Below are positions 1 through 64,000 of a stretch of 64,000 bases of DNA, piece after piece (the first letter of the stretch is position 1; the number at the start of each line of letters is the position of its first letter). The notes below the pieces were generated by a model that was given only the letters and a program-made list of their open reading frames with translations, ran no database searches and was not told the origin of the DNA. The stretch covers positions 211,696-275,695 of the forward strand of contig CAWDSS010000010.1 in assembly GCA_963805065.1 (NCBI GenBank). The letters are read 5' to 3'. Origin of the DNA: Candidatus Omnitrophota bacterium (GTDB lineage: Bacteria > Omnitrophota > Gorgyraeia > Gygaellales > Profunditerraquicolaceae). The translations under genes and the position numbers were made by a program.

Positions 1-877
1 ACCATGGATAACAACTCAATGGTTTCCTGGCTGGAAATGATGCGCGCGCTTTTTAAAATCCCCAGGCTTCTGTTTATCCTGTCTTCCAGGAGCGGTTTAT
101 TTTTAGAAACCAACATCTCCCTTGCCTGATTTTCCTGCTCGATAATCTGCCTGATCAGGCCTCGATATTTTCGATTATTTCGTATTCGCCATGGCCCATG
201 GAAACCTGGTTGGAAATCTGAAAGAAATTGCCTGTTGCCTGTGTGCCTTCTCCGTAAAGTCCGCGAGTGGTAAAACTTAATTTTGCGATTGCAGCTAAGA
301 CACGGTCGATAGCGCGCGTCATAACCAATGCCGGCAAATGCAGCATCACCGAACCGCGCATCCCCGTCCCGGCATTAGTAGGACAGGCGGTTAAATAACC
401 CCAATCAGGTAAAAATGCAAAAGGCAGTTCCTTACTTAAGGAATCGTCTATCTTATTAATGATATTCCAGGCTTCAAAAAGATTAAAACCCGACTGCATA
501 ACCTGCATGCGCAGATGGTCTTCCTCGTTAATCATAATTGCCACAATCTCATCATCGTCAATGGCAACTGCCCTGTGGTCTGCTTTCTGACTATGCTCCA
601 AAGACATGAGGTGCCTTTCCACCAAAAATTGTTTATCCACGTTATCCACATCCGCCAGCTTAAAAATTGTTGTCTTCTTCAGATAGTCGTCCTTGGATAT
701 GGCGCCTTCTATCGCGGCTAAGACATCCTCTCCCTGTTTTTTATTCGCCCAATGGGGAAAGGAAAGTTTCTCCAGATTCCTGGCTAACCTGATGCGGCTG
801 GAAATAACTATATCTGCATTAGGGCCTGTGCCTTTGAGCCACTCGCTGGTATGATTTAAAAGATCGTTAAGCTGCAT
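1..877 (-). pseudogene. mcsB: protein arginine kinase McsB with the reading frame broken near 155-158; the C-terminal part continues in a second frame to the window edge
   Basis: ORF 155..877 has guanido-kinase motifs (RIRLARNL, NEEDHLR, CPTNAGTGMR). Hand translation of the reverse strand of 1..158 in the neighbouring frame gives LIRQIIEQENQAREMLVSKNKPLLEDRINRSLGILKSARIISSQETIELLSM, the expected McsB C-terminus. It lies directly downstream of mcsA. Confidence 0.75.
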
Positions 878-893
878 ACTACTCCTTTTAGGT

Positions 894-1391
894 TTACTCT
901 GACTTTTTTTCCAGTTCTTTTATCTGGTCGCGGATTCTTGCTGCCTCTTCAAAAGCTTCCATCTCGATTGCTTTCTGAAGGCGGGTACGCAATTCCTGTA
1001 AATCCCCTTTCTTTCTAGGGGCCTTAGCAGACCTAAGCGGAGATTTTCCCGTATGCTGGTTTGAACCGTGAATTCTCTTTAAAAGCGGACCCAGGTATTT
1101 TTTAAAGGAAATATAACATTCTCCGCATCCGAGCCTGCCTATCTTTTTAAAATCTGCGTAAGTCAAACCGCAGTTTGCGCATTTAACTGCTACAGTCTCT
1201 GATTCTTTGCTGGCCGGCTTTTCGAATTCCGCTAACCCAGCCAAAAGATCGCTTAAGCCAAATTGCTGCTCCATCTGTTCGCTTTTTTGGCGGGCACACT
1301 CTTCGCACAAATGCAATTCATTCATCTGATTATCAATTATCTCAGTCAAATGAACTGTCGCGGGATTCTTACCACATACGTTACACAGCAT
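894..1391 (-). CDS. mcsA: McsA, zinc-finger and UVR-domain activator of protein arginine kinase
   Basis: Paired CxxC motifs (CNVCG, CEEC, CANCG, CGEC) and a C-terminal UVR-like helix (AIEMEAFEEAARIRDQIKELE). Adjacent to mcsB. Confidence 0.8.
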   Translation of the reverse strand: MLCNVCGKNPATVHLTEIIDNQMNELHLCEECARQKSEQMEQQFGLSDLLAGLAEFEKPASKESETVAVKCANCGLTYADFKKIGRLGCGECYISFKKYLGPLLKRIHGSNQHTGKSPLRSAKAPRKKGDLQELRTRLQKAIEMEAFEEAARIRDQIKELEKKSE

Positions 1392-1393
1392 AA

Positions 1394-2263
1394 TTAATAT
1401 TTCACTCCTTCTTTTTTCGTGAGCTCCTTAAACTTCTTCATCAGACTAAGAGTGAGTTTCCCCGGCTTTCCATTACCGATACTCCTGCCATCCACCGTTA
1501 CAACCGGCACGATTTCCGCAGCTGTCCCGGTAAGGAAGCATTCATCAGAAATATATACTTCGTGCCTGGTAATCACATGTTCATGCACAGCCACTTTTAA
1601 TTTGCGCGCGATTTCTAAAACCGCATCGCGGGTTATGCCCCTTAAAGTGCCCATGCATTGAGGCGGGGTATACAGGTGCCCTGCCTTTACAATAAAAAGA
1701 TTATCCCCGGTACATTCAGCAACATAGCCTAGCGAATCCAGCATAATCGCTTCGTCACAACCGGCATTCACTGCCTCAATCTTGGCTAAAATATTATTCA
1801 GGTAGTTAAGCGATTTGATCTGGGGATTCAACGCTTCCGGCAAATTCCTCACCGTTGGCACTGTAACAATCTTTAAACCCTCTTTGTAAAACTTTTCAGG
1901 ATACAAAACTATTTTATCGGTGATGATTATGACAGTAGCATTGCCTTTGCATTTACGCGGGTCAAGCCCGAGGTCTCCTTCTCCCCGTGTAACCACAAGC
2001 CTTATATAAGCATCCTCAAGATTATTCGCCTTCAAGGTAGAGACCACTGCTTTAATCAATTGCTCTTTTGTCAGGGGGATAGCAAGCATTATGCTTTTTG
2101 CTGACTCAAATAACCTGTCGATATGCTCGTTTAATTTGAAAACCAGGCGGTTATAAGAACGGATACCTTCAAACACACCATCCCCGTAAAGAAGCCCGTG
2201 GTCAAATACGGAAATCTTTGCTTCGCTCTTCTCGTAGAATTTCCCGTTTATATATATTTTCAT
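1394..2263 (-). CDS. ilvE: branched-chain amino acid aminotransferase (class IV PLP aminotransferase)
   Basis: N-terminal FDHGLLYGDGVFEGIR and overall class IV fold pattern; 289 aa. Confidence 0.8.
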   Translation of the reverse strand: MKIYINGKFYEKSEAKISVFDHGLLYGDGVFEGIRSYNRLVFKLNEHIDRLFESAKSIMLAIPLTKEQLIKAVVSTLKANNLEDAYIRLVVTRGEGDLGLDPRKCKGNATVIIITDKIVLYPEKFYKEGLKIVTVPTVRNLPEALNPQIKSLNYLNNILAKIEAVNAGCDEAIMLDSLGYVAECTGDNLFIVKAGHLYTPPQCMGTLRGITRDAVLEIARKLKVAVHEHVITRHEVYISDECFLTGTAAEIVPVVTVDGRSIGNGKPGKLTLSLMKKFKELTKKEGVKY

Positions 2264-2335
2264 ATTCTAAGCCTCCCCGTTAGTTATAATTATATATAGG
2301 ATAACTCCTTACTTTTTCCTTTTTGCTTTTTACTT

Positions 2336-3010
2336 TTAACTTTCTAAGACTCCGTCTATTAAATGATAAACTTTATCAGCAGTTTTTGCCAGCTCTACGT
2401 TATGCGTAACTAAGACGACTGTCATTCCATTTTGCGAATTTATTTTTTTAATCAGGGAGATTATTTCATCCCCTGTTTTAGAATCGAGGTTACCAGTAGG
2501 CTCATCGCATAAAAGCATTGCCGGGTTATTTATCAGGCCTCTTGCAATAGCGACCCTCTGTTTTTCTCCGCCTGATAATTCGCTGGGAAAATGGGTCATT
2601 CTCTCACTCAAGCCTACCTGTTTTAGTAAACCCATTGCTCTTGCTTTAGGTTCTAGGTTCTCGGTTCTGGGTTCTAGGCTTATTAATGCCGGCATAAGCA
2701 CGTTTTCCAGGACATTAAACTCCGATAGTAAATGATAAAACTGAAATACAAAGCCTATTTGCGTATTCCTTATCTTAGAAATCTCATTATCAGGCAAGGC
2801 ATAAATATCCTGTTTTTCAAAAAACACATTTCCTTCTGTTGGGCTATCCAGGCCGCCCAAAATATGCAGTAGCGTAGACTTGCCTGCACCCGAAGGCCCG
2901 GCAATTACCGCAAATTCGCCTTTTTTTATTTCAAGATCCACGCCTTTTAATACGCGCAGCTCTTTCTTACCGTTGTTATAAACCTTGTGGATGTTTTTAG
3001 CTTGCAACAT
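2336..3010 (-). CDS. lolD: lipoprotein-releasing ABC transporter ATP-binding protein LolD
   Basis: Walker A GPSGAGKST, signature LSGGEKQRVAIARGL, Walker B LLCDEPTGNLD. Paired with a LolC/E-like permease. Start placed at the internal Met (MLQAKNIHKVY). Confidence 0.75.
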   Translation of the reverse strand: MLQAKNIHKVYNNGKKELRVLKGVDLEIKKGEFAVIAGPSGAGKSTLLHILGGLDSPTEGNVFFEKQDIYALPDNEISKIRNTQIGFVFQFYHLLSEFNVLENVLMPALISLEPRTENLEPKARAMGLLKQVGLSERMTHFPSELSGGEKQRVAIARGLINNPAMLLCDEPTGNLDSKTGDEIISLIKKINSQNGMTVVLVTHNVELAKTADKVYHLIDGVLES

Positions 3011-3124
3011 ATAAAACTCAAATCTCAAAACGCAAATCTCAAAACCAAAACTTAAAACGCAAAAGTTTTAAAAGTTTTGAGTTTTGCGTTGCAGTTTTGA
3101 CTTTTGCCTTTTGACTTTTTACTT

Positions 3125-4315
3125 TTACTCGTACCTAAGTGCATCTACCGGTTTTAATTGACTTGCCTTATTAGCAGGATAAAGCGTTGAAATCAAGACT
3201 ATTGCCATGGCGGAAAGAACAATCAAAGTTATATCCGGCCAAAGCTGCAGAGAAACCGGTAGCTTATCAATATAATAAATATCCTGAGGCAATTTTATAA
3301 ACTGGTATTTTTTAAGCAACAGGCATAAAATTATGCCGGTTAAAGCTCCCAGGAAAGTGCCCAATATACCGATAATCAGGCCTTCGTAAGTAAAGATTTT
3401 TCTTATACCTGATGAATTCATGCCCGTGGCTTTTAATACGCCTATATCCTTGGTCTTTTCAACTACCATCACGATTAGGGTGCTGATGATATTAAAAGAT
3501 GCGACCAGTATGATTAAGGTTAGGATAATAAACATGGTAATCTTTTCCAGCTTGAGTGCCGCAAAAAAATTCTGGTTAGCCTCTGTCCAGGTTTTTAAAT
3601 TGTATTTATAACCCAAAGCGGAGGATAATTCCTCTTTAACTTTATCAGCCAGGTAAAGATTATCCAGTTTTATGGCAATAGCGCTAACCTGGTCAGGTAA
3701 CCCTAAGATATCCTGTGCCGGCTTTAAATTGCTAAATATAAGATTCAAATCGTACTCATACATTCCCGAAGCAAAAATCCCTGCTACCCTTAACTTATAG
3801 AGCTTACCTAAAGGCGAAATAATTGAAAAATATGAACCGGGCCCCAAACCGAAATTCAAAGCCAATTCTTTTCCGACTATCACCCCATCCTGGCCTAAAT
3901 TATTAATCTCTCCGGAAACAATGTATTGTTTTATTTTGGTTACCTGGGATTCTGTGTCCGGATTAATCCCTTTTAAGCCCACGGCAAAATAACGGTTGGC
4001 CTCTTTAATCAAAACCTGTCCTTGTACATAGGGGCTTATACCTTTTACGTGAGGATTAAGCGCGATTTTTTTTAAAATACCTTCTGACTCCCTATCATTT
4101 ATAGCCTTGAATCCGGATAAGGTTATATTAGAGTAATTGCCTACGATTTTTTCCCGCAGATCCTGGTCAAACCCTGTCATTACTGCGATGACTATTATCA
4201 GGGCTGCCACGCCTATTGCTATACCCAAGACTGAAATCACGCTGATTAAAGAAATGAATTTCTCTTTTCTTTTGGTAACCAAGTAACGCCAACTTATAAA
4301 TAGCTCTGTTTTCAT
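3125..4315 (-). CDS. lolC: lipoprotein-releasing system permease, LolC/LolE (FtsX/MacB-type)
   Basis: 396 aa with an N-terminal TM segment, a large periplasmic domain and a C-terminal FtsX-like 3-TM bundle. Ends with the typical ...PANKASQLKPVDALRYE. Confidence 0.75.
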   Translation of the reverse strand: MKTELFISWRYLVTKRKEKFISLISVISVLGIAIGVAALIIVIAVMTGFDQDLREKIVGNYSNITLSGFKAINDRESEGILKKIALNPHVKGISPYVQGQVLIKEANRYFAVGLKGINPDTESQVTKIKQYIVSGEINNLGQDGVIVGKELALNFGLGPGSYFSIISPLGKLYKLRVAGIFASGMYEYDLNLIFSNLKPAQDILGLPDQVSAIAIKLDNLYLADKVKEELSSALGYKYNLKTWTEANQNFFAALKLEKITMFIILTLIILVASFNIISTLIVMVVEKTKDIGVLKATGMNSSGIRKIFTYEGLIIGILGTFLGALTGIILCLLLKKYQFIKLPQDIYYIDKLPVSLQLWPDITLIVLSAMAIVLISTLYPANKASQLKPVDALRYE

Positions 4316-4319
4316 AATA

Positions 4320-4380
4320 AATGGGGACGTTTCTATTTTTCCATTGCCATGGAGACGTTAAAAATAGAAACGTCCCCATT
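4320..4380 (-). terminator. perfect 21-bp stem hairpin between lysS and lolC (terminator or processing element)
   Basis: AATGGGGACGTTTCTATTTTT (4320-4340) is the exact reverse complement of 4360-4380. It lies 17 nt after the lysS stop and 4 nt before the lolC ATG. Confidence 0.5.
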
Positions 4381-4397
4381 TATTTTAACATTTGTCA

Positions 4398-5843
4398 TTA
4401 CACAACCTCAGGCCGTAATAATGGAAATAGAATCACATCTCTTATCGAAGGCTGGTCCGTAAGTAACATCACTAATCTATCTATGCCTATGCCAAGGCCT
4501 CCTGCATTAGGCATACCGTGCTCCAATGCCAGGCAATAATCTTCATCAACGTTCTTTTGCTCGTCAGCATCCAGCTCCTTAATCTCCTCTTCGAATCGTT
4601 TTCTCTGTTCAATGGGATTATTTAACTCTGAATATGCATTACCTATTTCCATTCCTGCCATATACAATTCAAACCTTTCAGAGATTAATGGATTCTCCTG
4701 TCTTGTTTTTGCCAAAGGGCACAGATACGTAAAGTAATCAGTAACCAATGTGGGATTTACGCTCATATCCTCTTCTAATATTTCCTCAATTATCTTATTA
4801 ATCTGCGAGCGGGTAAGGCGATCCTTATCCTTAGCAAATCCTTTTGCCTTTAGTTTCTTTAACATTGCCGGCACTTCATCCGATGGCTCAATATTGAATT
4901 TTTCCTTAACCATAGTGGCAAAAGATTTTTGCTGCCAGGGAGGAGTTAAATCAATAAGCTTTCCCTGATAGGTAATTTGCTCTTTACCCAGGACTTCTTT
5001 TGCTACAGAAACAATCAAATCCTGAGAGAGCTTCATCATATCTTCATAATTTGCATAAGCCTGATAAACTTCCAGCATGGTAAATTCCGGGTTATGCCGC
5101 GTAGACACCCCTTCATTCCTGAAACTGCGGTTTATTTCATATACCCTGTCTAAACCTCCTACTAAAAGGCGTTTCAAATACAGTTCGGGCGCAATCCTCA
5201 AGAATAAATCTATGTCATATTCGTTGTGGTGCGTCTTAAAAGGCCGCCCAGCTGCGCCTCCTGCAATAGAATGCATCATGGGAGTCTCAACTTCCAAGAA
5301 ACCTCTCTCTTCGAGGAAATTTCTTATTGCCTTAATGATTTTTGAGCGTATAACAAAGACTTTTCTTACTTCCTCATTGGCAATTAAGTCTAAGTAGCGC
5401 TGGCGGTAACGTATTTCCACGTCTTTTAAGCCATGCCATTTTTCCGGTAAGGGCCTTAATGCTTTGGCAAGCACTGTGAATTCTTCAACTTTAACCGTCG
5501 GTTCGCCTGTATGCGTCTTAAATAATTCGCCTTTAACCGCAATAATATCGGCTATATCCATATCTCTAAGTGTATCAAATTTATCCTGGCCCAGGTAATC
5601 TGCCTTGGCATAAAGCTGAATCCTGGCAGTAACATCCCTTAAATCCAGGAATTCCACTTTACCATGCGTGCGCTTGGCAGTAATCCTTCCGCAAAGGCTG
5701 ACTTTCTGGCCTTCCTGAAAGCTATTTACAACCTCTCCTATAGCCTCACAAGAAGCAGGAATACTGGGGAAAACAGGTATGCCTTTTGCTTTAAGAGACT
5801 CTAATTTAGCCCTTCTTTGCTGGATAATTTCATTGAGTTCCAT
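4398..5843 (-). CDS. lysS: lysyl-tRNA synthetase, class II
   Basis: 481 aa with an OB-fold N-terminal domain and class II core motifs (FLEVETPMM, YEINRSFRNEG, GLGIGIDRLVMLL). Confidence 0.9.
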   Translation of the reverse strand: MELNEIIQQRRAKLESLKAKGIPVFPSIPASCEAIGEVVNSFQEGQKVSLCGRITAKRTHGKVEFLDLRDVTARIQLYAKADYLGQDKFDTLRDMDIADIIAVKGELFKTHTGEPTVKVEEFTVLAKALRPLPEKWHGLKDVEIRYRQRYLDLIANEEVRKVFVIRSKIIKAIRNFLEERGFLEVETPMMHSIAGGAAGRPFKTHHNEYDIDLFLRIAPELYLKRLLVGGLDRVYEINRSFRNEGVSTRHNPEFTMLEVYQAYANYEDMMKLSQDLIVSVAKEVLGKEQITYQGKLIDLTPPWQQKSFATMVKEKFNIEPSDEVPAMLKKLKAKGFAKDKDRLTRSQINKIIEEILEEDMSVNPTLVTDYFTYLCPLAKTRQENPLISERFELYMAGMEIGNAYSELNNPIEQRKRFEEEIKELDADEQKNVDEDYCLALEHGMPNAGGLGIGIDRLVMLLTDQPSIRDVILFPLLRPEVV

Positions 5844-5852
5844 AGATTAATA

Positions 5853-5881
5853 ATTATATAGGAGAATTGAGGTTGTGTCAA
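5853..5881 (-). promoter_or_regulatory. consensus sigma70-type promoter of lysS with almost no leader
   Basis: Reverse strand reads TTGACA-17 nt-TATAAT, then 9 nt (tattaatct), then ATG. No SD is possible in the 9 nt. Confidence 0.5.
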
Positions 5882-5937
5882 TTAAATTAGGAAAAAACAG
5901 AGGCAGGACAAAGGTTATATGTGTATCTATAGGGGTT

Positions 5938-6387
5938 TTATTGGTATGTTTTAATCTTCTTTAGGATTTTAATATCTTCTTTATCAATCAATCTGGCAGT
6001 GGCCTTCTTTGAGCTTATAAGGTCATCCAGAGAAATGACATTTATCTTAACTCCTTTAAGAGACTTTACCTGCCTTTTTCGCCACGCGTTGTCAAAAACA
6101 AGCCCTTTAACCTTGGTTAAAATATCCAATCTTATAACATCTCCAAAAATAGTAATTTCATTTGCAATTATTTTATCAGGCGTGGTTAAGTATGCCGTGC
6201 CAAACTTTGCCTCTTTCAATGCGGCCAACAATCTCTTGGCATTCTGGGTAGTTGCCCTGATAACAATATCCAAATCTTTTGTGGCCCTGGGAGAGCCGTA
6301 AATCCCACAAGCTATGCCTCCGATAATTAAATATTCTACCTTATTTCTTTTTAATGACCTGAACAGTGCTAAATGCCTTTCTATCAT
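5938..6387 (-). CDS. minimal nucleotidyltransferase-fold protein (possible toxin-antitoxin component)
   Basis: YLIIGGIACGIYGSPRATKDLDIVI resembles the G-x-[GS]...D-x-D pattern of minimal NTases; 149 aa. Confidence 0.45.
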   Translation of the reverse strand: MIERHLALFRSLKRNKVEYLIIGGIACGIYGSPRATKDLDIVIRATTQNAKRLLAALKEAKFGTAYLTTPDKIIANEITIFGDVIRLDILTKVKGLVFDNAWRKRQVKSLKGVKINVISLDDLISSKKATARLIDKEDIKILKKIKTYQ

Positions 6388-6547
6388 CCTGGTATCCTTT
6401 ATTTTTCCCGCCTAACCCCATAAGTTCGCTGAAAATCAAATTTTGGGCATATCTTTCTGACAACGGCAAGGAAAGCATATAGCGAATCTTCTCCCCTAAT
6501 GTTTCGTATCGAAACCCCTGCATTAATCTTTTATTCTTCTTTATCAT
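6341..6547 (-). CDS. small hypothetical protein, upstream partner of the NTase-like gene
   Basis: 68-aa ORF overlapping the next gene by 47 nt. It has its own consensus promoter. No recognisable domain. Confidence 0.3.
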   Translation of the reverse strand: MIKKNKRLMQGFRYETLGEKIRYMLSLPLSERYAQNLIFSELMGLGGKNKGYQDDRKAFSTVQVIKKK

Positions 6548-6557
6548 AATTATTAAA

Positions 6558-6586
6558 ATTATATCGTATAATTGAGGTTATGTCAA
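6558..6586 (-). promoter_or_regulatory. second copy of the consensus promoter, driving the 2-gene cassette
   Basis: Reverse strand reads TTGACA-17-TATAAT, then 10 nt, then ATG. It shares TTGACAYAACCTCAATT with the lysS promoter. Confidence 0.45.
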
Positions 6587-6726
6587 TGATTGGATTACTT
6601 CTACCATTGATACTGAACAAAGCGAGGTATCAATTAAATTAGGCAGAAATTCCGCTTAAAACGAGAGGCAATTTTTGAGGTATTTAGGGTAATATATCTT
6701 AAGGAAAATGGTTACAGAAAACAGTT

Positions 6727-7842
6727 TTAGTTTTTAGGATGCCACATTGACCAACTTTCAACTAATACGGAAGTTTCGGCAGCACAAATATGATTTTGCG
6801 TTTCTCCAGCACAAACCTCCTTCAAAAATGGGTTAGAATAGCCAGAACGAGGCCAGGATGTAATACTCAAAATCCAAGCGCAAGCTCCTGTAGCAACAGC
6901 TGGGGATTTAGCAATATGCAATGGACAAGGTATCCAAAATGCTGAACCTGAACCTGGACCTGAACATGGAATAATATAAAGAGAGCAGGTGCCATTTAAA
7001 TTATGAACTACATTCCAATCACCCGTAATGAATTCTGGGGCGGTTGAGGGACAGCTAATAGCATCATAAGGAGCTGGTTGTTCTGTACAACTCGCATAGT
7101 CTGGGTTTGGAGGAGACGGCGTCATCGCGCCATTGTAACAGTAAATTGAATAACTACTGGCTGCGCAAGTCGTACAACCAGGAGCATTGCAACCAGGGTA
7201 TTGAACTCCATTCCCACATACTGAAGCCCAAGGTATATTACTGCGGGAATAAACTGCTACTGTACTTCCCAATCCACTCATTACTCTTCCATCGGGCAAT
7301 GTGCAATTAGTAAAACACTGCCCACTACCGCTACATACCTGATTGCCTCCGCAGCCTGGGCAGGTTATTGTTCCGCCACAACCATCAGAATAAGGCCCGC
7401 CGCAGTTTTTACCAAGGCTTGCGCAGGTCGCAGGAGTACAGCCCCCGCCGCATGCTCCACCGCAGACAGCAGTTTGCCCACCACAACCATCAGAATAAGG
7501 CCCGCCGCAGTTTTTACCAAGGCTTACGCAAGTTGCCGGAGTACATCCTCCGCCACATGCAGAAACTGTAATATCTGACGGATGATTATTGAAAAAAGCA
7601 TTCCATTCTCCCGTAGACAAAATGGGTATAAAATAGGTATTAGGGCCACTATTGACTATACTCCAGCATGAAGGAGATGTATATGGAGCGCTTATCGTCC
7701 AATTGCCAGGAGTACATTCCCATCCTTCTCCGTTGTCTACGCTGGTACACTGGGCGTAAACATAGGATACCGGGAAAATAATAATAACGACTAGCATGAA
7801 TAAATTTAGGGAATAAAAAGGCAGCTTTCTGTTTGACTCCAT
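6727..7842 (-). CDS. secreted cysteine-rich repeat protein, unknown function
   Basis: N-terminal hydrophobic signal (LFMLVVIIIFPVSYVYA). Very high Cys content. Internal tandem repeat GGGCTPATC[VA]SLGKNCGGPYSDGCGG, with DNA copies near 7375 and 7482. Confidence 0.6.
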   Translation of the reverse strand: MESNRKLPFYSLNLFMLVVIIIFPVSYVYAQCTSVDNGEGWECTPGNWTISAPYTSPSCWSIVNSGPNTYFIPILSTGEWNAFFNNHPSDITVSACGGGCTPATCVSLGKNCGGPYSDGCGGQTAVCGGACGGGCTPATCASLGKNCGGPYSDGCGGTITCPGCGGNQVCSGSGQCFTNCTLPDGRVMSGLGSTVAVYSRSNIPWASVCGNGVQYPGCNAPGCTTCAASSYSIYCYNGAMTPSPPNPDYASCTEQPAPYDAISCPSTAPEFITGDWNVVHNLNGTCSLYIIPCSGPGSGSAFWIPCPLHIAKSPAVATGACAWILSITSWPRSGYSNPFLKEVCAGETQNHICAAETSVLVESWSMWHPKN

Positions 7843-7870
7843 AGGGTATTTTAGGATATTTTAGAAAAGG

Positions 7871-9157
7871 CTATTTTGCCTTTTCTAATTCCTCTATTCT
7901 TTTCTCTAACTTTTCAATCTGTTTCTGCTGTTGTTTGACTGCCTCAACCAAAGGCGCTATGAGGTTGCCGTATTTAACTGACTTTAGCCCTGTGTTTTTA
8001 TTTGTGACTACCAATTCGGGAAAAACTTTTTCTACTTCCTGGGCTGTTAGCCCGAGCTCTACCTCATTGTTTTTTCTCCATCTAAAATTAACGCCGTGCA
8101 GCTTAGTAACTTTATTAAGCGCATCGGGGATATCCCTGACATCTTTCTTTAAACTTGCGTCTGAATTATAAATAAAAGCATCGGCATACACGTATCCATC
8201 AAAATGGCCGTGTCCTTGAACATCCAAGGTATATGCCGGACTTGTTGTCCCAATACCGACATTGCCTGGTTGTGTTATAGTTAATAGTTTGTTTGACCAT
8301 AATTGACTTGTAATGTAAAAATTACTAGGGCCAAGATCATTTCCAACTCCTACAACAAATGACTGAAGTGGATCATTATTAATTCTGTATACAGTATTAG
8401 CACGACCACCAGTAGCAATCAAGTAATGTCCTGCCTGAGGGCCAACAGTACTAAAATCCGAACAATGAGTAAAAGGTGGACAAGTCCCAAGGATAGTTAA
8501 CGCTTCTGGTTGTATCATCCCAACTGTCCATGTCGGTGGCGTCCCCATTCCCATGCTAATATTGCTATTGGCATAATCTATTGTCATTAGCGGAGTTGTA
8601 CTATTATTTCCAGCACTTGTACTTGGTCCTCTAAAATAATGTTTACCAGAATCATAGTATATTGTATTTACAATCGAGCTTCCATTACCATCTTTGCCGT
8701 TTTGTCCGTATAATACTACATCTGATGTAACAGCGTCTATGGCTGCTATATCATTAAATGTCGCACTGCCAGTATTGGGATTAATGAGCAACCTTCTATC
8801 AGTTCCCACCTGCAGTAAACCTAGAGGACTAGCCGTTCCAATACCGACTGGATTTTCTACAACTAGAGACGCAGTACCGGGATCAGTCCCACCAGAACAA
8901 GCGCCCGAAGCTGCCCAGCAGACAGTTGAATTATTAACGTAGTTTGGTCCTATTGCTACGCGTACTGACCTTAATTCGTTATAATTTCCGTATGGAGAAG
9001 GATAGTAGGTGGTAATGGTGAGGCTTTCGTTTCCCTGGGCAAAGGCATTAAAGCTCAAAGCGCAAAGCGCAAAGAGCAAGACTGCGGAAATAATAATAAA
9101 GTTTTTAGTTTTGAGTTGCAGTTTTACGTTTTGCATTTTACGTTTTGAGTTTTTCAT
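7871..9157 (-). CDS. secreted tail-fibre-like protein with a C-terminal intramolecular chaperone (peptidase S74-type) domain
   Basis: Signal-like N-terminus. C-terminus SDASLKKDV...LHGVNFRWRK...GLTAQEVEKVFPELV...VKYGNLIAPLVEAVKQQQKQIEKLEKRIEELE matches the auto-processing chaperone domain of phage tail spikes and fibres. Confidence 0.65.
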   Translation of the reverse strand: MKNSKRKMQNVKLQLKTKNFIIISAVLLFALCALSFNAFAQGNESLTITTYYPSPYGNYNELRSVRVAIGPNYVNNSTVCWAASGACSGGTDPGTASLVVENPVGIGTASPLGLLQVGTDRRLLINPNTGSATFNDIAAIDAVTSDVVLYGQNGKDGNGSSIVNTIYYDSGKHYFRGPSTSAGNNSTTPLMTIDYANSNISMGMGTPPTWTVGMIQPEALTILGTCPPFTHCSDFSTVGPQAGHYLIATGGRANTVYRINNDPLQSFVVGVGNDLGPSNFYITSQLWSNKLLTITQPGNVGIGTTSPAYTLDVQGHGHFDGYVYADAFIYNSDASLKKDVRDIPDALNKVTKLHGVNFRWRKNNEVELGLTAQEVEKVFPELVVTNKNTGLKSVKYGNLIAPLVEAVKQQQKQIEKLEKRIEELEKAK

Positions 9158-9173
9158 CGCTTCTCCTTTGCGA

Positions 9174-10133
9174 TTACGCCTTATACTCCGAAAGCCTCTT
9201 TATCCGTTTTAACATATTAGGATGAGTGCTTAATAATTCCATTAATTTATCACCCACGCTTAAACTGATTGTTTTAGTTCTTAACATCTCTAATTCTGAA
9301 GCATCAATTGTGCCGCTTTTATCCAAATCCAACTGGCTTAATTCCCTGATATCGTTCATCGCCTGGGAAGGATCATTTACAAAAAAAGCCTTCAGGCCTT
9401 CTACTTCCTTTAAAGATTCTTTATTCATGCGTGCCGAGCCATAAACAAGTTTATACAGGCTGGAAGCAAGGCTTGAGGGTTGATTACCTAGCTCAACAGA
9501 ACCTTTATCCGCAAAATATTCCCTTATGCGGGAAGCATAAAGCACCAAAAGATTAGTGATGAAATAAAATATAAAAGCAACCAGGCCGATTAAGACAGTG
9601 CTACCTCCTCTTTCATCGCGCCTACGGCCAAAGAATAAAAACTGCCAGGCCAGGCGGTACATAATCATAGGTATAACTGAAAGAAGCGTTATAGTCAGCA
9701 CATCGTGATTCTTAAGATGCGTTAATTCATGACCAAGGACCGCTTTTAACTCTTGTTCGTTAAGCAAATTTAAAATTCCTTCAGTTACGCAAACCCTGCC
9801 GTCTCTGGTACTCCTTCCGAATGCAAAGGCATTGGGCAAAGGTATTTGGGCAATACAAACTCTTGGCATGGGAATGTTTGCTCTTACTGCCAGGCTTTCT
9901 ACCATTTGAAAAAGCCTGGGGTATTCAGTTCTCTTTACATATTTAACCCGCATGGTCCATTCTACAATCTTCGGGCCAATCATATACTGGATAAACATCA
10001 TCGCTAGAGAAATTATGAGGTAAAAATAGAAGTTCGATATGCCAAAATAAGTTCCTATCATTACTACCACTGCATAAACAATGGCAAAAAGCACCGCCAC
10101 CAGAAGCATCATTCTTAGTTTCAGGAAAAACAT
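9174..10133 (-). CDS. htpX: M48 family zinc metalloprotease HtpX
   Basis: HELTHL zinc motif, four TM segments and a C-terminal STHPNMLKRIKRL. Confidence 0.8.
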   Translation of the reverse strand: MFFLKLRMMLLVAVLFAIVYAVVVMIGTYFGISNFYFYLIISLAMMFIQYMIGPKIVEWTMRVKYVKRTEYPRLFQMVESLAVRANIPMPRVCIAQIPLPNAFAFGRSTRDGRVCVTEGILNLLNEQELKAVLGHELTHLKNHDVLTITLLSVIPMIMYRLAWQFLFFGRRRDERGGSTVLIGLVAFIFYFITNLLVLYASRIREYFADKGSVELGNQPSSLASSLYKLVYGSARMNKESLKEVEGLKAFFVNDPSQAMNDIRELSQLDLDKSGTIDASELEMLRTKTISLSVGDKLMELLSTHPNMLKRIKRLSEYKA

Positions 10134-10155
10134 TTCACTTAGCCTCCTTCAAACC

Positions 10156-10182
10156 ATTAACGATTAACCATTAACTATTAAC
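10156..10182. repeat. four tandem heptamers ATTAACN (GTTAATN on the coding strand) just upstream of the htpX RBS
   Basis: cATTAACgATTAACcATTAACtATTAACt read directly. Confidence 0.8.
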
Positions 10183-10604
10183 TACTTCACTATCTCCGCC
10201 TTAATTATAAGCCTTATGACGGGGTTGTCAAGGTTATCTGTATTAACATAGATAAATTTCTTTACTGCTCCGGCATAGCCTTTGGAATTAAATTTAACCT
10301 CTATATTAGTGCTTTCTCCTGGCTTAAGGCTATTTTTTTTAACTGCGGATGTAGTGCAACCGCATGTTGTGGTTACGTTTTTTATATTCAAGATCTTTGA
10401 GGATTCATTCTTGAATGCAAATGTATGCGCCAAGACCTCTCCTTGTTTTGCCTTGCCGAAATCCCAGGTGTATTTTTTATCTTCCTGTGTTTGGGGTGCC
10501 TTCGGCATTGGTGCGCTTGCCATCGGATCTGCATTTACCTTTACGAAACAGGATATTGCAAATAAAAAACTTAAGCCCGCCAAAATAAGACATATTTTTT
10601 TCAT
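10182..10604 (-). CDS. DUF1573 domain protein (secreted or lipoprotein-like)
   Basis: Hallmark NVTTTCGCTTSAV...KPGESTNIEVKF. Start placed at MKKICLILAG, which follows AAGGAGG. Confidence 0.7.
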   Translation of the reverse strand: MKKICLILAGLSFLFAISCFVKVNADPMASAPMPKAPQTQEDKKYTWDFGKAKQGEVLAHTFAFKNESSKILNIKNVTTTCGCTTSAVKKNSLKPGESTNIEVKFNSKGYAGAVKKFIYVNTDNLDNPVIRLIIKAEIVK

Positions 10605-10683
10605 CGCTATTTCCTCCTTTTCTAGATAATATACACCTGTCAATGCAAAAATTCAAGACTATTATACTATCCCCTATCTTTTA

Positions 10684-11215
10684 ATGAATCTGCTGATTTT
10701 CTCGTCAAGCGGTTTTTTGCGGGTCCTGCCGAGGCACGTTCTTCGCGTCATCGCTCGCAATTCCCCAGCGTGGAATTGCTTCGCTCAAGCGGAAGCCTTC
10801 GCTCTTGGATACTTGTCTAACGAGGCAAACCATGCCCGCTTCGGCTTCCTTATGTGCCGCTCGTAACATGCCTCGTCACCCGCAAAAAATCCATTTCGAT
10901 GCTCGAAAATCCGTCAGGTTCATTCTCCGAGCGCCTTGTATATTAGCGGGTGACTTGGCTGCACCTTGCCTTAAAGGATAGGCAAGTGCGTCCTTCTGGA
11001 CTGATTTCCGAGCAGGGCATGGAGGCAAGGAGCGGGCAAGGTTCCCGCATCCGGCTCCTTAATTAAAAAAAAGGATTTATATACGGCCCGGATGCGGGAG
11101 AGCGACGCAGCCGACCTGAGCGAAGTTTTGCCACGCTGGGGCAAAACGAGCGTCCCTGCGAGGAAACAGCCAAGTCAGGCCCCGCGTAAAGTAGGGCGCG
11201 AGAGAAACTAATGGA
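10684..11215. other. GC-rich, hairpin-dense non-coding island (candidate structured RNA or foreign palindromic element)
   Basis: Visibly GC-richer than the flanks, with no credible ORF. Nested long-range complementarities: 10683-10704/10904-10924, 10713-10736/10869-10889, 10951-10961/11167-11177. Local hairpins: 10757-10779, 11044-11098, 11125-11147. Confidence 0.4.
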
Positions 11216-11222
11216 CTTATTG

Positions 11223-12038
11223 CTATGGGTGGTGGTCGAGGTGCTGATGAGGATGGACATGCACCTGGCCTTTGTGCCTGTGGCTATGAATGTGGATAAG
11301 GTTGTTATCACGCAGGAATTGCTCGTCTTGAAGGAGCGCCTGAGGGCTGCCGGTCCTGATAATTTTCTTTTCACGCCCCAATACGTAAACTGTATCCGAT
11401 ATTTCTTCTATGATATACAGGTCATGCGTCGCGGTAATTATAGTTCTTCCGTCGAGATTTGCCTGAACGATGATATCCACGACCTGCCTTACTGTAGCCG
11501 GATCCAATCCTGCCGTAGGCTCATCAAGAATCAGGACGTCCGGATCTATTACTAAGACTGAGGCGATGGAAACTTTACGCTTCTCCCCTACGCTCAATTG
11601 ATGCGGAGATCTATCTAGTAAATCTTTGATGTTTAAAATTTCAGCGAGTTTTTCCAGGCGCTTTTTGATTTCTGCTTTCTTGACTCCCAGTTGTAATGGC
11701 CCAAAAACAATATCCTCTTCTACAGTAGGGCAAAATAGCTGGACATCGGGATTCTGAAACACAAACCCCACCATGCTTCTAAATTTTCTGGAAAAATCCA
11801 CATCGTTAAATATCCCTTCCTTTAATTCCCGGCCAAACGCCAAGACGATACCTTTATCAGGAAATATTAGCCCGTCCAACATCTGTAAAAGCGTAGACTT
11901 ACCTGAACCATTAGCTCCCAATATTGCGATCTTGCTTCCTTTTTCAATGCTTATAGTGACACCGCCCAGTGCCAGAAATTTTCCCAGGTAAGAAAACCAC
12001 ACATCTTTTAACTCAAAAATTAAATTATCCATTTGCAA
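11223..12038 (-). CDS. cbiO: ECF/Cbi-type cobalt or nickel transporter ATPase CbiO with a His-rich C-terminal tail
   Basis: Walker A GANGSGKST, signature LSVGEKRKVSIASVL, Walker B LILDEPTAGLD. Tail HIHSHRHKGQVHVHPHQHLDHHP. Confidence 0.8.
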   Translation of the reverse strand: MQMDNLIFELKDVWFSYLGKFLALGGVTISIEKGSKIAILGANGSGKSTLLQMLDGLIFPDKGIVLAFGRELKEGIFNDVDFSRKFRSMVGFVFQNPDVQLFCPTVEEDIVFGPLQLGVKKAEIKKRLEKLAEILNIKDLLDRSPHQLSVGEKRKVSIASVLVIDPDVLILDEPTAGLDPATVRQVVDIIVQANLDGRTIITATHDLYIIEEISDTVYVLGREKKIIRTGSPQALLQDEQFLRDNNLIHIHSHRHKGQVHVHPHQHLDHHP

Positions 12039-12855
12039 AATAAACTAATACTGCACAAATTAATACTGACAAACATAAAAATGACCAGTCTTTAAAACCT
12101 GCACGAAATTCTTTAAATACAACCGGCTCGCCGCTATAACCCCTTGAAAGCATGGCCTTATAAACCTCTTCATTCAGGTTACTTGATCTTTGCCAGAGGC
12201 TGCCAATATTCCAGGCAACTAACCTTTGGCCTTTTTCATACTGCACACCTACGCCTACGCGGCTTTTAATTGCAAGATACGTATTCTCTATAATCTCCAC
12301 AAAAAGATAAATATACCTGTAACACATACTCAGCGTCATTACGAAAACCTGCGGAATTTTAAAAATCCTCAAAACCGACAACAACTGCGCATGCCTCGTA
12401 ACTATGCCCAGAAGCACTACAAAAGATACGCTGGTTACAACTCGTGTCACGAATAAAACCGCGCCAAAAAACCCCTGCCTGCTGATAATTAATTTTAAAC
12501 CCCAAAAATTTAAACTAAATAATGCCTCACCCGGGGTAAACGTATCGAATAGAGCCGGAATAGCGATAAACAGAGAAAATAAAGGTATGAATATCCATGT
12601 CCTCTTTAAAAAGAATAGCAAATCAATCCGGGATAAGAGTGCTGATAAAAGGCACAATAAATAAAGGCACAAAAGTAAGGGTATGCTTTTTATGAACAGG
12701 ACCGCGATCAAAATCGCAGCAAATGCCAGAAGTTTAAACCTGGGGTCGATAGACTGCAGAAAACCTTTCCTTAAGGCGTATTCTTCGCTGAATAAGGAAT
12801 CCTTCATAAAAGACAAGACGCCGAATATAGATTTTTCAATAAAATTATGCTTCAT
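12025..12855 (-). CDS. cbiQ: CbiQ/EcfT transmembrane component
   Basis: Polytopic, with SIDPRFKLL near the N-terminus typical of CbiQ. Its position in cbiMNQO order also supports the call. Confidence 0.75.
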   Translation of the reverse strand: MKHNFIEKSIFGVLSFMKDSLFSEEYALRKGFLQSIDPRFKLLAFAAILIAVLFIKSIPLLLCLYLLCLLSALLSRIDLLFFLKRTWIFIPLFSLFIAIPALFDTFTPGEALFSLNFWGLKLIISRQGFFGAVLFVTRVVTSVSFVVLLGIVTRHAQLLSVLRIFKIPQVFVMTLSMCYRYIYLFVEIIENTYLAIKSRVGVGVQYEKGQRLVAWNIGSLWQRSSNLNEEVYKAMLSRGYSGEPVVFKEFRAGFKDWSFLCLSVLICAVLVYFANG

Positions 12856-12859
12856 AACA

Positions 12860-13144
12860 CTATTCGCCTTTTTTAGTTAATGGCCTTACGATTAAGAAAA
12901 CTATTGATACCGTTATTACTATGCCCAGGAATGCCGAGATTATGTAGCTGATGCTAAGATGTCCCAATCCTTTGTCCGCATGGATTTTTAGGACATAATC
13001 AGGGATAGGCGCTTTCCAGAGATTTAAAATTTTTTCTTCTCCCCAAGCGCCTTTGGATTTAAAAAATTTCGGCAGGAATAAGCCCAAAGGAGAAAGAATC
13101 GCAAGTAAGAAAATACCAATCCATAATTTAGAGAAAAGTTTCAC
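12860..13144 (-). CDS. small two-TM component, CbiN-like
   Basis: 94 aa with a TM segment at each end. It sits between cbiM and cbiQ and overlaps the cbiM stop. Confidence 0.45.
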   Translation of the reverse strand: MKLFSKLWIGIFLLAILSPLGLFLPKFFKSKGAWGEEKILNLWKAPIPDYVLKIHADKGLGHLSISYIISAFLGIVITVSIVFLIVRPLTKKGE

Positions 13145-13809
13145 TTTAAAAGACTAAAATCCTGTTTCTGTAAATATTTAATTACCAAAGCAGTCACAAT
13201 TGCTTCAATCCAGCCAAAAATTAAAAGATGTTCTCCCGTCATGGCAGGCACAGCTACATTCAAACCGTAAGGAGAATATAAAGGCTGGCCCGATGCGCTA
13301 TGATAGAGCATTGGCTGTATTCCTAATTCAACGCTTGTCAATAATGCAGCGATATTGATGCCTATATAGCCGGCGATTCCCGCTGCAACAACTCTCCTTG
13401 CTGAATTTAAAGGTGACTTAAAAGCAATCGCCCGGTAAACATAATAACCGCTAAACACCAAAGCAAATGCCATGTTAAAACAATTTGCGCCTATCGCGGT
13501 AATCCCTCCGTCGCCAAATAACAAAGCCTGTACTACTAAAGCAACGGTCACTGCAATACAAGCTGCCCATGGCCCCAAAAGTATTGCCACAAGCACTCCT
13601 CCTACCGCATGGCCCGTTGAACCGCCGGGTATGGGAACATTAAACATCATTATCACAAAACTGAATGCCGCGCCTATCGCAAGCATAGGCACCTGTTTTG
13701 CTTTTAATGTTTTCCTGACTATCCTCGAAGAGGCTATCCATACAGGGGCCATCGCTGCGTAAAAAAATCCACAGGTAGACGGCCCCAAATACCCATCAGG
13801 AATATGCAT
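13141..13809 (-). CDS. cbiM: CbiM/NikM substrate-capture component
   Basis: N-terminal MHIPDGYL metal-binding motif; 222-aa polytopic protein. Confidence 0.85.
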   Translation of the reverse strand: MHIPDGYLGPSTCGFFYAAMAPVWIASSRIVRKTLKAKQVPMLAIGAAFSFVIMMFNVPIPGGSTGHAVGGVLVAILLGPWAACIAVTVALVVQALLFGDGGITAIGANCFNMAFALVFSGYYVYRAIAFKSPLNSARRVVAAGIAGYIGINIAALLTSVELGIQPMLYHSASGQPLYSPYGLNVAVPAMTGEHLLIFGWIEAIVTALVIKYLQKQDFSLLK

Positions 13810-13810
13810 A

Positions 13811-14206
13811 TTAAAATTTTTGCATCGTGCTAAATTTGCCAGGGCCTAAAAGCAATAATGCCAGCAAAGCACAGATGACTACAAAATTATATTCATAACC
13901 TCCGTTAGTAATGAAGAAACCTTTACTAATATGGACCTTTAATATCGCTACTAACATAAATATAATCAAGGCTACGGATGATAAGCGCGTAAGAATTCCC
14001 AAAATCAAAAATAAACCTCCTATCAAAGCTGAATAAGCTGCCACATATGCCCAGAATAACGCAGGGCTAAGTCCTAAACCCGATAGCATCTTGGAAAATC
14101 CCTGTACACCCGGACCACCGAGCTTACCGAGTGCCATTTGTATTCCATGCGCGAAAAACATAATTCCCAAACCCAGCCTTAAGATTAAAATCCCCCAGTC
14201 CATCAT
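13811..14206 (-). CDS. DoxX family membrane protein
   Basis: ILRLGLGIMFFAHG...LIGGLFLILGILTR pattern. Start at MMDWG forms an ATGA overlap with the upstream stop. Confidence 0.7.
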   Translation of the reverse strand: MMDWGILILRLGLGIMFFAHGIQMALGKLGGPGVQGFSKMLSGLGLSPALFWAYVAAYSALIGGLFLILGILTRLSSVALIIFMLVAILKVHISKGFFITNGGYEYNFVVICALLALLLLGPGKFSTMQKF

Positions 14207-15330
14207 TTTACACCTCCCGTTATCAAATCTCTCAATATCCCCAACTGATTTTTCAGGCAACATGAACGGTAAATACACATGGTAAAGTGGAGTATTGTAG
14301 GCAAAATTCCTTTCAATTGCACACCGAATACGTTTCCGCAGGATTTATTATTTGCCATAGGAATTATGAAACCCAAATCACGAGGAATATATTTATGGAG
14401 CTTTTCGCCTTTAATGCTATCGATTACGTTTAAAGCAGCACAACTTCCTTGAGCAATAGAGAATTGCACGGCCATACGTAGATTCGAGCATCTATATGAA
14501 ACAAATGCGGCATCACCGACTGCAAAACAGTTTTCGCTTAACCTCAAATATTCATCGACTTGTAATCTCCCCTGCGGGTTCTTATCAGCTTTTAAATCCT
14601 GGATAAAACCAGAAGTTTTTACTCCCGCTGCCCAAATAACCATAGCCCTGTTAAAAACTTTTCCGCCGGTGACATAAGCCCTGGAATCTTCTAATTTCTC
14701 CAAAGAACTATTAACCAGAATATCTACATTCAAACTTTTTAAGTTTTGGGTGACATAATTTTTCATCCATTCAGTAAGGGGCCCTAAAATTGCGGGAGCG
14801 CGCTCAACAATGATTATTTTGCCGCTTTTTTTGTTTTTGGTTAAGAATAGACTCAAATTAGTAGCTAACTCAATACCTGTGTAACCGCCGCCACCGATTA
14901 TGTAATTATCAAACTTTCTGTTCTTCAATGCTTCTATGATTTTTTCTGCATCCATTGCTTCGTCCAATTTAAAGGCGAATTCTGCGATGTTTTTATTTCC
15001 GTAGAAATTTGTTTCCGAACCGCTGGCGATAATCAAATAATCATAATTAAACCTTCTGGTTCTAGTCAAAACCTCATTCTTGCCTGTATCTATTGAATCT
15101 ACCTCGTCTTTGACAAATTTAAAACCATTCTTTCTGCCTGTCTCTTCTATCTTGCATGTCAAATGCGTAAGCTTAATCCCTCTACCGATTGCATCCGGCA
15201 AGGCAGGTAGAAAATCGAATGTGTCTTTTCTGTCTATAAGAACGACTTCTAGCCCCAGCCCTCGCCTGGAAAGAATCCTAAGCGCTGATAATCCGGCAAA
15301 ACCTCCTCCTATAATTATAATTTTTTTCAT
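14203..15330 (-). CDS. FAD/NAD(P)-binding oxidoreductase, type II NADH:quinone oxidoreductase-like
   Basis: Two Rossmann motifs: IIIIGGGFAGLSA and IIGGGGYTGIELA. Confidence 0.7.
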   Translation of the reverse strand: MKKIIIIGGGFAGLSALRILSRRGLGLEVVLIDRKDTFDFLPALPDAIGRGIKLTHLTCKIEETGRKNGFKFVKDEVDSIDTGKNEVLTRTRRFNYDYLIIASGSETNFYGNKNIAEFAFKLDEAMDAEKIIEALKNRKFDNYIIGGGGYTGIELATNLSLFLTKNKKSGKIIIVERAPAILGPLTEWMKNYVTQNLKSLNVDILVNSSLEKLEDSRAYVTGGKVFNRAMVIWAAGVKTSGFIQDLKADKNPQGRLQVDEYLRLSENCFAVGDAAFVSYRCSNLRMAVQFSIAQGSCAALNVIDSIKGEKLHKYIPRDLGFIIPMANNKSCGNVFGVQLKGILPTILHFTMCIYRSCCLKNQLGILRDLITGGVK

Positions 15331-15331
15331 T

Positions 15332-16246
15332 TCATATTATCAAACTTAGGATTAAAATAATCCCTACAATTGCCTGAAGGGCAATTGTTAACTTGGAAGA
15401 CCCGACTAAGCGCATTTTATCTTCCGGATGCTTTTCTACGATTTTTAGAGCGCTGTAAGCCAACAATATACATACGTAAGAGGCAAAGGCAAGTTTGTCC
15501 AGGTAACCCTTTTTTTGGTTAACTGCTATGGACAAAAACGCAAAACTTACTAATAAATAATATATTATGTATGCATATTTTGTCCCGGTTAAACTTACCC
15601 AGGTAAACTTTCCGGATTTAGAGTCTTCGGGGTAATCGGGAATTTCATTCACGAACAAAATAGCTGTGGTTAAAAATCCGAAAGGCAAAGACAGCATAAA
15701 ACTCTTTAAATCCGGGAAAATCCCCGTCTGGATAAAATATCCTCCCATAACCGGCACCGGGCCAAAAAGTAAAAAGATAATTAATTCCCCCAGCCTGCGA
15801 TATGAGAACTGCAGAGGCTTTGCAGAATACATCCAACCCAGGATGATTATGGCAATATATAAGGTAACCACTAATATGCTATGCAAGATTAAGGCAAGCA
15901 TAAACACACAAACAGCAGCAACTGCCGCAAATAGTAATGCCAGATTCAGGTAAAATTCTTGCGTAACTACTTTTTCCTGAATAAGTTTTGAACCTCCAAA
16001 AAAATTATAGTATTTCCTATCTTGCCAATCTACCCCGCTCCTGGAATCAGCATAGTCATTAATTAAATTCGCGCTTAAATGTGTTGAGACTACCGCAGCA
16101 AACCCCAGCAAAAAACCCAAAAAATTAAAATTGGAATTATGGATTAGTGAGCCAAACAAAAAAGGCAGCACGCTAGCACAGACAAAGGGAAATCTTAGAG
16201 CTCTAACAATATTCTTAAACCCAATATATTTTATTGCTTTGGCCAT
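15332..16246 (-). CDS. UbiA-family aromatic prenyltransferase (MenA-like)
   Basis: Polytopic, with NLINDYADSRSGVD (NxxxDxxxD-type motif). Confidence 0.7.
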   Translation of the reverse strand: MAKAIKYIGFKNIVRALRFPFVCASVLPFLFGSLIHNSNFNFLGFLLGFAAVVSTHLSANLINDYADSRSGVDWQDRKYYNFFGGSKLIQEKVVTQEFYLNLALLFAAVAAVCVFMLALILHSILVVTLYIAIIILGWMYSAKPLQFSYRRLGELIIFLLFGPVPVMGGYFIQTGIFPDLKSFMLSLPFGFLTTAILFVNEIPDYPEDSKSGKFTWVSLTGTKYAYIIYYLLVSFAFLSIAVNQKKGYLDKLAFASYVCILLAYSALKIVEKHPEDKMRLVGSSKLTIALQAIVGIILILSLII

Positions 16247-16268
16247 GCCTATATGTTAACATATTCCC

Positions 16269-17306
16269 ATGTTTTTGAAAATAAAAAACAATATAGAAAA
16301 AGAGCTGCTGGGCTACCTCAAAGACGCCGACAAATCATACGGCCTAAGAAAGATTTCCCCCCTCTTGTTTAACAACATAAAAGAATTCATATCCAGGAAA
16401 GGAAAACGAGTGCGGCCCACCCTTTTTGTAATAGGCTACCTTGGTTTCAAAAACAAACCTGCCGCCGGACTATACAGGACAGCCTTGTCCTTAGAGCTTT
16501 TGCATGATTTTATGCTGGTGCATGATGATATCATCGATAAATCTCCAACCCGAAGAGGAAAACCTTCTGTTCATGCAGCGCTGAACAAATACCTTAAAGC
16601 TCATAGGCATATTAAATTCAACGGCGAGGACATGGCTATTGTCGTAGGCGATGTAATATACGCCATGGCAATAAATGCATTTTTATCCGTAAAAGAAGAT
16701 ATGCGGCGCAAACAAATGGCTCTGAGTAAACTTACAGAAGCTGCCTTCTATACGGGCAGCGGTGAATTTATTGAATTGATATACGGGATTAAGCCAATCG
16801 AGAAAATCACCAAAGAGGACATTTACAAAATATATGATTTAAAAACCGCTACCTATACCTTTGCCGCTCCGCTTGCAATCGGAGCAACCCTGGCCGGAGC
16901 TAGAGAAAACGAAATAAATAAACTTTTTAATTACGGAATCTATCTGGGCAGGGCCTTTCAGATAAAAGACGATATTTTGGGCATATTCGGCACGCAGGCA
17001 AAAATGGGAAAATCAAATTTAACTGATTTGCAGGAAGCCAAAAAAACAATTCTTATCTGGCATGCTTATCGCAAATCTGACGATTTGAACAGGGCGAAAA
17101 TAAAAAAAATCTTATCAAAAGCCAGAGTTAATAATTATGATTCGAGAGAAATCCGCAGGATCATTACTTCTGCAGGCTCTTTAAACTACGCCAGGAATGA
17201 AATTGACGCACTTATCAAAAAAGCTGAAACCCTTAATAAAACATTCCGCATGCCCCAAAAATACAAAGATTTACTCAACTCTTATTCAAGAAAACTTCTC
17301 AGTTAA
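16269..17306 (+). CDS. polyprenyl diphosphate synthase (trans-IPPS)
   Basis: FARM LVHDDIIDKS and SARM FQIKDDILG. Confidence 0.8.
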   Translation: MFLKIKNNIEKELLGYLKDADKSYGLRKISPLLFNNIKEFISRKGKRVRPTLFVIGYLGFKNKPAAGLYRTALSLELLHDFMLVHDDIIDKSPTRRGKPSVHAALNKYLKAHRHIKFNGEDMAIVVGDVIYAMAINAFLSVKEDMRRKQMALSKLTEAAFYTGSGEFIELIYGIKPIEKITKEDIYKIYDLKTATYTFAAPLAIGATLAGARENEINKLFNYGIYLGRAFQIKDDILGIFGTQAKMGKSNLTDLQEAKKTILIWHAYRKSDDLNRAKIKKILSKARVNNYDSREIRRIITSAGSLNYARNEIDALIKKAETLNKTFRMPQKYKDLLNSYSRKLLS

Positions 17307-17313
17307 TTGTATA

Positions 17314-18153
17314 ATGAAAATAAATCTGGCTAAATCTGCGGGTTTTTGTTTCGGTGTAAGACGGGCACTTCAAATCGCCCTGGAGACGGCAGCCTCAAAT
17401 AAAAAAGTCTGCATGCTGGGGGATATTGTACATAATGAAGCAGTGGCAAGACAGATAAAAAATACGGGGATAAAAAAGATTAAGAAAATGTCCGCTGGAA
17501 TTGGCAAGGTGTTTCTTATTCGTGCCCACGGCACATGCCTTGAGACTGAAAAAAGAGCGCGTAAATTAGGCTACGCCGTTATTGATGCCACCTGCCCAAT
17601 GGTAAAAGAAATTCACAGGATTGTGCGGGATATGGAACGCAAAGGCTATGAGATTATTATTATCGGAGACAAAGGGCATGATGAAGTGCACGGTGTCATC
17701 GGGCAGTTGGATAAAAAAGCTCTGGTAATCGACACTGCCAAACATATCCCGTGGAGAAAAATTAAACAGGCAAAAAAAACTTGCGTAGTTGCTCAGTCTA
17801 CGCAAAACATAGATAAAGTAATTGAAATCGTAAGAATTTTAAAATCCCGCATTAAAGAATTGAAATTCTTCAACACTATCTGTGTGCCTACCAGGATAAA
17901 ACAGCAGGAAATAAAAAAAATGCCGCTATCTAATGATGCCATGCTTATCATAGGCTCAAAAATGAGCGCCAATACCAAGCGGCTGTATCAGATATCGAAA
18001 TCCCTTAATAAAAAGACTTACTGGATCAGCACTAAAAAAGAAATCAGGCCTCACTGGTTTAAGAATGTCCAAAAAATAGGAGTGGCTGCAGGCGCTTCCA
18101 CTCCTGATTTCATTACGCAGGATATTATAAACTACCTTAAAAATTTAGCTTAA
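17314..18153 (+). CDS. ispH: 4-hydroxy-3-methylbut-2-enyl diphosphate reductase
   Basis: MKINLAKSAGFCFGVRRA, TCPMV and ASTP motifs. Start taken at the internal Met after the upstream stop. Confidence 0.85.
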   Translation: MKINLAKSAGFCFGVRRALQIALETAASNKKVCMLGDIVHNEAVARQIKNTGIKKIKKMSAGIGKVFLIRAHGTCLETEKRARKLGYAVIDATCPMVKEIHRIVRDMERKGYEIIIIGDKGHDEVHGVIGQLDKKALVIDTAKHIPWRKIKQAKKTCVVAQSTQNIDKVIEIVRILKSRIKELKFFNTICVPTRIKQQEIKKMPLSNDAMLIIGSKMSANTKRLYQISKSLNKKTYWISTKKEIRPHWFKNVQKIGVAAGASTPDFITQDIINYLKNLA

Positions 18154-18168
18154 TTATCTTCTTTGCAA

Positions 18169-18909
18169 TCAACCTAAGAGCACTTTTAATAAATACATAA
18201 GGGCAATACCGATGGTAAAAATCAACATGGTAAGCGCGGATTTTCCCAATTCATTTTCTTTATGTAATTCCGGAATCAAATCGCAAGCAGCGATGTAAAT
18301 AAAACCTCCTGCTGCCATCGGTAGTAGTATGCTGGAAAAACCGCTGACTCTGTTGGCAAAATAAAAACCAAATAGAGTCCCCAATACCGCAAATAAAGCC
18401 GAGACAAAATTAAAAATGAGCGCTTTAAATTTAGAGAACCCGCCATAAACCAAAACCATAAAGTTACCTAATTCATGGGGAATTTCATGGGAAATAATTG
18501 CCAGGGTCGCGGCAAATCCAAGTTTTATGTCTACCATAAAAAGCGTCCCCATAATCATCCCATCACTGAAATTATGGACTATGTCTCCCACAATATTCAA
18601 ATAAGTAAACATGTGCAATTCGCATTCCTTCTCATGGCAATGGCGCCAATACAGGTACTTCTCCATCACAAAAAATAGCATGAAACCTGCAACGACATAA
18701 AGAAATAATTGTATAGGGTCTTTTATGCGCTCCATTGACTCAGGCAAAATATGCAAGAATGCGCCCCCAATCAAACCTCCGGCAGCAAACGCCACCAAAA
18801 ATATGATTATTTTTCTTAGCAATTTGTCTTCGATTATCAGGGCAATAATGCCGATAAGCGAAATCAGGCTCACAATGAAACTGGCGGCAAGCGCAATTAA
18901 CAAATTCAT
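18169..18909 (-). CDS. ZIP family metal (zinc) transporter
   Basis: HEIPHELGNF signature in TM5 and HNFSDG in TM4. Confidence 0.8.
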   Translation of the reverse strand: MNLLIALAASFIVSLISLIGIIALIIEDKLLRKIIIFLVAFAAGGLIGGAFLHILPESMERIKDPIQLFLYVVAGFMLFFVMEKYLYWRHCHEKECELHMFTYLNIVGDIVHNFSDGMIMGTLFMVDIKLGFAATLAIISHEIPHELGNFMVLVYGGFSKFKALIFNFVSALFAVLGTLFGFYFANRVSGFSSILLPMAAGGFIYIAACDLIPELHKENELGKSALTMLIFTIGIALMYLLKVLLG

Positions 18910-19445
18910 ATCCTCACTCCTTTTCGCTGCTTCTTGTCATACGCCCTGGCCAATAGAAAACATAAATCCGAAAGCCGGTTTAGATAAACCAAAATAAAAT
19001 CATTCAGCAATGTGCCTTTTTTCTTTAACTTGACTGTCAGCCTTTCTGCCCTGCGGCATACGGTCCTGGCAACATCTAGACTCCCGGAAACGGTATTTCC
19101 TCCCGGCAGGCAAAAACAACTTTGTTTTAATGCCTTCTCCTTTTCCAGTTGAGCAATAATTTTTTCCAGGTTCACCACGTAACTTTTGTTTACTTTTTTC
19201 CCCAGCCTTGTAAGAAATTCCGGCTTAGTGGCAATCTCAGCGCACATGACAAATAAATCCCGCTGGATATCTTCAATTATTAATCTGTCCTTGCGTTCTT
19301 TAATCAGGCTCTTGGATAAACCCAGGAATGAAGACAGCTCATCCAGAGTGCCGCAGGCATCAACCCTTACGCTATCTTTACTTACCCTCTCTCCGCAATA
19401 TAGCGAGGTCATTCCCCTGTCTCCTGTTTTAGTGACTATGCTCAT
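18906..19445 (-). CDS. pduO: ATP:cob(I)alamin adenosyltransferase, PduO type
   Basis: TKTGDRGMTSL...RV..D..RV.A.GTLDELSS N-terminal pattern; 179 aa. Confidence 0.8.
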   Translation of the reverse strand: MSIVTKTGDRGMTSLYCGERVSKDSVRVDACGTLDELSSFLGLSKSLIKERKDRLIIEDIQRDLFVMCAEIATKPEFLTRLGKKVNKSYVVNLEKIIAQLEKEKALKQSCFCLPGGNTVSGSLDVARTVCRRAERLTVKLKKKGTLLNDFILVYLNRLSDLCFLLARAYDKKQRKGVRI

Positions 19446-19458
19446 AATTCTTTATTTT

Positions 19459-19950
19459 TTAGAATCGGCTGATGACCCACCTGCCGATAAAGTGGCTGGC
19501 TATAATTACGATAATTGCAATTCCTATGTGCTCGGATATCACGCGAAACGGCTTAGCCCCTCTATTCTTTGCTATCGTATAACTCATTGCAGTTAACAAC
19601 GCTAACCCCCATGATATTGAACAAAGCACTGCTAACTTTATGGACAGTGCCGCTACTAAAATAATGAATACCAGACAAACAAATAGACGCGCAAGGAAAT
19701 TGGTTAACGTAGAAAGCCAGACTTCTTTCTCATTGATGCATTCTGATTCCTGATAAATATGAATTCCCAGCGAATCAGCTATATTATCAGCCAAAGCAAT
19801 AACCAATATCCCTCCTATAATGCTTAACTTAGGATGCGCCAAAGTATCCAAACCGGTAATAAGCCCAAGGTTTGTTATAACGGCTGATGTGACGCCAAAA
19901 CTGAATTTAGTTTGATAAAGCCGCTGATTGCTTTTAAGTATTTTTAACAT
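19459..19950 (-). CDS. VIT1/CCC1-like membrane protein (putative Fe/Mn transporter, short form)
   Basis: FGVTSAVITNLGLITGL and a C-terminal 3-TM pattern. Confidence 0.55.
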   Translation of the reverse strand: MLKILKSNQRLYQTKFSFGVTSAVITNLGLITGLDTLAHPKLSIIGGILVIALADNIADSLGIHIYQESECINEKEVWLSTLTNFLARLFVCLVFIILVAALSIKLAVLCSISWGLALLTAMSYTIAKNRGAKPFRVISEHIGIAIIVIIASHFIGRWVISRF

Positions 19951-20193
19951 AAGACAATTGTATCTAATTCTAAACCGTGGAAGGAAATCTTTATTTTTTA
20001 ACTATGATACTAAAGAACAAAGCCCAAACAAATAATCTTCGTTCAATCATACTATCTCCTTTTTAGGTGTATTTTAGTCTAAATAAAAACTTTCTGCAAT
20101 ATCTTTAGGAAATAATACCTGTTCATATTTTTATCATATCACCGTTAATCAAGAAGTCAAGAAAACCCTATCTTTTTGATATATGCTTTTCTC

Positions 20194-20221
20194 TTGACTG
20201 GAAACCGATTTAATGTAAAAT
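20194..20221 (+). promoter_or_regulatory. candidate promoter for the tRNA-Asn gene
   Basis: TTGACT-16-TAAAAT, about 48 nt upstream of the tRNA 5' end. Confidence 0.35.
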
Positions 20222-20269
20222 ATCTTCTACAATTCCCACTCATTTAAGTTTTGCTCTTTATAACTCAAT

Positions 20270-20600
20270 TCCCCCTTAGCTCAGTTGGTAGAGCGAGTGG
20301 CTGTGCGAGGCCAAAGGCCGAAAAGCGCAGCTCCCGCGGGAAACCGCGGCTGAAACTGCAGGAGAATTGCTGGAAGCCCATAGAAAAATATGGGTAATCA
20401 GCAGCCGAGCCTCGCAGAAAGCGAAGCACCAAACCATCCGATAGGTTTGGGTGCCTAACGCAGAAAACGAGGAAGGTTCAGAGACTATGCACCTGCTGCC
20501 TAAAGGGAAACCTATGGTAAAGATATAGTCCACTTCCGAAAGTAATTTCGGGTCAAGTGTAACCACCAGGTCCGAGGTTCGAGTCCTCGAGGGGGAGCCA
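20270..20600 (+). tRNA. tRNA-Asn(GUU) interrupted in the anticodon loop by a group I intron
   Basis: Exon 1 is 20270-20304: TCCCCCT TA GCTC AGTTGGTA GAGC G AGTGG CTGT. Exon 2 is 20560-20600: TAA CCACC AGGTC CGAGG TTCGAGT CCTCG AGGGGGA G CCA. Joined, they give a 76-nt cloverleaf with loop CTGTTAA, U1-A72, G73 and an encoded CCA. Confidence 0.8.
20305..20559 (+). ncRNA. group I intron (IC3-like, tRNA-intron type), 255 nt, no ORF
   Basis: P1 is GCUGU|GC pairing with GCGCAGC, with U.G at the splice site. P2 is CCGCGG-GAAA-CCGCGG, P7 is GACUAU/AUAGUC, J8/7 is AAGAUAUAGUC, P8 is CCUAAAGG-GAAA-CCUAUGG. The terminal nucleotide is G. The core string CAGAGACUAUGCACCUGCUGCCUAAAGGGAAACCUAUGG resembles known bacterial tRNA introns. 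Confidence 0.8.
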
Positions 20601-22244
20601 ATTCTTGTGAAAATCCGAACCTGCTTTTTTCTGGGATAGAGAGCGATAATACGTCTCAATTTCGGGAATTTGGTAAAGGGTAAGCTTAATTTTAAACCAC
20701 TTAGTTCGGATTTTAGTAATAAAAGCCCCACGTTCTTTTGGGGCTTTTTCTTTGGTAGGGTCAAATCCCCATACAGTTATCTCTTTGATCAGCAACTGGA
20801 AGAGCTCTTTTTGATCTTCTATGGGGAGAGAATTAATAATCTTGTCAAAGGAAAGCAGTGTTTTCTTAATCATCTCGGCATCAAGTATGTCCTGTTTACA
20901 GCGCTCAATATCTAAAAGCAGTTTTTCTTTTTGATTCTCAAGTAAGCCCTTTTCTTTGAGTAATGTTTTGTATTCCTCAGTAATTTCTTTTCCTACCATA
21001 TCAGCAGATTTCATAATCTTAATTAGCCTATTAACTTCGGCAGTTGTTTTACCAAGTAAATTATCGGTTTTATTCAAATCTTCTTGAAGCGGTTTAATTT
21101 TCTTTTTATTGATTTGCGTAGAATTCCTGATAGATGATTCTATTAGCGCTTTGTTTTGCCCTAAGTCTACGAGACATTTCTTAATAATATTTTCAAAATC
21201 CCTTGCCGGAAGTGCTCTTACTCTACAGGCTGAATGTTTGCCGTTATCCACAACCTTACCGCAGGCATAATAAAGGTAAGGTATGCCATTTCTATCTTTC
21301 TTACCCGCAGGATAAGGAGTCAGCAAAGTGTCGCATTCGCCGCATTTAGCAAGGCCTTTTAAAAGATGGACATGGGTATCTTTGCTGTATTCTTCCTTTT
21401 TTGGCTTTATAGGCTTTAAAAGCTTATTAGCCTTTTCCCATGTATTAGCGCTTATTATTCCTTGGTGTTCGCCTTTAAATTCTTCATTGTCAAATTGTAT
21501 AAAACCTTTATAGATAGGGTTCGCTATGACTTTCTTAATAAAGTCCTCATTGAGGCGATTCTCGCCAATATTTTTCTTATCTCCATTTTTAGTAGTTATT
21601 GTCCGGGTTTTTGTCCTGAAGCCCTTTGCATTAAGGAAATTTGCAATTTCGCTGGCTTTTCTGCCTTCAATGAAAAGATTAAAAATCTTTTTTACAGCTT
21701 GAGTCTCATGTTTATTAATCAATAATTTTTTTGTTTCTTTGTTGTAATCATAGCCAAAAGGCAACCATCCACCATGCCATTTGCCTAGACGGGCGCGCTG
21801 TTTCATTTTATCCTTTGTTTTCTCAGCAGTATTTTCCCTTTCAAATTGAGCAAAGCTAAGCAAAACATTAAGCATTAGCTTTCCCATTGCATTGGAACTA
21901 TCGAATTGCTGGGTTGCTGAAACAAACGTTACATTATGAGCTTCAAATAGATCCCATAAGCTATAAAAATCTTTAATGCTTCTGACTAAGCGTTCTATCT
22001 TATAAACTATAACAACATCAATTTTGCCGGATTTTATATCTGAAATTAGATTTTGGATACCCGGTCTTTCAAGGTCCTTACCTGAGAAACCCGGATCAGT
22101 ATAGGCGTGGATAAATTTCCAGTCTTTTTCCTTTTGGATCTCAATATAATGTTTACAGATGTCTATCTGTGAATCAATAGAGCTGTATTGTCCTGAGGCC
22201 TGTTCGTCAGTTGAGACCCTTGCATATATGAAACATTTGACCAC
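20553..22244 (-). CDS. large serine recombinase (integrase)
   Basis: N-terminal resolvase domain YARVSTDEQ...SIDSQ, a recombinase domain, a zinc ribbon CGECD...YYACG and a long coiled coil. GTG start after AAGGGGGA. The last 14 codons overlap the tRNA exon 2 on the opposite strand. Confidence 0.9.
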   Translation of the reverse strand: MVKCFIYARVSTDEQASGQYSSIDSQIDICKHYIEIQKEKDWKFIHAYTDPGFSGKDLERPGIQNLISDIKSGKIDVVIVYKIERLVRSIKDFYSLWDLFEAHNVTFVSATQQFDSSNAMGKLMLNVLLSFAQFERENTAEKTKDKMKQRARLGKWHGGWLPFGYDYNKETKKLLINKHETQAVKKIFNLFIEGRKASEIANFLNAKGFRTKTRTITTKNGDKKNIGENRLNEDFIKKVIANPIYKGFIQFDNEEFKGEHQGIISANTWEKANKLLKPIKPKKEEYSKDTHVHLLKGLAKCGECDTLLTPYPAGKKDRNGIPYLYYACGKVVDNGKHSACRVRALPARDFENIIKKCLVDLGQNKALIESSIRNSTQINKKKIKPLQEDLNKTDNLLGKTTAEVNRLIKIMKSADMVGKEITEEYKTLLKEKGLLENQKEKLLLDIERCKQDILDAEMIKKTLLSFDKIINSLPIEDQKELFQLLIKEITVWGFDPTKEKAPKERGAFITKIRTKWFKIKLTLYQIPEIETYYRSLSQKKAGSDFHKNWLPLEDSNLGPGGYT

Positions 22245-22267
22245 GATATCCCCCTTTTTATGGAGGC

Positions 22268-22295
22268 ATTATAGCATTTATTAAGAGGTAGTCAA
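22268..22295 (-). promoter_or_regulatory. promoter of the serine recombinase gene
   Basis: Reverse strand reads TTGACT-16-TATAAT, about 24 nt upstream of the GTG. Confidence 0.5.
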
Positions 22296-22318
22296 CTATA
22301 TTCTACCCGAACTTTTAT

Positions 22319-22449
22319 ATAAGGCTGTGTCCTTTCTTTTGGCTTTAGGGTTTTGGGTGATTTTTTGTTGGGTAAGGTATGCGGTAGCCTTCGGCAGGAT
22401 TGTTGGAAAAACCGCCTGAAGGCTTACCGCAAGCCATTAACTTTAAGCG
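22319..22449. repeat. left copy of the 131-bp inverted repeat
   Basis: Reverse complement of 28832-28962. Two mismatches lie in the central part (22396-22425) and divergence appears only in the innermost ~10 nt. Confidence 0.85.
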
Positions 22450-22474
22450 CTTCCTATAACCTACTGAATAAATC

Positions 22475-22502
22475 TTGACTACGATAACAGATTGTATATA
22501 AT
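22475..22502 (+). promoter_or_regulatory. promoter of the HTH operon
   Basis: TTGACT-16-TATAAT upstream of 22534. Confidence 0.45.
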
Positions 22503-22533
22503 GGTATTAAATCATATACGGATAGGGGTGACT

Positions 22534-22728
22534 ATGGGAAATATATTAGTTACTAAAGAAGTGGCTGAAATGCTGCGAGTGAGCGAAGAATATGTTAGGG
22601 AACTAATTCGCCGAAGAAAACTAAAAGCCTACAAAGAAGGCAGACGCGGAGGCTTTAGAGTGACGATAAAGGCGGTCGAGGACTACATAAATAAAAAACA
22701 CAGAGAAATGGAGGTTTGCAAGAGATGA
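22534..22728 (+). CDS. excisionase-family helix-turn-helix DNA-binding protein
   Basis: LVTKEVAEMLRVSEEYVRELIRRRKLKAYKEGRRGGFRV is the typical HTH_17/Xis-like pattern. Confidence 0.65.
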   Translation: MGNILVTKEVAEMLRVSEEYVRELIRRRKLKAYKEGRRGGFRVTIKAVEDYINKKHREMEVCKR

Positions 22729-22937
22729 AATATGCATATTTCATAGGTGGGTTGGTGGGATTTGGTTTGAGCTTTATAGTTCATAGGTTTTTTATTCAGT
22801 TTATCGTGCTCGCTGTATTTCTCATAATCCTTTATGTTATAGAAAAGAATAGCTGCGATGTAGCAGCATTAAAGAAATCCATTGAAGAGCATAATGAGTT
22901 AATAAAGAAAGACATAGAGGAGATGAAGAGAAAATGA
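22716..22937 (+). CDS. small membrane protein
   Basis: 73 aa with two hydrophobic helices and a charged C-terminal helix. It overlaps both neighbours. Confidence 0.45.
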   Translation: MQEMKYAYFIGGLVGFGLSFIVHRFFIQFIVLAVFLIILYVIEKNSCDVAALKKSIEEHNELIKKDIEEMKRK

Positions 22938-23722
22938 TGGTGAATCTTCGATCTGATTTTTTTCGAGTTTTAGAAGAGAAAAAGTGCTGGTGGGTTATTA
23001 AGTCATTAGAAAGTCAAAATCCTGATGTTAACAGGCAGTTAGAAGAATTTGATAGTGTTGCTTACGATATAGAAACATCTTCTTGCCATAATAAGAGGCT
23101 CTTACATACAAAATGTGAACATGTAATTAACCGAATTACACCAGGAAGAATTGATTTTGTAATTTCACGTGAACTACAGCCGATATCGCTTCCTGAACTT
23201 TATGAACATCAACCGGGAGTAAGGAATATCTTGGAGAGTGCTTATGCTGAGAATGTGTTTCGTGCTTCCGTTCTTTCTGAGATTAAAGTGTTTGATGAAT
23301 TAACTAAATTGAATATAAAGGAAATTAAATTTCTGGAAGAAGAGCCTAAGCGTAAAACACCAGATTTCAAGGTACTGCATAATGGTCAAAATATTTTTGT
23401 GGAAGTTAAATGTATTAACCCAGAGAAAGAAGAAGAACAAAGGATGATGTTTGGTCTTGTTGAATTTGTCGAGCTTAATTCAGGTTGGTGGGAGAAAGTG
23501 AAGAAGAAGCTTTCGGATGCCTTAAAAGATGCTAGGGCTAAATTTGAGGCTGTGAATGCGTATGCTGAAAATTGTAAAAGATGGGTATATGTTTCTATTA
23601 TTTGGTGGAGTGCCGATGCTAGTTCTCAACATGAAGCCCCCGAAAAGCTAATCACTGCTACGTTAATTCATGAGTTTGAAATGGAGTTTGGAGTCGAACT
23701 TAAATTTTTTAAAACATTTTAA
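22934..23722 (+). CDS. hypothetical protein with a possible PD-(D/E)xK nuclease core
   Basis: KTPDFKVLHNGQNIFVEVKC gives a D...E-x-K arrangement. ATGA overlap with the upstream gene. Confidence 0.4.
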   Translation: MMVNLRSDFFRVLEEKKCWWVIKSLESQNPDVNRQLEEFDSVAYDIETSSCHNKRLLHTKCEHVINRITPGRIDFVISRELQPISLPELYEHQPGVRNILESAYAENVFRASVLSEIKVFDELTKLNIKEIKFLEEEPKRKTPDFKVLHNGQNIFVEVKCINPEKEEEQRMMFGLVEFVELNSGWWEKVKKKLSDALKDARAKFEAVNAYAENCKRWVYVSIIWWSADASSQHEAPEKLITATLIHEFEMEFGVELKFFKTF

Positions 23723-23852
23723 GAAAATGATCACTCAGGGATGTAGGATTGTTCTGATGAAAAAATGAATGAAGATCAATTAATTAAATAAGTAATTAGG
23801 GCGCTGGGTAGATACAAAATGAATACGAGTAAATAACATAAGGATAAACGCT

Positions 23853-24170
23853 ATGAAACAAAATGCCTTTCTAATTAAAACCCTATTAGTCAGTTCAATA
23901 ATAATGCTACTCCTTTGTTTCATAACCAGACTCCCTCACGGTTATTACACATTACTTCGCCTCGTTATATTTATTACAAGTGTTATAATAGCCATAGCTG
24001 CTTTTAAGTTTAAGAAAAAGGCGTGGAGTATAACAGTGGGGTTGATTGCTTTTTTGTTTAATCCCATAGTCCCTGTTTATCTAAATAAATCAACTTGGAA
24101 ATTAATTGATTTAGCGGTTGTAGTTCTATTTATTATTTTATTACTTAAGATAAATAAAGACGGCATATGA
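23853..24170 (+). CDS. small three-TM membrane protein
   Basis: 105 aa, hydrophobic throughout. Overlaps the next gene. Confidence 0.5.
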   Translation: MKQNAFLIKTLLVSSIIMLLLCFITRLPHGYYTLLRLVIFITSVIIAIAAFKFKKKAWSITVGLIAFLFNPIVPVYLNKSTWKLIDLAVVVLFIILLLKINKDGI

Positions 24171-24799
24171 GCTGGCTAAATAGTTTTAAAAAAGATGAGC
24201 TTGAAATATGTAAGCTATCAAATCTTATTTTTAAAGCTTCCGCTTCATTGGTAGAAATAATAAAGCCTGACTTAAAAATGAAATTTGGAAAAGACGATAA
24301 AGAATATCATATGAAATATTTTATAGTCTTTAATGAATTTTTGTTCTTTTTTCTTCATATGGCAAATAGATGTACATTTAATCAATTTGGTAATGAAAAA
24401 AAGAATAGGTTAGAGGAAGAACTGCTTCCAATTACTGCTGTAACTTCAATTGCAACTTTATGTAAAGGATGGCCGCAGGAGTTAATAAAGAAAATTGAGA
24501 ATGAATTTTATCAGAATTTTTCTACCGCCGACCAAGAATATAGTGAGGCAAAAGAATGGTTTTTAACATCAGAAGAAAATAAGACTGGTGAAAAATTTCT
24601 TGAAAGTCTAATAAATAACACCCCAAGAAAAAAGAGCAATGGTGTTCTTAATCGTTTAATTGATAATATATCAGTCATTCTTTTTGAGAAAGAGATAGTG
24701 GATTATGTTTTTTCAATACGCATCATCGAGGGCGTAAATGAATTTTTCAACAAAGATTTTCAGGCCTTGGTTTTAAAATCGGTTAAGGAGTTAAAATAG
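24167..24799 (+). CDS. hypothetical protein
   Basis: 210-aa ORF, translationally coupled to its neighbours. No recognisable motif. Confidence 0.5.
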   Translation: MSWLNSFKKDELEICKLSNLIFKASASLVEIIKPDLKMKFGKDDKEYHMKYFIVFNEFLFFFLHMANRCTFNQFGNEKKNRLEEELLPITAVTSIATLCKGWPQELIKKIENEFYQNFSTADQEYSEAKEWFLTSEENKTGEKFLESLINNTPRKKSNGVLNRLIDNISVILFEKEIVDYVFSIRIIEGVNEFFNKDFQALVLKSVKELK

Positions 24800-24802
24800 T
24801 TT

Positions 24803-25309
24803 ATGTGGCCATTTGGTGATGAAATAAGCTTACCTCGGTTTAAAAAAGATATTCGGGGAAACTTAATATTTGAGTTAACAGAAGAAGAGGATCTGGCAGT
24901 ACAAAAACAGTTCGATTCTTTTAAAAGACCGGTAGAGGTATTCGCAGTTAGAAAAGAAGTAGTTGATGAGACAAATCGGGGGATAACAGCGCAAGCGTTA
25001 TTCCATTACGCTACGCTTCAGATAACATTGTCTGGATTTGATTCAAATAAGAATAATAGCAAAGAATTTATTGATAAAGCCATTGCTTCAATAGCGAAGG
25101 CGTACAGTTTTTGTCCCCTGCCTATTTTTATATACGATTTAGCTTGTTTTATAGAAATGAATGGAAGAACAAAAGAGGCAAAAGGCGTGTTTAAAAGTTT
25201 TTTGGATTTGCAAAATAATTTCAAACCAAGTCAGATGCAGGAAATATTTCTAAATACACTAGGAAGAGATATTGATGAAGCGATAAAGGATGCAAAAGTA
25301 AAGCTGTAA
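24803..25309 (+). CDS. hypothetical protein (helical, TPR-like C-terminal half)
   Basis: 168-aa ORF starting 4 nt after the previous stop. Confidence 0.45.
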   Translation: MWPFGDEISLPRFKKDIRGNLIFELTEEEDLAVQKQFDSFKRPVEVFAVRKEVVDETNRGITAQALFHYATLQITLSGFDSNKNNSKEFIDKAIASIAKAYSFCPLPIFIYDLACFIEMNGRTKEAKGVFKSFLDLQNNFKPSQMQEIFLNTLGRDIDEAIKDAKVKL

Positions 25310-25354
25310 AATTACAAGGAATTAGGCCAAAAATATTGAAAAAGAAGGGGGGCT

Positions 25355-25885
25355 ATGAAGAATATAATCAAGTTTTTAAAAAACTCGTCTTTAAGCATTT
25401 TAGGCTTTTCCGTAATCATTTTAATAATGCTTGTAGGGTTAATTGTAATTATTGGACTCGCAAAGATTTCTGAAAAAGTTATGCCATATTTAATGGCGAC
25501 TTCTGTATGGTGTTTGGTCATCTTTGTTCTTTTAATCCTCCCCTTGTCGTTGATTAAGCCCTTAAGAAGCATCTTGTCCATAATTTCTTATATTTTCTCT
25601 TTCGTTTTCGGAATTTTTACTTGGTCATTAGCCCTAGTATCGCTATGGTTCTATTGGGGGTTCTTATCAATATTCTTAATTTTGTTCTTACATGCGTTCG
25701 TTCCGGCTGCCATGATAGTGCTTTTATTTAAAGGGCAATTCTCTGTAATATTGACACTTCTAATCGGTTTAATCTTAACTTACGGTATGCGATTTTATAG
25801 CCTATGGTTAGGAAGCTTGCAGTATAAGAATCAAAAAAGCAAAACTGATATCATTGATATTAGCTCGTCATCTATAAACGAATAG
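25355..25885 (+). CDS. polytopic membrane protein
   Basis: 176 aa with about five hydrophobic helices. GGGGGC-type RBS region upstream. Confidence 0.5.
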   Translation: MKNIIKFLKNSSLSILGFSVIILIMLVGLIVIIGLAKISEKVMPYLMATSVWCLVIFVLLILPLSLIKPLRSILSIISYIFSFVFGIFTWSLALVSLWFYWGFLSIFLILFLHAFVPAAMIVLLFKGQFSVILTLLIGLILTYGMRFYSLWLGSLQYKNQKSKTDIIDISSSSINE

Positions 25886-26077
25886 ATATTAATGTTGTAG
25901 AAAGTTTATTGTGGAAAATGAATAAAACCCAGTTAACAGCTGCTTGTATTATTGCAATCTCGCTATCAATAATCTCTCAAAAAAACCTTGACGACAACAG
26001 AATTATAATGTATAGTTAAATTGTCTTAAGTTTTTGATAATTTGGTGAAGATTCAAACAGCCTTATTGGAAGAACCA

Positions 26078-26126
26078 AGGGGCTGGTTTTCGAATATCTC
26101 AAGTTCGGAAGCCAGCCCCTTTTTTT
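26078..26126 (+). terminator. rho-independent terminator of the cargo operon
   Basis: AGGGGCTGGTTTTCGAA...TTCGGAAGCCAGCCCCT followed by TTTTTT. The two non-Watson-Crick positions are U.G only on the + strand. Confidence 0.65.
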
Positions 26127-26129
26127 GTG

Positions 26130-26158
26130 TTGACAAAGGTAAAATCACGATGTATATT
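26130..26158 (+). promoter_or_regulatory. promoter of the replication-module leader
   Basis: TTGACA-17-TATATT. Confidence 0.5.
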
Positions 26159-26164
26159 TTAACT

Positions 26165-26287
26165 AGTAGTAAACAAATTAGTTTTATCCAGTCGCAGTAT
26201 ACTCGGTCTCGTAACTTAAGTGGATCAGAGCAAAACCGGGCTGGCATTTCCGAATTAAAAAGCGGAAGTGCCAGCCTTTTTGTTTTT
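26165..26287 (+). ncRNA. candidate ~120-nt leader or small RNA ending in an intrinsic terminator upstream of the replication genes
   Basis: The promoter at 26130-26158 is followed by the hairpin GGCTGGCATTTCCG...CGGAAGTGCCAGCC (26239-26276) plus TTTTTGTTTTT. The single wobble is U.G only on the + strand. Confidence 0.35.
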
Positions 26288-26312
26288 GGCCAAGTAGGAG
26301 ATTTATGAAAAC

Positions 26313-26546
26313 ATGAATAATAACACCTATTCAACAAACGACCTCTGGCTTTCAGCTTTCCTAAAGGCAAAAGGCTTAAAGATTATCCGCATTGAAGGCA
26401 ATAACCGAAGAGCTGTCTTTGTTTTTGAGGATACCCCAGATAGAAAAGACTTAATCGAAGAATTCTACAATAACGGCTCTATAGGCATAACTTTAATTAA
26501 AAACGCCATGGCAGATTTGAAATCTGCCATTTTTAACATGGAGTAA
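26313..26546 (+). CDS. small phage/plasmid-associated protein (DUF5659-like)
   Basis: TNDLWLSAFLKAKGLKIIRIEG..RRAVFVFED matches the pattern I recall for that family. Confidence 0.45.
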   Translation: MNNNTYSTNDLWLSAFLKAKGLKIIRIEGNNRRAVFVFEDTPDRKDLIEEFYNNGSIGITLIKNAMADLKSAIFNME

Positions 26547-26559
26547 ACAGGAGCAAAAA

Positions 26560-28590
26560 ATGCAAGATGAAAAGATTAATGAATTAGTCGAACAGTATCA
26601 TAAAGCTTTACCTGAACGAATCCGCACCTATCTTAACCAGCGCTGTCTTCCTAACGAAATCATCAATAAATTCAAGATCGGCTGGACCGACTCAGCAATC
26701 AGCATACCTATTTATAATAAAGATAATCAATATACCTTCTTCAAATTCCGCAAGGACCCTTTTTCGGATTCAAGTAAGCCAAAATACTTATTTACTAAAG
26801 GAGCTGAAGCTGACCTCTATGGCTGGGAGAATATAACTAATCCGGGGCCTTTCTTGGTAATCTGCGAAGGTGAATTTGACCGCTTAGTCCTTGAAGCTAG
26901 AGGTATTCCGGCAATAACCTCTACAGCTGGGGTAGGGACCTTTAAAGATGAATGGATTGTTTGTTTAAAAGATATCTCTAATCTCTATATCTGCTTTGAT
27001 AGGGATGAAACAAGCATGGCTGCTGCTCAAAATATGATTGAAAAATTGCCACATGCCAAATATGTTTCTTTATCAAAACTGCCTCAAGGCAAAAAAGATA
27101 TTACGGATTTCTTTGTTGCAGGAAATACTACAGCTGATTTTAACCGGCTCTTAAGAGAAGCTAAAAGCCTTGATGAATTCCATTTCTGCTTTAACGCGCT
27201 AGGCTCAAACGAAGTTAATTTTCTTCACCCCTCACAGGACTTCTTGGGCAATACTGCTTATTTTACTATTCCCTTTACCGAGTACACCAAAGACGCAAAA
27301 AATCCCTTTAAGCAGCTCTATTATGTACTAACCAGCGAAAGAAAGCTCTTGAAGCTAGAAGACAAAGCCGAATTCTACAATAAATACGGCAAAGTCATTA
27401 AAGAGCTGCCCTTTATAAGGAATCCCGAGCCTCGCTGGCAGGCTGAGGCAATAAAAGAATTTATCTTTAACGGCTATACTCCCACGCCTTATAGGGTTCA
27501 TGCTGAAATAGAACGCATCTATTACAAGTATTCTGAAATAAAAGACCCTGGCTGGTATTTAGTGCTTCCTCTTTGGGTTATCGGCACCTACCTTTACTAC
27601 CTTTTTGAAACTTACCCATATCTAGCTTTTGAAGGCTTAAAGAACACCGGAAAATCCAAAACTGCCCGGCTTACCACACGTATGTCCTTTAACGGCATCT
27701 TCTCGGTAAATGCCTCAGAAGCTACTCTCTACAGAGATATTGAGAACTTAAGGCCTACCTTTGGTATAGATGAGGCTGAGATCTTAAAAGACCCGGAAAA
27801 ATCCAAGTCTATCCGCGCAATCCTAAATGCCGGCCACTTTAAAGGCGCCTGCGTCTTAAGGCAGGAGAAAACCCCTAAGGGAGAGTTTTACACCCGTAAA
27901 TACAGCGTATACTCACCTAAACTTATTGCTAACACCAAAGGCCTGGAAGATACCCTGGAAAGTCGGACCATTAAGATAATCATGCTTCGGGCCAAGACCG
28001 AGAAAGGCCTTCTTCTTGACACGGAAACCTCTGAAAACTGGAACTATATTCGGCACCTCTGTTATACATTCGCCCTCTGCTTCTTTAAGGAAATAAGGAA
28101 TATTTACCTGAATGATCCTCAGGTAAAAATCGCTAACAATAGATTTAACGACCTCTGGTGTCCTCTCCTCTCAATAGCCAGGTTTATCTTTCTTAACCAC
28201 GATCAGGATAAATTTAAGCAGATTAAGGATTTTGCCCTTGAACAGATAGGCTTTTCCCAAGATGACAGCCTGGATGACCGCACAAGTGCCTTTCTTAAGG
28301 CTTTAAAAGACTTAACTTTAGCTACCGATACTGCCAGCTCAAGTGAGCAGATAAAGAAGGCAATGCAGCCCTATTTAGAGGATGAAGATTTCCTGGGAAT
28401 AACTGGCAAATGGATCGGCTGGAAGATGCGCTCTTTTGGCTTAAATAAAGATAAACATAGAATAAATAAAGGGTACCTCTATCATCTCTCTAAGAAGGAT
28501 ATAGATGACGTCTTAGGAAGGTATCTTGAGCCAGACTATCTACCTCAAGAAAAAACTACATCAACTACACAAACTACACCAACTGCATAG
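26560..28590 (+). CDS. Toprim-domain primase fused to a C-terminal P-loop-like replication domain
   Basis: Toprim motifs VICEGEFD and FDRDETS. Later GLKNTGKSKT is Walker A-like. 676 aa. Confidence 0.7.
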   Translation: MQDEKINELVEQYHKALPERIRTYLNQRCLPNEIINKFKIGWTDSAISIPIYNKDNQYTFFKFRKDPFSDSSKPKYLFTKGAEADLYGWENITNPGPFLVICEGEFDRLVLEARGIPAITSTAGVGTFKDEWIVCLKDISNLYICFDRDETSMAAAQNMIEKLPHAKYVSLSKLPQGKKDITDFFVAGNTTADFNRLLREAKSLDEFHFCFNALGSNEVNFLHPSQDFLGNTAYFTIPFTEYTKDAKNPFKQLYYVLTSERKLLKLEDKAEFYNKYGKVIKELPFIRNPEPRWQAEAIKEFIFNGYTPTPYRVHAEIERIYYKYSEIKDPGWYLVLPLWVIGTYLYYLFETYPYLAFEGLKNTGKSKTARLTTRMSFNGIFSVNASEATLYRDIENLRPTFGIDEAEILKDPEKSKSIRAILNAGHFKGACVLRQEKTPKGEFYTRKYSVYSPKLIANTKGLEDTLESRTIKIIMLRAKTEKGLLLDTETSENWNYIRHLCYTFALCFFKEIRNIYLNDPQVKIANNRFNDLWCPLLSIARFIFLNHDQDKFKQIKDFALEQIGFSQDDSLDDRTSAFLKALKDLTLATDTASSSEQIKKAMQPYLEDEDFLGITGKWIGWKMRSFGLNKDKHRINKGYLYHLSKKDIDDVLGRYLEPDYLPQEKTTSTTQTTPTA

Positions 28591-28672
28591 GTGTAGTTTT
28601 AGTGTAGTTTTTGTGCAGTTTTTAAAAGAGCTTTGTGCTTAAAGTGTAGTTAATGCAGTTTATGCAGTTTTT
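28563..28672. repeat. iteron cluster (candidate replication origin)
   Basis: About nine copies of GTGYAGTT/TGCAGTT. Three are inverted (AACTACAC, AACTACAC, AACTGCA) inside the end of the primase ORF and six are direct after its stop. An AT-rich stretch follows, with AAATTAATTC repeated twice around 28727-28750. Confidence 0.6.
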
Positions 28673-28831
28673 AAGGGAGGCTGACGGGGATTTAGAATAG
28701 CAAGACTCGAAAATGGTAAAATTAATTCACAAATTAATTCTCAAGGATTTAAAAGGTCAATGCACATTATCGCTGGTTACGGATGCTAATTATTTTGCGC
28801 ATTATTTTTTAACGATGTTCTTTTATTACAA

Positions 28832-28962
28832 ACGGTTAAGTTAATGGCTTGCGGTAAGCCTTCAGGCAGTTTTTCCAACAACCCTGCCGAAGGCTACCGC
28901 ATACCTTACCCAACAAAAAATCACCCAAAACCCTAAAGCCAAAAGAAAGGACACAGCCTTAT
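28832..28962. repeat. right copy of the 131-bp inverted repeat
   Basis: See 22319-22449. The outer end includes the AT of the ATG of ORF 28961. Confidence 0.85.
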
Positions 28963-29728
28963 GAGCAAAGGAAGAATTACCAGAAAAGAGCAGGAATATA
29001 GGATTAGCGCATTGCTTAGGTTTATCTTTATTTTTAGGTTTGCTACCAGAGAGCAGCTTTATGAGTTTAGTCAAAAGAGACTTGGATTAACCTATCCGCG
29101 CTGGCTAGTTGATTACTCCACGAAACGAAACTTTATTACCTCATACCAAGAGTCAAACTTAGGGCTTAAGGTCTATTATTTAACCCAGAGAGGCCAGGGT
29201 TTTATCCACAGATACGAGCCTTTTAGCAACCGCTATTATTTCAACCACAGGCATACGGGTTTTAATACCTTTGAGCACCAAAAAGCCGTAATTGAAAGCT
29301 ACTATATCCTTTATGAGCAATCCGCTATAAAAGAATGGGCTCCAGAGTGGGTTATCAGGAAAAAATTCAGGCTGAAATCCAAGATTCCTGATGCCTTAAT
29401 AGTCTTAAATTCTGGCATGAAAATAGCCCTTGAAGTTGAAACGTGGTATAAACAGCGGGGCGAGTGGAAAGTCGTAGTCTATAAATACAAGCATGAAATG
29501 CCCAGATATGATGCTGTTTTAATCATAGCTTATTCCAGCTCTAATTATGAAGGCATCCGGGATAGGCTATTCTATATCCTGCCAGAATTCTCTGTAAAAC
29601 TATTTATTATTACGGATTTGGCTTTACTTAAACAGGGCCAGTGCTTTTACCACGGCAAACTTAGGCAGTTAGAAGAAGCCCTTAGTCTAATTAGCCAGCA
29701 GTTTAGCGATCAGCAAAGCAAGGGTTAA
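28961..29728 (+). CDS. replication-relaxation family protein (wHTH plus PD-(D/E)xK-like C-terminus)
   Basis: N-terminal RFATREQLYEF...YYLTQRGQGF and C-terminal IPDALIV...IALEVETW. Confidence 0.5.
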   Translation: MSKGRITRKEQEYRISALLRFIFIFRFATREQLYEFSQKRLGLTYPRWLVDYSTKRNFITSYQESNLGLKVYYLTQRGQGFIHRYEPFSNRYYFNHRHTGFNTFEHQKAVIESYYILYEQSAIKEWAPEWVIRKKFRLKSKIPDALIVLNSGMKIALEVETWYKQRGEWKVVVYKYKHEMPRYDAVLIIAYSSSNYEGIRDRLFYILPEFSVKLFIITDLALLKQGQCFYHGKLRQLEEALSLISQQFSDQQSKG

Positions 29729-29754
29729 AATTGGGTATGTACAGAAATATTTCT

Positions 29755-29907
29755 ATGACTCAAAGGTTAGACAGGATTGGTGAATTATTAGCCAAAGGAG
29801 TATTTCTGTATTTGAAGAACGAGCAAGGAAAATCCGCAAAGGAAGAAAATAAAGAAAATGCTGAGGAAGAAAATAAATCAGCAAATTTCAAATCTAAAAT
29901 TGATTGA
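29755..29907 (+). CDS. possible small ORF (50 aa, or 56 aa from 29737), not in the ORF track
   Basis: Hand translation MTQRLDRIGELLAKGVFLYLKNEQGKSAKEENKENAEEENKSANFKSKID. No clear RBS. Confidence 0.2.
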   Translation: MTQRLDRIGELLAKGVFLYLKNEQGKSAKEENKENAEEENKSANFKSKID

Positions 29908-29931
29908 CAAATACATTGGAAGGTGTATATT
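29904..29931 (+). promoter_or_regulatory. promoter of the fic gene
   Basis: TTGACA-16-TATATT, followed by a tandem CTCATATAAT duplication and AAAGGAG before the ATG. Confidence 0.45.
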
Positions 29932-29990
29932 TGGTATATAATCTCATATAATCTCATATAGTTGAAATACGAGTTTAAAAAGGAGCTTTC

Positions 29991-31043
29991 ATGCCCAATG
30001 TCTTTAACCAAAGGTTAGAAAATCTTCCGCCAGAAATCTGGTCAAAAATCACCAAGATAGAAGAATTAAAAGGTCAATGGATTATAGGCGCGCGGTTAAG
30101 CCCCCAGGTATTAGGCCGGCTCAAGAGGTCGGTCTTGGTTACCTCAACCGGAGCTTCCACGCGCATTGAAGGCGCCAGGCTTTCCGATGAAGACATAGAA
30201 AAGCTTATGCGCGGGATTTCAATACACAAATTTGCCGACCGCGACAAGCAGGAAGTAAAAGGATACTATGAGTTGCTGCAGAATGTCTTTGATTCTTGGA
30301 AGCACATCCGTTTTTCCGAAAATACAGTCAAGCATTTCCATAAAGAGCTTCTAAAATACGTCCAAAAAGACAGGCTTCATCGGGGCGAGTATAAGAAAAC
30401 CGAGAATAAAGTCCATATGATTGATGCCGAAGGAAAATCTGTCGCCATTCTTTTTGATACCACGCCGGCATATCTTACGCCTAAAGAGATGCAGGAATTA
30501 GTTGAGGCAGCGCAAAATGCCTTTAAGGAAAATAAATATCCCCCTTTGTTGATCATAGGGAATTTCCTGGTTGAATTCTTGAAGATCCATCCTTTCCAAG
30601 ACGGCAATGGACGCATTTCGCGCATCCTTACGAATTTACTTTTATTGCAGGCCGGTTATCAGTATATGCCTTATGTCTCACACGAAAAATTAATAGAAGA
30701 CAACAAGGCCGACTACTATATGGCTTTAAGAAAAAGCCAGAAAACGTTAAAAACCAAACCCGATATTGTTCCTTGGCTGGATTTTTTTCTCTCAGTGGTT
30801 TATAAACAGTCACAATTGGCAGTTGAGCTATTGTCTAAAGAAAACATTGAAAAATTATTATCGCCGAAACAAATCGCGGTCTGGGAATATTTACAGACTG
30901 TTGCCGAGGCATCACCGAAAGATATCTCGAAGAATGCCAAAGTCGCCCTGCCAACGGTAGCCCAGGCCTTGGATAAGCTAATTCGCCTTAAAAAAGTTGA
31001 GCGCATCGGGCTTGGTAGGAGCACAAGATATAGGAAGATCTAA
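29991..31043 (+). CDS. fic: Fic family protein (AMPylase-type), class II with an internal inhibitory helix and a C-terminal wHTH
   Basis: Active site HPFQDGNGRISR. N-terminal STRIEG fits [ST]xxxE[GN]. Confidence 0.9.
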   Translation: MPNVFNQRLENLPPEIWSKITKIEELKGQWIIGARLSPQVLGRLKRSVLVTSTGASTRIEGARLSDEDIEKLMRGISIHKFADRDKQEVKGYYELLQNVFDSWKHIRFSENTVKHFHKELLKYVQKDRLHRGEYKKTENKVHMIDAEGKSVAILFDTTPAYLTPKEMQELVEAAQNAFKENKYPPLLIIGNFLVEFLKIHPFQDGNGRISRILTNLLLLQAGYQYMPYVSHEKLIEDNKADYYMALRKSQKTLKTKPDIVPWLDFFLSVVYKQSQLAVELLSKENIEKLLSPKQIAVWEYLQTVAEASPKDISKNAKVALPTVAQALDKLIRLKKVERIGLGRSTRYRKI

Positions 31044-31303
31044 GAAAAAATAATTTATGGGAACTACGACATTTTTTCTAAGGCATAATGATTTGACTAA
31101 GCCCTTAAACAAAATGGGCAAGAAAGAATTAGAAAAACTCAGTAATTTTTCACCTTATGTTAAGACGCCTAATTATGCTGGCTGGCAGGTACCATTAGAG
31201 CTTCATAATGGTAATGTATATCTCTTAGTATTTTAGAATGGCAGGTTAATGAAAATCGAAGAGGCGCCCAGGATTCTAAATAAAAAATATTACAGCAGAC
31301 ATC

Positions 31304-31576
31304 GTGGTAAAGAAGTCAACGAGTATGAATGGACTGTTTTTAAAAAATACGTCTTGGCAGAAATACAGAGGCTTGATAAAGAATTTAAGAAATCGTTACG
31401 AAAAAATTAAAGCCAATATTCGTATATACGATTATGTTGATCGGAAAATTTCTGTGTTGGCTGCAATGTATAAAAAGCGATTAATAGCTTATAGGGTTAT
31501 GGGCTACAAGATTAAGGATGATACATCTCCTGTTAGAGAATTAATAGACAACAAGCCATCGCTGGCCGTTTCTTGA
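31304..31576 (+). pseudogene. probable remnant of the C-terminus of an SF2 (SSL2/COG1061-like) helicase
   Basis: Only the last ~55 aa look helicase-like (ANIRIYDYVDRKISVLAAMYKKRLIAYRVMGYKI). The region upstream has overlapping short ORFs in other frames. Confidence 0.25.
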
Positions 31577-31630
31577 GTTATTTAAACCGGCTATTAGCTC
31601 TACAGAAAAGTTCGGGAATCTACCCCTATC

Positions 31631-31788
31631 GGGGAGCCAATCGTAAAAATGCCCATTGTTAAACAGTGGGCATTTTTATTTAGGGCTCCCCCTCGAGGAT
31701 CCCCGAAGTGCCGCAGGCACGAAGGGGATCTTAGTTCAGGGGAGCTTGATTTTCCAACCCTCTGTGATAGAATATATTGCAGAGGGTT
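31631..31788. repeat. 158-bp composite repeat, copy 1: tRNA-end remnant, bidirectional terminator, tRNA-end inverted copy in a hairpin, promoter plus palindrome
   Basis: Near-identical to 33891-34048, with about 8 differences by eye. Confidence 0.85.
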
Positions 31789-31825
31789 ATGTTTTGGAAT
31801 AAACTAATAATAAGGAAATAGGTCT

Positions 31826-32059
31826 ATGGAAATCATAACTGGTATTATTCTTGTGATATTAGGATGCCTTATAATTAAATTTGGCGATAGGCAATTCGGT
31901 AAATACGGCTCTATTTCAAAATGGTTATTTAACCCACCTTGGTATAATGATGGCTACATTAAATTTAGCAAAAAACTAACGAAGTGGGTATTAGGTTGTG
32001 TATTAATCTATTTGGGAATTGTTCTTATTTTCAATAAAATGTCTTGGATTGGTCTATAG
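31826..32059 (+). CDS. small two-TM membrane protein
   Basis: 77 aa. RBS AAGGAAATAGG. Follows repeat copy 1. Confidence 0.45.
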   Translation: MEIITGIILVILGCLIIKFGDRQFGKYGSISKWLFNPPWYNDGYIKFSKKLTKWVLGCVLIYLGIVLIFNKMSWIGL

Positions 32060-32125
32060 TAAGATAAATAGGTTCTAACTAATAACCAGTAGTTCTTGGT
32101 ATAATTTTTCTGCCCCTTCTGACAT

Positions 32126-32202
32126 CAGAAAAGTTCTAAACTCGTCCACGATGGGGAGCTTGTATTTCCAACCCTCTGTGATAGAATATATTGCAGAGGG
32201 TT
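32126..32202. repeat. short version of the repeat module (CAGAAAAGTT...GGGGAGC plus promoter and palindrome)
   Basis: CAGAAAAGTTCTAAACTCGTCCACGATGGGGAGC, then AACCCTCTGTGATAGAATATATTGCAGAGGGTT. Confidence 0.8.
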
Positions 32203-32249
32203 TTTATTGCTGGAAGCAGTGGAGAGGGAGAAAAAGATAGGAGGAGAAA

Positions 32250-32528
32250 ATGGCAATATGTCCTATGTGTAATAAAAAATTTTACCCTTGGGGTTATTGG
32301 TTTTTAAGAGGTATTACTTGGTGTTCTTGTGGAGCACAATTAAGATTGAAGAATTGGATTTTTTGGCAATTCGTTCCTCTTACCCTCGCCCTGGGAAGCA
32401 TATTCGTAATTGTTTGGTTATCCTCTGCGTTTAATGTTTCTTTAAAAATGCTCTCTTTATGTTGGTTATTATTTATTATTGGGTTGTATCTTATGACAGT
32501 TTTATTTGCTAAATTTATAAAATATTAA
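32250..32528 (+). CDS. small membrane protein with an N-terminal zinc-ribbon-like CxxC...CxC
   Basis: CPMCNKKF...CSCG followed by two TM helices. RBS AGGAGGAG. Confidence 0.5.
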   Translation: MAICPMCNKKFYPWGYWFLRGITWCSCGAQLRLKNWIFWQFVPLTLALGSIFVIVWLSSAFNVSLKMLSLCWLLFIIGLYLMTVLFAKFIKY

Positions 32529-32618
32529 AATACTATATGGTACCCAATCGCTCTTATTTTTGTTATGGCTATTTATTTTCTTGCACGCCCTCAAAATAAA
32601 GGAGCAGTTTAAGTAACA

Positions 32619-32815
32619 GCGCTAATTTAGCTAAATTAGCGCAAATTCCTTTGCAAGGTCATAAAAGAGATTAGCCTCCGCACTCATCAAAAAGTTATTA
32701 AACTCGTCCAATAGGGGGAGTAAATTCTTTTTTCAGGGCTGAACTTAAAACGTTACAGCCCTTTTTGTTTGCTTGTAATTTTATGATTTGTGATAGAATA
32801 TATTGAGGAGGGTTT
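32619..32815. repeat. repeat module, copy 3: 24-nt perfect palindrome, att-like remnant, terminator, degenerate promoter and palindrome
   Basis: GCGCTAATTTAGCTAAATTAGCGC lies at 32619-32642. 32643-32720 resembles 33817-33897. The TGATAGAATATATTG core lies at 32791-32805. Confidence 0.75.
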
Positions 32816-32919
32816 GTTACTATATTAACAATCTGTCACTAAAGAGCGGCGGCGGGGTCAAAATAGTTCTAATTTTTGCGATATTTACAGGTTAAGGACT
32901 AAATCTACGGGGTATAAAA

Positions 32920-33699
32920 ATGGCGAATCAAATTTCGCTCTCAGCAATATTGCTCGTTAAAAATGAAGAGGCAAAGATTGAGGAATGTCTTAAATCTATT
33001 TATGGATGGGCTGATGAGATTATTTTGGTAGATGATTTTAGTAGTGATAAAACAGTTAAAATTACTGAGCGATATACCGATAAAATCTTCCAGAGGAAAA
33101 TGGATAAGTATGGTACACAGGCTAACTGGGCATTTACTAAGACGAAAAATGACTGGATATTATCTTTGGATGGTCATGAAATTGTAACTGAGGAATTAAA
33201 AAAAGAGATAGCTATTATCTTACCTACAGATACCGAGCATGTCGCTTTTGATATACCCATACGAAATTACATCGGTAACTACTGGGTAAGATATGGCGGT
33301 TGGTATCCTGGTTCAAAGGTTAGACTTTTCAGAAAAGATAAATTCAAATATGAAGAAGCAGAAGTTCATCCACGTGTATTTATTAACGGGAAGTGTGGTC
33401 ATCTACACGGGGATATTATCCATAAAGGATACCTTGACATTGAAAACTTCGTGAGTACCGTAAATCGCCAGTCTACTTTAGAAGCAATCAAGTGGATAAA
33501 TACTGACAGAAAAATGACTTTGGTGCATATTATTTGGCGTACAGTTGACCGATTTTTTCGCAGATTCCTGCGTAAGAAAGCCTATAAGGATGGAATATAC
33601 GGGTTCGTTATTGCCTATTGCGACAGTCTCTATCAGGTTCTAAGTTATATCAAATATCTAGAGATGAAGAATAAGAGGAACACATCGACCTCAGAGTAA
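32920..33699 (+). CDS. family 2 glycosyltransferase
   Basis: SAILLVKNEE...EIILVDDFSSDKT is a typical GT2 N-terminus. DGHE may be the DxD-like site. Confidence 0.8.
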   Translation: MANQISLSAILLVKNEEAKIEECLKSIYGWADEIILVDDFSSDKTVKITERYTDKIFQRKMDKYGTQANWAFTKTKNDWILSLDGHEIVTEELKKEIAIILPTDTEHVAFDIPIRNYIGNYWVRYGGWYPGSKVRLFRKDKFKYEEAEVHPRVFINGKCGHLHGDIIHKGYLDIENFVSTVNRQSTLEAIKWINTDRKMTLVHIIWRTVDRFFRRFLRKKAYKDGIYGFVIAYCDSLYQVLSYIKYLEMKNKRNTSTSE

Positions 33700-33890
33700 A
33701 GTAACAATTTAAGTAATCACAGTAAATTCTTGATACAGCTTTTCCGCTTTCCCTGAAGCCAGAAAAGTTATAACCTCTTCCAATAGTACAAATTAGCGTA
33801 AATTTAGTTAAATTAGCGCAAATTCCTTTGAAAGGTCATAAAATAGAGTAGCTTCTGTGCTCAGTAAGAAGTTATTAAACTCGTCCAATA

Positions 33891-34048
33891 GGGGAGCCAA
33901 TCGTAAAAATGCCCATTGTTAAACAGTGGGCATTTTTATTTAGGGCTCCCCCTCGAGGATCCCCGAAGTGCCGAAGGCACGAAGGGGATCTTAGTTCAGG
34001 GGAGTTTGACTTCCTAACCCTCTGTGATAGAATATATTGCAGAGGGTT
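33891..34048. repeat. 158-bp composite repeat, copy 2
   Basis: See 31631-31788. Its promoter reads TTGACT-16-TAGAAT with TG at the extended -10 position. Confidence 0.85.
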
Positions 34049-34109
34049 TTTGTTACCATTTTGAGATGTAAGTGGTATAATTAGCGGAAAAGAAGGAGGT
34101 GAATCTAAG

Positions 34110-34451
34110 ATGAAAAAATTGTTAGCGGTTATTTTAATGAGCTTATTTTTGATTTCGGGGTTATTGCTAATGCCTTATGTCTTTGCTCAGAGTTCTCCCC
34201 AAACAATAAGTTCAGGAAATGCTCCAGCTGCGGGCCCAACAATCTCTACACCTATGGTGCAAAAAGCTGAACATCGTGAACGTAATGAACGACATCCGGC
34301 TATCCATGCAGCCATAAGGAAATTAAGGGCAGCCAAGGAAGATTTAGAGAAAGCAGCTCATGATTATGGTGGACATAGGAGCAAAGCTATTCAAGCGATT
34401 GACGTAGCTTTAAAAGAATTGGAAGAAGCATTGCGATTTGATAAGAAATAA
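34110..34451 (+). CDS. small secreted protein
   Basis: Signal peptide LLLMPYVFAQ and a helical His/Lys-rich mature part. RBS GAAGGAGG. Confidence 0.55.
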   Translation: MKKLLAVILMSLFLISGLLLMPYVFAQSSPQTISSGNAPAAGPTISTPMVQKAEHRERNERHPAIHAAIRKLRAAKEDLEKAAHDYGGHRSKAIQAIDVALKELEEALRFDKK

Positions 34452-34589
34452 TAAATCTGGTGACAACAATCACAGGGGCTGGACTTAACTGTTCAGCCCT
34501 TTTTGTTTTTTGCTCACTAAATTGCTTACAATTTTGGAATGGTAGTGGTATAATTAAAGATAATAGGATTATAGTAAAAGGAGACAATC

Positions 34590-34973
34590 ATGAAACTCAA
34601 TGGTATTCTTTTAGCAATAGCATTGGTAATGTTATTAGCCGGGCCATTACAAAGAACATATGCGAAGGATACAACTCAAGGAGGCAGCAATATAATTCAG
34701 GATAAAAATGATATTACAAAAGATGCAGCGGCTCTTCAAAATGATGTAATAGATCACAAGGAAGATAATGCAGATATTAAGCATGACCGCCAAGCGTTAA
34801 GAGATGCGATGCAGTCTAAAAATCAAGATAAAATACAGCGGGCAAGAGATAAATTACACAAGGACCTTATAAGTGCGGAGAAGGAAAAAAAGGCCAAAAC
34901 AAAAAAGCCCCGTGCTTTTAAATTCAAGAAACATCATGGCAACTCTGTACCTAAACCAGGGGTGTTAGATTAG
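34590..34973 (+). CDS. small secreted protein, Lys/Asp-rich
   Basis: Signal peptide LAGPLQRTYA. RBS AAAGGAG. Confidence 0.55.
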   Translation: MKLNGILLAIALVMLLAGPLQRTYAKDTTQGGSNIIQDKNDITKDAAALQNDVIDHKEDNADIKHDRQALRDAMQSKNQDKIQRARDKLHKDLISAEKEKKAKTKKPRAFKFKKHHGNSVPKPGVLD

Positions 34974-35010
34974 TTTAACCAAGAGGCGCCAAATAACAGG
35001 AGGGAAAAAA

Positions 35011-35388
35011 ATGAAGAAGCTATTCTGTTTGCTTGTTCTGGCGATTTTCGTTTGTGGATGCGCAGTATCAGAAAGTAGAATAAAGACTAATGAAAAAATA
35101 GCTCAACAACTCTGCATGGTGTATGCTAAAGCACTAAATTCATATAAGAAGAATAATCAACAGTTCCCTCATACTCTTCAACAGTTGAGTGACAAAGGCT
35201 ATCTTCTTGTCCATTCCGGACATAACTGGCTGATACTACATTCTAAGCCTGTACAAGGATATACTTATACTTATACTTATGTTGATAATAACCATTTTAT
35301 ATTAGAAGCTAAACCTGTGGTTAAAAGAGCAACAGGAAATGCTGAGTTCAAAATTAATGAAACCGGAGAACTAAAAGTTTCTTATTAG
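35011..35388 (+). CDS. lipoprotein
   Basis: Lipobox LAIFVCGC. RBS AGGAGGG. Confidence 0.55.
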   Translation: MKKLFCLLVLAIFVCGCAVSESRIKTNEKIAQQLCMVYAKALNSYKKNNQQFPHTLQQLSDKGYLLVHSGHNWLILHSKPVQGYTYTYTYVDNNHFILEAKPVVKRATGNAEFKINETGELKVSY

Positions 35389-35403
35389 CAGGGACAGCCC
35401 ATA

Positions 35404-37323
35404 TTACATAATCTGCGCTTCAAGCCTCTTTATCTCGCTATTGATTTCAGCGATTTCTTTGGTAATTTCTTTTAATCTGCGGCCGTAATTCCTGGCTGTT
35501 TCTTCATCACGAAAAATCTTCGGGTTAGATAAGGCGCGTGATTTTGCGTAACTTTCAAGTTCAAACTTTTCTTTCCTTTTTTCAAGCTTATTTATATCTT
35601 CTCGTAGTGACGCATTGTGGGATTTACGCTTCTTCTCTTCTTCTTTGTGTTTTTTCTCCTCTTCCTTTGCTTTTTGTTTAGCAATATCAACTTCTGATTT
35701 TATAATTTCTTGTTTGGGTTTATGCGCCGTAACTTCCTGGAAGGTATCCTTCTTTTCCAGATAGTAGTCAAATTCTCCGGGAAATTTACTGATTTTACCG
35801 TTCTTCACCTCAAAAACCACATTGGCAATAGAACGCACGAAATAAATATCGTGGCTGATAAATACAATCGTTCCCTCATAATTTGTAAGCGCTTTAACCA
35901 ATGCATCCACGGCATCCACATCCAAATGCGTAGTTGGCTCATCCAATAACAAACAATTAGGAGGATTAATCAAAAGCTTAGCCAGGATTAGCCTGCTCTT
36001 CTCTCCTCCTGAAAGCACTTTTACTTTTTTATCCGCATCGTCTCCCGTAAATAAAAATGCTCCCAGTATTGTCCTTAGGGTTTCCTCTGCCATATACCCA
36101 GGCGCGGCAGAATATGCCTCCTGCAACACTGTATTTTCGGGATTTAATACATCGGTGCGCGTCTGGGAGAAATAACCCGTCTGGACGTTATGCCCCACGA
36201 TGCGTTCGCCGCTATCAATATCAATTACTCCGGCTAAAATTTTTAAGAGGGTAGACTTACCCGCTCCGTTCTCTCCGGCTAAGACAGCTTTTTCTCCGGA
36301 TGCAATTTCAAAGTCAACGCCTTTGTATACCTGGATATCCTGATAGGATTTGGAAATCTGCAGAAGAGAAATCACTTTATAGCCGCTTCTTTGCGCCCGT
36401 GGAAAATGAAAATCCTTTATACTTTCCCGCGGATCAGGAGGGATAATAATTTCCTGCAATTTCTCCAGCTGTGTACGTTTGGCGCGCACAGATGCTGCTT
36501 TGTTTGGCTGCGCGTGGAACCTTGCCACAAAAGTCTCTAACTGCTGGCGTTTTTTCTCCTGCTCTTTAAACTGTTTTAACAGGTGCTTGCGTTTTTCTTC
36601 CTTTATCTGCTCATAATGCTTGAAATTTCCCCGCACCTTAAAAATTGAGCCGTTTTCAAGTACAAGAGTGTAATTAGTTACGTCATTTAAAAATGCTTTA
36701 TCGTGGGAAATCATAATAAAGGTACCGTGGAAACCGGCTAAATAATCTTTCAGCCAAAGCGCAGCATTCAAATCCAGGTAATTTGTAGGCTCATCTAAAA
36801 GCAACAAATCGTAATGATAGGTTAACAGTTTTGCCAGTAAAGTCCGCATCTGCCATCCGCCGCTCATTTGTACAATGGGACGGGAAAAATCCTTTTCTTT
36901 AAACCCTAAGCCCATTAAGATTTTCTTTGCTTTATGTTCCAGCTCAAAATATCCCAGAGATTCCAGGTTATGCAATATTTCTCCGTAACGTTTGGAGCCT
37001 GCGTTATTATTTTCTTCCAACTCTTCCTTATCTTTTAATAGCTGCATAATCTTTGCATCCCCTTCAGTCAATTCTGATAACACTGTGCGCTCGGATTGGA
37101 AACTTGCTTCCTGGGGAAGGTATCCGATACTTGTGTTTTTGTTTACCCGGATATCTCCTACAGAGGGTTCTATTTCTCCTAATATCAGCGAAAAAAGCGT
37201 GGTCTTTCCCGTGCCATTAGGCCCGATCAACCCGATTTTTTCTCCCTGATTGATATTAAGAGAGATATCCTCAAACAGGGTTTTCTTTCCGTAATTTTTC
37301 GATAGGTTATTTATGGTAATCAT
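35404..37323 (-). CDS. ABC-F family ATPase (two ABC domains, C-terminal coiled coil)
   Basis: Two Walker A motifs (GPNGTGKTT, GENGAGKST) and two signatures (MSGGWQMR, LSGGEKSR). No TM domain. Confidence 0.85.
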   Translation of the reverse strand: MITINNLSKNYGKKTLFEDISLNINQGEKIGLIGPNGTGKTTLFSLILGEIEPSVGDIRVNKNTSIGYLPQEASFQSERTVLSELTEGDAKIMQLLKDKEELEENNNAGSKRYGEILHNLESLGYFELEHKAKKILMGLGFKEKDFSRPIVQMSGGWQMRTLLAKLLTYHYDLLLLDEPTNYLDLNAALWLKDYLAGFHGTFIMISHDKAFLNDVTNYTLVLENGSIFKVRGNFKHYEQIKEEKRKHLLKQFKEQEKKRQQLETFVARFHAQPNKAASVRAKRTQLEKLQEIIIPPDPRESIKDFHFPRAQRSGYKVISLLQISKSYQDIQVYKGVDFEIASGEKAVLAGENGAGKSTLLKILAGVIDIDSGERIVGHNVQTGYFSQTRTDVLNPENTVLQEAYSAAPGYMAEETLRTILGAFLFTGDDADKKVKVLSGGEKSRLILAKLLINPPNCLLLDEPTTHLDVDAVDALVKALTNYEGTIVFISHDIYFVRSIANVVFEVKNGKISKFPGEFDYYLEKKDTFQEVTAHKPKQEIIKSEVDIAKQKAKEEEKKHKEEEKKRKSHNASLREDINKLEKRKEKFELESYAKSRALSNPKIFRDEETARNYGRRLKEITKEIAEINSEIKRLEAQIM

Positions 37324-37326
37324 AAA

Positions 37327-37926
37327 CTAAATAGAACGGCGAGATTCCAGTGCTTTAGAGATAGTGGTTGAGTCTGCGTATTCTAAATTAGAACCGAACG
37401 GCAGGCCTAAACCAATGCGGGTTAAGTTTACTCCCAATGGCTTGATAATCTTGGTAAGGTACAGCGCTGTGGTTTCACCTTCTGTATCTGCATCTGTTGC
37501 GATAATTACTTCTTTTATGTTATCCTGTTTTATGCGCTGCAAGAGGCTATCAATTTTTAAATCACTGGGGCCTCTACCTTCCAGGGGGGATATTGAGCCC
37601 ATCAATACGTGATATATCCCGTGGAAATTCCCTGTTTTTTCTACAGCTGCTACGTCACTGGGCTTTTCTACGATACAGACTATTTCGTGGTTACGCCGGC
37701 TATCCTGGCAGATATTGCAAAGTTCTTCTTCGCTTAAGTTATTGCAGACCTTACAGAATCTTACATTTTCTTTTACCTGGGCTATTGATTCGGATAAAGT
37801 TTTTATATCATTCTTAGGAGCTCCCAGGATATATGCCACAATGCGTTCGGCGCTACGCCTTCCTATACCAGGCACTTTGATTAAGCTCTCTATTAATTTT
37901 TCTATTGACTGGGTATAATTTGCCAT
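37327..37926 (-). CDS. recR: recombination protein RecR
   Basis: HhH PGIGRRSAERI, a C4 zinc finger CKVCNNLSEEELCNIC and a Toprim domain. Confidence 0.9.
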   Translation of the reverse strand: MANYTQSIEKLIESLIKVPGIGRRSAERIVAYILGAPKNDIKTLSESIAQVKENVRFCKVCNNLSEEELCNICQDSRRNHEIVCIVEKPSDVAAVEKTGNFHGIYHVLMGSISPLEGRGPSDLKIDSLLQRIKQDNIKEVIIATDADTEGETTALYLTKIIKPLGVNLTRIGLGLPFGSNLEYADSTTISKALESRRSI

Positions 37927-39467
37927 TATTCTTCCTTTATTATCCTCCCATTAAACATTTCTAAAGCAGATTTGATAACCGGATTGTTTTTATTGTCTTC
38001 CCGCTGCTTCCCTTGCGCAGAAAGTATGAAATTTACCCTTACCGAGGCATTAAGCATCCCGGATAAACATTTTTCAATCAGGGCCTTATTTTCCCTGCCC
38101 TCCAAAGATTCTTTGTGCAAGGAATAATTTTTGGGGAAAGATACTGTAAGGACATTGCCCTGCATTTTTATGGGCTCGCCCTCATTAAGATAGGTGGCTA
38201 CTGACATTTTGATACGGCTGAGGTTCTCTATGAGATGCTTCCATGAACTACTTACGCTATCCAAAGACACATCTTTATCATCTTTCTTTGTATCTACGTC
38301 TTCTTCTTTCTTAACTTCAGCGGGGACTACTTTTTCCTTCGGTGGTATATATTTTTGCTCAGCAGTATGCGCTGCCCGTTTATCATGGGCTAATTTCACC
38401 AGATTTATCTCTAAAGGTATGCGTTGCGACTCAAGCCTCCTGGACATCTCCTGGGTTACTGCCAGCGTATTAAATGCGTTGAATATTTCCTCCAAAGTAA
38501 ATGCCTCGCTTTGGGATAATATCCTCACGCACAAATCATCCGGCAAATCAATTATTTTAGAGTCGCCTTTCGTAACCTTGGCAATCATCAGGTTACGAAA
38601 ATGCTCTATGAGGTTTGACAATAATACGCCTGTGTCTTTTCCCTGGTCCATCAATTCATTAAGCAATGTTAATACCCCGCGGGCATCTTTTTGTATGATT
38701 CTATCGGTCATCAACAATAACGACTCCTGCTCAACCAGGCCCAATACGGAAATTACATCTTTTAATGATACCTTACCTTTTGAAAAAGATACCAGCTGAT
38801 CTAATATTGACTCGGCATCCCTTAGGGAACCATCGCTGCTCCTGGCAATTGCATAGAGCACTTCTTTATCTACTTCTATATTCTCATCCCTGATAATACG
38901 CTCCAGTTGCGCAATTATTTCCATTGCCGGTATGCGGCGGAAATCAAGGCGCTGGCACCTGGAAAGGATAGTAGATATAACCTTATGAGGCTGAGTAGTG
39001 GCAAAGATAAATTTTACAAACTCAGGAGGCTCTTCTAAGGTCTTAAGCAGCGCATTGAATGCTTCTGTAGTAAGCATGTGCACTTCATCAATTATATAAA
39101 TCTTGAATTTTCCCTGCACAGGAGCGAATTTTACATTCTCACGAAGCGTCCTTATCTCGTCTATCCCGCGGTTTGAGGCGCCGTCAATTTCAATGACGTC
39201 AAGTGAGCGCCCCTGGCTTATTTCCATGCAGGAAGAACACTTCTGGCAGGGTTTTACGGTAGGGCTGTCTTTGCAGTTTAATGCCTTAGCTAAAATCCGG
39301 GCAGTGGAAGTCTTGCCTACGCCTCTTGGCCCGGCAAATAAATACGCGTGCGCTAATCTATTTTTTTGAATGGCGTTCTTAAGGGTGGCAACTATGTGGT
39401 CCTGGCCTATAATCTCATCAAAATCCTTAGGCCGCCATTTTAAAGCAAAAACAGTGTAGGAAGGCAT
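37926..39467 (-). CDS. dnaX: DNA polymerase III subunit gamma/tau
   Basis: GPRGVGKTS Walker A, zinc module CQKCSSC, DEVHML and SRCQRLDF. Confidence 0.9.
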   Translation of the reverse strand: MPSYTVFALKWRPKDFDEIIGQDHIVATLKNAIQKNRLAHAYLFAGPRGVGKTSTARILAKALNCKDSPTVKPCQKCSSCMEISQGRSLDVIEIDGASNRGIDEIRTLRENVKFAPVQGKFKIYIIDEVHMLTTEAFNALLKTLEEPPEFVKFIFATTQPHKVISTILSRCQRLDFRRIPAMEIIAQLERIIRDENIEVDKEVLYAIARSSDGSLRDAESILDQLVSFSKGKVSLKDVISVLGLVEQESLLLMTDRIIQKDARGVLTLLNELMDQGKDTGVLLSNLIEHFRNLMIAKVTKGDSKIIDLPDDLCVRILSQSEAFTLEEIFNAFNTLAVTQEMSRRLESQRIPLEINLVKLAHDKRAAHTAEQKYIPPKEKVVPAEVKKEEDVDTKKDDKDVSLDSVSSSWKHLIENLSRIKMSVATYLNEGEPIKMQGNVLTVSFPKNYSLHKESLEGRENKALIEKCLSGMLNASVRVNFILSAQGKQREDNKNNPVIKSALEMFNGRIIKEE

Positions 39468-40823
39468 TTATCTTTTCTCGTGAAGCAACTCTGCCCTGTT
39501 TAATCCCAGCTCTGCAAGCACCTTGGAAGAATCCTCAGAATAGCTGCGGCAGAAATTCTTGACATCCTTAAAATCAACTATATTCTTTTCTACAAGTTTA
39601 TTAAGCACGTGCGTGCGGACTTTCACTTCATCCAGAATTTCCTTTGGTGATTTTCCGCTGACCTGGGCAAGCCTGTCCCGGTAGACGCTGCCTACGGCTG
39701 ATTCAATAAATTTAGAACTGGAAAAATCATAAGACCGCAGCGAAGACAGCAATACCATTTTTTCCTCCATGCCTGCGGTTTCTACCAGTTCTCCTACCAC
39801 GCGGTGAATCCTTTTGTCCTGATTAAACCGGCGCATAATTACTATTACGTCTACTAAATTTACCAGGACCTCCGGGACATTCATCGGCTCATTCTGAAGG
39901 CGCAGTATCATCTCTCTGGGAGTAGAGGCATGTAAAGTACCGATACAATATTTACCGATATTCATTGCCGTCATTAAATCCTGAGCTTCTCTACCCCTTA
40001 CTTCCCCTACGATTACCCTGTCAGGGCGCATGCGCAAAGAATTTTTTACCAGGTCTGCCAAAGTAACTTCTTCACCGCTCTCAAGCCGCGAACAATTGTC
40101 TTCAAAATCAGTATTTAATTCCAATGTGTCTTCAATGACTACAATTCGTTCGTTGGGGGGAATGAAATTTAACAAGGCGTTCAACAAAGTTGTTTTGCCC
40201 GTGCCAGGGCCGCCGGCAATGAGAATGTTTGCGGGTTTAATGCGCAGACCCTCCACGTAAAGCCAAAATTGGGCTGCTACCTCGGCATTAAGGGTTCCGT
40301 TGTTAACAAGCTCTGTCATGCTCAATGGTCTTTCTTTCGCCCTGGTTATAGTTATCTGAGGGCCAAACGGAGAATATACTATGTTAGCCCTGCCCTTAAT
40401 ATTAGAAAGCTCAACATTATTTATCGGCTTTAGAGTCTCCCTGCCTGAAAAAATTATCAATTTTCTAATAAACAAATCTATCTCTTCTTTGCTGGAAAAC
40501 CGCTTGTCCGTCATTGTCATCCCGGTTTTTGTTTTATGGATATAGATTGGAGAAAGGTAGTTTATCATGATATCTTCTACATCCGGGTCAGCCAGGAACT
40601 CTTCAATGAGGCCGTAAGACATGAATTCGTTAAAAAAGATTTCTAATTCCAGGCCCTTGGTTTTCTTGATAAACCGCTGGCATTGGGCGGATTTGTATAT
40701 TTCCATAAATGTCTGAAATATTGCATCACGCTTCTCCGTGGGCTCCTGCAACAAAGAAATCTTACCCGGTAGCTTGTCCAAAATATTATTTTCAATATCA
40801 ATTCTTTCTTTATCCATATTCAT
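39468..40823 (-). CDS. type II/IV secretion-family hexameric ATPase, archaeal FlaI/ArlI-like in its C-terminal region
   Basis: GGPGTGKTTLLNAL, IVVIEDTLEL, RMRPDRVIVGEVRG, GTLHA. The C-terminal helical extension is of the type seen in FlaI. Confidence 0.7.
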   Translation of the reverse strand: MNMDKERIDIENNILDKLPGKISLLQEPTEKRDAIFQTFMEIYKSAQCQRFIKKTKGLELEIFFNEFMSYGLIEEFLADPDVEDIMINYLSPIYIHKTKTGMTMTDKRFSSKEEIDLFIRKLIIFSGRETLKPINNVELSNIKGRANIVYSPFGPQITITRAKERPLSMTELVNNGTLNAEVAAQFWLYVEGLRIKPANILIAGGPGTGKTTLLNALLNFIPPNERIVVIEDTLELNTDFEDNCSRLESGEEVTLADLVKNSLRMRPDRVIVGEVRGREAQDLMTAMNIGKYCIGTLHASTPREMILRLQNEPMNVPEVLVNLVDVIVIMRRFNQDKRIHRVVGELVETAGMEEKMVLLSSLRSYDFSSSKFIESAVGSVYRDRLAQVSGKSPKEILDEVKVRTHVLNKLVEKNIVDFKDVKNFCRSYSEDSSKVLAELGLNRAELLHEKR

Positions 40824-40847
40824 TTCCCCTTTGGCAATGATAAAAGA

Positions 40848-42086
40848 CTATTTATTTTGCTCAAAATCCTTGTTCTCGTAGCCTGCCTGTTCCTTAAGCC
40901 TGTGGTAAAAGCTGGGAACTGTCCCGGTATACTTTAACCTTCCTTCTTCAAGTACAAAGATGTCCTGCAGCTGATAATCTTTGGTCTTTAATACCTCGCT
41001 GATGCGGGTAATTTTTCTGGCACCATCGGGAAACCTGGTCATATCAATTACAAGCTGCACTGCGCTGATAATTTGCCTCTTGGCTACCTCACTGGATATA
41101 TTAGCGCTACCCATAAGAGCTAATACCTCCAAGCGATCGAGCGCCTCCAGGACAGAATTTGCATGCAGCGTAGTCATAGACCCTTCATGGCCTACGTTCA
41201 TCGCCTGGATCATATCCAATACTTCATCGCCCCTGACTTCGCCTACAATAATGCGGTCGGGACGCATATGTAGCGCATTGCGCAGTAAATCTCTGATAGT
41301 AATCTCTCCCTTACCTTCGATATTATGCTCACGCGTCTCCAGGGGGACAACGTGGTCATTAGAGATCCTTAACTCCAGGGTATCTTCAATAGTTATAATC
41401 CTTTCATTTTTGGGTATAAATGAACCTAAAATATTCAAGAGTGATGATTTTCCGGCGCTGGTACTGCCGCAGACTAATATGTTAAGCCTGGCCATTACGC
41501 AAGCCTTCAAAAACTCTGCCACTTCGTTAGTAATGCTGCCTAACTTAATAAAGTCATCTACAGTTAATACGCGGTGAGAAAACTTTCTAATAGTTAAAAT
41601 GGGGCCGATGGATGACACGGGAGATTTCACTACATTGACCCGCGAGCCGTCTTTAAGCCGGGCGTCAACAAAAGGCTCATAGGTTGTAACGCGCCTGCCC
41701 AAAGGAGAAAGGATCTTTTCTATAAAATAAAAAAGGTGCTGCTCGTCCCTGAAGGTTATATTCGTAAGTTCCAGGTGCCCTTGTTTTTCTATGTAAACCT
41801 GTTTTGGGCCATTTACCATGATTTCTGTAACATCCTGATCCCTTAATACGTTTTCTATGGGGCCTAGCCCCAAAAGAAATGAAATTATATCGCTTAAAAC
41901 TTCTTCCTGCTGTTCACGGTTAAGAGAAATATCTTTGTTTTCCCGCAGAATAGATTTGAATATTGCATCCAGTTTGTGGCGGAATTGAAACTCCGAAATC
42001 TGGGCATAATCGATGTTTAATTCTCTGCACTTATCGATTAATTGGCCAAAGATTGTGTTTGTTATTTCGTTTAAATTATTTTCCAT
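40848..42086 (-). CDS. CpaF/TadA-like type IV secretion-family ATPase
   Basis: GSTSAGKSSLLNIL, IITIEDTLEL, HMRPDRIIVGEVRG, TTLHA. The ORF extends to 42137, but the Met at 42086 is the preferred start. Confidence 0.7.
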   Translation of the reverse strand: MENNLNEITNTIFGQLIDKCRELNIDYAQISEFQFRHKLDAIFKSILRENKDISLNREQQEEVLSDIISFLLGLGPIENVLRDQDVTEIMVNGPKQVYIEKQGHLELTNITFRDEQHLFYFIEKILSPLGRRVTTYEPFVDARLKDGSRVNVVKSPVSSIGPILTIRKFSHRVLTVDDFIKLGSITNEVAEFLKACVMARLNILVCGSTSAGKSSLLNILGSFIPKNERIITIEDTLELRISNDHVVPLETREHNIEGKGEITIRDLLRNALHMRPDRIIVGEVRGDEVLDMIQAMNVGHEGSMTTLHANSVLEALDRLEVLALMGSANISSEVAKRQIISAVQLVIDMTRFPDGARKITRISEVLKTKDYQLQDIFVLEEGRLKYTGTVPSFYHRLKEQAGYENKDFEQNK

Positions 42087-42212
42087 AACTGTTAAGATAC
42101 CAAAATAGATTGTTTTGTGGCAAAGATCCCAAATCACATTGATTTGGGGCGATAGGCACTGGAATAATGTATTCCAGTGCCGTAGTCTTTTTTCATTAAT
42201 GAAAAAAGACTA

Positions 42213-42303
42213 CGGAGAGGCTGGGATTTGAACCCAGGGACCCAGTTTTGACCAGGTCAACTCATTAGCAGTGAGTTGCTTTCAACCGCTCAGCCACCTC
42301 TCC
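42213..42303 (-). tRNA. tRNA-Ser(GCU)
   Basis: Reverse strand GGAGAGGTGGCTGAGCGG...ACTCA CTGCTAA TGAGT, long variable arm, GGTTCAAATCC T-loop. No encoded CCA. Two hairpins follow downstream (42150-42212). Confidence 0.85.
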
Positions 42304-42453
42304 AAAAAATTTTACATTAAAATTTTTTGGATTCTGTAGGCAATGCTTAGATTAATCTAAGCATTGCCGCAAGAATCTTCAAAGCTATAATAATTTCTTC
42401 CGCTTCTTCTTTCCCGCCAGACTATTCAATAGCAGGCGGGATCCCGCACGGTA

Positions 42454-42909
42454 TCAAAAACGCTTGCGGGAGAAGAATTCTTTCAGCAAAGACGCACACT
42501 CTTGTTCCAAGATCCCTTTGGTTATTCTTATACGGTGATTTAATTTTTTATGATTAGCAATGTTAAATACTGAACCACAAGCGCCTGTCTTGGGGTCTTT
42601 TGCCCCGAAGTACAAGCTTTTGATGCGCGCAAGCACTAATGCGCCGGCGCACATGCTACACGGTTCAATTGTAACATACATAGATGCATCGTTCAACCAC
42701 TTTGTATTTAAATAGTTTACAGCAGAGGTTATGGCGATTATTTCGGCGTGGGCAGTAGGGTCCTTAAGGCTTTCAATTTGATTATGCCCGCGGGCGATTA
42801 TTTTATCCTTATAAACCACCACGGCCCCTACGGGGACTTCGTCTTTTTCAAAGGCCTTCCTTGCCTCTTTTAATGCCTCCTGCATATATAAAATGTGTTT
42901 CTGTGTCAT
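42454..42909 (-). CDS. tadA: tRNA adenosine(34) deaminase
   Basis: HAEIIAI and PCSMCAGAL zinc-binding motifs; 151 aa. Confidence 0.85.
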   Translation of the reverse strand: MTQKHILYMQEALKEARKAFEKDEVPVGAVVVYKDKIIARGHNQIESLKDPTAHAEIIAITSAVNYLNTKWLNDASMYVTIEPCSMCAGALVLARIKSLYFGAKDPKTGACGSVFNIANHKKLNHRIRITKGILEQECASLLKEFFSRKRF

Positions 42910-42922
42910 AATTTAAATTAAA

Positions 42923-42996
42923 TGCGCCCAGCAGGAATCGAACCTGCAACAACCAGCTCCGTAGGCTGATGCTCTATCCAATTGAGCTATGGGCGC
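42923..42996 (-). tRNA. tRNA-Arg(ACG)
   Basis: Reverse strand GCGCCCA TA GCTC AATTGGATA GAGC A TCAGC CTACGGA GCTGG TTGTT GCAGG TTCGATT CCTGC TGGGCGC A; 74 nt. Confidence 0.9.
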
Positions 42997-43003
42997 AATA
43001 AGA

Positions 43004-43291
43004 TTACAGGGACCTGATGATATCGAAAAATAGCTTCAAATCAATAAGGGATAATACGATTATAGCGGGGCCTAATACAACATTGTTCCTCATTGCCCAA
43101 TTATCAAACCAATCTATGCTTCTTTCAATGGGAGAAAGGATAGGCGTAGAAAAAACATAGAAATTCAGCGCGTCGTGTATCTTGATGTAGGCATCTATGG
43201 AGAATGTAAAAACGACGGCGATAAAACAAATGGCTCCGTAAATACAGAAAGCGATTAAGCTAAATAATACTTCAAAGATATCAATTCCCAC
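43004..43291 (-). CDS. small three-TM membrane protein
   Basis: 95-aa hydrophobic ORF. Confidence 0.4.
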   Translation of the reverse strand: MGIDIFEVLFSLIAFCIYGAICFIAVVFTFSIDAYIKIHDALNFYVFSTPILSPIERSIDWFDNWAMRNNVVLGPAIIVLSLIDLKLFFDIIRSL

Positions 43292-43374
43292 AGTCCACCT
43301 CCTTATTCTTTAGAAAAATAATAGCATATTATACAGATTCTGTCTACGATTAACATAAGCTTATTTCTTATTTA

Positions 43375-44325
43375 TCACTCCAGACTCTGATAATACCTGT
43401 ATGTAAGCAATGCAATATCCGCTATAAACTCTTTTGCAGGCTTAGCGTACCTATCACCGTGTTTGACTAAGACGCAAATTATAAAATCACCTTTTTCGGT
43501 ATATACAATACCTACATCATGGCAAATATGGTTTTCCAGTCCTGTTTTATGCGCAATGGGGATATCCTTAGGAAGCTTTTTCGGGATGCGGTCATTGATT
43601 TTCTGCTGCATAAGTAAATCTAAACACTTGTTTGATACTTCCTTATTCACGAAACTGCCGCGATAAAGTATTTCTAACAAATAGGCCATGTCCTGGGCAG
43701 TTGTGTAATTTTCCACTCCCTGCCCTCGTAGGTTAAAATCCAGCATTTTGCGGGAAAGACTTGTATTCTTTAAGCCAATTTTTTTAAAGTATTCGTTAAG
43801 CGAATCATAGCCTAATAAATCTATAAGCGTGTTAGTAGCTACGTTATCGCTGTAAGTAATCATGGGGTTAAGTAATTCTTCCACCGAAGAGATAGAGCCG
43901 TTAGGGGTATCACCTGCAACTGTTTTTTCAGGGTATGTTAAATCCAGCGCATCACTTAACCTAAGCTTTCCCTCCTGATCCGCATAATAGAAAGAAAGCA
44001 GAATAGGAAGTTTGACGAGGCTTGCCGCTGGTATAGGCTTGTCTTTATTAAAAGCAATCTCCCAATCCATGTCCAAGTCTTTAATGACGATGCTGGCATT
44101 ACCCCTAAAATTCATGACTTTATTTACCAATACCCTGCTAAGATTTGCCCAATTGTCTTTTCTTTTTTGCAGTGAAACAACCCGGCTGTTTATTTCTTCA
44201 TTTATGTAAACCCTATAGGCAAAGAATCCAAATAATGGAAGCAAAATTACTAAAATAGCTACAAATAAAATATTTATCCTTTTAGAAGACATCGCCCTGC
44301 CCAATTTAACTATTCCCTCCTTCAA
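43375..44325 (-). CDS. class A beta-lactamase-fold serine hydrolase, membrane-anchored
   Basis: SxxK (ASLVK), SDN (YSDNV) and KTG (HKTG) motifs. N-terminal TM anchor. Overlaps the upstream gene by 20 nt. Confidence 0.65.
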   Translation of the reverse strand: MKEGIVKLGRAMSSKRINILFVAILVILLPLFGFFAYRVYINEEINSRVVSLQKRKDNWANLSRVLVNKVMNFRGNASIVIKDLDMDWEIAFNKDKPIPAASLVKLPILLSFYYADQEGKLRLSDALDLTYPEKTVAGDTPNGSISSVEELLNPMITYSDNVATNTLIDLLGYDSLNEYFKKIGLKNTSLSRKMLDFNLRGQGVENYTTAQDMAYLLEILYRGSFVNKEVSNKCLDLLMQQKINDRIPKKLPKDIPIAHKTGLENHICHDVGIVYTEKGDFIICVLVKHGDRYAKPAKEFIADIALLTYRYYQSLE

Positions 44326-45919
44326 AAAGATATAGTGATGCGTCTTTGAATTTAGCGTACCCTATTTCAGGAAGTATTTTTTTTAGTTCAAGAAGCACTG
44401 CATACTCGTTGTTTCTGGCAATAGGAAAATCCCAGGAGGAAAATACCAGCCAAAGCCTCTTGTTTTTAGCAACTCCCAAAAAATTGCTATATTCATTTTC
44501 CGTGGGGGTAACTGCGTATGAAAGGCTATAGTCAAAAGTAAGCAACTTATTACTGCCGAACGGAAGAAATACAACCGTGCCCCTATCCATTTCTTTAATT
44601 AGATCGCCATCAGTTGAGTATCGTCTTATGTATAGCTTTGAAGGGAATACCGCGTTCTTACAGGTATACATTATCCTGTCACTCTTACGATAATGCTTTC
44701 CCAGATATTTAATAATTTCCCTGAAGTCATGTTTTTGATAAACTGCCGTGTGTTGATTCGTATCGAAGGGAAAATGATTAGAATAGTATTTCTGCAAAGC
44801 AACGGCATTAAAAATAATAATGGCAACCAGGAAGAAAAATATAAGCTTTCTCTTAAAGAGACTTAAACCCACTGCTACAACAATTATAAAAAACGGCGAG
44901 GAAGCAAAAAGGTACCTATCAACATAACAAGTTTTGAATAATGATGCTGTGAATAAGACTATTACCGGAACAAACAAAACGGCTACAAAAATCTGCATTG
45001 CCAAGTTCTTGCGAAATACTGCCACCCCTAAGAAAAGCAATGCCCCGTAAAGAAAAGTTGAAGCCCTTCCTATCAAAGAGAAAAAATTTACATTATAACC
45101 GATACTGAAATTCTTTAAAGTAAACAGTAAGTATTTGAGGGTGACCCTGTCTCCTGCCCAAATAGGAAACTCGCTGAATGTAGAGGATATTTTATTTTTC
45201 ATGATAAAGAAAATGTTGGGAAGCATGTTTAATATTACGGGTAAAATGAAAACAAAGATAATAACATGGGTTATGATTAACTGTTTAAAATATCCTCTGT
45301 TTATCTTGTTTCTTATAATTAAAAAGAACAAGAATGCAAATAACACCAATAACATAATATAGTGGAAGTAAATTCCCAATATATTCAATACTGCATAGGT
45401 AAATAAATATTTAATCTTCCTCTTATGTATCCAGGCCAGCAAGGAATAAGCTGATAATAAAGATAACAGAGCAATTGCAGCATACGGCCTTAATTCCTGG
45501 GCATAGTGAATTTGAAACGGCGCAATACTGATTAATATCAGGGAAATCCAGGCAACCTTGTGGGAAATGTATTTTTTAACGATCAAGTATAAGGAAACAA
45601 TGCTTAATAATGAAAATATCACAGAGGAAGTCCTTAAGGCAAACTCACCACTTCCGACTAATAACTGATAATAATGCAGGAAGCCGTGGTTGTATAACAT
45701 AAGGTAATAGTGGTTATGTATTAAGAAGGCGGGGTCGAATAGCTTTAACGGATGAGGCAATTTATCAAGGCCGAAATTATTAAGCAAGGCAAATGACTCA
45801 TCATACCAAAAAGCATTACTTCCCAAATGATATAGCCGTAAGAACGCGGCCAATATGATTACCAGAATTATAAATGCCGTATTCTTTTGAGTTGCCTGTA
45901 ATGAACCTTGGTTATGCAT
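44306..45919 (-). CDS. GT39/ArnT-PMT-like polytopic glycosyltransferase
   Basis: About 12 TM segments. First-loop motif FWYDESF. C-terminal soluble domain. Confidence 0.6.
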   Translation of the reverse strand: MHNQGSLQATQKNTAFIILVIILAAFLRLYHLGSNAFWYDESFALLNNFGLDKLPHPLKLFDPAFLIHNHYYLMLYNHGFLHYYQLLVGSGEFALRTSSVIFSLLSIVSLYLIVKKYISHKVAWISLILISIAPFQIHYAQELRPYAAIALLSLLSAYSLLAWIHKRKIKYLFTYAVLNILGIYFHYIMLLVLFAFLFFLIIRNKINRGYFKQLIITHVIIFVFILPVILNMLPNIFFIMKNKISSTFSEFPIWAGDRVTLKYLLFTLKNFSIGYNVNFFSLIGRASTFLYGALLFLGVAVFRKNLAMQIFVAVLFVPVIVLFTASLFKTCYVDRYLFASSPFFIIVVAVGLSLFKRKLIFFFLVAIIIFNAVALQKYYSNHFPFDTNQHTAVYQKHDFREIIKYLGKHYRKSDRIMYTCKNAVFPSKLYIRRYSTDGDLIKEMDRGTVVFLPFGSNKLLTFDYSLSYAVTPTENEYSNFLGVAKNKRLWLVFSSWDFPIARNNEYAVLLELKKILPEIGYAKFKDASLYLFEGGNS

Positions 45920-45931
45920 AATGAATTTTTA

Positions 45932-46873
45932 TTAATAGTTACCAGTGTCAAGGAATTTATTGTCCTTTAAAAAATAAAACAGTGTTTCAGCAATAATCTT
46001 ATGCCCCCCTGCATTGGGATGGTAGTCTTTTGGAATCTCCATCGCTTGTGACCAGTGGGGGTAATTATTTATTACGAAAAAACTTGTATTATTTCGCTTG
46101 AAAGCTCTTTTTAGGTTTTCTAAGCCCGATATATCATCGTGCGCTATGTTATGAAACACAAAAATCAGCTTTATATTATTCTCTTTTAAAATTCTTGTCA
46201 GTGATTCAAAAATAGGCATGACTTTATTTGCTCCGCGGTAATAGTATGAATAATTCCCGAAACTTACATTAAACTTACCCAGTATCTTTCTGTAAGAAAA
46301 ATATGCCATCCTTATTATGTATGAGTGTTCAAACAACTTCCAGAAAATATTTTTTTCCATAACTGGTTCTTCAAAATCCCTGTTAATACAATATATCAGT
46401 ACATAATCAACATTAAACTTAAGTACCTTTTCCCGCAGAGTAATAAGTTCCTGTTCGAGATTATAACCGGGTACGGCAAAATTGAGGACTTGGAACTTGA
46501 CTTTTCCAAAAGAAAGGTTCAGCGTGTTTTCAAGGAGCCGGGGGAAACACTGGACATTCTCAACACCCCAGCCAAAGGCAATGGAATCACCTAATATGGC
46601 AATGCGTTTTGTATTCTTGAGTTTTGCATAACTATACTCGCAATCCCTTAATCCTTGGGATGAAATTTCAATAGTCGTTGGCGGTATCTTAACAAAAAGT
46701 CCCTCAAATTTAATTTTAGTATTGGGATTAAGCTCATTCACCAATCCGGGAATATTTGAATATCTTAACAATTTATGGGGGCTAAGATGCGGCATAGCGC
46801 TACGTAAATACAATTCCGCTATAGCTATAATAATTACGGCGCTAATAACAGGTATGAACTTTCTATTTAGCAC
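45932..46873 (-). CDS. SGNH/GDSL-type hydrolase or acyltransferase-esterase
   Basis: N-terminal TM anchor. Block I IAILGDSIAFGWG. Confidence 0.55.
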   Translation of the reverse strand: MLNRKFIPVISAVIIIAIAELYLRSAMPHLSPHKLLRYSNIPGLVNELNPNTKIKFEGLFVKIPPTTIEISSQGLRDCEYSYAKLKNTKRIAILGDSIAFGWGVENVQCFPRLLENTLNLSFGKVKFQVLNFAVPGYNLEQELITLREKVLKFNVDYVLIYCINRDFEEPVMEKNIFWKLFEHSYIIRMAYFSYRKILGKFNVSFGNYSYYYRGANKVMPIFESLTRILKENNIKLIFVFHNIAHDDISGLENLKRAFKRNNTSFFVINNYPHWSQAMEIPKDYHPNAGGHKIIAETLFYFLKDNKFLDTGNY

Positions 46874-47954
46874 AACAGAATCCGTTGTTACAGGAAATAC
46901 TCCTGATACTCCCCGGGAATAACTTAGAATAGCTTTTTATGCAATAAGCCTTGTAATTCTCTTTCGGGTTATCTATAGAATTGCTAATCAAGTCAATGCA
47001 GCCTTTAACAAATTTTACATTTTGTATTTTTTTCTTCAAGGAATTGTTCCTGCCTCCTAATTTTAAAGACCTTATGCCGCATCTGTGTAACTGCGGGATA
47101 AAACAAACATAACAACCAAATATTGTCTGCCTGATATCAAGGCAAGAAACAATGGAATCCTTTAATTGTTCTCTTTTTTCGCTGTCAAGCCCTTCGCTGA
47201 CTACTTTCACGTCTTTCTGCCTCAGATAACAAGGATAAACCATAAATTTTCTAAACAGCATGTTTTGCAGAGAATACGGAAAATAATTCTGAAATACGTG
47301 TTGGCAGAAAGAATCAATAAAGGAATTCCTTTTGACAATAGATACCGGCAGAATGCGCCTGTTATGGCCGTGCATAAAATTACATAAACCAACCTCATAA
47401 TGGCATAGTTCATTAAATATAAATGTTTCAAAGGTGATTTGCGGGAAATCGGATATTATTTGCCCCATTTCTTCAAAATCAAGATGATACGGTAATATTA
47501 TTCTCTTTATCGCGGGGTTTATTTCTTTTATCAAAGATACTGTTTGGCTATTGAATACCGAGGCCATAATGCTTACGGTGATTTCAAAATCGACGAACGT
47601 ATTTGTTATATATTTTAATAACCCCAAATCAGAAATAATTACTTTATTTATACCAATGGAATCGATTGCCTGCAAAAGAGACTTGACTCTCTCCAAGTGG
47701 GCTTGCGGATAGAATTCATTGAAAACTACTGCTAACCCCTTAGAATGCCTGTCAATTATTTTTTTTGCTTTATAAAGATTTCTAATATCTGTAAAATTTG
47801 CCCCATAATCTGGCCTTCGGTTTATCAGTTCAAAATCTCTGCGATTCTCTACCCATTCATTACTTGAAACAAGGCCGCAGTAGAATGAATCCGCCCCGGA
47901 TTTAATTAAGGGCAAAACCTCATTATGGCTACTCAGAGGGCTATTGATAATCAT
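46863..47954 (-). CDS. peptidase U32 family protein (UbiU/TrhP/RlhA-type, likely Fe-S)
   Basis: ETFIFNELCHYEVGLCNFM fits the core of the U32 signature (L-C-x4-G-x-C). N-terminal ...KSGADSFYCG... resembles the TIM-barrel start of U32 proteins. Confidence 0.55.
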   Translation of the reverse strand: MIINSPLSSHNEVLPLIKSGADSFYCGLVSSNEWVENRRDFELINRRPDYGANFTDIRNLYKAKKIIDRHSKGLAVVFNEFYPQAHLERVKSLLQAIDSIGINKVIISDLGLLKYITNTFVDFEITVSIMASVFNSQTVSLIKEINPAIKRIILPYHLDFEEMGQIISDFPQITFETFIFNELCHYEVGLCNFMHGHNRRILPVSIVKRNSFIDSFCQHVFQNYFPYSLQNMLFRKFMVYPCYLRQKDVKVVSEGLDSEKREQLKDSIVSCLDIRQTIFGCYVCFIPQLHRCGIRSLKLGGRNNSLKKKIQNVKFVKGCIDLISNSIDNPKENYKAYCIKSYSKLFPGSIRSISCNNGFCCAK

Positions 47955-48703
47955 GCTACTTCCTCATGGCTGAGCTTTTCAATAATAATCCTATCGATAT
48001 TCAACTCATTGAGATTATCCGGAATAACACTGTTTATATAAAAAATTGTGTTCCCCGAGATAATCTTATCTTTGCATACATTTAAATAAAAACTACGGCA
48101 TGTTTTTGTACAGCTACCGGAACACAATAGTTGACTGCTAAGGCATTTTCTGGATGTAGCAATATATACGTATGGCACATAAATGGAAGCTGGTAAGTCC
48201 GTTTCGCTATTTCCTCGGCAAATGCCCTGTTGTATATTGCTTAATTCTATCCGCTTTATCCCTTTTTCAAGAAAAAAATCTGACATATGTTGCTGATCCG
48301 CAGAAACTAATTTATAATCCATCAGCCTGCTGTTTCTTAGCTTGTCATCGGATTTCATTTTGGTAAGGAGCCTGCCCCAAGACAATTGCAACTTTGGAAA
48401 ATTATCTTTGATTATTTTTAAATGACCAAGGTCATTAATTACGATTTCCGTGTCTTCCTTCCAACCGTAGATAATCTCCAGGGCTTTATTCAATACCGCA
48501 GTATCTTTATTGGTAAAAAAGGGCAAAACCAGGCTCATAGTAATTCCGTACTCTTCGCATAATGAAAAACAAAGCTCTAAATCATCTTTACCAGGAATGA
48601 AACTAACACAAAATTCTGAACCCAGATAAATCCTGCTATAATCTTTTAATGAAGGCTTATTTTTAAGCTGCGATATTGTTTTTAGGTATAGGACTTTTTC
48701 CAT
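47951..48703 (-). CDS. short U32-like protein (UbiV-like partner)
   Basis: SRIYLGSEFCVSF N-terminal pattern and a C-terminal Cys cluster RKCLSSQLLCSGSCTKTC. ATGA-type overlap with the downstream U32 gene. Confidence 0.45.
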   Translation of the reverse strand: MEKVLYLKTISQLKNKPSLKDYSRIYLGSEFCVSFIPGKDDLELCFSLCEEYGITMSLVLPFFTNKDTAVLNKALEIIYGWKEDTEIVINDLGHLKIIKDNFPKLQLSWGRLLTKMKSDDKLRNSRLMDYKLVSADQQHMSDFFLEKGIKRIELSNIQQGICRGNSETDLPASIYVPYVYIATSRKCLSSQLLCSGSCTKTCRSFYLNVCKDKIISGNTIFYINSVIPDNLNELNIDRIIIEKLSHEEVA

Positions 48704-48715
48704 AAGCGCTTAAAC

Positions 48716-50158
48716 TTACACTTCTTGCCTCAACATATAGTAAAAACCTATTCTTATAAAAATCATTATTTCATTAAAGTCTAACTTTAGGCGGAATATC
48801 CACTTAAAAGTGAATAATTTAACGGTCTTAACTAAAAGAAAATATAATTTTTCCAGGGGTAAAACAAGAAGAAGCTTTGCAACCTTTAAAAGAACCGGAT
48901 ACTTTACGATAACGAAGAATAAAAGCTGCAATCTCTCTATCTGCTTTTTATTCGGGATATTAATGACACCTTTAGGAGACCTCATAGATGAAAATTGATT
49001 AATAGGCTTAATTTCAAAATTATTTTTTCCAGTGATTTGCGCAATCCTTGTGCCTGGAAAAGGATACATTAGAGAAGCAGCGGCAAAATCAGGTTGTATT
49101 TTAATATTCAGCTTCAATGTATCGAAGTCATTTTCCATACTGCTTCCGGGAATACCGAGAATGTTTCCCGTACAAACACTTATCTTGGCGTCTTTAAGGA
49201 TAGTGCAGGCAGTTTCTATTTCGCTGTTAGACATCTGCCTGTTAAGTATTTTCTCTCTGATGCCAGGGTCAGCTGACTCTATGCCTACACCTATCATGTG
49301 GCAATTAGCCTCTTTTAAATTAAGCGCGATATCCCTATCAATACACTTCACATGCGTATAAGCCCAAAAGGGAATCTTGATTTCCTTTTTATAAAGGCTC
49401 AAAAAATCAATAAGCCACTCTTTGTTCAGGGTAAACACATCGTCCTCAAAAATTAAATACTTTAACTTCCCCCATTTCGCTACATTCTGTATCTCAAGTA
49501 ATGCTTTTTCCGGGCTTTGCCGGCGGACAAATTCGCCTTTATTGGCATAAATATTACGCAATGGCTCACTATAACAATAACTGCAGCTAAAAGGGCACCC
49601 CCGGCTTACGATTACTGTTTTAATAGGAATATTGCGTTTTAGCTCATACTGATATAATAGCCCGCGATCAAGCAAAGGCAAGGTATCCACATTCTCTATT
49701 GGGGTCCGCAAATCATTCTTATGAACCTCGTCTCCTGTTTTTAGCCAGATATTTTTTATACCAGTTAAGTCTTGCCCGTGTTCCATCCGGTTGCACAGCT
49801 CTAATAAAGCAAGCTCTCCTTCTCCCATACAAATCGCATCAACACCCTCTTCTTCTATGCATTCAGGGAAAAAAGTTGCGTGGCTGCCTCCGAATATTGA
49901 AAACAGACTGCTATTATCTCTCTTAAGATCACGGTTAACCTTAAATTTAATTTTATGAAAACCGGTTCTAACTGAATAAGCCAATATTTGCGGTCTAAAC
50001 TCCTTTATTCTTCTTTTTATATATTTTATAGAGGATATATCTACCAGATCAGTTTCATGGCCGTGTTCCTTTAAGACGGATGATAATTGCATAATCCCTA
50101 ACGGTTCTCCCCTGATATTCGCTCCAGAAAAAATCTCTTCTATAAATAATACACGCAT
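48716..50158 (-). CDS. cobalamin-binding-domain radical SAM enzyme (class B type) 1
   Basis: N-terminal Rossmann-like B12-type domain (PLGIMQLSSVLKEHGHETDLVD), then SRGCPFSCSYC. Hydrophobic C-terminal tail. Confidence 0.75.
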   Translation of the reverse strand: MRVLFIEEIFSGANIRGEPLGIMQLSSVLKEHGHETDLVDISSIKYIKRRIKEFRPQILAYSVRTGFHKIKFKVNRDLKRDNSSLFSIFGGSHATFFPECIEEEGVDAICMGEGELALLELCNRMEHGQDLTGIKNIWLKTGDEVHKNDLRTPIENVDTLPLLDRGLLYQYELKRNIPIKTVIVSRGCPFSCSYCYSEPLRNIYANKGEFVRRQSPEKALLEIQNVAKWGKLKYLIFEDDVFTLNKEWLIDFLSLYKKEIKIPFWAYTHVKCIDRDIALNLKEANCHMIGVGIESADPGIREKILNRQMSNSEIETACTILKDAKISVCTGNILGIPGSSMENDFDTLKLNIKIQPDFAAASLMYPFPGTRIAQITGKNNFEIKPINQFSSMRSPKGVINIPNKKQIERLQLLFFVIVKYPVLLKVAKLLLVLPLEKLYFLLVKTVKLFTFKWIFRLKLDFNEIMIFIRIGFYYMLRQEV

Positions 50159-50161
50159 TTT

Positions 50162-51679
50162 TTAAGTATTTAAATCAGTGAGCACTCTATTAATATCATT
50201 CGTATTTATAAATTCTCTGCCAGCCCTTTTTAACAGCAACCACCCGTCCTTATAAACCTCTACCTTGAAATGCCCGCTCAATAAGATACTCCTGATTGTA
50301 ACTACATAATTTGCATAATTGAATTTCCAACCGGCGAATTCAAGATTTCTCATGGAAAATAGACAATAATCCCATTCATAATTTTCAAAAGGTGTGATAT
50401 TGTATATACCCAATGCCTTTAAATGCCCCAGCCTTTCTGCTAATGGTTTTATTGTAAAACAACTTGAAGTTTTAGGAATACTCTGGATTATTTTCAATCC
50501 AAGTTTATTCCTCTCTGTCGGCATGTATTCATTCATTGAAAATCCGCGTGAAAAAGGAATTATCCCGACGCTACGGTCAATGAACGTAAAGTGGTAAAGA
50601 TAGTGGCTTAGGGAGGCTGTACAAATAAGCAATACGCCCAGAATAATCTTAAATTTATTATTATTGTGCCGTTCTGACAGATACTTTACTGCGAATATAA
50701 CCGATGCGTAAACAAAGGAAAGGCTTGAAAAAATAGCCGTAGTATCGTTCCTGAAAACAAGCACGGGCAATAAACCAAACAGCGGCAATAATAATTGGGG
50801 TGAAAAAAAAGGTAGCAGCAAATTATGAATGATGTAAACCATAAACAGGCTTGGCAATTGGCGCAAAACAAAATTAAACGGGCCAAGAGGGTAACTTAAC
50901 AGATAACGAAGCGCATCTTTGAACGTTGCCCCGTATGAATCAGAAAACAGAAATGCAAGATCTGCCCGCGGGAGAACAAACAAAAATAAAACAAGCAGCC
51001 ATACGCAGGATACAGCCAATATAATTTTTGCCATTTTGCGTAAATCCCTAAAAAAAGCAAACAAAACGATAGCGAAAATAATATTGGAGATAATTAAATC
51101 TGCCTTGACGGAATTTACCAGAATGAGGAAAAACAAGGCTTGTTTTGTGTTTTTTGAGAAAACAAAGAACAATTCCAACATCAGAAACGGCAGGGCTACG
51201 CAGGTCAAGGTAAATCCTATTGTACTGCCTATGAAGACCAATTGGCTCATAAGATAAGAGGTGCAAATGCAGAATGACAGCCAGCGATTTTTTATAATAA
51301 AAAAACTAAATTTATAGATTATAATTGCCGTGGCTATAAAAAATAACGGCTGTACAATGAGAAGGATATCTGCATAGGTTAACGAGGGGATAAATTTATT
51401 TAAAACCCAGAATATTAATGTGAAAAAATAGCTTTCTATGAAAGAAAAGGGCATTAAAAGATATTCGACAATAGCGTTGGGGGAATGAAATGGTAAATTA
51501 CAAACATTTGTCCCCTGGACAACTGCCCTGAATAGCCTTTCATTGATACCTACCCCGATGAGAAGAGGATTAAGAGAATAGAATCTCAATACATTTAACA
51601 ATACAAACACGGCATAAAGAATTGCCGATAGAAAACATGTTAGGACAAAAAACAAGTCTGTGGACCTGCGATTCAACAT
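50162..51679 (-). CDS. polytopic membrane protein, unknown function (about 12 TM plus a C-terminal soluble domain)
   Basis: 505 aa, hydrophobic for ~370 aa. Embedded between rSAM genes, with a 3-nt gap on one side and a 7-nt overlap on the other. Confidence 0.6.
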   Translation of the reverse strand: MLNRRSTDLFFVLTCFLSAILYAVFVLLNVLRFYSLNPLLIGVGINERLFRAVVQGTNVCNLPFHSPNAIVEYLLMPFSFIESYFFTLIFWVLNKFIPSLTYADILLIVQPLFFIATAIIIYKFSFFIIKNRWLSFCICTSYLMSQLVFIGSTIGFTLTCVALPFLMLELFFVFSKNTKQALFFLILVNSVKADLIISNIIFAIVLFAFFRDLRKMAKIILAVSCVWLLVLFLFVLPRADLAFLFSDSYGATFKDALRYLLSYPLGPFNFVLRQLPSLFMVYIIHNLLLPFFSPQLLLPLFGLLPVLVFRNDTTAIFSSLSFVYASVIFAVKYLSERHNNNKFKIILGVLLICTASLSHYLYHFTFIDRSVGIIPFSRGFSMNEYMPTERNKLGLKIIQSIPKTSSCFTIKPLAERLGHLKALGIYNITPFENYEWDYCLFSMRNLEFAGWKFNYANYVVTIRSILLSGHFKVEVYKDGWLLLKRAGREFINTNDINRVLTDLNT

Positions 51680-53223
51680 AATGCTCCCGGGGTATATTTG
51701 TAGAAAATGTATGGAGAACGTAACACCACTCCTACCGCACAGAATAATTTAGGGATCAGCCTGCGCCTATCCCTGTTAGCTTTCAGAAATATCCCCAAAT
51801 AATTATTATTTAAATAACATTGATAAAAAACATCCAATTTGATTTTCTGTAGATCCGTTTCACTAAACTGCGAGGTTTCATATCCCATGGGATGCCTAGG
51901 ATACTTAATATTAGCCATATCTTTAGAGAATTCCAGGTAATCGAGCAGAGTTTTACGGAATATTTTTACGTTGAACCGTTCAGGGTAAACCGATAACGGG
52001 GATCCCGGTTCTATGGGTATTGTATTGATTATCACGTGGTTATTCTTCTTTCTCATTTTAAGCATAAGGTTAACCGTTTCTTGTATGTCGGCTTTGGTTT
52101 CGTTGGGCAAGCCAATAGTAAAGTGGACATTTGTAAATATACCCTTTCTATCAAGATAAACCAACAAATCCATAATTTGCTCATTCGTAACAGAGAATTT
52201 ATTGAATTGCCGGCGCATTTGCAATGAGCCGCTTTCTATGGTGAGCCCAAGGGCGCTGTAATTTAAATCAAAGGTATTACTAAACTCATCGATGAATTGC
52301 CTGGGAGGAATAAACCAGCTGTCAAAACTTACTCCTATTCTTATCTTCTCTTTTCTTATAATTTCAAATAATCTCAGATAATAGCTGTAGTCATCTTCAG
52401 GGTTGTAAACAATAGCAAAATTTCTGTATCCTAACTCAACAAAACTATTAATTTCTTTAATGACAACCTTGTGGTCACGGTATCTAACGCAAGGCTTAAA
52501 ATTGGTAGTACTCAAGGCCTGGCTACTTGCGCCGCAATTAAAACAGTTATTCCCGCACCCCCTCCCTGTTACAAGCTGAACAATGGAGTTTATCTTATTG
52601 GGCATGGGATAATAGGTAGCGATGGGAGAGGAAACTGCAAGGTTAAAATAACTCTTATGGTTTTTCAGGGCACAAATATCTGAATAATCGTAACTATTTA
52701 GTTCCTCAGAAGTAGCCTGAAATTGTTTATTGCTTCTTTCAATATGCCCACGATTATTTCTAAAAACAAGATTGGCAACATCGCTAAAATCAGTTTCTTC
52801 TTTAAGGACTTTGCGCACAAACGATAACATTGGTATTTCGCCTTCGCCGTCAATAACCGCGTCGATAAATGAATAATCCGTAAGGATATCCCGGGAAAAA
52901 ATAGAGGCTGTAAATCCTCCGAGGACAATTTTTACAGATGAGTTTTCCCTGATTTTCCTAGCCAATTCAATGACATTAAAAAGATGGACATACCAATGCA
53001 GGCCAATTCCTATGACGCGAGGAGATGTTTTATTGATATATTCTACAACTGAAAAGTTCCTATCCAGTGATTTTTCAACAGCGATGTTTAATATTTGGCA
53101 ATTTATGCCATTCCTACGCAACAGGTTTGCCATGCTGAATAAACCTATGGGGTGAGTATTATGAAAACAACCCCTCGGAGTTTCAAGCGGCTGATGCAAC
53201 AATAAAACGTCAATTTTTTCCAT
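51673..53223 (-). CDS. cobalamin-binding-domain radical SAM enzyme 2
   Basis: N-terminal HPIGLFSMANLLRRNGINCQILN, then GRGCGNNCFNC. Confidence 0.7.
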   Translation of the reverse strand: MEKIDVLLLHQPLETPRGCFHNTHPIGLFSMANLLRRNGINCQILNIAVEKSLDRNFSVVEYINKTSPRVIGIGLHWYVHLFNVIELARKIRENSSVKIVLGGFTASIFSRDILTDYSFIDAVIDGEGEIPMLSFVRKVLKEETDFSDVANLVFRNNRGHIERSNKQFQATSEELNSYDYSDICALKNHKSYFNLAVSSPIATYYPMPNKINSIVQLVTGRGCGNNCFNCGASSQALSTTNFKPCVRYRDHKVVIKEINSFVELGYRNFAIVYNPEDDYSYYLRLFEIIRKEKIRIGVSFDSWFIPPRQFIDEFSNTFDLNYSALGLTIESGSLQMRRQFNKFSVTNEQIMDLLVYLDRKGIFTNVHFTIGLPNETKADIQETVNLMLKMRKKNNHVIINTIPIEPGSPLSVYPERFNVKIFRKTLLDYLEFSKDMANIKYPRHPMGYETSQFSETDLQKIKLDVFYQCYLNNNYLGIFLKANRDRRRLIPKLFCAVGVVLRSPYIFYKYTPGALC

Positions 53224-53241
53224 ATGGCATTTTTCCCGCCC

Positions 53242-54660
53242 TTACCAGCTATAGATACTTTTGAGCATAAACGCAATATGGCTCATAAGCATGGAAAATT
53301 TAGGTTTCCTGAGATTTTTGAGAAAAATCAGAATATTTTTTATCCTTTTTAACTTAAAATAAGGAAATACGTATGCAATTAATAAAAACCATTTTAATTG
53401 TTTTCCGGATATGCCCGAGGTACCGAACTGCCGGTTAGATAACAAATAATAATCATCCCATTTACCTGGCTTTGCATTTGCATATTGCCGGTTAAATATA
53501 TCTGAGCCGGGAAAAGGCACTAAGCGCGCGAAACTTACAAAATCCAAATCAGATCCCCTGGAAAACCTGATCGTATCCATAATTGTCTTTTTAGTCTCTC
53601 CTGGCAACCCCAACATAAATTGTCCGATCGTCTGAATACCATATTTATTTACCAATTTGATCTTATCAATAACCTCGGTTTGAGTAATAGGCTTCCTGAT
53701 TTTACGGGTCATATCGACCGAGGAGGTCTCGATACCAAAGCCGAGCTTGTAGCAACCGCTTCTTTTGAATATCCGCAGCAAATCTTCATCGATGCTATCC
53801 AATCTTAAATCGCATACCGTTCCCCAGCTTATGTTTAAATTTCTTTTGATTATCTCATTACATACTTCCATGGCATGTTGTTTTTCTTCTGCAAAACTGA
53901 CGTCAAAAAAACCAAATTCTTTTATCCCGTAATTTTTAACCAGGAATTCCATTTCATCCCCAACAAGCTGGGGCGAACGCTTCCGGAAATTCCTGCCGTG
54001 GACGACATATTCGGAACAAAAAATGCATTTATAAGGACAACCCCTTGAAGTAAGAACAGGCGCAAACGGCGTGTCTCTGAAAAGCATGTCTCCTCCTGTT
54101 TGAGAATATTTCCTTAACGCCGCCCCCTCCCATTCCGGGAAAGGCAATTTATCCAGGTCTTCAATTATGTTACACCCGGCATTCAACACAGCCGCTCCTT
54201 TATCCCAATAGGCTATCCCCAAAATATCCTTAAAATTATCTGATTTTTCATCAAGGCGCCTAATAATCTCAAGACATACCTCCTCGCCTTCTCCAATTAC
54301 AACAATATCCGCTTTCAGGTCTTCAAGGCTTTCCCTGGGTAAAGCTGAGGCATGCGGGCCGCCTACTATAATTTTTATTCTTGGATTGCTCTTTTTTATT
54401 TCGCGTATCATCTCCTTTACAACATTATAGGTAAAAGTATGGCTGGTAAACCCGACAAATTGCGGATTTACCTTTACAACTTCTTTTGCGGCATCTAAAG
54501 GAGAATATTTCTTCTTTGAGAAATCTAATACCTTTACCTTATAATTATTTAATTTTAAAACAGCAGCCAAATAACCCAAACCCATAGGAAAGACAGTATT
54601 GAAGAATTTCATGGGTGGCAAAACGAGCGCTACTAAAGGTGATTGTTTATCAGTTCTCAT
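53242..54660 (-). CDS. cobalamin-binding-domain radical SAM enzyme 3
   Basis: FPMGLGYLAAVLKLNNYKVKVLDF, then SRGCPYKCIFC. Confidence 0.75.
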   Translation of the reverse strand: MRTDKQSPLVALVLPPMKFFNTVFPMGLGYLAAVLKLNNYKVKVLDFSKKKYSPLDAAKEVVKVNPQFVGFTSHTFTYNVVKEMIREIKKSNPRIKIIVGGPHASALPRESLEDLKADIVVIGEGEEVCLEIIRRLDEKSDNFKDILGIAYWDKGAAVLNAGCNIIEDLDKLPFPEWEGAALRKYSQTGGDMLFRDTPFAPVLTSRGCPYKCIFCSEYVVHGRNFRKRSPQLVGDEMEFLVKNYGIKEFGFFDVSFAEEKQHAMEVCNEIIKRNLNISWGTVCDLRLDSIDEDLLRIFKRSGCYKLGFGIETSSVDMTRKIRKPITQTEVIDKIKLVNKYGIQTIGQFMLGLPGETKKTIMDTIRFSRGSDLDFVSFARLVPFPGSDIFNRQYANAKPGKWDDYYLLSNRQFGTSGISGKQLKWFLLIAYVFPYFKLKRIKNILIFLKNLRKPKFSMLMSHIAFMLKSIYSW

Positions 54661-54666
54661 TTTAAA

Positions 54667-56007
54667 CTAAAGTTTTTTAGCTAAAAGCGATTCTCTCTCT
54701 TTCCTAAGGGCTGAATCATAGAAAGAAGGTAAAATCAAAAGGTTTTCCATTATCGTTGCCGTATTACAAACTTTATCCAATTCAGCAGTCAATGGGTCGC
54801 AGGACGAATCAAATTCAATGATTAAATATGCTTTACCGAATGAACTGTTAGAAAATATTTTACCTAATTTGTAACCGCCTACTGCTTTTAGAAAATCCAG
54901 CAAACAAGACAGGCTCTTTATGCATATTAAACCGGGAATTAATATTAAGAAAAGATACGCATTGCCTAATATCCTGTTATTCTGCATCAACTTTGAGAAC
55001 TTGATGAGCCGCTTATTTATTTTATCTACGTTAAAATAATCTGACATAGTTTGATATCCGCCATCTTTTGTTCTTTTCAGCATAAGGTAACGGTGCGAAA
55101 AACAACATTTAAACTTAAAGATGTAAGCAAGTACAAAGAGTAACTTAGTAAATACGAGGATCTCCGCTTTTGTGATTTTATCGTTTGTAAAGCGCGTAAA
55201 TTCCGAGATCATATCTTCTGTGCAAAGCCTGGGAAATTGCAGTTTTTTTCTGCCGAACATACTATAGCTTCTAAAACAGATGCCCCGGATAAAATTATTC
55301 TTAATCGCGTATTCAAAAATCGGCTGTATTTCCTTAAAATTATACTCCCTGCTTGTAGTCACTTCGAAGACTACCGGCATCTTAAGATTATTTATGTTTT
55401 CCAGAGCCCTAAATTTATAATCCAGCCAGTCAGCGCCCCTGGTCATTGCTTCTACCTGGCGGTCAAATCCGTCAAACTGTAAGTAAATATCTTTTAAACC
55501 ACTGTCTTTTAACTTTTGCAAATAAGATTTTTCTGCTAAACGAATGCCGTTGCTAAAAAGCGTTACACTATTTCCTGATTTTCTTATGGATGCAATCAGC
55601 TCTGGTAAATCCTCCCTTGTTGTCGGCTCTCCTCCGAATAAACTGATCTTTTTACCTCTGATGTTTCTTCTTTTAAACAACATCAAAATATCCGATATGG
55701 AGAATTCACGGCTGGGAGTGTCATTCGCGCTTATCACGCAGATAGGACAATTCATATTGCAGCGGCTGGTGCAATAAACAGTATAACGGTTATGTGCCTG
55801 ATGATATTTTTTGGGAATCCCTAAAGAATCATACAAAGAATATAATTCTTCATAACAATGGGCATCAGGTGAAATTAGGGTTGTTTTTTCCCCGTGGTCA
55901 GGGCAAACCTTTGTTAAATATACCTTATTGTCATTTACAACAATTGAAGCATCAATAGCCACAAGACATTCCGGGCAGACGCTTTTAGTTTTTCTTAAAG
56001 TTTTCAT
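54667..56007 (-). CDS. radical SAM enzyme with an N-terminal Cys/His knuckle and no B12 domain
   Basis: CPECLVAIDA...VYLTKVCPDHG, then TSRCNMNCPIC. The C-terminal half has hydrophobic segments. Confidence 0.7.
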   Translation of the reverse strand: MKTLRKTKSVCPECLVAIDASIVVNDNKVYLTKVCPDHGEKTTLISPDAHCYEELYSLYDSLGIPKKYHQAHNRYTVYCTSRCNMNCPICVISANDTPSREFSISDILMLFKRRNIRGKKISLFGGEPTTREDLPELIASIRKSGNSVTLFSNGIRLAEKSYLQKLKDSGLKDIYLQFDGFDRQVEAMTRGADWLDYKFRALENINNLKMPVVFEVTTSREYNFKEIQPIFEYAIKNNFIRGICFRSYSMFGRKKLQFPRLCTEDMISEFTRFTNDKITKAEILVFTKLLFVLAYIFKFKCCFSHRYLMLKRTKDGGYQTMSDYFNVDKINKRLIKFSKLMQNNRILGNAYLFLILIPGLICIKSLSCLLDFLKAVGGYKLGKIFSNSSFGKAYLIIEFDSSCDPLTAELDKVCNTATIMENLLILPSFYDSALRKERESLLAKKL

Positions 56008-56027
56008 AAGTTTTGACTAGCGCCATT

Positions 56028-57479
56028 TTATACGGATAGCGAATATTGCCTGTTTTTCAGCAATGATTTTTGCCTGCGATAGGACTTTTGAGCGCTGATC
56101 AATACGCGCCATAAGCCTAAGCGGCTGACCTTAGCATACGTAAAGATAAGAGACAAAAAATATACTGCATCAAACAGAGGATTCATCGGCAATGAAACTA
56201 ATATCTTTAACAATCTACGGATAGAGCTATTATAAATGGCAAGATAAAACAATCGGTGCAAAACCATAAGTTTCCTTTGATCCCTGACATTGACCTTAGG
56301 TTTTGTTAAACCTAAAATATCCGGATAGTCAAATTTAAAATCAGAAGAAAAATATCCGTTCTTTACAGAATATTCATAAATATCCGTTCCGGGAAACGGC
56401 CATAAAATATACACCCAGGGAAAATCTGACTTCATTTCGCGATTAAGGTCTATAGTCTTTATCGCCTTATTTATGTCTTCTCCCGGGATAAATAACATAT
56501 TGGAAGTCTTAACCTTAATGCCGAAATCATGAAGAATTCTTGAGGCTTTCACATATTGGGAATTAGGGATATCCTTGCCGAGGATGCCTTCCCTGAGGGA
56601 TTCATCTCCGGTTTCAAGTCCCAACGATAAACAAAAACAATTAGCCCTGGCTAAATTCTTTGCCACAAATTCATCTACAAAGTCAGCCCGAGAGCTGGTG
56701 TACCATGGCAAATTAATCTGTTGCGCGTAGGCATTGCAAAAATCTTCCAACCATTGTTTGTCATAGCCAATTACTGCATCATAAATCAATACTGAGCGCA
56801 TGTTTGCATAAATCTTTCGGGCAAATTGAATCTCATTAATAATGTCTTCTACCCTCCTGGTGCGCACATATTTACCTTTACCTTCATAAAGCCTGGATTT
56901 AATCTGGTTACAGCAAAATGAACATTTAAAACAACAGCCCCTCGTGGTATTGAAGGGAACTTGAGTTTGCCTGTAAAATAAAGGGTATTTTAAATAAAGG
57001 CTGTGGTCGGGATTAGGCAAAGAAGAAAGATCTTCTACTAATGAGGCAATATCATTACGATAAATAGTATTATCCTTTTTTACCCATAAACCCAAGATGT
57101 CAGTATAGTTTTCTTCTCTGTGCATCTTAGAGACTAACTCTAAGAAAGAAATCTCAGATTCTCCCCTGGCAACTACGTCTATGGGCCCTTCATCTAATAT
57201 TTCTGGAAAATATGTGGGGTGCGGCCCACCTAAGACAATTAAGGCCTGTGGCAAGATTTCTTTTAGCTGCCTGGCGGTATTAAGAACCCAACGATGCATT
57301 CCGGTAATAACGCTAAAACCAATGATATCCGGTTGATAGGATTTGACTGCCGATAAGAAATCTCCCTCTAGGGATTCTATGAATAATTCGCACGAATGCC
57401 CGTAGGATTTTAATACTGCAGAAAGCGACATTAAGCCGATGCTTTGGTCACAAGCTTCCTGTAAAAAAGCGATTCTCAT
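56028..57479 (-). CDS. cobalamin-binding-domain radical SAM enzyme 4
   Basis: IGLMSLSAVLKSYGHSCELF, then TRGCCFKCSFC. Confidence 0.75.
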   Translation of the reverse strand: MRIAFLQEACDQSIGLMSLSAVLKSYGHSCELFIESLEGDFLSAVKSYQPDIIGFSVITGMHRWVLNTARQLKEILPQALIVLGGPHPTYFPEILDEGPIDVVARGESEISFLELVSKMHREENYTDILGLWVKKDNTIYRNDIASLVEDLSSLPNPDHSLYLKYPLFYRQTQVPFNTTRGCCFKCSFCCNQIKSRLYEGKGKYVRTRRVEDIINEIQFARKIYANMRSVLIYDAVIGYDKQWLEDFCNAYAQQINLPWYTSSRADFVDEFVAKNLARANCFCLSLGLETGDESLREGILGKDIPNSQYVKASRILHDFGIKVKTSNMLFIPGEDINKAIKTIDLNREMKSDFPWVYILWPFPGTDIYEYSVKNGYFSSDFKFDYPDILGLTKPKVNVRDQRKLMVLHRLFYLAIYNSSIRRLLKILVSLPMNPLFDAVYFLSLIFTYAKVSRLGLWRVLISAQKSYRRQKSLLKNRQYSLSV

Positions 57480-57482
57480 ATT

Positions 57483-58913
57483 TTACCAGGCATTTTTCTT
57501 AAGCATATCGCTGTAATAATAAATCCCGCCTTTACATAAGTTAAGCCAGTCGTTTTTAGTTCTTAAACCCGAGAGTATATTTATCATTGCCCCGGCAGAT
57601 AAATAAAAGGATTTTGAAGCCTTATCCACCCATTTTTGCGCAAGTGACCGTGGAATACCGGAAATGGTTATTTCACTTAACCTGCTTTTTTCCTGATCGC
57701 CGAGATAAAACTCTTCTAAGTCAATTTCTCTAACAATATTATTTTTTATTGCTTCATTAACCAATGTTCCGTTAGGTATGGGCTTAACATGGTCATATAA
57801 CACATATGTCGGGCGAATCCTTCTTATCAGCCTGATTACCTCACCGAGAGCATCTTGGGAATCATATATCGTAGAAGCTAAAATTACGAAAGCACCTGTC
57901 CTTATCCCGGCCTTGCGGCAACCGTCAAAGGCTTCTATTGTATCCTTAACCGACTGCCTTTTGTTCATGGCTTCAAGGATTTTGGCAGTTGCAGACTCAA
58001 CTCCAAAATGAATAAGAGAACAACCCGCTGCTTTCATAAGATTCAATAAATCTCTATCCACACAATCCACGCGCGTCATACATGTCCAGCGTATTTTAAT
58101 ATTATTGTCAATTATGCTACGGCATAACTTGCGTGTCCTCTCTTTGTCTATTGAGAATGTGGGGTCAATAAAATACACTTCCCTTGCGCCAAAATCCTTC
58201 TGGAGCATTTTCAATTCATCCACCACCATCTCAATTGAACGCATGCGTAAGTTATTCTGTACAGCGCAAAAATTACATTTATAACTACATCCCCTCATTG
58301 TTTCAATAAGGTATGCGGGAGAATAACTACCCATAGGAGGATGAAGGTTATGCGACCAGTGGGGGAATGCTTCGCGTAACGGGAATCCCAGAGAATCCAG
58401 GTCTTTCGGATATTCTTCTACAGAGGAAAATACGCTTGAGTTATTCCGATATGAAATATTCGCTATGTTTTCAATAGACCCATTGTTCCTAAGAGCAAGT
58501 ACAAGCGAGAGGAATGCCTGCTCACCGCTACCCGTAACTACATAGTCTAAGTCTTGTGAATATTTAAAGATAGATTTTGCAGAAAAAGAGGTTATGGGTC
58601 CTCCGATTACTACAATATTCTTAGGATTTACGGTTTTTGCCGTCTTGGCAAGTTTGAGTGCCTCACGGGCACTGAATAAAGTTGCGGATATGCCGATAAT
58701 ATTAGGAGTATTTCTTTGCGATCCCAGGTAATTGCGGAATTTTAAAAAAAAGTCTTTTGATTCCCTGGGGAAGAAAATACTAAAATCTATATCATTGTCT
58801 TTTAGTTTTCTGGCTATGTAAGCTAACCCCAGAGGCAGAATCTTAAAATACCCCCCTATGTTAAATTTTATATTTTTAGCCGGGGCCTGGGTTAAAATTA
58901 CCTTCATAGACAA
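57483..58913 (-). CDS. cobalamin-binding-domain radical SAM enzyme 5
   Basis: LPLGLAYIARKLKDNDIDFSIF, then MRGCSYKCNFC. Confidence 0.75.
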   Translation of the reverse strand: MSMKVILTQAPAKNIKFNIGGYFKILPLGLAYIARKLKDNDIDFSIFFPRESKDFFLKFRNYLGSQRNTPNIIGISATLFSAREALKLAKTAKTVNPKNIVVIGGPITSFSAKSIFKYSQDLDYVVTGSGEQAFLSLVLALRNNGSIENIANISYRNNSSVFSSVEEYPKDLDSLGFPLREAFPHWSHNLHPPMGSYSPAYLIETMRGCSYKCNFCAVQNNLRMRSIEMVVDELKMLQKDFGAREVYFIDPTFSIDKERTRKLCRSIIDNNIKIRWTCMTRVDCVDRDLLNLMKAAGCSLIHFGVESATAKILEAMNKRQSVKDTIEAFDGCRKAGIRTGAFVILASTIYDSQDALGEVIRLIRRIRPTYVLYDHVKPIPNGTLVNEAIKNNIVREIDLEEFYLGDQEKSRLSEITISGIPRSLAQKWVDKASKSFYLSAGAMINILSGLRTKNDWLNLCKGGIYYYSDMLKKNAW

Positions 58914-60361
58914 CCACCTCTAGCCTTGTTTTTGAACATAGAAATAAAGGTCAGGGAAAGAAAAATTAACCCCTTAAGAATTGCTTCAAATTTAACAATG
59001 CGCTTAGTGATAATATTGTATATTGCAGCCGGCCTTACGTAATAACTAAGCAAAGCCCACCTTTGAATATCAAGCAATTTTGCAGTATCTACATTACTGA
59101 AATTGAATGAATTCTGGTCTTTATTTGATATCATATACCAACTGGTGAATAATTCCGGCCTATTATAGGCAGTGAGTTTATCCTCGACATAATTATCGTA
59201 AAGGCCCGATCCGGGATAAGGAGTAAGGGGATTGTATTTAACCAGGTCGCAACCCAGTTCTTTGGAATATCTGATGGTTTTATTGCATTCTTCCTCGGTC
59301 TCCCCGGGAAACCCCAGCATAAATAGGCCAAGAGTACGTATTCCGGCTTTACGCGTATCTTCCATAACTTTCCTGCCCATATCAAGAGTCGTATGCTTAT
59401 TTATCATCCTAAGAATCCTCTCACTGCCCGTTTCAAATCCGTACATTATCAAATAAACCCCCGCTTCTTTCATCCGTTTAAGCAACTCATAATTTACCAA
59501 ATCCACTTTTGTTTCCGTAATCCAACGAATTTTCTTCTGCAAGTTTCTTTTAATGATTTCATCGCAAAATTCCAAGCCGCTTTTTACGGAAAACGGGAAG
59601 TATGCATCCAGGAATATGAAATTCGGGACATTATATTTCTCATATAGGTACTCTATTTCATCTACGATGGATGTAAGTTGTCTTCTGCGCACATTCTTGA
59701 AAGTGGCATCCTGAGAACAATAAAAACAGTTGTAATTGCATCCGCGCGAGCCTTGTATCATCAACACCTGACCGTACAATGATAACATCGGAATTCTGCT
59801 ATATTTATCAAAATCTATCAAGTCCCAAGATGGATACGGCAATGAATCCAGATTATTTATCACTTCGGCAGACTGATTTTTTACTACACTGTTTCCTTCT
59901 TTAAAAGAAATCCCTTTTACATTCCTTAAATCCCCGCCATTGCCCATAATTTTTAAATATTGATCGAATGTGTATTCACCCTCCCCGTGCACAATCACAT
60001 CCGCAATATCGTCTTCCAATATTTTGCCATAGAATATAGAAGAGAACGAATTCCCTAGGACAATTTTCACTCCGGGGGAAGTGTTTCTTAGCGCCTTGCA
60101 TAACTGTTTAACTGAAATAAATGCCGGGGCTAATACGGAAATCCCTACCACGTCAGGATTAAACTTGAGAATATCATTTAATAATTCATTTTCTTCTTTG
60201 CATTCTATATATTGATCGATTAAACAAACTTCATGACCGCTTTTACGCAGGACGCTGGCTATCATAAGTAAACCATAAGGAGGTACTGAGCCGACAAAGT
60301 CCCTCATCATACGGGTATTACGGCTGTTTATGTCACTTGGATTCAATAAAACAACTCTCAT
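58904..60361 (-). CDS. cobalamin-binding-domain radical SAM enzyme 6
   Basis: PPYGLLMIASVLRKSGHEVCLID, then SRGCNYNCFYC. Confidence 0.75.
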   Translation of the reverse strand: MRVVLLNPSDINSRNTRMMRDFVGSVPPYGLLMIASVLRKSGHEVCLIDQYIECKEENELLNDILKFNPDVVGISVLAPAFISVKQLCKALRNTSPGVKIVLGNSFSSIFYGKILEDDIADVIVHGEGEYTFDQYLKIMGNGGDLRNVKGISFKEGNSVVKNQSAEVINNLDSLPYPSWDLIDFDKYSRIPMLSLYGQVLMIQGSRGCNYNCFYCSQDATFKNVRRRQLTSIVDEIEYLYEKYNVPNFIFLDAYFPFSVKSGLEFCDEIIKRNLQKKIRWITETKVDLVNYELLKRMKEAGVYLIMYGFETGSERILRMINKHTTLDMGRKVMEDTRKAGIRTLGLFMLGFPGETEEECNKTIRYSKELGCDLVKYNPLTPYPGSGLYDNYVEDKLTAYNRPELFTSWYMISNKDQNSFNFSNVDTAKLLDIQRWALLSYYVRPAAIYNIITKRIVKFEAILKGLIFLSLTFISMFKNKARGGCL

Positions 60362-60364
60362 AAT

Positions 60365-61900
60365 TTATCCATCGTACCATTTTGGTTTTACTAATCTTAC
60401 ATAATTCCTTGCCTTAAAAGGATTCACCAGATTTAAAACAGAATCCCAAAACATTCTGAATATAACCAATACCCACCATATATACATATTCCTTTTATAT
60501 AGGTACCTGTTAAATAATCCTTTTATCAACCAGGCGGGTCTGGCATATTTCTTGTTTAAAATATAAATCAATTGATCGATTTCGTATCTATCCAGATACT
60601 TTGAAGACATCACAGGAGTTGACCAATCATAATATGAAAAGTCTTCGATTTCAAGCCATCCGTTTTTTTTCGCATCTTCCCAGAGTTTCGTTCCGGGAAC
60701 TGGTGTCATGGCATGAAAAGCCGGATAATCCACCTGTAGACTCTGGGTATATTTTAACAATTTAAGCATAGAGGCCCTGGTTTCATCCCTGGTGCCGACA
60801 ATAAAAGTTACTTGCCTGAAAACCGACGGATATTTACGCCTCATTATGTCCATCGCTTCTCTTACCATATTAATGCTGTAACATTTTTTTCCTATATCAT
60901 CTAATTCCCGGTCGTCTGAACGCTCCCCTCCCACCGATATATGCGATAACCCTGATTTTACCAGCTTTTCCATGATGCCCAGTTTTTCATCCCTCAAAAT
61001 GAAGTCTGCCCTCATAAAAGCAAACCAGTGTAGTTTAATTTTTTTCTTTAAAATGGCTCCTGCAAATTTATCACTCCAGGAGGAATCAATATTCCAGGAA
61101 TCATCGACAAAGATTAGGGATTGTTTATTATATTCATGATACAACAACTCTATTTCTTCAATAGTGCGCTCTACGCTTTTAGTCCTCCAGCGTGGCTGTA
61201 GCGTAATCTTGCCATCCTTGATGCACCTTTGCGCCATCTGCACCCACCAGACACAGAAATCGCAATTACTTATACAGCCCCTGCTATGGTGGATAGTCGT
61301 TCCTCCGGGAGAAAAAAGGAATTTTGCTTTCCCGTATTCGCTCATAGGCATCAGGTCATAAGCGGGGATCGGCAATTTATCCAAATCATTGATTAACGGA
61401 CGAGGTTGAGTCTCAATTATGGTGCCGTCTTCCTTGAAGATTAGGCCTTTTACATTCCTTGGGTTAAAATTTGGTAGCGATAGCCCCTTAACCAGCTCAA
61501 CTAATGTTTCCTCTCCTTCTCCTTTGACTATAAAATCTATCGGATGCTGCTTGAGGCTTTCTTCGGATAAATTAGAAAAGTGAGCACCGCCTGCAACCGT
61601 AACTATTTGCGGATTAATTTCTTTTGCCATTCTGATAACCCGCAGGGCTTCATTTGAATATAATGATTCGCTGTCACCAATTCCTACAACATCCGGTTTC
61701 TCGGCTTTTATGGTATTGTATAATGTCTTCCAGCCCATCTTAAGCGGCATACAATCGAATACCTTTACCGGAATCTCGCTATCTCTTAATGCGGCAGCTA
61801 AACAGGGTAGTGATTGAGGCAGGAGAAAATTGTCATATTCGTTAATGAAAGGCCAGTAATAGCGGGGCGATCTTATTAATAAAACTTTCTTATTCGCCAT
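60365..61900 (-). CDS. cobalamin-binding-domain radical SAM enzyme 7 (first gene of the operon)
   Basis: LPQSLPCLAAALRDSEIPVKVFD, then SRGCISNCDFC. Confidence 0.75.
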   Translation of the reverse strand: MANKKVLLIRSPRYYWPFINEYDNFLLPQSLPCLAAALRDSEIPVKVFDCMPLKMGWKTLYNTIKAEKPDVVGIGDSESLYSNEALRVIRMAKEINPQIVTVAGGAHFSNLSEESLKQHPIDFIVKGEGEETLVELVKGLSLPNFNPRNVKGLIFKEDGTIIETQPRPLINDLDKLPIPAYDLMPMSEYGKAKFLFSPGGTTIHHSRGCISNCDFCVWWVQMAQRCIKDGKITLQPRWRTKSVERTIEEIELLYHEYNKQSLIFVDDSWNIDSSWSDKFAGAILKKKIKLHWFAFMRADFILRDEKLGIMEKLVKSGLSHISVGGERSDDRELDDIGKKCYSINMVREAMDIMRRKYPSVFRQVTFIVGTRDETRASMLKLLKYTQSLQVDYPAFHAMTPVPGTKLWEDAKKNGWLEIEDFSYYDWSTPVMSSKYLDRYEIDQLIYILNKKYARPAWLIKGLFNRYLYKRNMYIWWVLVIFRMFWDSVLNLVNPFKARNYVRLVKPKWYDG

Positions 61901-61962
61901 AATTTTAAAAAAAACTTGACTTTGTCCTTATTTAAATTATCATAATATCAAAGGAGTAATAT

Positions 61963-62019
61963 ATGAAAATAATTCATTGGCGGCCTGCCCCACGTAAACC
62001 ACTTCCCAGGCCATCTTAA
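61963..62019 (+). CDS. possible 18-aa Pro/Arg-rich micropeptide MKIIHWRPAPRKPLPRPS (not in the ORF track)
   Basis: TTGACT-16-TATCAT at 61916-61943 and AAGGAG 6 nt before the ATG. Divergent from the rSAM operon. Confidence 0.3.
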   Translation: MKIIHWRPAPRKPLPRPS

Positions 62020-62080
62020 AAAATAAGTGATCTTCGCTCGAATATAAAAGTTTCTATCGAACAAAGACCACTTATTTTTT
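62018..62080 (-). terminator. terminator hairpin flanked by A- and T-runs, best on the minus strand (end of the TPR gene)
   Basis: AATAAGTGATCTTCGCTCGA...TCGAACAAAGACCACTTATT. The three mismatched positions are G.U only on the minus strand. Confidence 0.55.
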
Positions 62081-62126
62081 ACCTCTGTTTCCGGTATAAC
62101 AATAATCTTACCAACATCTTTTCAGG

Positions 62127-62780
62127 TTATTTTTGCTCTTCAAGTAAGATTTCCGCAAAAAACGATTTTAACAAATTCTTATCGTATTTGCTTAATTCCA
62201 GGGCTTTTGACAAGTATTCTTCTGCTTTCTGCATATTCCCTAATTTTTTATAAACAGAACCCAGGCATAGATAAAAATCTACCTCATTAGGCTTTAGGTC
62301 AATCGCCTTATTAAAATTTAAGATTGCCTCGTCTGATTTTCCTGATTTATATAAACAAATCCCCTGCCCAAAATAATAGTAGGCGAGCCTTGGGTTATTA
62401 GAGCTTAATTCTATTATTCTCTGGAATGTTTTTGCCGCATTATCATAATCTTTGTTTGTAAAATACCGCTCTGCTTCCTTACCAAGCTGATCAGCAGAAG
62501 ATAACGCAGGAACAGACGTATTAATATTATTATTGATTAAAGAAGAACCTTCCTCTTCAATTTGTGCTATTTCATCGGCAGAATAAACTTCAGTAATGCC
62601 GTTGGCTTTTTCTATCCTGATATATTCCTCTGTCTCTTTAACAATCTTACCCTCTATCCTTTGACCAGACTTTAAAATAATGGTTTCAGCCAGGGCAGGA
62701 GCCAGGCTTATCAATAGAAATAATATGGTAAGTGAATAAAGGGATTGGTTCTTCTGGTAGGGTGGGCGTCTCTTAAGCAT
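62127..62780 (-). CDS. secreted or anchored TPR-repeat protein
   Basis: N-terminal hydrophobic segment, then TPR-like repeats (YDNAAKTFQRIIEL, SDEAILNFNKAIDLKP, MQKAEEYLSKALEL). Confidence 0.7.
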   Translation of the reverse strand: MLKRRPPYQKNQSLYSLTILFLLISLAPALAETIILKSGQRIEGKIVKETEEYIRIEKANGITEVYSADEIAQIEEEGSSLINNNINTSVPALSSADQLGKEAERYFTNKDYDNAAKTFQRIIELSSNNPRLAYYYFGQGICLYKSGKSDEAILNFNKAIDLKPNEVDFYLCLGSVYKKLGNMQKAEEYLSKALELSKYDKNLLKSFFAEILLEEQK

Positions 62781-62824
62781 TGTTTTTTATTATAGCTTAA
62801 GATGAATCAAATTTCAATGCTTTT

Positions 62825-62865
62825 AAAAAAGGCGGGCAACCTTTTTATTAAGGTTTGTGCCCGCC
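62825..62865 (-). terminator. rho-independent terminator
   Basis: GGCGGGCA...TGCCCGCC stem, with a T-run on the minus strand (AAAAAA on the plus strand at 62825-62830). Confidence 0.65.
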
Positions 62866-62914
62866 TTCCAGTTTCACGTAGCTGAAGTCAGCTTCTTTCG
62901 GGAGCGTCCTTCAT

Positions 62915-63079
62915 TTAACTCGCCCAAGCACTACGTAAATTTAATATGCCGATAATCTTTAAGATTTCCTGGGTTTCTTTATCACCCATTACATTTTGTT
63001 CTATGGGTTCGTCTCTGCCGACTTTTCTAATCACGATTTCATATTTGTCTTCGCAACTCTGCTCTTGTATTCTTATCAT
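62915..63079 (-). CDS. small 54-aa ORF downstream of the histidine kinase (not in the ORF track)
   Basis: Hand translation MIRIQEQSCEDKYEIVIRKVGRDEPIEQNVMGDKETQEILKIIGILNLRSAWAS, preceded by CAGGAGG. Confidence 0.4.
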   Translation of the reverse strand: MIRIQEQSCEDKYEIVIRKVGRDEPIEQNVMGDKETQEILKIIGILNLRSAWAS

Positions 63080-63151
63080 ATCTAGCCTCCTGGACGCAAT
63101 ATAACAAATACAGGATTAAGGGAAGATTAAATTAAAATTAAATTTTTTAAT

Positions 63152-64000
63152 CTATAGGGGAAGGCTGATACTGAAGGTAGAACCTTTTTCTGGCTGGCTT
63201 TTTACGGAAATAGTTGCGTGATGAATTTTCGCTATGGATTGCACGATACTCAAACCAAGGCCGCTGCTTCCTTGGCTTACGAAACCCGCGTGATCTATGT
63301 GGTAAAAACGGTCGAAGATTTTACCGATATCCTCAGGGGCTATGCCAATTCCCGTATCAGAAATCGAAACCGCTATTTCTTTTGCTTTAAGCTTGACTTC
63401 AAGGGTTATTTTGCCTCTTTCCGGAGTAAATTTAACGGCATTGTTTACAAGATTGATAAACAGCCTGCGTAAATGCAGCCAATCTGCCTGGATGTCTATG
63501 TGTTTATCCGGCATATGCAATTCAACTTTTATCTGTTTTGGCTGGGCAAGTTTTTGGGCCTGCTCAAAAATTTCCGTCATAAACAACGAAAAGTCGACCT
63601 GTTCGAATTTGAATGCATCGGGCTGATGTTCGAGTTTGCTTAACAAAAGCAGGTCTTCTACGATCTTAAACATATGGCCTGCCTCCCGAAGGTTCACTTC
63701 AAGCACCCGCTTATACTCCTGAATTTCGCGTTCCTGCATAAGCGCTAATTCAGACTCTCCAATCATGATAGTCAGGGGGGTTTTTAGCTCATGCGCGACA
63801 TTAGAACTAAATTCGTCAATGTAGCGAAAAGACTTCTCCAGGCGGGAAATCATTTCATTAAATGCATCGACCAGGTAACGCAGTTCTTCGTCAACATGCT
63901 CAATTTTTACTCTAGAAGTTAAATCCTTATAGGTAATGTTTTTAGCAGTATTGGTCAGCTGCATTACAGGCTTAAGTATACGCTGGGTAATTATACCGCC
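63152..64000 (-). CDS. sensor histidine kinase, C-terminal part (continues beyond the window)
   Basis: H-box SNVAHELKTPLT, N-box LINLVNNAVKFT, G-boxes DTGIGI and GLGLSIV. The frame stays open upstream of the annotated Met to position 64000 (GGIITQRILKPV). Confidence 0.85.
   Translation of the reverse strand, partial: GGIITQRILKPVMQLTNTAKNITYKDLTSRVKIEHVDEELRYLVDAFNEMISRLEKSFRYIDEFSSNVAHELKTPLTIMIGESELALMQEREIQEYKRVLEVNLREAGHMFKIVEDLLLLSKLEHQPDAFKFEQVDFSLFMTEIFEQAQKLAQPKQIKVELHMPDKHIDIQADWLHLRRLFINLVNNAVKFTPERGKITLEVKLKAKEIAVSISDTGIGIAPEDIGKIFDRFYHIDHAGFVSQGSSGLGLSIVQSIAKIHHATISVKSQPEKGSTFSISLPL

Follow-up and report, generated by a model that had tools for sequence, protein, structure and literature searches.

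The 64,000-nucleotide stretch of DNA analysed here (the window) carries, between cbiO and a DUF1573 gene, an intergenic island about which it has to be asked whether it is a structured RNA, a mobile piece of DNA or the remnant of a gene. The organism belongs to the Omnitrophota, an uncultivated phylum of very small cells. The island and its immediate surroundings are as follows.

10606-11222: the island, 617 bp between cbiO and the DUF1573 gene
11223-12038, minus strand: cbiO (ECF/ABC ATPase), last gene of cbiM-N-Q-O, the transcription unit upstream of unit B (see below)
10182-10605, minus strand: DUF1573 gene, the first gene downstream of the island, with its ATG at 10605 after GGAGG
10628-10656, minus strand: promoter-like site TTGAAT-17-TATATT for the DUF1573-htpX operon, downstream of the island

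The ten ORFs around the island encode CbiMNQO, DoxX, an oxidoreductase, DUF1573, HtpX, a Peptidase_S74 protein and one product without a Pfam match. The GC content at 10701-11200 is 0.56 compared with 0.39 overall, the highest value of any 500 nt in the 64 kb, and the GC-rich island described in an earlier, sequence-only reading of this DNA was thereby confirmed. All the stems named in that reading, as well as its two 8-bp hairpins with complementary loops, were also recovered. The folding of the island was compared with that of shuffled sequences; z was -9.4 for the plus strand and -8.7 for the minus strand, and none of the 100 dinucleotide shuffles folded equally well. Folded as a whole, the island has as its minimum-energy structure a single long rod in which its two modules are paired, and this rod is only 19-30 kcal/mol more stable than the two modules folded separately. 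The description of the island as ORF-free proved to be partly correct: ORFs of 50-103 aa in a mechanical listing do cross it, but when the reading frames were compared across the members of the family described below, no frame was open in all of them.

The Rfam 15 covariance models, among which are those for the cobalamin riboswitch, RNase P, tmRNA, 6S, SRP, GOLLD, ROOL, HEARO, OLE, raiA and the self-cleaving ribozymes, gave no match to the island at gathering thresholds, and with E values up to 10 only two sub-threshold chance matches appeared (20 bits vs 59 and 14 bits vs 50). No Rfam family matched the homologous loci either, in agreement with the earlier failure to assign the island to a known RNA by eye. 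A blastn comparison of the island with phage and plasmid collections gave no match, three pattern scans of viral contigs returned chance hits only, none of them upheld by the covariance model, and in the literature searched nothing relevant on non-coding RNAs or repeats of the Omnitrophota came up. An exact look-up of the CbiO protein, made with two alternative start codons, yielded no entry.

Module 1 was aligned locally with module 2 in reverse complement, with a score of 81, while shuffled sequences gave 24.8 +/- 4.2 with a maximum of 39. The modules are diverged copies, about 70% identical, of a single element of 165-245 nt, inverted with respect to each other, and are referred to as unit A and unit B. 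Two diverged inverted copies of one structured element had been one of the two explanations proposed in the sequence-only reading, and it is the one that stands: the covariance model R1 detects unit B with 103.4 bits (E about 5e-23), though this unit was absent from its seed. The parts of the two units and the associated motif M are listed here.

10717-10885, plus strand: unit A, a complete A-type copy, antisense to the flanking genes (174.7 bits with R1)
10713-10740 / 10865-10889, plus strand: P1 closing stem of unit A, which includes 10713-10736 / 10869-10889
10745-10750 / 10855-10860, plus strand: P2 of unit A
10757-10779, plus strand: P3 hairpin of unit A, GCAATTCC-CCAGCGT-GGAATTGC
10791-10797 / 10843-10849, plus strand: P4 of unit A
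10944-11187, minus strand: unit B, a complete B-type copy with two insertions, co-oriented with cbiO and the DUF1573 gene
10946-10961 / 11167-11186, minus strand: P1 of unit B, which includes TGACTTGGCTG / CAGCCAAGTCA at 10951-10961 / 11167-11177
11125-11147, minus strand: P3 hairpin of unit B, GTTTTGCC-CCAGCGT-GGCAAAAC as read on the minus strand
11043-11099, minus strand: extended P5 hairpin of unit B, with 12-bp arms at 11043-11054 / 11088-11099 and an AT-rich tip
10961-10989, minus strand: P6 of unit B, an optional hairpin GCACTTGCC...GGCAAGGTGC at the core of a roughly 43-nt insertion
10683-10706, plus strand: direct copy of motif M, AATGAATCTGCTGATTTTCTCGTC, which forms the outer stem P0 with 10904-10924
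10904-10924, minus strand: inverted copy of motif M, AATGAACCTGACGGATTTTC, which pairs with 10683-10704
11198-11222, minus strand: CAATAAGTCCATTAGTTTCTCTCGCG, a degenerate motif M that precedes unit B and aligns with the motif of unit A

Unit B starts 35 nt past the cbiO stop codon. Its two additions recur elsewhere (loci outside the window are given by our L and P numbers), the extended P5 in L002 and the P6 insertion in L003 and in an internally deleted copy of L049. In the P3 stems of the two units five of the eight pairs differ, and each of these changes is compensated. Since units A and B are inverted with respect to each other and carry the same CCAGCGU loop on opposite strands, the complementary hairpin loops and the inverted flanks of the island are explained. 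Motif M is a 25-nt inverted motif, AATGAAYCTG-N5-TTTTCGAGCG, and was found also in L004, L006, L027, L028, L048, L049 and L054. It was considered as a sigma-54 or ECF-type promoter, and this was rejected by eye on its varying spacing and -10 position.

The 20 specified bases common to both hairpin regions, CCCCAGCGTGG-N5-CTTCGCTCA, were used as a search pattern. In 596 Gb of genomes, with one genome per species, the exact pattern occurred at 8 loci, one per genome, all of them labelled as Omnitrophota or Planctomycetes-group MAGs, where about one would be expected by chance according to our own estimate. Six of the eight are full members of the family, aligning over 165-210 nt; of the others, L008 is a partial match and L005 an unconfirmed candidate. 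A relaxed pattern applied to metagenomes added five true members amid many chance hits in GC-rich coding DNA, and two more came from syntenic relatives. The search for other copies, suggested earlier, led to a family of 14 distinct members from MAGs and metagenomes with Omnitrophota and Planctomycetes labels; inside the window blastn, the covariance model and a motif search revealed no further copies outside the island, that is, two units at one locus in 64 kb. The family belongs mainly to Candidatus Omnitrophota and represents a real, conserved and previously uncatalogued structure.

The minimum-energy folds of most single members agree with each other. In the outer part of the fold a P1 stem of 19-24 bp is followed by an internal loop (UUUCUC / UCAAAAU), a P2 of 6 bp and a three-way junction, from which two arms extend. 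One arm is P3, the 8-bp hairpin with the invariant loop CCAGCGU, and the other is P4-P5, whose internal loops contain the invariant GUCGCUC / ACCNUGCCCGCU; across the family the invariant junctions are rich in CGCUC. P5 itself is variable, and the optional hairpins sit in P5 and before the 3' strand of P1. The model R1 was built from a seed of nine compact members, and members outside the seed were found by it with high scores (103 bits for unit B, 106 for L002, 127 for L003, 82 for L009 and 175.5 for L049).

In the R1 alignment 94.3% of the 541 cells have standard pairing and 29 of the 43 pairs show two-sided changes, counts that rest on an alignment fitted to the model and are thus biased toward the structure. 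These pairing and covariation values were reached by none of 500 shuffles, and when the partners were slid by 1-3 columns the pairing dropped to 29-49% and the covariation score to 0.109 at most, compared with the 0.507 observed. The 13 aligned members do not differ in the P3 loop or its two closing pairs, and five of the eight stem pairs covary; two more copies, in L049 and L054, deviate slightly. P4 was omitted from R1, its register being different in two subtypes, but its five different sequences all pair. Judged by this model, the core of the element appears to be conserved at the grade of a riboswitch or a ribozyme. A loop-to-flank pseudoknot (AGCGU with ACGCU) was also considered, and was dropped on the steric reasoning that there is no linker on one side.

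The comparison of close relatives indicated that the family is not static. In L049, whose HtpX is 94% identical, the synteny from cbiMNQO to DUF1573-htpX is kept, and the gap after cbiO is 662 bp long. Motif M and a sense A-type unit (the one scoring 175.5 bits) come first in it, followed by what is left of the 3' portion of a B-type unit, then by a second structured element (el-2) with inverted M motifs at its borders, and lastly by a window-like promoter region, which is homologous to that of the window (L049 8264-8356 aligned to window 10718-10624). The A unit of L049 is 87% identical to unit A of the window but has the opposite orientation to it relative to the flanking genes, and lies next to cbiO. 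A second copy in L049 is found between the polyprenyl synthase and UbiA genes; it keeps P1 and P6, while its core is reduced to a short hairpin, and the corresponding intergenic region of the window is much shorter and has no copy. Altogether L049 holds 3-4 pieces at two loci in 21 kb. In L054 (88%) an antisense B-type copy is followed by an inverted M motif and then by the promoter, a layout like that of unit A in the window. In the P0014 contig (HtpX 84% identical) cbiO abuts the next ORF and leaves no space for the island, and the element is absent from the 21 kb examined of L055 (84%), where a different gene neighbourhood without cbiO lies upstream of an ORF of about 390 aa. An ORF of 388-399 aa is found directly upstream of the DUF1573 gene in all four relatives (L049, L054, L055 and the P0014 contig) and is missing from the window.

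The second element, el-2, recurs in L004, L048 and L049 and, apart from the first element, in L028, with motif M at its borders in each of these. It was tested as a diverged inverted copy of the element and rejected, since z against the core did not exceed 3 in 14 of 15 comparisons and was 5.0 in one; its likeness to unit A is limited to the bounding motifs. Both unit A and el-2 are 215-260 bp long, have no coding capacity and occur with deletion derivatives, and in many other copies of the element motif M is on one side or missing. Several short-read contigs terminate within elements; among them a Logan contig of the same strain, L001, stops inside the invariant 11-mer common to both hairpins and, within its reach, is oriented like the window at the promoter-proximal junction. 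To judge from the compared sequences, the family appears to be semi-mobile and mosaic, its copies being present or absent, inverted, rearranged and internally deleted between close relatives, and accompanied by motif M and el-2 in differing orders and orientations.

All copies are intergenic. At nine loci P1 starts 4-81 nt past the stop codon of a co-oriented upstream gene, with 4 nt after leuS in L007 and 9 nt after an xerC-like gene in L009. Some 12-14 copies point in the same direction as their neighbours; the two opposed ones are unit A and the copy in L054. No gene is common to the neighbourhoods of different loci, and the downstream genes (DUF1573, purD, aldehyde dehydrogenase, rpmB, kdtA, comEA-like and others) are unrelated to each other. 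Where promoter-like sites of the downstream genes were found (at 10656-10628 in the window, TTGACA-16-TAAAAT in L002, and in L048 and L049) they follow the element, although promoter and terminator matches of this kind occur at chance frequency. Since these sites come after the element and the downstream genes are unrelated, a riboswitch or other 5'-leader element was rejected. P1 is bordered by a U-run on its 5' side and an A-run on its 3' side, with no terminator tail.

The choice of the strand is less straightforward. In all 14 members the fold of the reverse strand is the more stable one by about 9 kcal/mol, an advantage that G-rich strands always have. The junctions of the reverse strand are purine-rich, a usual trait of functional RNAs, while the loops of the proposed sense strand are rich in C/U; the helix G-U and A-C counts are practically balanced (6 vs 7). 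The adjacency to stop codons and the orientation favour the gene-co-oriented strand as a candidate for the functional one.

These data can be best accommodated by a semi-mobile, mosaic, structured RNA element of 3'-UTRs and intergenic regions, of which the island contains two inverted copies, an explanation to which we attach about an even probability. Several other explanations have to be weighed against it. According to one of them the family is mobile at the level of DNA only, as a non-autonomous transposon of the MITE, REP or PATE-like kind, and lacks a function as RNA; its hairpins would serve a transposase or an HUH nuclease as single-stranded or cruciform DNA, with the loop as cleavage or recognition site. 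The different presence and arrangement of copies in close relatives, the deleted derivative of L049 with its ends retained, the inverted 20-25 nt motif pairs around unit A and el-2 and the contigs that break within elements would all fit. By analogy, the orientation bias could mirror the replication strand, a bias that is known for IS200/IS605, and the invariant loop may resemble HUH nick sites, which have an invariant loop upon a variable stem. However, no direct repeat flanks the motif pairs in the window, L004, L048, L049 or L027, so there is no target-site duplication, no transposase is encoded within 5 kb on either side of the island and no common neighbour ORF exists at the other loci. 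Furthermore, only one locus was found in 64 kb and the exact 20-mer occurs once per genome, the copies lie tightly behind stop codons, and four to five nested covarying helices around invariant junctions exceed what a transposase end needs. Hence, of the IS/MITE nature considered in the sequence-only reading, the inverted repeats, the presence/absence pattern and the deletion derivative were found, but not the target-site duplication or a nearby transposase, and the explanation at the DNA level only seems to us rather unlikely. Still less probable, and indeed very unlikely, is an inverton, in which 10683-10924 or the stretch between element copies would flip and alter the expression of the DUF1573-htpX operon. 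Unit A does lie between inverted repeats of 20-22 nt whose motif is conserved in different genomes, in L049 its counterpart faces the other way relative to the flanking genes, L054 repeats the layout of antisense copy, inverted motif and promoter, and the break of the same-strain contig in the shared 11-mer could be read in the same way. But the A copy of L049 is also elsewhere, next to cbiO, which is not a simple flip, no recombinase gene lies within 5 kb on either side of the island, the Logan contig agrees with the window in orientation at the promoter-proximal junction, and inversion leaves the covarying fold unexplained.

The core conservation of riboswitch or ribozyme grade would also be expected if the units were two convergent, separately transcribed, paralogous genes for trans-acting, Omnitrophota-specific small RNAs, A transcribed from the plus and B from the minus strand. 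One pattern match per genome in several species, the lack of conserved neighbour genes, A-T-rich -10-like hexamers seen by eye 5-9 nt ahead of P1 at several loci, a plus-strand promoter-like site just upstream of unit A (10637-10665) and a hairpin with a T-run past the element in L007 and L002 are in line with this, but promoter and terminator matches occur at chance frequency, and in L007, L009 and L023 P1 begins 4-9 nt past the upstream stop codon, where there is no space for an intergenic promoter. The P1 edges are a 5' U-run and a 3' A-run rather than a terminator tail, the element is missing from the orthologous site of two relatives (the P0014 contig and L055) and is also known from a deleted copy; we regard this arrangement as unlikely. 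The other explanation offered in the sequence-only reading was a kissing-loop architecture, that is, a single ornate non-coding RNA of about 530 nt with modules docked through their loops. On one strand the two loops match as exact complements, and the z of the island is about -9, but the complementarity is a by-product of the inversion and is not conserved as loop-loop pairing: in all other genomes found the unit is single, and any second element that follows it is the unrelated el-2. This possibility is extremely improbable. Finally, the island could be the decayed remnant of the membrane-protein gene of about 390 aa, which the four relatives examined have (388-399 aa) and the window lacks. 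This was refuted and its probability is close to nil: tblastn with the L049 protein gave no match in 10606-11222 (the best one in the window, with E 0.97, lies elsewhere), no frame is open across the members, and in L049 the element and the intact gene stand side by side, so that in the relatives the gene adjoins the element and does not replace it.

Returning to the structured RNA element, we propose that it would act as RNA, transcribed as the 3' end of the upstream operon, unit B behind cbiMNQO being the case in the window. The RNA would fold into a structure of high stability that is specifically recognised and precedes the promoter which the next gene has of its own, and most likely it would mark or protect the 3' end of the upstream transcript or be released as a stable 3'-UTR-derived RNA. 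This specific role at the 3' end is put forward tentatively and may well prove wrong. In parallel, the DNA of the family would recombine, so that copies are gained, lost, inverted, internally deleted and joined with motif M and el-2, the mobility being provided by recombination or by a putative mobilising function. The island itself could have arisen when an A-type copy with inverted motif M at both ends was set antisense beside a B-type copy. Because units A and B lie inverted, any read-through transcript can form a super-hairpin of about 530 nt. The invariant loop and junctions would imply a specific, putative binding partner, since a simple 3'-end stabiliser would not need them. A further possibility, which is decidedly speculative, is that the RNA is catalytic (a new self-cleaving or ligating ribozyme) or a guide or scaffold for an unlinked protein in a self-propagating or RNA-guided system; mobility, inversion and mosaics would then follow from that activity and not from a classical transposase.

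The structured intergenic repeats of bacteria include ERIC/IRU, BIME (REP mosaics), pneumococcal BOX and the Neisseria Correia elements. Like ERIC, BIME, BOX and Correia, the present element is intergenic, apparently co-transcribed and near operon ends, it is an imperfect palindrome with strong hairpin potential, and it has a modular, mosaic build with longer and internally deleted variants and presence/absence between close relatives. Unlike them, it has at its core a three-way junction in place of a simple palindrome, the loops and junctions being invariant and five helices showing compensatory changes; it has no sequence relation to them, is far GC-richer than its genome and comes from an uncultivated phylum. 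Repeats of the REP/BIME, ERIC or BOX type reach tens to hundreds of copies per genome, whereas the copy number of the element appears to be low, with a single locus in 64 kb and one match of the exact pattern per genome. Among MITE features, the terminal inverted repeats around unit A (10683-10704 / 10904-10924) are present, while no target-site duplication was seen, and on the strength of the model the interior of the element is apparently under structural selection.

With the orphan RNA motifs of Rfam (raiA, ROOL, GOLLD, HEARO/omega-RNA, Weinberg et al.) the element shares a covarying multi-helix fold with invariant junctions and its discovery in the intergenic DNA of metagenomic lineages. 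In contrast to them it matches no Rfam 15 model even at E = 1-10, it has no associated protein gene as HEARO/IscB has, and with 165-245 nt it is smaller than the large ornate RNA classes. It also resembles 3'-UTR-derived small RNAs and 3'-end stabilising stem-loops, in that it starts a few nucleotides past the stop codon of a gene with the same orientation and ahead of the next promoter. The small RNAs of 3'-UTRs are locus-specific, however, while here one conserved fold is found on unrelated genes (leuS, xerC, cbiO and others).

The element joins traits that are usually apart, namely the behaviour of an intergenic repeat and a conserved core like that of a riboswitch or a ribozyme. The elements explain the assembly breaks of such genomes at these sites, and a seed alignment and a model for a new RNA family are the practical yield. 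Should the element act as DNA, it would be a non-autonomous mobile element of a new sort, one that is recognised through its complex fold, and should it act as RNA, it would point to a conserved binding partner or activity.

A 388-399 aa ORF is located directly upstream of the DUF1573 gene in all four relatives examined and is missing from the window, as seen when window 10606-10660 is compared with positions 8304-9528 of L049, the locus of a close relative. The homologous promoter region now adjoins the DUF1573 gene in the window. The ORF of the relatives was without a Pfam match and resembles a membrane protein.

No cobalamin riboswitch was detected, either in the window (1-64000) or upstream of cbiM in L049 (2150-8360), although both carry the cbiMNQO cobalt-transporter operon. 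The gene after htpX (window 7871-9157, minus strand) encodes a protein of 428 aa that ends in a Peptidase_S74 domain at its C-terminus. Peptidase_S74 is an intramolecular chaperone of the phage tail-spike or endosialidase type; since the protein is conserved in L049, it is no obvious prophage fragment.

A group I intron splits a tRNA gene (window 20264-20600, plus strand) in the anticodon loop, and was matched by Rfam RF00028 at 20295-20552 with 76.9 bits. ARAGORN gave no call for this split gene. Read by eye, the joined exons give the anticodon loop CU-UGU-AA, and the gene is probably a tRNA-Thr(UGU). The 23S rRNA gene of L002, another Omnitrophota MAG, also contains a group I intron (4882-5088, minus strand, 74.5 bits); in the same locus a copy of the main element, the GC-rich structured non-coding family, lies approx. 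1.9 kb 3' of the 5S rRNA gene.

A second family of GC-rich elements, el-2 (215-235 bp), is bounded by inverted AATGAAYCTG-N5-TTTTCGAGCG motifs, and was observed at the following positions:

L004 6245-6479, el-2
L048 422-645, el-2
L049 8088-8302, el-2
L028 3306-3536, el-2

Some of its internal stems contain compensatory changes, and none of the Rfam models matched it. It is frequently found directly 3' of the main element, while solitary copies also occur.

Short-read contigs from the same strain or from close relatives (L001, L050 and L054, each at position 1) end inside these elements. The L001 end falls at window 10772, in the invariant loop of the hairpin in unit A, the plus-strand copy. 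Such ends suggest repeats, variants within the population or a loss of coverage at these hairpins.

The main element itself carries an optional insertion of approx. 43 nt which forms the hairpin P6:

window 10944-10999, minus strand, P6 insertion
L003 7713-7770, minus strand, P6 insertion
L049 2330-2380, P6 insertion

A 5-nt direct repeat (CAGTC / CAGYC) borders it on either side, a pattern resembling that of a small insertion whose target was duplicated. Two copies are preceded by an additional GC-rich module, in the order CAGAAAGC-GGACACCC, hairpin, GGGGTGCCT, which is common to L049 2196-2280 and L028 1-73 and hints at more building blocks in the mosaic.

Follow-up and report, generated by a model that had tools for sequence, protein, structure and literature searches.

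The split tRNA-Asn gene and its neighborhood

The window analyzed here, that is, the whole 64-kb stretch of DNA, carries a tRNA-Asn gene divided by a group I intron and facing a convergent serine recombinase ORF. The gene, its putative promoter and its immediate neighbor are arranged as follows.

20194-20221, + strand: candidate sigma-70-like promoter, TTGACT-16-TAAAAT, 48 nt upstream of the tRNA 5' end
20270-20304, + strand: exon 1 (35 nt), TCCCCCTTAGCTCAGTTGGTAGAGCGAGTGGCTGT, tRNA-Asn positions 1-35, comprising the acceptor 5' strand, the D arm, the anticodon stem 5' strand and C32 U33 G34 U35
20305-20559, + strand: group I intron (255 nt), running from GCGAGG... to ...CAAGTG
20560-20600, + strand: exon 2 (41 nt), TAACCACC...GGGGGAGCCA, tRNA-Asn positions 36-76 with the encoded CCA, comprising U36 A37 A38, the anticodon stem 3' strand, the variable loop, the T arm, the acceptor 3' strand and G73
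20553-22244, - strand: large serine recombinase ORF (Pfam Resolvase, Recombinase and Zn_ribbon_recom), converging on the tRNA

When the spliced construct is submitted to ARAGORN, the joined exons are identified as a canonical tRNA-Asn(gtt) of 76 nt, with U1-A72 and G73 in the tRNA body, in agreement with the Asn cloverleaf that a sequence-only reading of the window had proposed from exons of 35 and 41 nt. The unspliced sequence is instead typed by ARAGORN in intron mode as tRNA-Thr(tgt) i(34,255), the 255-nt intron being moved 2 nt upstream. As the same reading had anticipated for standard tRNA finders, both default ARAGORN and the Rfam tRNA model miss the gene in the 64-kb window; the only default ARAGORN calls there are a tRNA-Ser and a tRNA-Arg, at 42 kb, and no second tRNA-Asn gene was found in the window by this means. 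Exon 1 is identical to exon 1 of a split gene from another Omnitrophota locus (L099) and to the corresponding part of intron-less tRNA-Asn genes. The promoter candidate matches 10 of the 12 consensus positions in a consensus scan, and it is put forward as a consensus match only. An antisense ORF of 162 aa (20276-20764, - strand) spanning the tRNA and the intron was rejected as spurious; its peptide partially resembles that of an antisense ORF at locus L036 (CIVSEPSS, AVSRGSC), a likeness for which the conserved RNA core is the simplest source.

The last ~16 codons and the stop codon of the recombinase ORF are the complement of exon 2 and of the last 7 nt of the intron, the stop being reached 5 nt into the intron. 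Beyond the recombinase lie ORFs that match nothing in Pfam, together with genes for a Toprim and a Fic protein, and the GC content dips to 0.32-0.36. The genes upstream of the tRNA are of a housekeeping nature (UbiA, a polyprenyl synthase, IspH, a ZIP transporter and a cobalamin adenosyltransferase). The downstream part has the appearance of an element integrated at tRNA-Asn. Homologous recombinases occupy the same position beside other split tRNA-Asn genes (L001, L093 and L099) and also adjoin intron-less ones (L194, L204, L131, L186 and L207); since both kinds of gene are so flanked, the element targets tRNA-Asn with or without its intron. A search of the window for an att site, in the form of a direct repeat of the tRNA 3' half (29-mer, up to 3 mismatches), returned none, yielding only two inverted 16-mers, and the repeats located at 31.5-34.2 kb gave only chance-level Rfam matches at a permissive E-value.

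Intron anatomy and covariation

The Rfam scan of the whole window at gathering thresholds produced a single Intron_gpI match (RF00028), located at 20295-20552 (+ strand), with 76.9 bits against a gathering score of 50, an E-value of 8.5e-18 and coverage of model positions 1-253 of 253. The sequence-only reading had claimed a complete group I core within the 255 nt and had proposed this very covariance-model scan as a check, and the significant, full-model match bears it out. The precursor segment folds with a minimum free energy (MFE) of -105.6 kcal/mol (RNAfold, z = -6.47), a value that 0 of 200 dinucleotide shuffles equaled. The helices listed below, numbered from i1 = 20305, were assigned by combining the Rfam alignment with pairings drawn by hand and verified in three sequences, and with the MFE fold, in which P1, the P1-loop hairpin, P2, P4-P5, the P6 arm, P7 and P9.0/P9 reappear.

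20299-20306/20325-20332, + strand: P1, 8 bp, exon G30-U35 and i1-2 with i21-28 (internal guide sequence, IGS)
20309-20319 (i5-15), + strand: P1-loop mini-hairpin GGCC-AAA-GGCC, window-specific
20334-20349 (i30-45), + strand: P2, 6 bp CCGCGG/CCGCGG, with a GAAA tetraloop (L2)
20356-20362/20492-20498 (i52-58/i188-194), + strand: P3
20368-20373/20398-20403 (i64-69/i94-99), + strand: P4
20377-20382/20389-20394 (i73-78/i85-90), + strand: P5
20404-20477, + strand: P6/P6a (i100-110/i164-173) with a P6b extension
20481-20488/20525-20531 (i177,179-184/i221-227), + strand: P7, G-(bulged A178)-GACUAU with AUAGUCC
20499-20517 (i195-213), + strand: P8, CCUAAA...UAUGG with a GAAA loop
20532-20535/20555-20558 (i228-231/i251-254), + strand: P9.0, ACUU/AAGU, 4 bp, enclosing P9
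i232-247, + strand: P9, CCGAAA/UUUCGG with a GUAA tetraloop, inside P9.0
20559 (G255), + strand: omega-G, closing the intron at the 3' splice site

The wobble at the 5' splice site, U35(20304).G(20327) or U35.G23, lies inside P1, a helix that had been described as having 7 bp and that comes to 8, so that the earlier figure was essentially right; the terminal G then pointed out is G20559. P7 is the presumed guanosine-binding helix and forms a pseudoknot with P3, and only 3 nt (GCA) separate its 5' strand from the 3' strand of P3, leaving no P7.1/P7.2. The P8 motif is one change away from the 11-nt GAAA-tetraloop receptor CCUAAG...UAUGG, and from this receptor motif in general we assume that P8 serves for the docking of L2. 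P6b is a long hairpin of ~46 nt specific to the window intron and missing from its relatives L099 and L019. Inspection by eye of exon 2 (UAACC...) against the sequence upstream of the IGS revealed no complementarity that would form a P10, and the 255-nt intron contains no sense-strand ORF and hence no homing endonuclease.

A genome scan for tRNA-Asn 5' halves carrying a non-T nucleotide after CTGT returned at least 120 loci. Among the 120 loci listed, at least about 70 are split tRNA-Asn genes, in which every intron ends in G according to a script-based analysis, and the scan provides at least 66 distinct introns of the 35/36 tRNA-Asn class, distributed across many phyla. A covariance model extending from the IGS to exon 2 (R1, 38 pairs) was built from the window intron, L099 and L019, P1 being analyzed separately by script. 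Among the loci listed, R1 finds 72 homologues at E < 0.001, and its matches in split tRNA-Asn loci comprise 68 full-length introns and one truncated at its 3' end, including the cyanobacterial Microcoleus type. The window intron itself scores 227 bits. Its closest relatives among the loci listed come from Omnitrophota MAGs (L099, 243 bits; L019, 226 bits; L001, 151 bits) and from MAGs labelled as Planctomycetota (L036, of the Planctomycetales, 189 bits; L078, 146 bits). The cores of L099 and L019 are near-identical to that of the window intron and present compensatory changes in P2, P6a, P9 and P9.0.

The homologues were aligned with P7 added as a pseudoknot (alignment A4). Because A4 is fitted to the model structure its pairing counts are inflated, and the 92.1% of cells that are paired must be read against the 67.8% of shuffles and the much lower 32-45% obtained with slid partners, and alongside P7, which stands outside the model. 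Changes on both sides affect 35 of 45 pairs, and the covariation score is 0.541 versus 0.151. Considered helix by helix, all 6 pairs of P2 covary (98% paired) and its loop L2 is GAAA in most homologues; P3 shows changes on both sides in 5 of 6 pairs; P4 and P5 are paired in 99% and 91% of cases, with compensatory changes; and the P6/P6a, P9.0 and P9 helices covary as well. P7 is paired in 90% of cells across the 72 homologues in spite of lying outside R1, and it is nearly invariant, so that covariation has little to say about it. These comparisons establish the family membership of the intron and the conservation and covariation of its structure, and they identify the feature as a further member, of compact type, of the known class of tRNA-Asn introns at 35/36.

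Splicing and its register

We interpret the locus, with a probability of roughly 0.9, as a functional tRNA-Asn(GUU) gene split between U35 and U36 by a compact, endonuclease-less group I ribozyme intron. By analogy with its assayed relatives, the intron would catalyze its own excision and would splice without a protein helper. According to the proposed mechanism, the gene would be transcribed as a ~330-nt precursor, in which the intron would adopt a P1-P9 core containing the P3/P7 pseudoknot. The IGS would pair with the end of exon 1, the U35.G wobble marking the 5' splice site for attack by an external guanosine, after which G20559, placed by the 4-bp P9.0, would move into the guanosine-binding site of P7 and the 3' splice site would come under attack from exon 1, releasing a mature tRNA-Asn with the loop CU-GUU-AA. 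Since no P10 is visible, the anticodon stem probably keeps the two exons in place, as has been reported for the Anabaena tRNA-Leu intron. The dependence of this copy on splicing, also put forward by the sequence-only reading, is part of the same supported structural interpretation of a tRNA-Asn split at 35/36.

The lack of a P10 could also be taken to mean that the intron is genuine but requires a protein cofactor (a maturase or a chaperone) or special conditions, and many group I introns do need protein help in vivo. We nonetheless regard this as unlikely. The core is compact and GC-rich, contains three GNRA tetraloops and has in P8 an 11-nt receptor that is close to canonical, all of which is typical of small, self-sufficient tRNA introns, and neither an intron ORF nor an obvious cofactor gene is found adjacent to it. 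Moreover, the assayed 35/36 introns self-splice with GTP alone (PMC13011429).

Clearly less probable still is that the intron is a decayed, non-splicing relic within a tRNA pseudogene, Asn being decoded by the product of another gene elsewhere. Decay would be compatible with the absence of an endonuclease and with two insertions peculiar to the lineage, the P1 mini-hairpin and P6b (~46 nt), but the insertions are confined to peripheral loops (L1 and P6), and expansions in such loops are tolerated by group I introns. Every core helix is intact and canonically paired, and the near-identity of the core to L099 and L019, with its compensatory changes, runs against degeneration. In addition, the exons match intron-less tRNA-Asn genes without a single difference (100%), which would be unexpected for a pseudogene.

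A further rival reading places the excision 2 nt upstream, after U33 and with 20557 as the omega-G, which would generate the anticodon UGU and hence a tRNA-Thr. The sequence-only reading had warned that an alternative site might yield a different anticodon, and the warning was apt in that ARAGORN in intron mode makes precisely the Thr call; in the Thr register, too, the 5' site is preceded by a U and the intron closes with a G, and several published cases received the same call from both tFind and ARAGORN (PMC13011429). Three independent tests, however, speak against it. The first concerns P1, in which U33, at the alternative site, forms a Watson-Crick pair with A25, so that the Thr register provides no wobble; the IGS motif GCAGC is conserved in relatives.

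The second test is provided by P9.0. In 53 of the 66 distinct relatives P9.0 has 2 bp or more when aligned on the terminal G, against a mean of 19.8 and a maximum of 31 in a partner-permutation control, and the nucleotides that follow AGUCC covary with their partners directly ahead of the terminal G (AC/GU, AAG/CUU, GAG/CUC, AGG/CCU, GAA/UUC and others). Moving the omega-G 2 nt upstream, as the Thr register demands, destroys this helix, none of the 66 relatives (0/66) retaining 2 bp or more. The terminal intron nucleotide is G in 66/66 relatives, as opposed to 28/66 with a G at the Thr spot, and many relatives end in UUG, UCG or AUG, for which the Thr alternative does not exist.

Finally, a metagenome scan for the ligated junction recovered at least 114 uninterrupted tRNA-Asn genes. 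At least five contigs (L130, L187, L210, L218 and L222) carry a gene that agrees with the predicted product throughout (73/73), and at least 14 further genes among the matches listed are identical at 71-72 of 73. Removal of 255 nt reproduces the uninterrupted gene sequence at 35/36 and in no other register: the Thr register would yield GGCUUGUAACC, as opposed to the GGCUGUUAACC of the intron-less genes. The combination of U1-A72 and G73 seen in the window tRNA body is found in all 114 intron-less tRNA-Asn genes (114/114) among the matches listed. A Logan contig (L122) that ends inside exon 1 was considered as a sign of heterogeneity between intron-plus and intron-minus forms and was rejected, its break lying in the D-arm/anticodon-stem region common to other tRNAs and away from the splice junction. 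An equivalent ambiguity has been settled by experiment in favor of Asn 35/36 in a published case (PMC13011429).

The Asn register is thus favored by the agreement of the U35 wobble, the P9.0 register and the intron-less genes, and excision in the Thr register is scarcely credible. Judged on the sequences compared here, the insertion lies exactly at 35/36 in tRNA-Asn(GUU), where it had first been placed, and the junction is exact.

Relation to the published class, mobility and spread

The sequence-only reading was aware of no intron in tRNA-Asn or at 35/36, and in this respect it has to be corrected: the combination of gene and site is not new, having been published since 2020, with self-splicing shown in 2026. 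The four classical settings of tRNA introns were expanded to 21 by Williams (2020, bioRxiv 10.1101/2020.01.27.920355), whose 'Asn.4Ug' class, together with its confusion with 'Thr.2Ug', is cited by Nakagawa et al. (2026, mSystems, PMC13011429). These authors reported 15 tRNA-Asn 35/36 introns in Patescibacteria and, from a survey of 4,934 complete genomes, 28 introns inserted at 35/36, with cases also in Cyanobacteriota, Nitrospirota, Bacillota_A, Bipolaricaulota and Pseudomonadota (PMC13011429). A tRNA-Asn 35/36 intron self-spliced in vitro with GTP and the product junction was sequenced, an omega-G-to-C mutant being blocked; the assayed gene had been called Thr(UGU) 33/34 by ARAGORN and tFind, and the assayed 35/36 introns are of IA type and belong to Patescibacteria (PMC13011429). 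In Table S5, tRNA-Asn 35/36 introns are entered for Patescibacteria, Cyanobacteriota, Nitrospirota, Bipolaricaulota and Bacillota_A, those from Cyanobacteriota, Bipolaricaulota and Nitrospirota being labelled IA and a compact, 210-nt one from Bacillota_A being labelled IC3; the only Omnitrophota entry there is an fMet intron, and Planctomycetota are absent from the part of the supplementary file that was covered (PMC13011429). Within the same scope, the host lineage of the window intron is absent from the published tRNA-Asn 35/36 table, which has no tRNA-Asn case from either Omnitrophota or Planctomycetota, the phyla of its nearest relatives.

The window intron shares with the Asn.4Ug class its tRNA-Asn(GUU) host, its site (after four nucleotides of the anticodon loop), the U at -1, the G at omega and the 2-nt ambiguity between Asn and Thr. 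The cores are homologous, cyanobacterial, Nitrospira and Patescibacteria members reaching 55-110 bits over the full R1 model. Nevertheless, 25 of the 28 published members were classed as IA, a subgroup marked by additional P7.1/P7.2 pairings that separate P7 from P3'; relatives labelled IA show a ~30-nt hairpin at the point where the window intron has 3 nt, and the window intron thus does not have these IA pairings. A closer architectural counterpart is the 210-nt Bacillota_A intron (GCA_022846035.1), which is compact, occupies the same site, passes directly from P7 into P3', has a P8 of the CCUAAAG...AUGG type and, like the window intron, has no ORF. It differs in P9 and at the 3' end, terminating in ...GAAG with no clear P9.0 in simple register, and the Clostridia relatives match the full R1 model with 39-64 bits, whereas the nearest loci from Omnitrophota and Planctomycetota reach 146-243 bits. 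The classical IC3 introns, such as those of cyanobacterial and plastid tRNA-Leu(UAA) at 34/35 and of Azoarcus tRNA-Ile(CAU), operate in the same mode, with a small P1-P9 core in the anticodon loop, GNRA tetraloops and a P8 receptor, P9.0 and omega-G, and exon alignment via the anticodon stem, but they differ from the window intron in host tRNA and insertion site. Architecture and the one published analogue fit an IC3-like assignment of the window intron.

With regard to mobility, several relatives of 420-580 nt (L021, L024, L036, L040, L059, L083, L086, L088, L093, L108, L112 and L116) contain a sense-strand ORF of ~100-125 aa in the P1 loop, starting 14-68 nt into the intron, and the L013 intron has a shorter one. 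These L1 ORFs display the motifs CxxC...EFHH...CANCHRE(I/V)H; that of L093 matches Pfam HNH with 24.3 bits (cut-off 21.4), and three others reach 17-20 bits. Intron-less alleles with identical exons, together with the partial synteny of L171, in which IspH lies upstream of an intron-less tRNA-Asn, reveal presence/absence variation among relatives. Within the class, the window copy belongs to a compact lineage in which longer members have an HNH ORF in the P1 loop, and in all likelihood it descends from a homing intron and became immobile on losing the endonuclease. As a separate observation, introns of the same class were also encountered in apparently genuine tRNA-Asn genes of DPANN archaea (L005, L013 and L112).

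Default tRNA finders overlook a gene of this kind, and those with an intron mode report it as tRNA-Thr. Genomes such as this would therefore be scored as having no tRNA-Asn, which distorts completeness estimates and codon-usage inference, an annotation problem already raised for tRNA-Asn 35/36 introns (PMC13011429). In itself, the copy described here adds little, contributing one more host lineage, probably Omnitrophota, and a compact variant to an intron class that is already documented. The finding of at least 66 distinct introns suggests that the class reaches much further than was apparent from the survey of complete genomes and that it has HNH-bearing members outside Patescibacteria, and it may extend to archaeal tRNA genes. 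The recombinase element and the DPANN introns are of more interest than the intron itself and may merit separate study. Somewhat short of even odds, we tentatively consider that a compact, IC3-like, HNH-associated lineage is common to Omnitrophota, Planctomycetota and DPANN, with homing across domains, and that the copy in the window may be the sole tRNA-Asn gene of its genome. If the former were true, introns of this lineage would have homed between phyla, and even between domains, into one and the same position of the anticodon loop; if the latter were true, all Asn decoding in a genome of ~1.2 Mb would depend on the activity of a ribozyme.

A serine recombinase gene at tRNA-Asn

The split tRNA-Asn(GUU) gene is converged upon from the opposite strand by a recombinase gene, which opens a putative integrated region.

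Recombinase and associated region
20553-22244, minus strand: large serine recombinase ORF (Resolvase, Recombinase and Zn-ribbon domains), converging on tRNA-Asn
20553 to about 31 kb: putative integrated region, with the recombinase (minus strand) followed by ORFs without a Pfam match and by genes for one Toprim and one Fic protein

The ~16 C-terminal codons of the recombinase are the complement of the tRNA-Asn 3' half. As read from the sequence, the TAA stop codon of the recombinase in intron-less alleles is the complement of U35-U36-A37; with the intron of the window this codon becomes TAC, and the ORF gains two codons inside the intron. Recombinase homologues occupy the equivalent position beside split genes at three loci from the genome scan (L001, L093 and L099) and beside uninterrupted genes on five metagenome contigs (L194, L204, L131, L186 and L207). 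Because they adjoin both split and unsplit tRNA-Asn genes, these homologues suggest a family of integrative elements targeting tRNA-Asn. The GC content is low in the region downstream of the recombinase.

Repeats in and beyond the putative element

Repeated sequences
22319-22443 and 28838-28962: arms of a 125-nt inverted repeat, 98% complementary
31625-31788 and 33885-34048, reading on the minus strand: two copies of a 164-nt element, 96% identical
32153-32208 and 32789-32815: partial copies of the 164-nt element

The inverted repeat flanks 6.4 kb of hypothetical ORFs and the Toprim gene, its left arm lying immediately upstream of the recombinase start and its right arm ending at the ATG of an ORF (28961-29728). 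The 6.4-kb segment could be invertible, or the repeats could represent a duplicated promoter/operator region. The 164-nt element comprises three hairpins in succession, namely AACCCTCTG...CAGAGGGTT, a long GC-rich one with an acceptor-like closing stem and one resembling an intrinsic terminator, and it has no match in Rfam. Each of the two 164-nt copies contains, in inverted orientation, an exact 16-mer (TCCTCGAGGGGGAGCC) corresponding to tRNA-Asn positions 60-75 (20584-20599). The recombinase could use these copies as att-like or inversion sites; alternatively, they could encode a small RNA whose end resembles a tRNA.

HNH ORFs and multiple intron matches

In tRNA-Asn introns inserted at 35/36 (L021, L024, L036, L040, L059, L083, L086, L088, L093, L108, L112 and L116), the P1 loop (L1) holds a conserved ORF of the HNH type, about 100-125 aa long. 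The MAGs harboring such introns are labelled Nitrospirota, Omnitrophota, Planctomycetota, Gammaproteobacteria, Nanoarchaeota and Patescibacteria. A published survey of complete genomes reported endonuclease-bearing IA introns at 35/36 in Patescibacteria only (PMC13011429). Two split tRNA-Asn genes lie 1.6 kb apart in Nitrospira sp. CG24E (L046), with introns of 256 nt and 1858 nt, and L022 presents an additional, weaker match (35.9 bits, 4694-4905) to R1, the covariance model built from the intron and two relatives, ~1.5 kb from its split tRNA-Asn.

Introns in contigs labelled archaeal

Split tRNA-Asn genes in contigs labelled Pacearchaeota or Nanoarchaeota
L005: 1890-2230
L013: ~893-1400
L112: ~2419-3000

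Nawrocki et al. (2018) encountered group I introns of archaea in rRNA genes only, and one Pacearchaeota tRNA match was set aside as mis-binning (Williams 2020, bioRxiv 10.1101/2020.01.27.920355). The three contigs listed here carry a compact group I intron of the window type at tRNA-Asn(GUU) 35/36 (R1, 106-111 bits), which contains an HNH ORF in L112 and a shorter, possibly truncated ORF in L013. Among the matches listed, their tRNA-Asn has G1-C72 and all others, split or intact, have U1-A72. The 'Woesearchaeota'-labelled L080 was ruled out as archaeal, since its sigma-70 factor and U1-A72 tRNA identify it as bacterial. A Dim2/PNO1-like KH protein, the tRNA and a nitroreductase are syntenic in L005, L013 and L112, with FtsZ next in L005 and L013, and the three contigs bear markers of archaeal or eukaryotic type (aIF2-beta, 104 bits, in L005; TYW3 in L013). 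The introns of these three loci may be genuine group I introns of archaeal tRNA genes.

Follow-up and report, generated by a model that had tools for sequence, protein, structure and literature searches.

An 11-kb element at the 3' end of a tRNA-Asn gene in an Omnitrophota genome, probably integrated by the large serine recombinase that it encodes

RESULTS AND DISCUSSION

A serine-recombinase island at the end of an intron-containing tRNA gene

Positions 20603 to 31641 of the window, the 64,000-nucleotide stretch of DNA analyzed here, very probably represent an 11-kb integrative element that entered the very 3' end of tRNA-Asn(GUU) through the action of the large serine recombinase (LSR) it encodes. 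The island is 11,039 bp long, with an 11-bp repeat, GGGGAGCCAAT, at both ends. The host is an Omnitrophota genome, and the tRNA gene is split by a group I intron. An earlier note on this DNA had proposed a serine-recombinase island at the 3' exon of an intron-containing tRNA, and attP collinearity, recurrence at tRNAs, and absence from relatives all support that proposal. The note had also called such targeting more typical of tyrosine integrases than of large serine recombinases, in agreement with published figures: t(m)RNA genes are used by 4.9% of S-Ints versus 44.5% of Y-Ints, and their use by S-Ints, in 14 of 297 S-Int islands, was termed "not reported previously" (PMC7192596). The recombinase belongs to a widespread clade that targets tRNA genes; such targeting is rare among serine integrases. 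The features at the two island borders are as follows.

20270 to 20304, plus strand: tRNA-Asn(GUU) exon 1, ending at U35; identical in intron-less relatives
20305 to 20559, plus strand: group I intron splitting the anticodon loop between U35 and U36; from RF00028 and comparison with intron-less tRNAs
20560 to 20600, plus strand: tRNA-Asn exon 2 including CCA, the B arm of attL
20592 to 20602, plus strand: attL core GGGGAGCCAAT, with the crossover probably at GA of GGG[GA]GCC
20603 to 20622, plus strand: P' arm, with ATCCGAAC at 20613 to 20620, conserved in motif and spacing
20553 to 22244, minus strand: large serine recombinase, 563 aa; from Pfam domains and homologues
31603 to 31641, plus strand: attR, consisting of P arm U1 and core GGGGAGCCAAT; collinear with attP of L053, L054, L055, and L059

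The split tRNA was not detected by ARAGORN in the window. Rfam RF00028 (group I intron) matched at 20295 to 20552 with 76.9 bits, and intron-less relatives (...GGCTGTTAACCACC...) gave the exon/intron borders and the anticodon GUU, their exon junction reading ...GAGCGAGTGGCTGT followed directly by TAACCACC.... The exon-2 32-mer is present in 42 loci, most of them from Omnitrophota.

The recombinase shows the Pfam domains Resolvase (9.4e-40), Recombinase (7.1e-14), and Zn_ribbon_recom (3.4e-07). Its best match among solved structures is the TP901-1 integrase catalytic domain (3.8e-28), SPbeta YokA/SprA also being among the best, and its best NCBIfam similarity is to CcrB, far under the CcrB cut-off. 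The exact protein has no record elsewhere and no relatives were found in viral contigs; homologues at 65 to 91% identity were retrieved. The ORF had been thought to end inside exon 2, which is not the case, as it runs antisense to the whole exon. Its last 15 codons are antisense to tRNA exon 2 and the end of the intron, and the stop codon, TGA at 20553 to 20555, falls among the final 7 intron nucleotides. Once integrated, the element has a recombinase ORF that continues through antisense exon 2, and in intron-less hosts this ORF stops on the UAA antisense to U35-U36-A37. Here that codon is broken by the intron, and the ORF is three codons longer.

Recurrence at tRNA genes and absence from collinear relatives

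The same kind of overlap, with tRNA-Asn or tRNA-Gln, is seen for LSR relatives at 45 to 91% identity. In L048, L050, and L052 (74 to 75% identity) and in L056 (45%), the 3' end of the LSR gene is overlain in antisense by a tRNA-Asn; in L058 (47%, Elusimicrobia), the overlying gene is a tRNA-Gln. Among near-full-length homologues, at least 72 of 110 have T-loop-antisense tails. A further copy of GGGGAGCCAAT, preceded by the same P arm, lies 10.3 kb from the tRNA in L050. The comparison with relatives lacking the island that the earlier note had suggested was run, and collinear Omnitrophota relatives without it were found. In L009, for example, LytB...tRNA is followed by 1.6 kb and ABCF with no island genes, and island genes are likewise absent from L006, L027, and L017. 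The exact predicted empty site, the tRNA and then the hairpin terminator T' (...GGGGGAGCCAATCGTAAAAATGCCC...), was found in 0 of 42 flanks.

Attachment sites and the predicted recombination

The core GGGGAGCCAAT occurs in the window at 20592, 31631, and 33891, three times versus 0.02 expected from shuffles, which bears out the direct repetition at 31631 and 33891 reported earlier. In six elements, ATCCGAAC is located 12 nt (11 nt in L056) 3' of GGAGCCA, and both motif and 12-nt spacing are kept in L045, L048, L050, and L053; in the window, the motif (20613 to 20620) also codes for Ser-Asp in the LSR tail. P arms have AAGTTCGG 16 nt upstream of GGGAGCC. The attR site contains AAGTTCGGGA at 31608 to 31617 and its core at 31631 to 31641, and the L041 homologue ends at GAGCCAA.

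Uninterrupted attP is found in L053, L054, L055, and L059, adjoining a 76%-identical LSR, and is collinear across the junction with window positions 31584 to 31641 joined to 20603 to 20680. It is a dyad, AAGTTCGGAT-N34-ATCCGAACTT, within the 3' coding end of the LSR. No tRNA exon-2 32-mer was seen by eye in these four contigs, and ARAGORN found no tRNA on L053. The single metagenome attP match is the same element as L053. The attP evidence belongs to a related element and not to the window's own.

In the order of events that we infer, an active LSR would recombine attP of the circular element with attB in the tRNA gene. The predicted attP is a dyad of ~54 bp, AAGTTCGG(A/G)(T/A)-N34-ATCCGAAC(T/C)T, centered on the GA of GGGGAGCC, with the junction ...CTACCCCTATCGGGGAGCCAATTCTTGTGAAAATCCGAAC...; GA was inferred to be the central dinucleotide from the dyad spacing. 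The putative attB comprises the T-arm and acceptor end of the tRNA together with the terminator that follows, with the predicted junction ...GAGTCCTCGAGGGGGAGCCAATCGTAAAAATGCCC.... The products would be attL (the tRNA and the P' arm, i.e., the recombinase 3' end) and attR (P arm U1 and the former tRNA flank). No clear equivalent of the B-arm motif is seen in the B' flank (T'), which makes the attB dyad putative. That the repeat measures just 11 bp, with 9 nt from the tRNA, is put down to a crossover at the acceptor end and not in the anticodon or T loop. The tRNA remains intact because the element supplies ...GAGCCA. In this respect the tRNA 3' end is rebuilt on integration, as the earlier note held, but the sequence contributed by the element can be at most about the last 6 nt.

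Since attP lies within the recombinase 3' coding end, the recombination site falls inside the ORF, whose C-terminal tail varies with integration state. In the attP state, the LSR would gain a different 30-aa tail beyond the shared Trp-Leu-Pro. Reading the window LSR frame by hand across the reconstructed attP gave the tail WLPDRGRFPNFSVEL.., which the tails of homologues P0016 (..NWLPENRRNPNFSIEL..) and P0019 (..NWLPDRERFPNFSIEL..) match.

An accretion zone downstream of the island

The region from 31.6 to 34.05 kb contains the following features.

31645 to 31677, no strand assigned: hairpin terminator T', presumed tRNA flank (B' side) before integration
31684 to 31744, no strand assigned: segment X, which starts with the inverted tRNA 3' 16-mer (31684 to 31699), has a GC-rich hairpin, and ends in GGGGAG
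31756 to 31788, plus strand: Pterm hairpin copy 1, native tRNA-Asn terminator; promoter-like, with an extended -10
31826 to 33699, plus strand: three genes between remnants, for small membrane proteins of 77 and 92 aa and a 259-aa GT2 glycosyltransferase
32126 to 32202, plus strand: module M2, consisting of U2 (32126 to 32159), a spacer, and Pterm copy 2 (32170 to 32202)
32688 to 32815, plus strand: module M3, consisting of U3 (32688 to 32720), a different terminator, and a degenerate Pterm (32789 to 32815)
33760 to 33786, plus strand: U4, a truncated P-arm remnant without core
33863 to 34048, plus strand: module M5, consisting of U5 with core GGGGAGCCAAT (33891 to 33901), a second T' and X, and Pterm copy 3 (34016 to 34048)

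The five ~35-nt units reported earlier are present, at 31603, 32126, 32688 (not 32687), 33760, and 33863, although the one at 33760 lacks the GGGGAGC core. A search with the 3' half of the unit gave three matches versus 0.04 by chance, all in 32138 to 33897. The units had been likened to a tRNA segment; cores are kept in some, but the units are mainly element-side P-arm remnants and not decayed tRNA ends. They carry the AGAAAAGTT signature common to attP and attR of related elements, and U2, U3, U4, and U5 can be aligned to P arms from other genomes. Within the window they occur at this locus only, and related P-arm units, together with the terminator, are also present at this locus in L038 and L048; the possibility that they are a dispersed repeat was checked, and as far as testable (the window, L038, and L048) they are not dispersed. 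Pterm is found directly 3' of the tRNA in L008, L022, and L040 and sits behind displaced att remnants in L038 and L048. The palindrome after the ~35-nt units is the native tRNA terminator. The region holds another four right-end (P-arm) remnants of this element family, three of them retaining the core and one having the full 11-mer, that alternate with native tRNA terminator/promoter copies and a few genes. Because the units are P-arm remnants accompanied by native terminator copies, the locus is read as an accretion hotspot.

A 164-nt direct repeat (31625 to 31788 and 33885 to 34048) was missed in the earlier note. From the core onward, 31631 to 31788 is identical to the M5 copy at 153 of 158 positions. 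The T'-X copies are identical at 113 of 114 positions, whereas the adjoining spacers match at just 7 of 11. The idea of repeated integration or decay at one hotspot is borne out as to the accretion zone, but near-identity of T'-X beside divergent spacers is at odds with a simple succession of integration and decay. The second copy of segment X lies at 33944 to 34004. The tRNA 3' 16-mer, TCCTCGAGGGGGAGCC, has inverted copies at 31684 to 31699 and 33944 to 33959, both overlooked before.

Module M5 could be an alternative right end. It is conceivable, if rather unlikely, that the mobile unit was or is 20603 to 33901 (13.3 kb). An earlier copy would have excised with U5 (core at 33891) as attR, carrying 2.26 kb of flank from beside the tRNA of its previous host (T'-X-Pterm, both small genes, and GT2), and its re-integration beside an orthologous flank would explain the 164-nt duplication. 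The core at 33891 to 33901 equals the attL core at 11 of 11 positions in the same orientation, and homology between the copies runs from the core to the base of the Pterm hairpin. A chromosomal origin is suggested for the internal 2.26 kb, since the flank past the first Pterm matches the native flank of L008 and a GT2 homologue (48% amino acid identity) directly follows the tRNA in L032. Accretion followed by cis-mobilization is known from ICESt1/ICESt3-type elements and provides a precedent. However, the outer motif of U5 is poor (AAGTTATTAA versus AAGTTCGGAT), the divergence is uneven (1/114 in T'-X versus 4/11 in the spacer), which is unexpected for orthologous flanks, and neither a 13.3-kb circle nor its junction, predicted to join U5 and P' as ...AAACTCGTCCAATAGGGGAGCCAATTCTTGTGAAAATCC..., was ever observed.

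We consider it improbable that the downstream repeats are instead local duplications or gene conversions of a terminator/promoter module serving several small genes, with the tRNA-like GGGGAGC as part of the module and not a scar. The three Pterm hairpins are identical at 33 of 33 positions and lie upstream of genes, every one scores as terminator-like and promoter-like with an extended -10, and the near-identity of the T'-X copies points the same way. Pterm is also 96 to 98% identical between the window and L038, in genomes of ~70% identity, which suggests selection or recent exchange. Against this, a P-arm homologue in the same orientation (AGAAAAGTT..., 15 to 16 nt, GGGAGC), with no promoter role, precedes each module, and the arrangement is matched in L048 and L038, where Pterm is preceded by genuine tRNA 3' ends that have been displaced (GAGTCCTCGCGGGGGAG).

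Gene content of the island

Between its borders, the 11-kb element carries the following features in addition to the LSR gene.

22319 to 22443, no strand assigned: 125-nt inverted repeat, left arm; 98% complementary
22492 to 22728, plus strand: HTH_17 excisionase-family DNA-binding protein; Pfam HTH_17 1.1e-11, TIGR01764 3.7e-09, PHROG excisionase families
22934 to 25885, plus strand: five cargo ORFs with no assigned function (262, 105, 210, 168, and 176 aa)
26313 to 28590, plus strand: DUF5659 protein, then a 676-aa Toprim primase (replication module); Pfam, PHROG DNA primase 6.8e-24
28838 to 28962, no strand assigned: 125-nt inverted repeat, right arm; stops at the ATG of the following ORF
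28961 to 29728, plus strand: 255-aa protein with weak MobC/replication-relaxation similarity; NCBIfam NF041423 5.8e-08, under the curated cut-off
29991 to 31043, plus strand: Fic-domain protein, SoFic defense protein-like (cargo); Pfam Fic 3e-15, PADLOC SoFic 7.6e-41

The HTH_17 protein is, at a guess, a candidate directionality factor or regulator. The cargo ORFs at 22934 to 25885 gave no family with Pfam, PHROG, or PADLOC, save for a weak PADLOC match of the 262-aa ORF to TmtA (E 2e-4), and form the stretch of lowest GC (0.31 to 0.35). A compositional profile, also proposed earlier, deviated over 21 to 30 kb (tetranucleotide z up to 5.1, GC of 0.33 to 0.36 versus ~0.40). The DUF5659/primase pair is also found in L014, L045, and L060. 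The 125-nt inverted repeat enclosing the replication module had been missed; L045 and L046 each have a single copy upstream of the LSR, the repeat is the inversion junction in L060, and a related element carries the module in reverse orientation to the window. No capsid or conjugation genes were found in the island, and with its excisionase-like HTH, primase module, MobC-like, and Fic proteins the element is read as a small mobilizable or satellite-type island.

It is highly improbable that the LSR is a resolvase or invertase (e.g., of the 125-bp inverted-repeat segment) or cargo and that a lost enzyme such as a tyrosine integrase inserted the island: tRNA 3' ends are the usual targets of tyrosine integrases (PMC7192596) and the inverted-repeat-bracketed segment occurs in both orientations among relatives, but 0 of 10 island ORFs scanned had a tyrosine recombinase domain, the P' arm lies within the LSR gene and is contiguous with the P arm in attP-form contigs, the LSR/tRNA overlap recurs at 23 to 91% LSR identity in many independent contexts with wholly different cargo, and the LSR has Recombinase and zinc-ribbon domains as in integrases and no short invertase HTH tail.

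Comparison with known systems

Like the large serine recombinases and serine integrases TP901-1 Int, SPbeta SprA, CcrB, and phiC31 Int, the system described here has the Resolvase, Recombinase, and zinc-ribbon architecture, an attP of ~50 bp with a dyad around a non-palindromic central dinucleotide, and a short identity block common to attP and attB. It differs in targeting a tRNA gene (Asn, or Gln in a relative) instead of protein-coding or intergenic DNA, in having attP embedded in the 3' coding end of the recombinase gene itself, and in the low identity of the LSR to characterized enzymes. With Islander/TIGER tyrosine-integrase islands it shares an intact tRNA at one end and a tRNA 3' repeat at the other, an integrase gene adjoining a tRNA that is restored upon integration, absence from relatives, and a hotspot with tandem remnants; here, however, the enzyme is a serine recombinase and the repeat is short, at 11 bp with 9 nt of tRNA.

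The CIMEs beside ICESt1/ICESt3 of Streptococcus thermophilus, where a tyrosine integrase targets the fda gene, are similarly att-bounded, recombinase-less segments tandemly arrayed with a functional element at a single site, and the segments are co-oriented, so alternative ends could be used. In the present case a serine integrase and a tRNA site are involved. SSV1 Int of Sulfolobus viruses is a tyrosine recombinase with attP within int, and integration splits the gene in two. Both systems have a tRNA target and a recombination site inside the recombinase ORF, such that integration alters the gene, but only the last ~15 to 30 codons are exchanged here, which leaves the enzyme domains intact.

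A serine-recombinase island at an intron-containing tRNA-Asn gene

The tRNA gene next to the island contains a group I intron, matched by Rfam at 20295-20552 (+) with 76.9 bits. ARAGORN did not detect the split tRNA gene in the window, and the tRNA structure was taken instead from Rfam and from intron-less relatives. A scan of one-genome-per-species contigs gave 42 loci that match the 32-nt 3' exon, nearly all of them in Candidatus Omnitrophota MAGs. The intron-less loci show the uninterrupted gene (...GAGCGAGTGGCTGTTAACCACCAGG...), and thus the window gene could be identified as tRNA-Asn(GUU) and its exon and intron limits could be set.

Parts of the tRNA gene in the window
20270-20304 (+), tRNA-Asn(GUU) exon 1, from intron-less relatives
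20305-20559 (+), group I intron, between U35 and U36, from Rfam and intron-less relatives
20560-20600 (+), tRNA-Asn exon 2, from intron-less relatives

Both exons are identical to those of the relatives, and the tRNA gene is thus intact at one end of the island. In bacteria, the tRNAs classically known to host introns are Leu-UAA, fMet, Arg-CCU, and Ile-CAU, and tRNA-Asn is not counted among them. When exon 1 was searched for at the 42 exon-2 loci, it was found 36 nt upstream, with no intron, in 16 and 230 to 406 nt upstream in 12, the other 14 remaining unplaced. The position of tRNA-Asn relative to a conserved tRNA-Arg/tRNA-Ser-DnaX-RecR-ABCF block was compared across loci L006, L009, L012-L014, L017, L024, L027, L032, and others. 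In at least 13 relatives, tRNA-Asn follows the block on the same strand. In the window (tRNA at 20270-20600, block at 35404-43000) and in five other genomes of the comparison, the tRNA and ABCF converge. Since the orientation of tRNA-Asn relative to DnaX-RecR-ABCF varies among genomes, the tRNA and its hotspot have been inverted in some lineages.

The recombinase and its C-terminal tail

The ORF at 20553-22244 (-) encodes a 563-aa protein with Resolvase, Recombinase, and Zn_ribbon_recom domains (Pfam). The catalytic Resolvase domain (PF00239, 9.4e-40) covers residues 5 to 156, with the nucleophilic Ser10 seen in the translated motif YARVSTDEQ, and the C-terminal part matches the Recombinase domain (PF07508, 7.1e-14) and the zinc ribbon (PF13408, 3.4e-07). 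In large serine recombinases (LSRs), a coiled-coil motif within the zinc-ribbon domain controls directionality; here, residues ~380 to 470 look heptad-rich by eye. Judged by domain content, the enzyme is a genuine LSR, though only distantly related to any characterised one. The nearest are the TP901-1 Int catalytic domain and SPbeta SprA, and by NCBIfam it is CcrB-like, far below the cut-off. Neither an exact-sequence look-up of the protein nor a viral-contig scan with it gave a match.

The LSR ORF reads the whole of tRNA exon 2 antisense. The earlier note had the ORF ending inside exon 2 on the opposite strand; the antisense overlap holds, but the TGA falls within the last 7 nt of the intron and not in the exon. 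In the related locus L048, the LSR stop is a UAA antisense to U35-U36-A37. The intron interrupts that codon in the window, and the window LSR runs three codons further. There were 2042 LSR homologues at E<=1e-20, the closest 47 showing 64 to 91% identity. Most close homologues end in the tail ...NWLP(L/R)E(D/G)SNLGP.., which the 3' end of tRNA-Asn yields when translated antisense, and the T-loop-antisense tail signature was present in at least 72 of 110 near-full-length homologues. Different tails were found in homologues P0016 (...NWLPENRRNPNFSIELILGL..) and P0019 (...NWLPDRERFPNFSIELIVGL..). A hand reading of the window LSR frame, with the sequence from 20603 onward joined to that running back from 31641, yields the same kind of tail, WLPDRGRFPNFSVELIAGL....

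Attachment sites and island boundaries

The 11-mer GGGGAGCCAAT occurs at 20592, 31631, and 33891 against an expectation of 0.02, the latter two copies being the direct-orientation recurrences reported earlier, and attL and attR share an identity block of 11 bp. Four relatives' loci (L053, L054, and L055, which encode P0016 and come from three samples, and L059) carry a stretch ...ATTAGCTCAATAGAAAAGTTCGGATTTCTCCTATTCTCGGGGAGCCAATTCTTATGAAAATCCGAACTTGCC... that is collinear with window 31584-31641 joined to 20603-20680. The tRNA exon-2 sequence was absent by eye from all four, and ARAGORN found no tRNA in L053. As read from the sequence, this stretch is attP. The observed attP thereby places attL at 20592-20602 and attR at 31631-31641, which gives an island of 11,039 bp (20603-31641). 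The boundary is independently supported by L041, where the homologue of the island right end stops at GAGCCAA, and by L050 (75%-identical LSR), where a second GGGGAGCCAAT, preceded by the same kind of arm, lies 10.3 kb from the tRNA.

On the recombinase side, ATCCGAAC lies 12 nt after GGAGCCA in the window, L045, L048, L050, and L053, and 11 nt after it in L056, which has an LSR of only 45% identity. In the opposite arm, AAGTTCGG stands 16 nt ahead of GGGAGCC in the window (unit U1, part of attR), L050, L053, L038, and L041. Because the arm motifs are spaced consistently around the core, attP can be described as a dyad of ~54 bp, AAGTTCGGAT-N34-ATCCGAACTT, observed in L053 and reconstructed for the window. 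The dyad centres on the GA of GGG[GA]GCC, where we infer that crossover takes place. Serine integrases use a non-palindromic central dinucleotide, and the size and symmetry of this attP are consistent with the LSR family. With the crossover so near the tRNA end, only ...GAGCCA can be element-derived.

At the protein level, ATCCGAAC specifies the conserved Ser-Asp of the LSR tail. Since L056 reads the tRNA in another frame (GSPTWIRT...), what is conserved there is the DNA and not the tail peptide. The tRNA T-loop GGTTCGAGT may be the B-arm counterpart of AAGTTCGGAT, placed 6 nt nearer the centre, an arrangement suggestive of the attB/attP geometry of LSRs; no motif matching it was seen in the B' flank, and for that reason we put the idea forward as a suggestion. 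A metagenome scan with the attP pattern returned a sole contig, which holds the same element as L053. The circular form is predicted to have the attP junction CTACCCCTATCGGGGAGCCAATTCTTGTGAAAATCCGAAC and the empty site the attB junction GAGTCCTCGAGGGGGAGCCAATCGTAAAAATGCCC. Recombination through the end of U5, the downstream unit at 33863, would give an alternative attP, AAACTCGTCCAATAGGGGAGCCAATTCTTGTGAAAATCC, and a 13.3-kb unit instead of the 11.0-kb one. The window's genome derives from sample ERR10755942.

Recurrence in relatives and absence from collinear genomes

ARAGORN placed a tRNA-Asn antisense across the LSR 3' end in L048, L050, and L052 (74 to 75% identity, in a RecR/DnaX neighbourhood) and also in L056/L057 (45%), and a tRNA-Gln(CTG) over the LSR 3' end in L058 (47%, Elusimicrobia). 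At 11 of the 42 loci, the same Omnitrophota tRNA is abutted by LSRs that are only 23 to 35% identical. The cargo is wholly different between elements.

Cargo of related elements
L045 and L050, metal resistance
L048, large helicase and HicAB
L053, AbiEii and radical SAM

The L009 locus is collinear with the window (LytB, tRNA-Asn, ABCF) and has 1.6 kb in place of the window's 14.8 kb. The island genes are absent from it and from the similar L006, L027, and L017, all in related genomes of other species. Over 21-30 kb, the tetranucleotide profile is deviant (z up to 5.1) and GC is 0.33 to 0.36. The earlier note had proposed a serine-recombinase island at an intron-containing tRNA, to be checked in relatives without the island and by a compositional profile across 20-35 kb. 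The observation is real, and the proposal was correct in outline.

The region at 6-10 kb is deviant too (tetranucleotide z = 2.4-2.6). It includes, at 7871-9157 and adjoining DUF1573 and M48 peptidase genes, the gene for a protein of 428 aa that has a Peptidase_S74 (endosialidase chaperone) domain. In L045, which has the closest LSR on a long contig (91%), positions 11560-11760 (reverse-complemented view) hold two convergent LSR genes overlapping at their 3' ends, with no tRNA. The junction, ...CTTCGCGGAGCCAATTCTTGTG..., indicates that one element appears to be integrated into the att region or 3' end of another.

Island content and an inverted repeat

The island encodes an HTH_17 excisionase-family protein, which is a candidate directionality factor and nothing more, together with DUF5659, a 676-aa Toprim primase, a protein weakly similar to MobC, and a Fic protein that matches SoFic at 7.6e-41 (PADLOC). 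Five island ORFs have no convincing family match, one of them showing a weak PADLOC match. No capsid, terminase, or conjugation genes were detected in the island, and a Phage_integrase (tyrosine) domain was found in none of the 10 island ORFs scanned. From its gene content, we take the island to be a small replicative element that is probably mobilisable.

Inverted repeat within the island
22319-22443 and 28838-28962, 125 nt, 98%, bracketing a 6.4-kb HTH-to-primase module

In L045 and L046 (91%-identical LSR), the repeat sequence occurs once in the stretch examined, upstream of the LSR, and is followed by different cargo; L045 has the window orientation of the module. In L060 (88%-identical LSR), the DUF5659-primase module lies the opposite way, directly against the LSR, with the junction exactly at the repeat. 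The segment has thus inverted during the history of the family, being either invertible or once inverted, and the replication operon reads toward the MobC-like and Fic genes in the window and toward the LSR in L060. The L060 orientation tells us that inversion occurred and says nothing on how. A Hin/Gin/Cin-type invertase switch was rejected, since the sole recombinase is the 563-aa LSR and the repeat is 125 bp rather than a pair of short ~26-bp sites. The two repeat arms are each flanked on the outside by a P-arm-like motif, AAAAGTTCGGG (-) at 22306-22316 and CAGAAAAGAGCAGG at 28979-28992; the former separates the repeat from the LSR promoter. The motifs may be chance matches, or they may be sites where the recombinase binds or regulates its own expression.

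An array of attR-type junctions downstream of the island

Repeated features at 31.6-34.05 kb
31603, 32126, 32688, 33760, and 33863 (+), ~35-nt units U1 to U5; the unit at 33760 lacks the core
31756, 32170, and 34016, palindrome AACCCTCTGTGATAGAATATATTGCAGAGGGTT; degenerate copy at 32789
31756-31788, 32170-32202, and 34016-34048, terminator/promoter hairpin; in L038 at 3710-3764 and 5300-5351

Five ~35-nt units resembling the tRNA had been described here. All five are present, the third starting at 32688 rather than 32687, and the resemblance is confined to the last 16 nt of U2, U3, and U5 (13 to 14 of 16). The P arms of attP and attR sites from other genomes can be aligned with U2, U3, U4, and U5, and U2, U3, and U5 keep the GGGGAG core, all on the + strand. 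An origin of the units as independently decayed tRNA 3' halves was largely rejected, because derived features (AGAAAAGTT and its distance from the core) are common to them and to attP and attR in other genomes. Elsewhere in the window the units are absent, which argues against a dispersed repeat there, and the stretch from 34054 to the ABCF gene holds no more att remnants. An Rfam E-value scan of 31.5-34.2 kb gave nothing meaningful, with no attC-like or other family.

The palindrome AACCCTCTGTGATAGAATATATTGCAGAGGGTT lies directly 3' of the tRNA in L008, L022, and L040, where it is the tRNA terminator, and the flank beyond the first window palindrome matches L008 for 30 further nt. The same hairpin also scores as a near-consensus sigma-70 promoter with an extended -10 (TTGACT, 16 nt, TGATAGAAT). 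A reading of CCCTCTGTGATAGAATATATTGCAGAGGG as a promoter or operator repeat only was accordingly revised: it is the native tRNA terminator in relatives, yet it also scores as a promoter. The hairpin is 96 to 98% identical between the window and L038, in genomes that are only ~70% identical, which suggests selection or recent exchange.

The P-arm homology, the cores, and the former tRNA flanks together identify the region as a series of attR-type junctions in direct orientation. One gene lies between successive junctions and further small genes follow; those scanned between the remnants encode no recombinase (Pfam). Arrays of the same kind occur in L038 and L048, and that of L048 retains an exact displaced tRNA 3' end, GAGTCCTCGCGGGGGAG, ahead of the terminator. 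The P-arm alignments and the matching arrays support one hotspot used repeatedly by one element family, in agreement with the repeated integration suggested earlier.

The 114 nt after the core, comprising the hairpin terminator T' (31645-31677) and segment X (31684-31744), are identical at 113 of 114 positions between the 31631 and 33891 copies. The 11-nt spacer beyond them differs at 4 positions, and the next hairpin is identical. M2, composed of U2, a spacer, and the native tRNA terminator hairpin, is the same junction without T'-X. The near-identity may stem from composite transfer through an alternative right end at 33901, or it may stem from local conversion; no one sequence of events that we could construct accounts for the 113/114 identity and the divergent spacers together. 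In addition, the tRNA 3' 16-mer TCCTCGAGGGGGAGCC is found inverted at 31684-31699 and 33944-33959 (-), just beyond the bidirectional terminator. With the att core it makes up an imperfect palindrome of 61 nt, after which comes a GC-rich hairpin; the 126-nt stretch folds with z = -9.3 and matches no Rfam family. Before the island arrived, the inverted 16-mer would have made a long palindrome with the tRNA end across T'.

Biological implications

On these grounds, the locus represents a tRNA-targeting serine integrase clade, with attP inside the 3' end of the recombinase gene, at an accretion hotspot. Although the biology is familiar in general terms, the pairing of this enzyme type with this target is rare, and many independent instances now back it. 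The clade is populous and has a consistent, sequence-defined design: the attP dyad, the 11-bp core, and the 3' end of tRNA-Asn or tRNA-Gln. For the Omnitrophota, which are uncultured and genetically little studied, the analysis brings out a major hotspot of integration together with a family of small islands, whose cargo spans defence (SoFic, AbiEii), toxin-antitoxin, and metal-resistance genes.

A more far-reaching joint reading, which we consider improbable, is that an LSR clade (45 to 91% identity; Omnitrophota, Elusimicrobia, and others) evolved for the acceptor/T-arm end of tRNAs with attP in its own 3' end. Integration and excision would swap the C-terminal tails: in the integrated state, 12 to 15 aa read antisense from the tRNA, with the end at the anticodon-loop antisense or slightly past it, and in the circular form, ~30 aa. 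The recombinase-less att-bounded modules would be cassettes picked up through alternative right ends. If this were true, the tail swap could serve as a built-in sensor of integration state, and the downstream modules would make up an array for gene capture that resembles an integron but is operated by a serine recombinase.

Comparison with known systems

For inserting large DNA in one direction only, serine integrases are the main tools, and in nature they nearly always target protein-coding or intergenic sites. The family described here offers ready-made attP/attB pairs for experiments, with attB sites conserved across the phylum, and bears on the question of why tRNA genes are used to such different extents by tyrosine and by serine integrases. 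That tRNA targeting is atypical for serine integrases, as the earlier note remarked, agrees with a survey in which 14 of 297 S-Int islands used a t(m)RNA gene, compared with 44.5% for Y-Ints (PMC7192596). That survey described S-Int use of t(m)RNA genes as previously unreported and in need of experimental proof (PMC7192596), so such use has so far been known from computational hints. Our literature search found no characterised tRNA-targeting serine integrase.

An analogy with integrons proper was rejected, there being no IntI tyrosine recombinase and no attC, and the modules carrying their own promoter-like element. The island's enzyme has the catalytic domain, the large C-terminal part, and the short dyad attP of the LSR family; the family traits of attP x attB integration and of excision needing a directionality factor are, for this enzyme, predictions from sequence. 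Like tRNA-targeting genomic islands, the element has an intact tRNA at one end, a 3' repeat at the other, and a patchy presence, whereas the Islander-type definition requires a tyrosine integrase and the window island has the serine family instead. An attP embedded in the LSR ORF recalls the SSV1-type integrases, which are tyrosine recombinases with attP in their own ORF. The direct-orientation att sites that bound recombinase-less segments downstream are those of an accretion array whose remnants may be cis-mobilisable, and these tandem remnants recall the tandem CIME/ICE accretion that occurs in streptococci.
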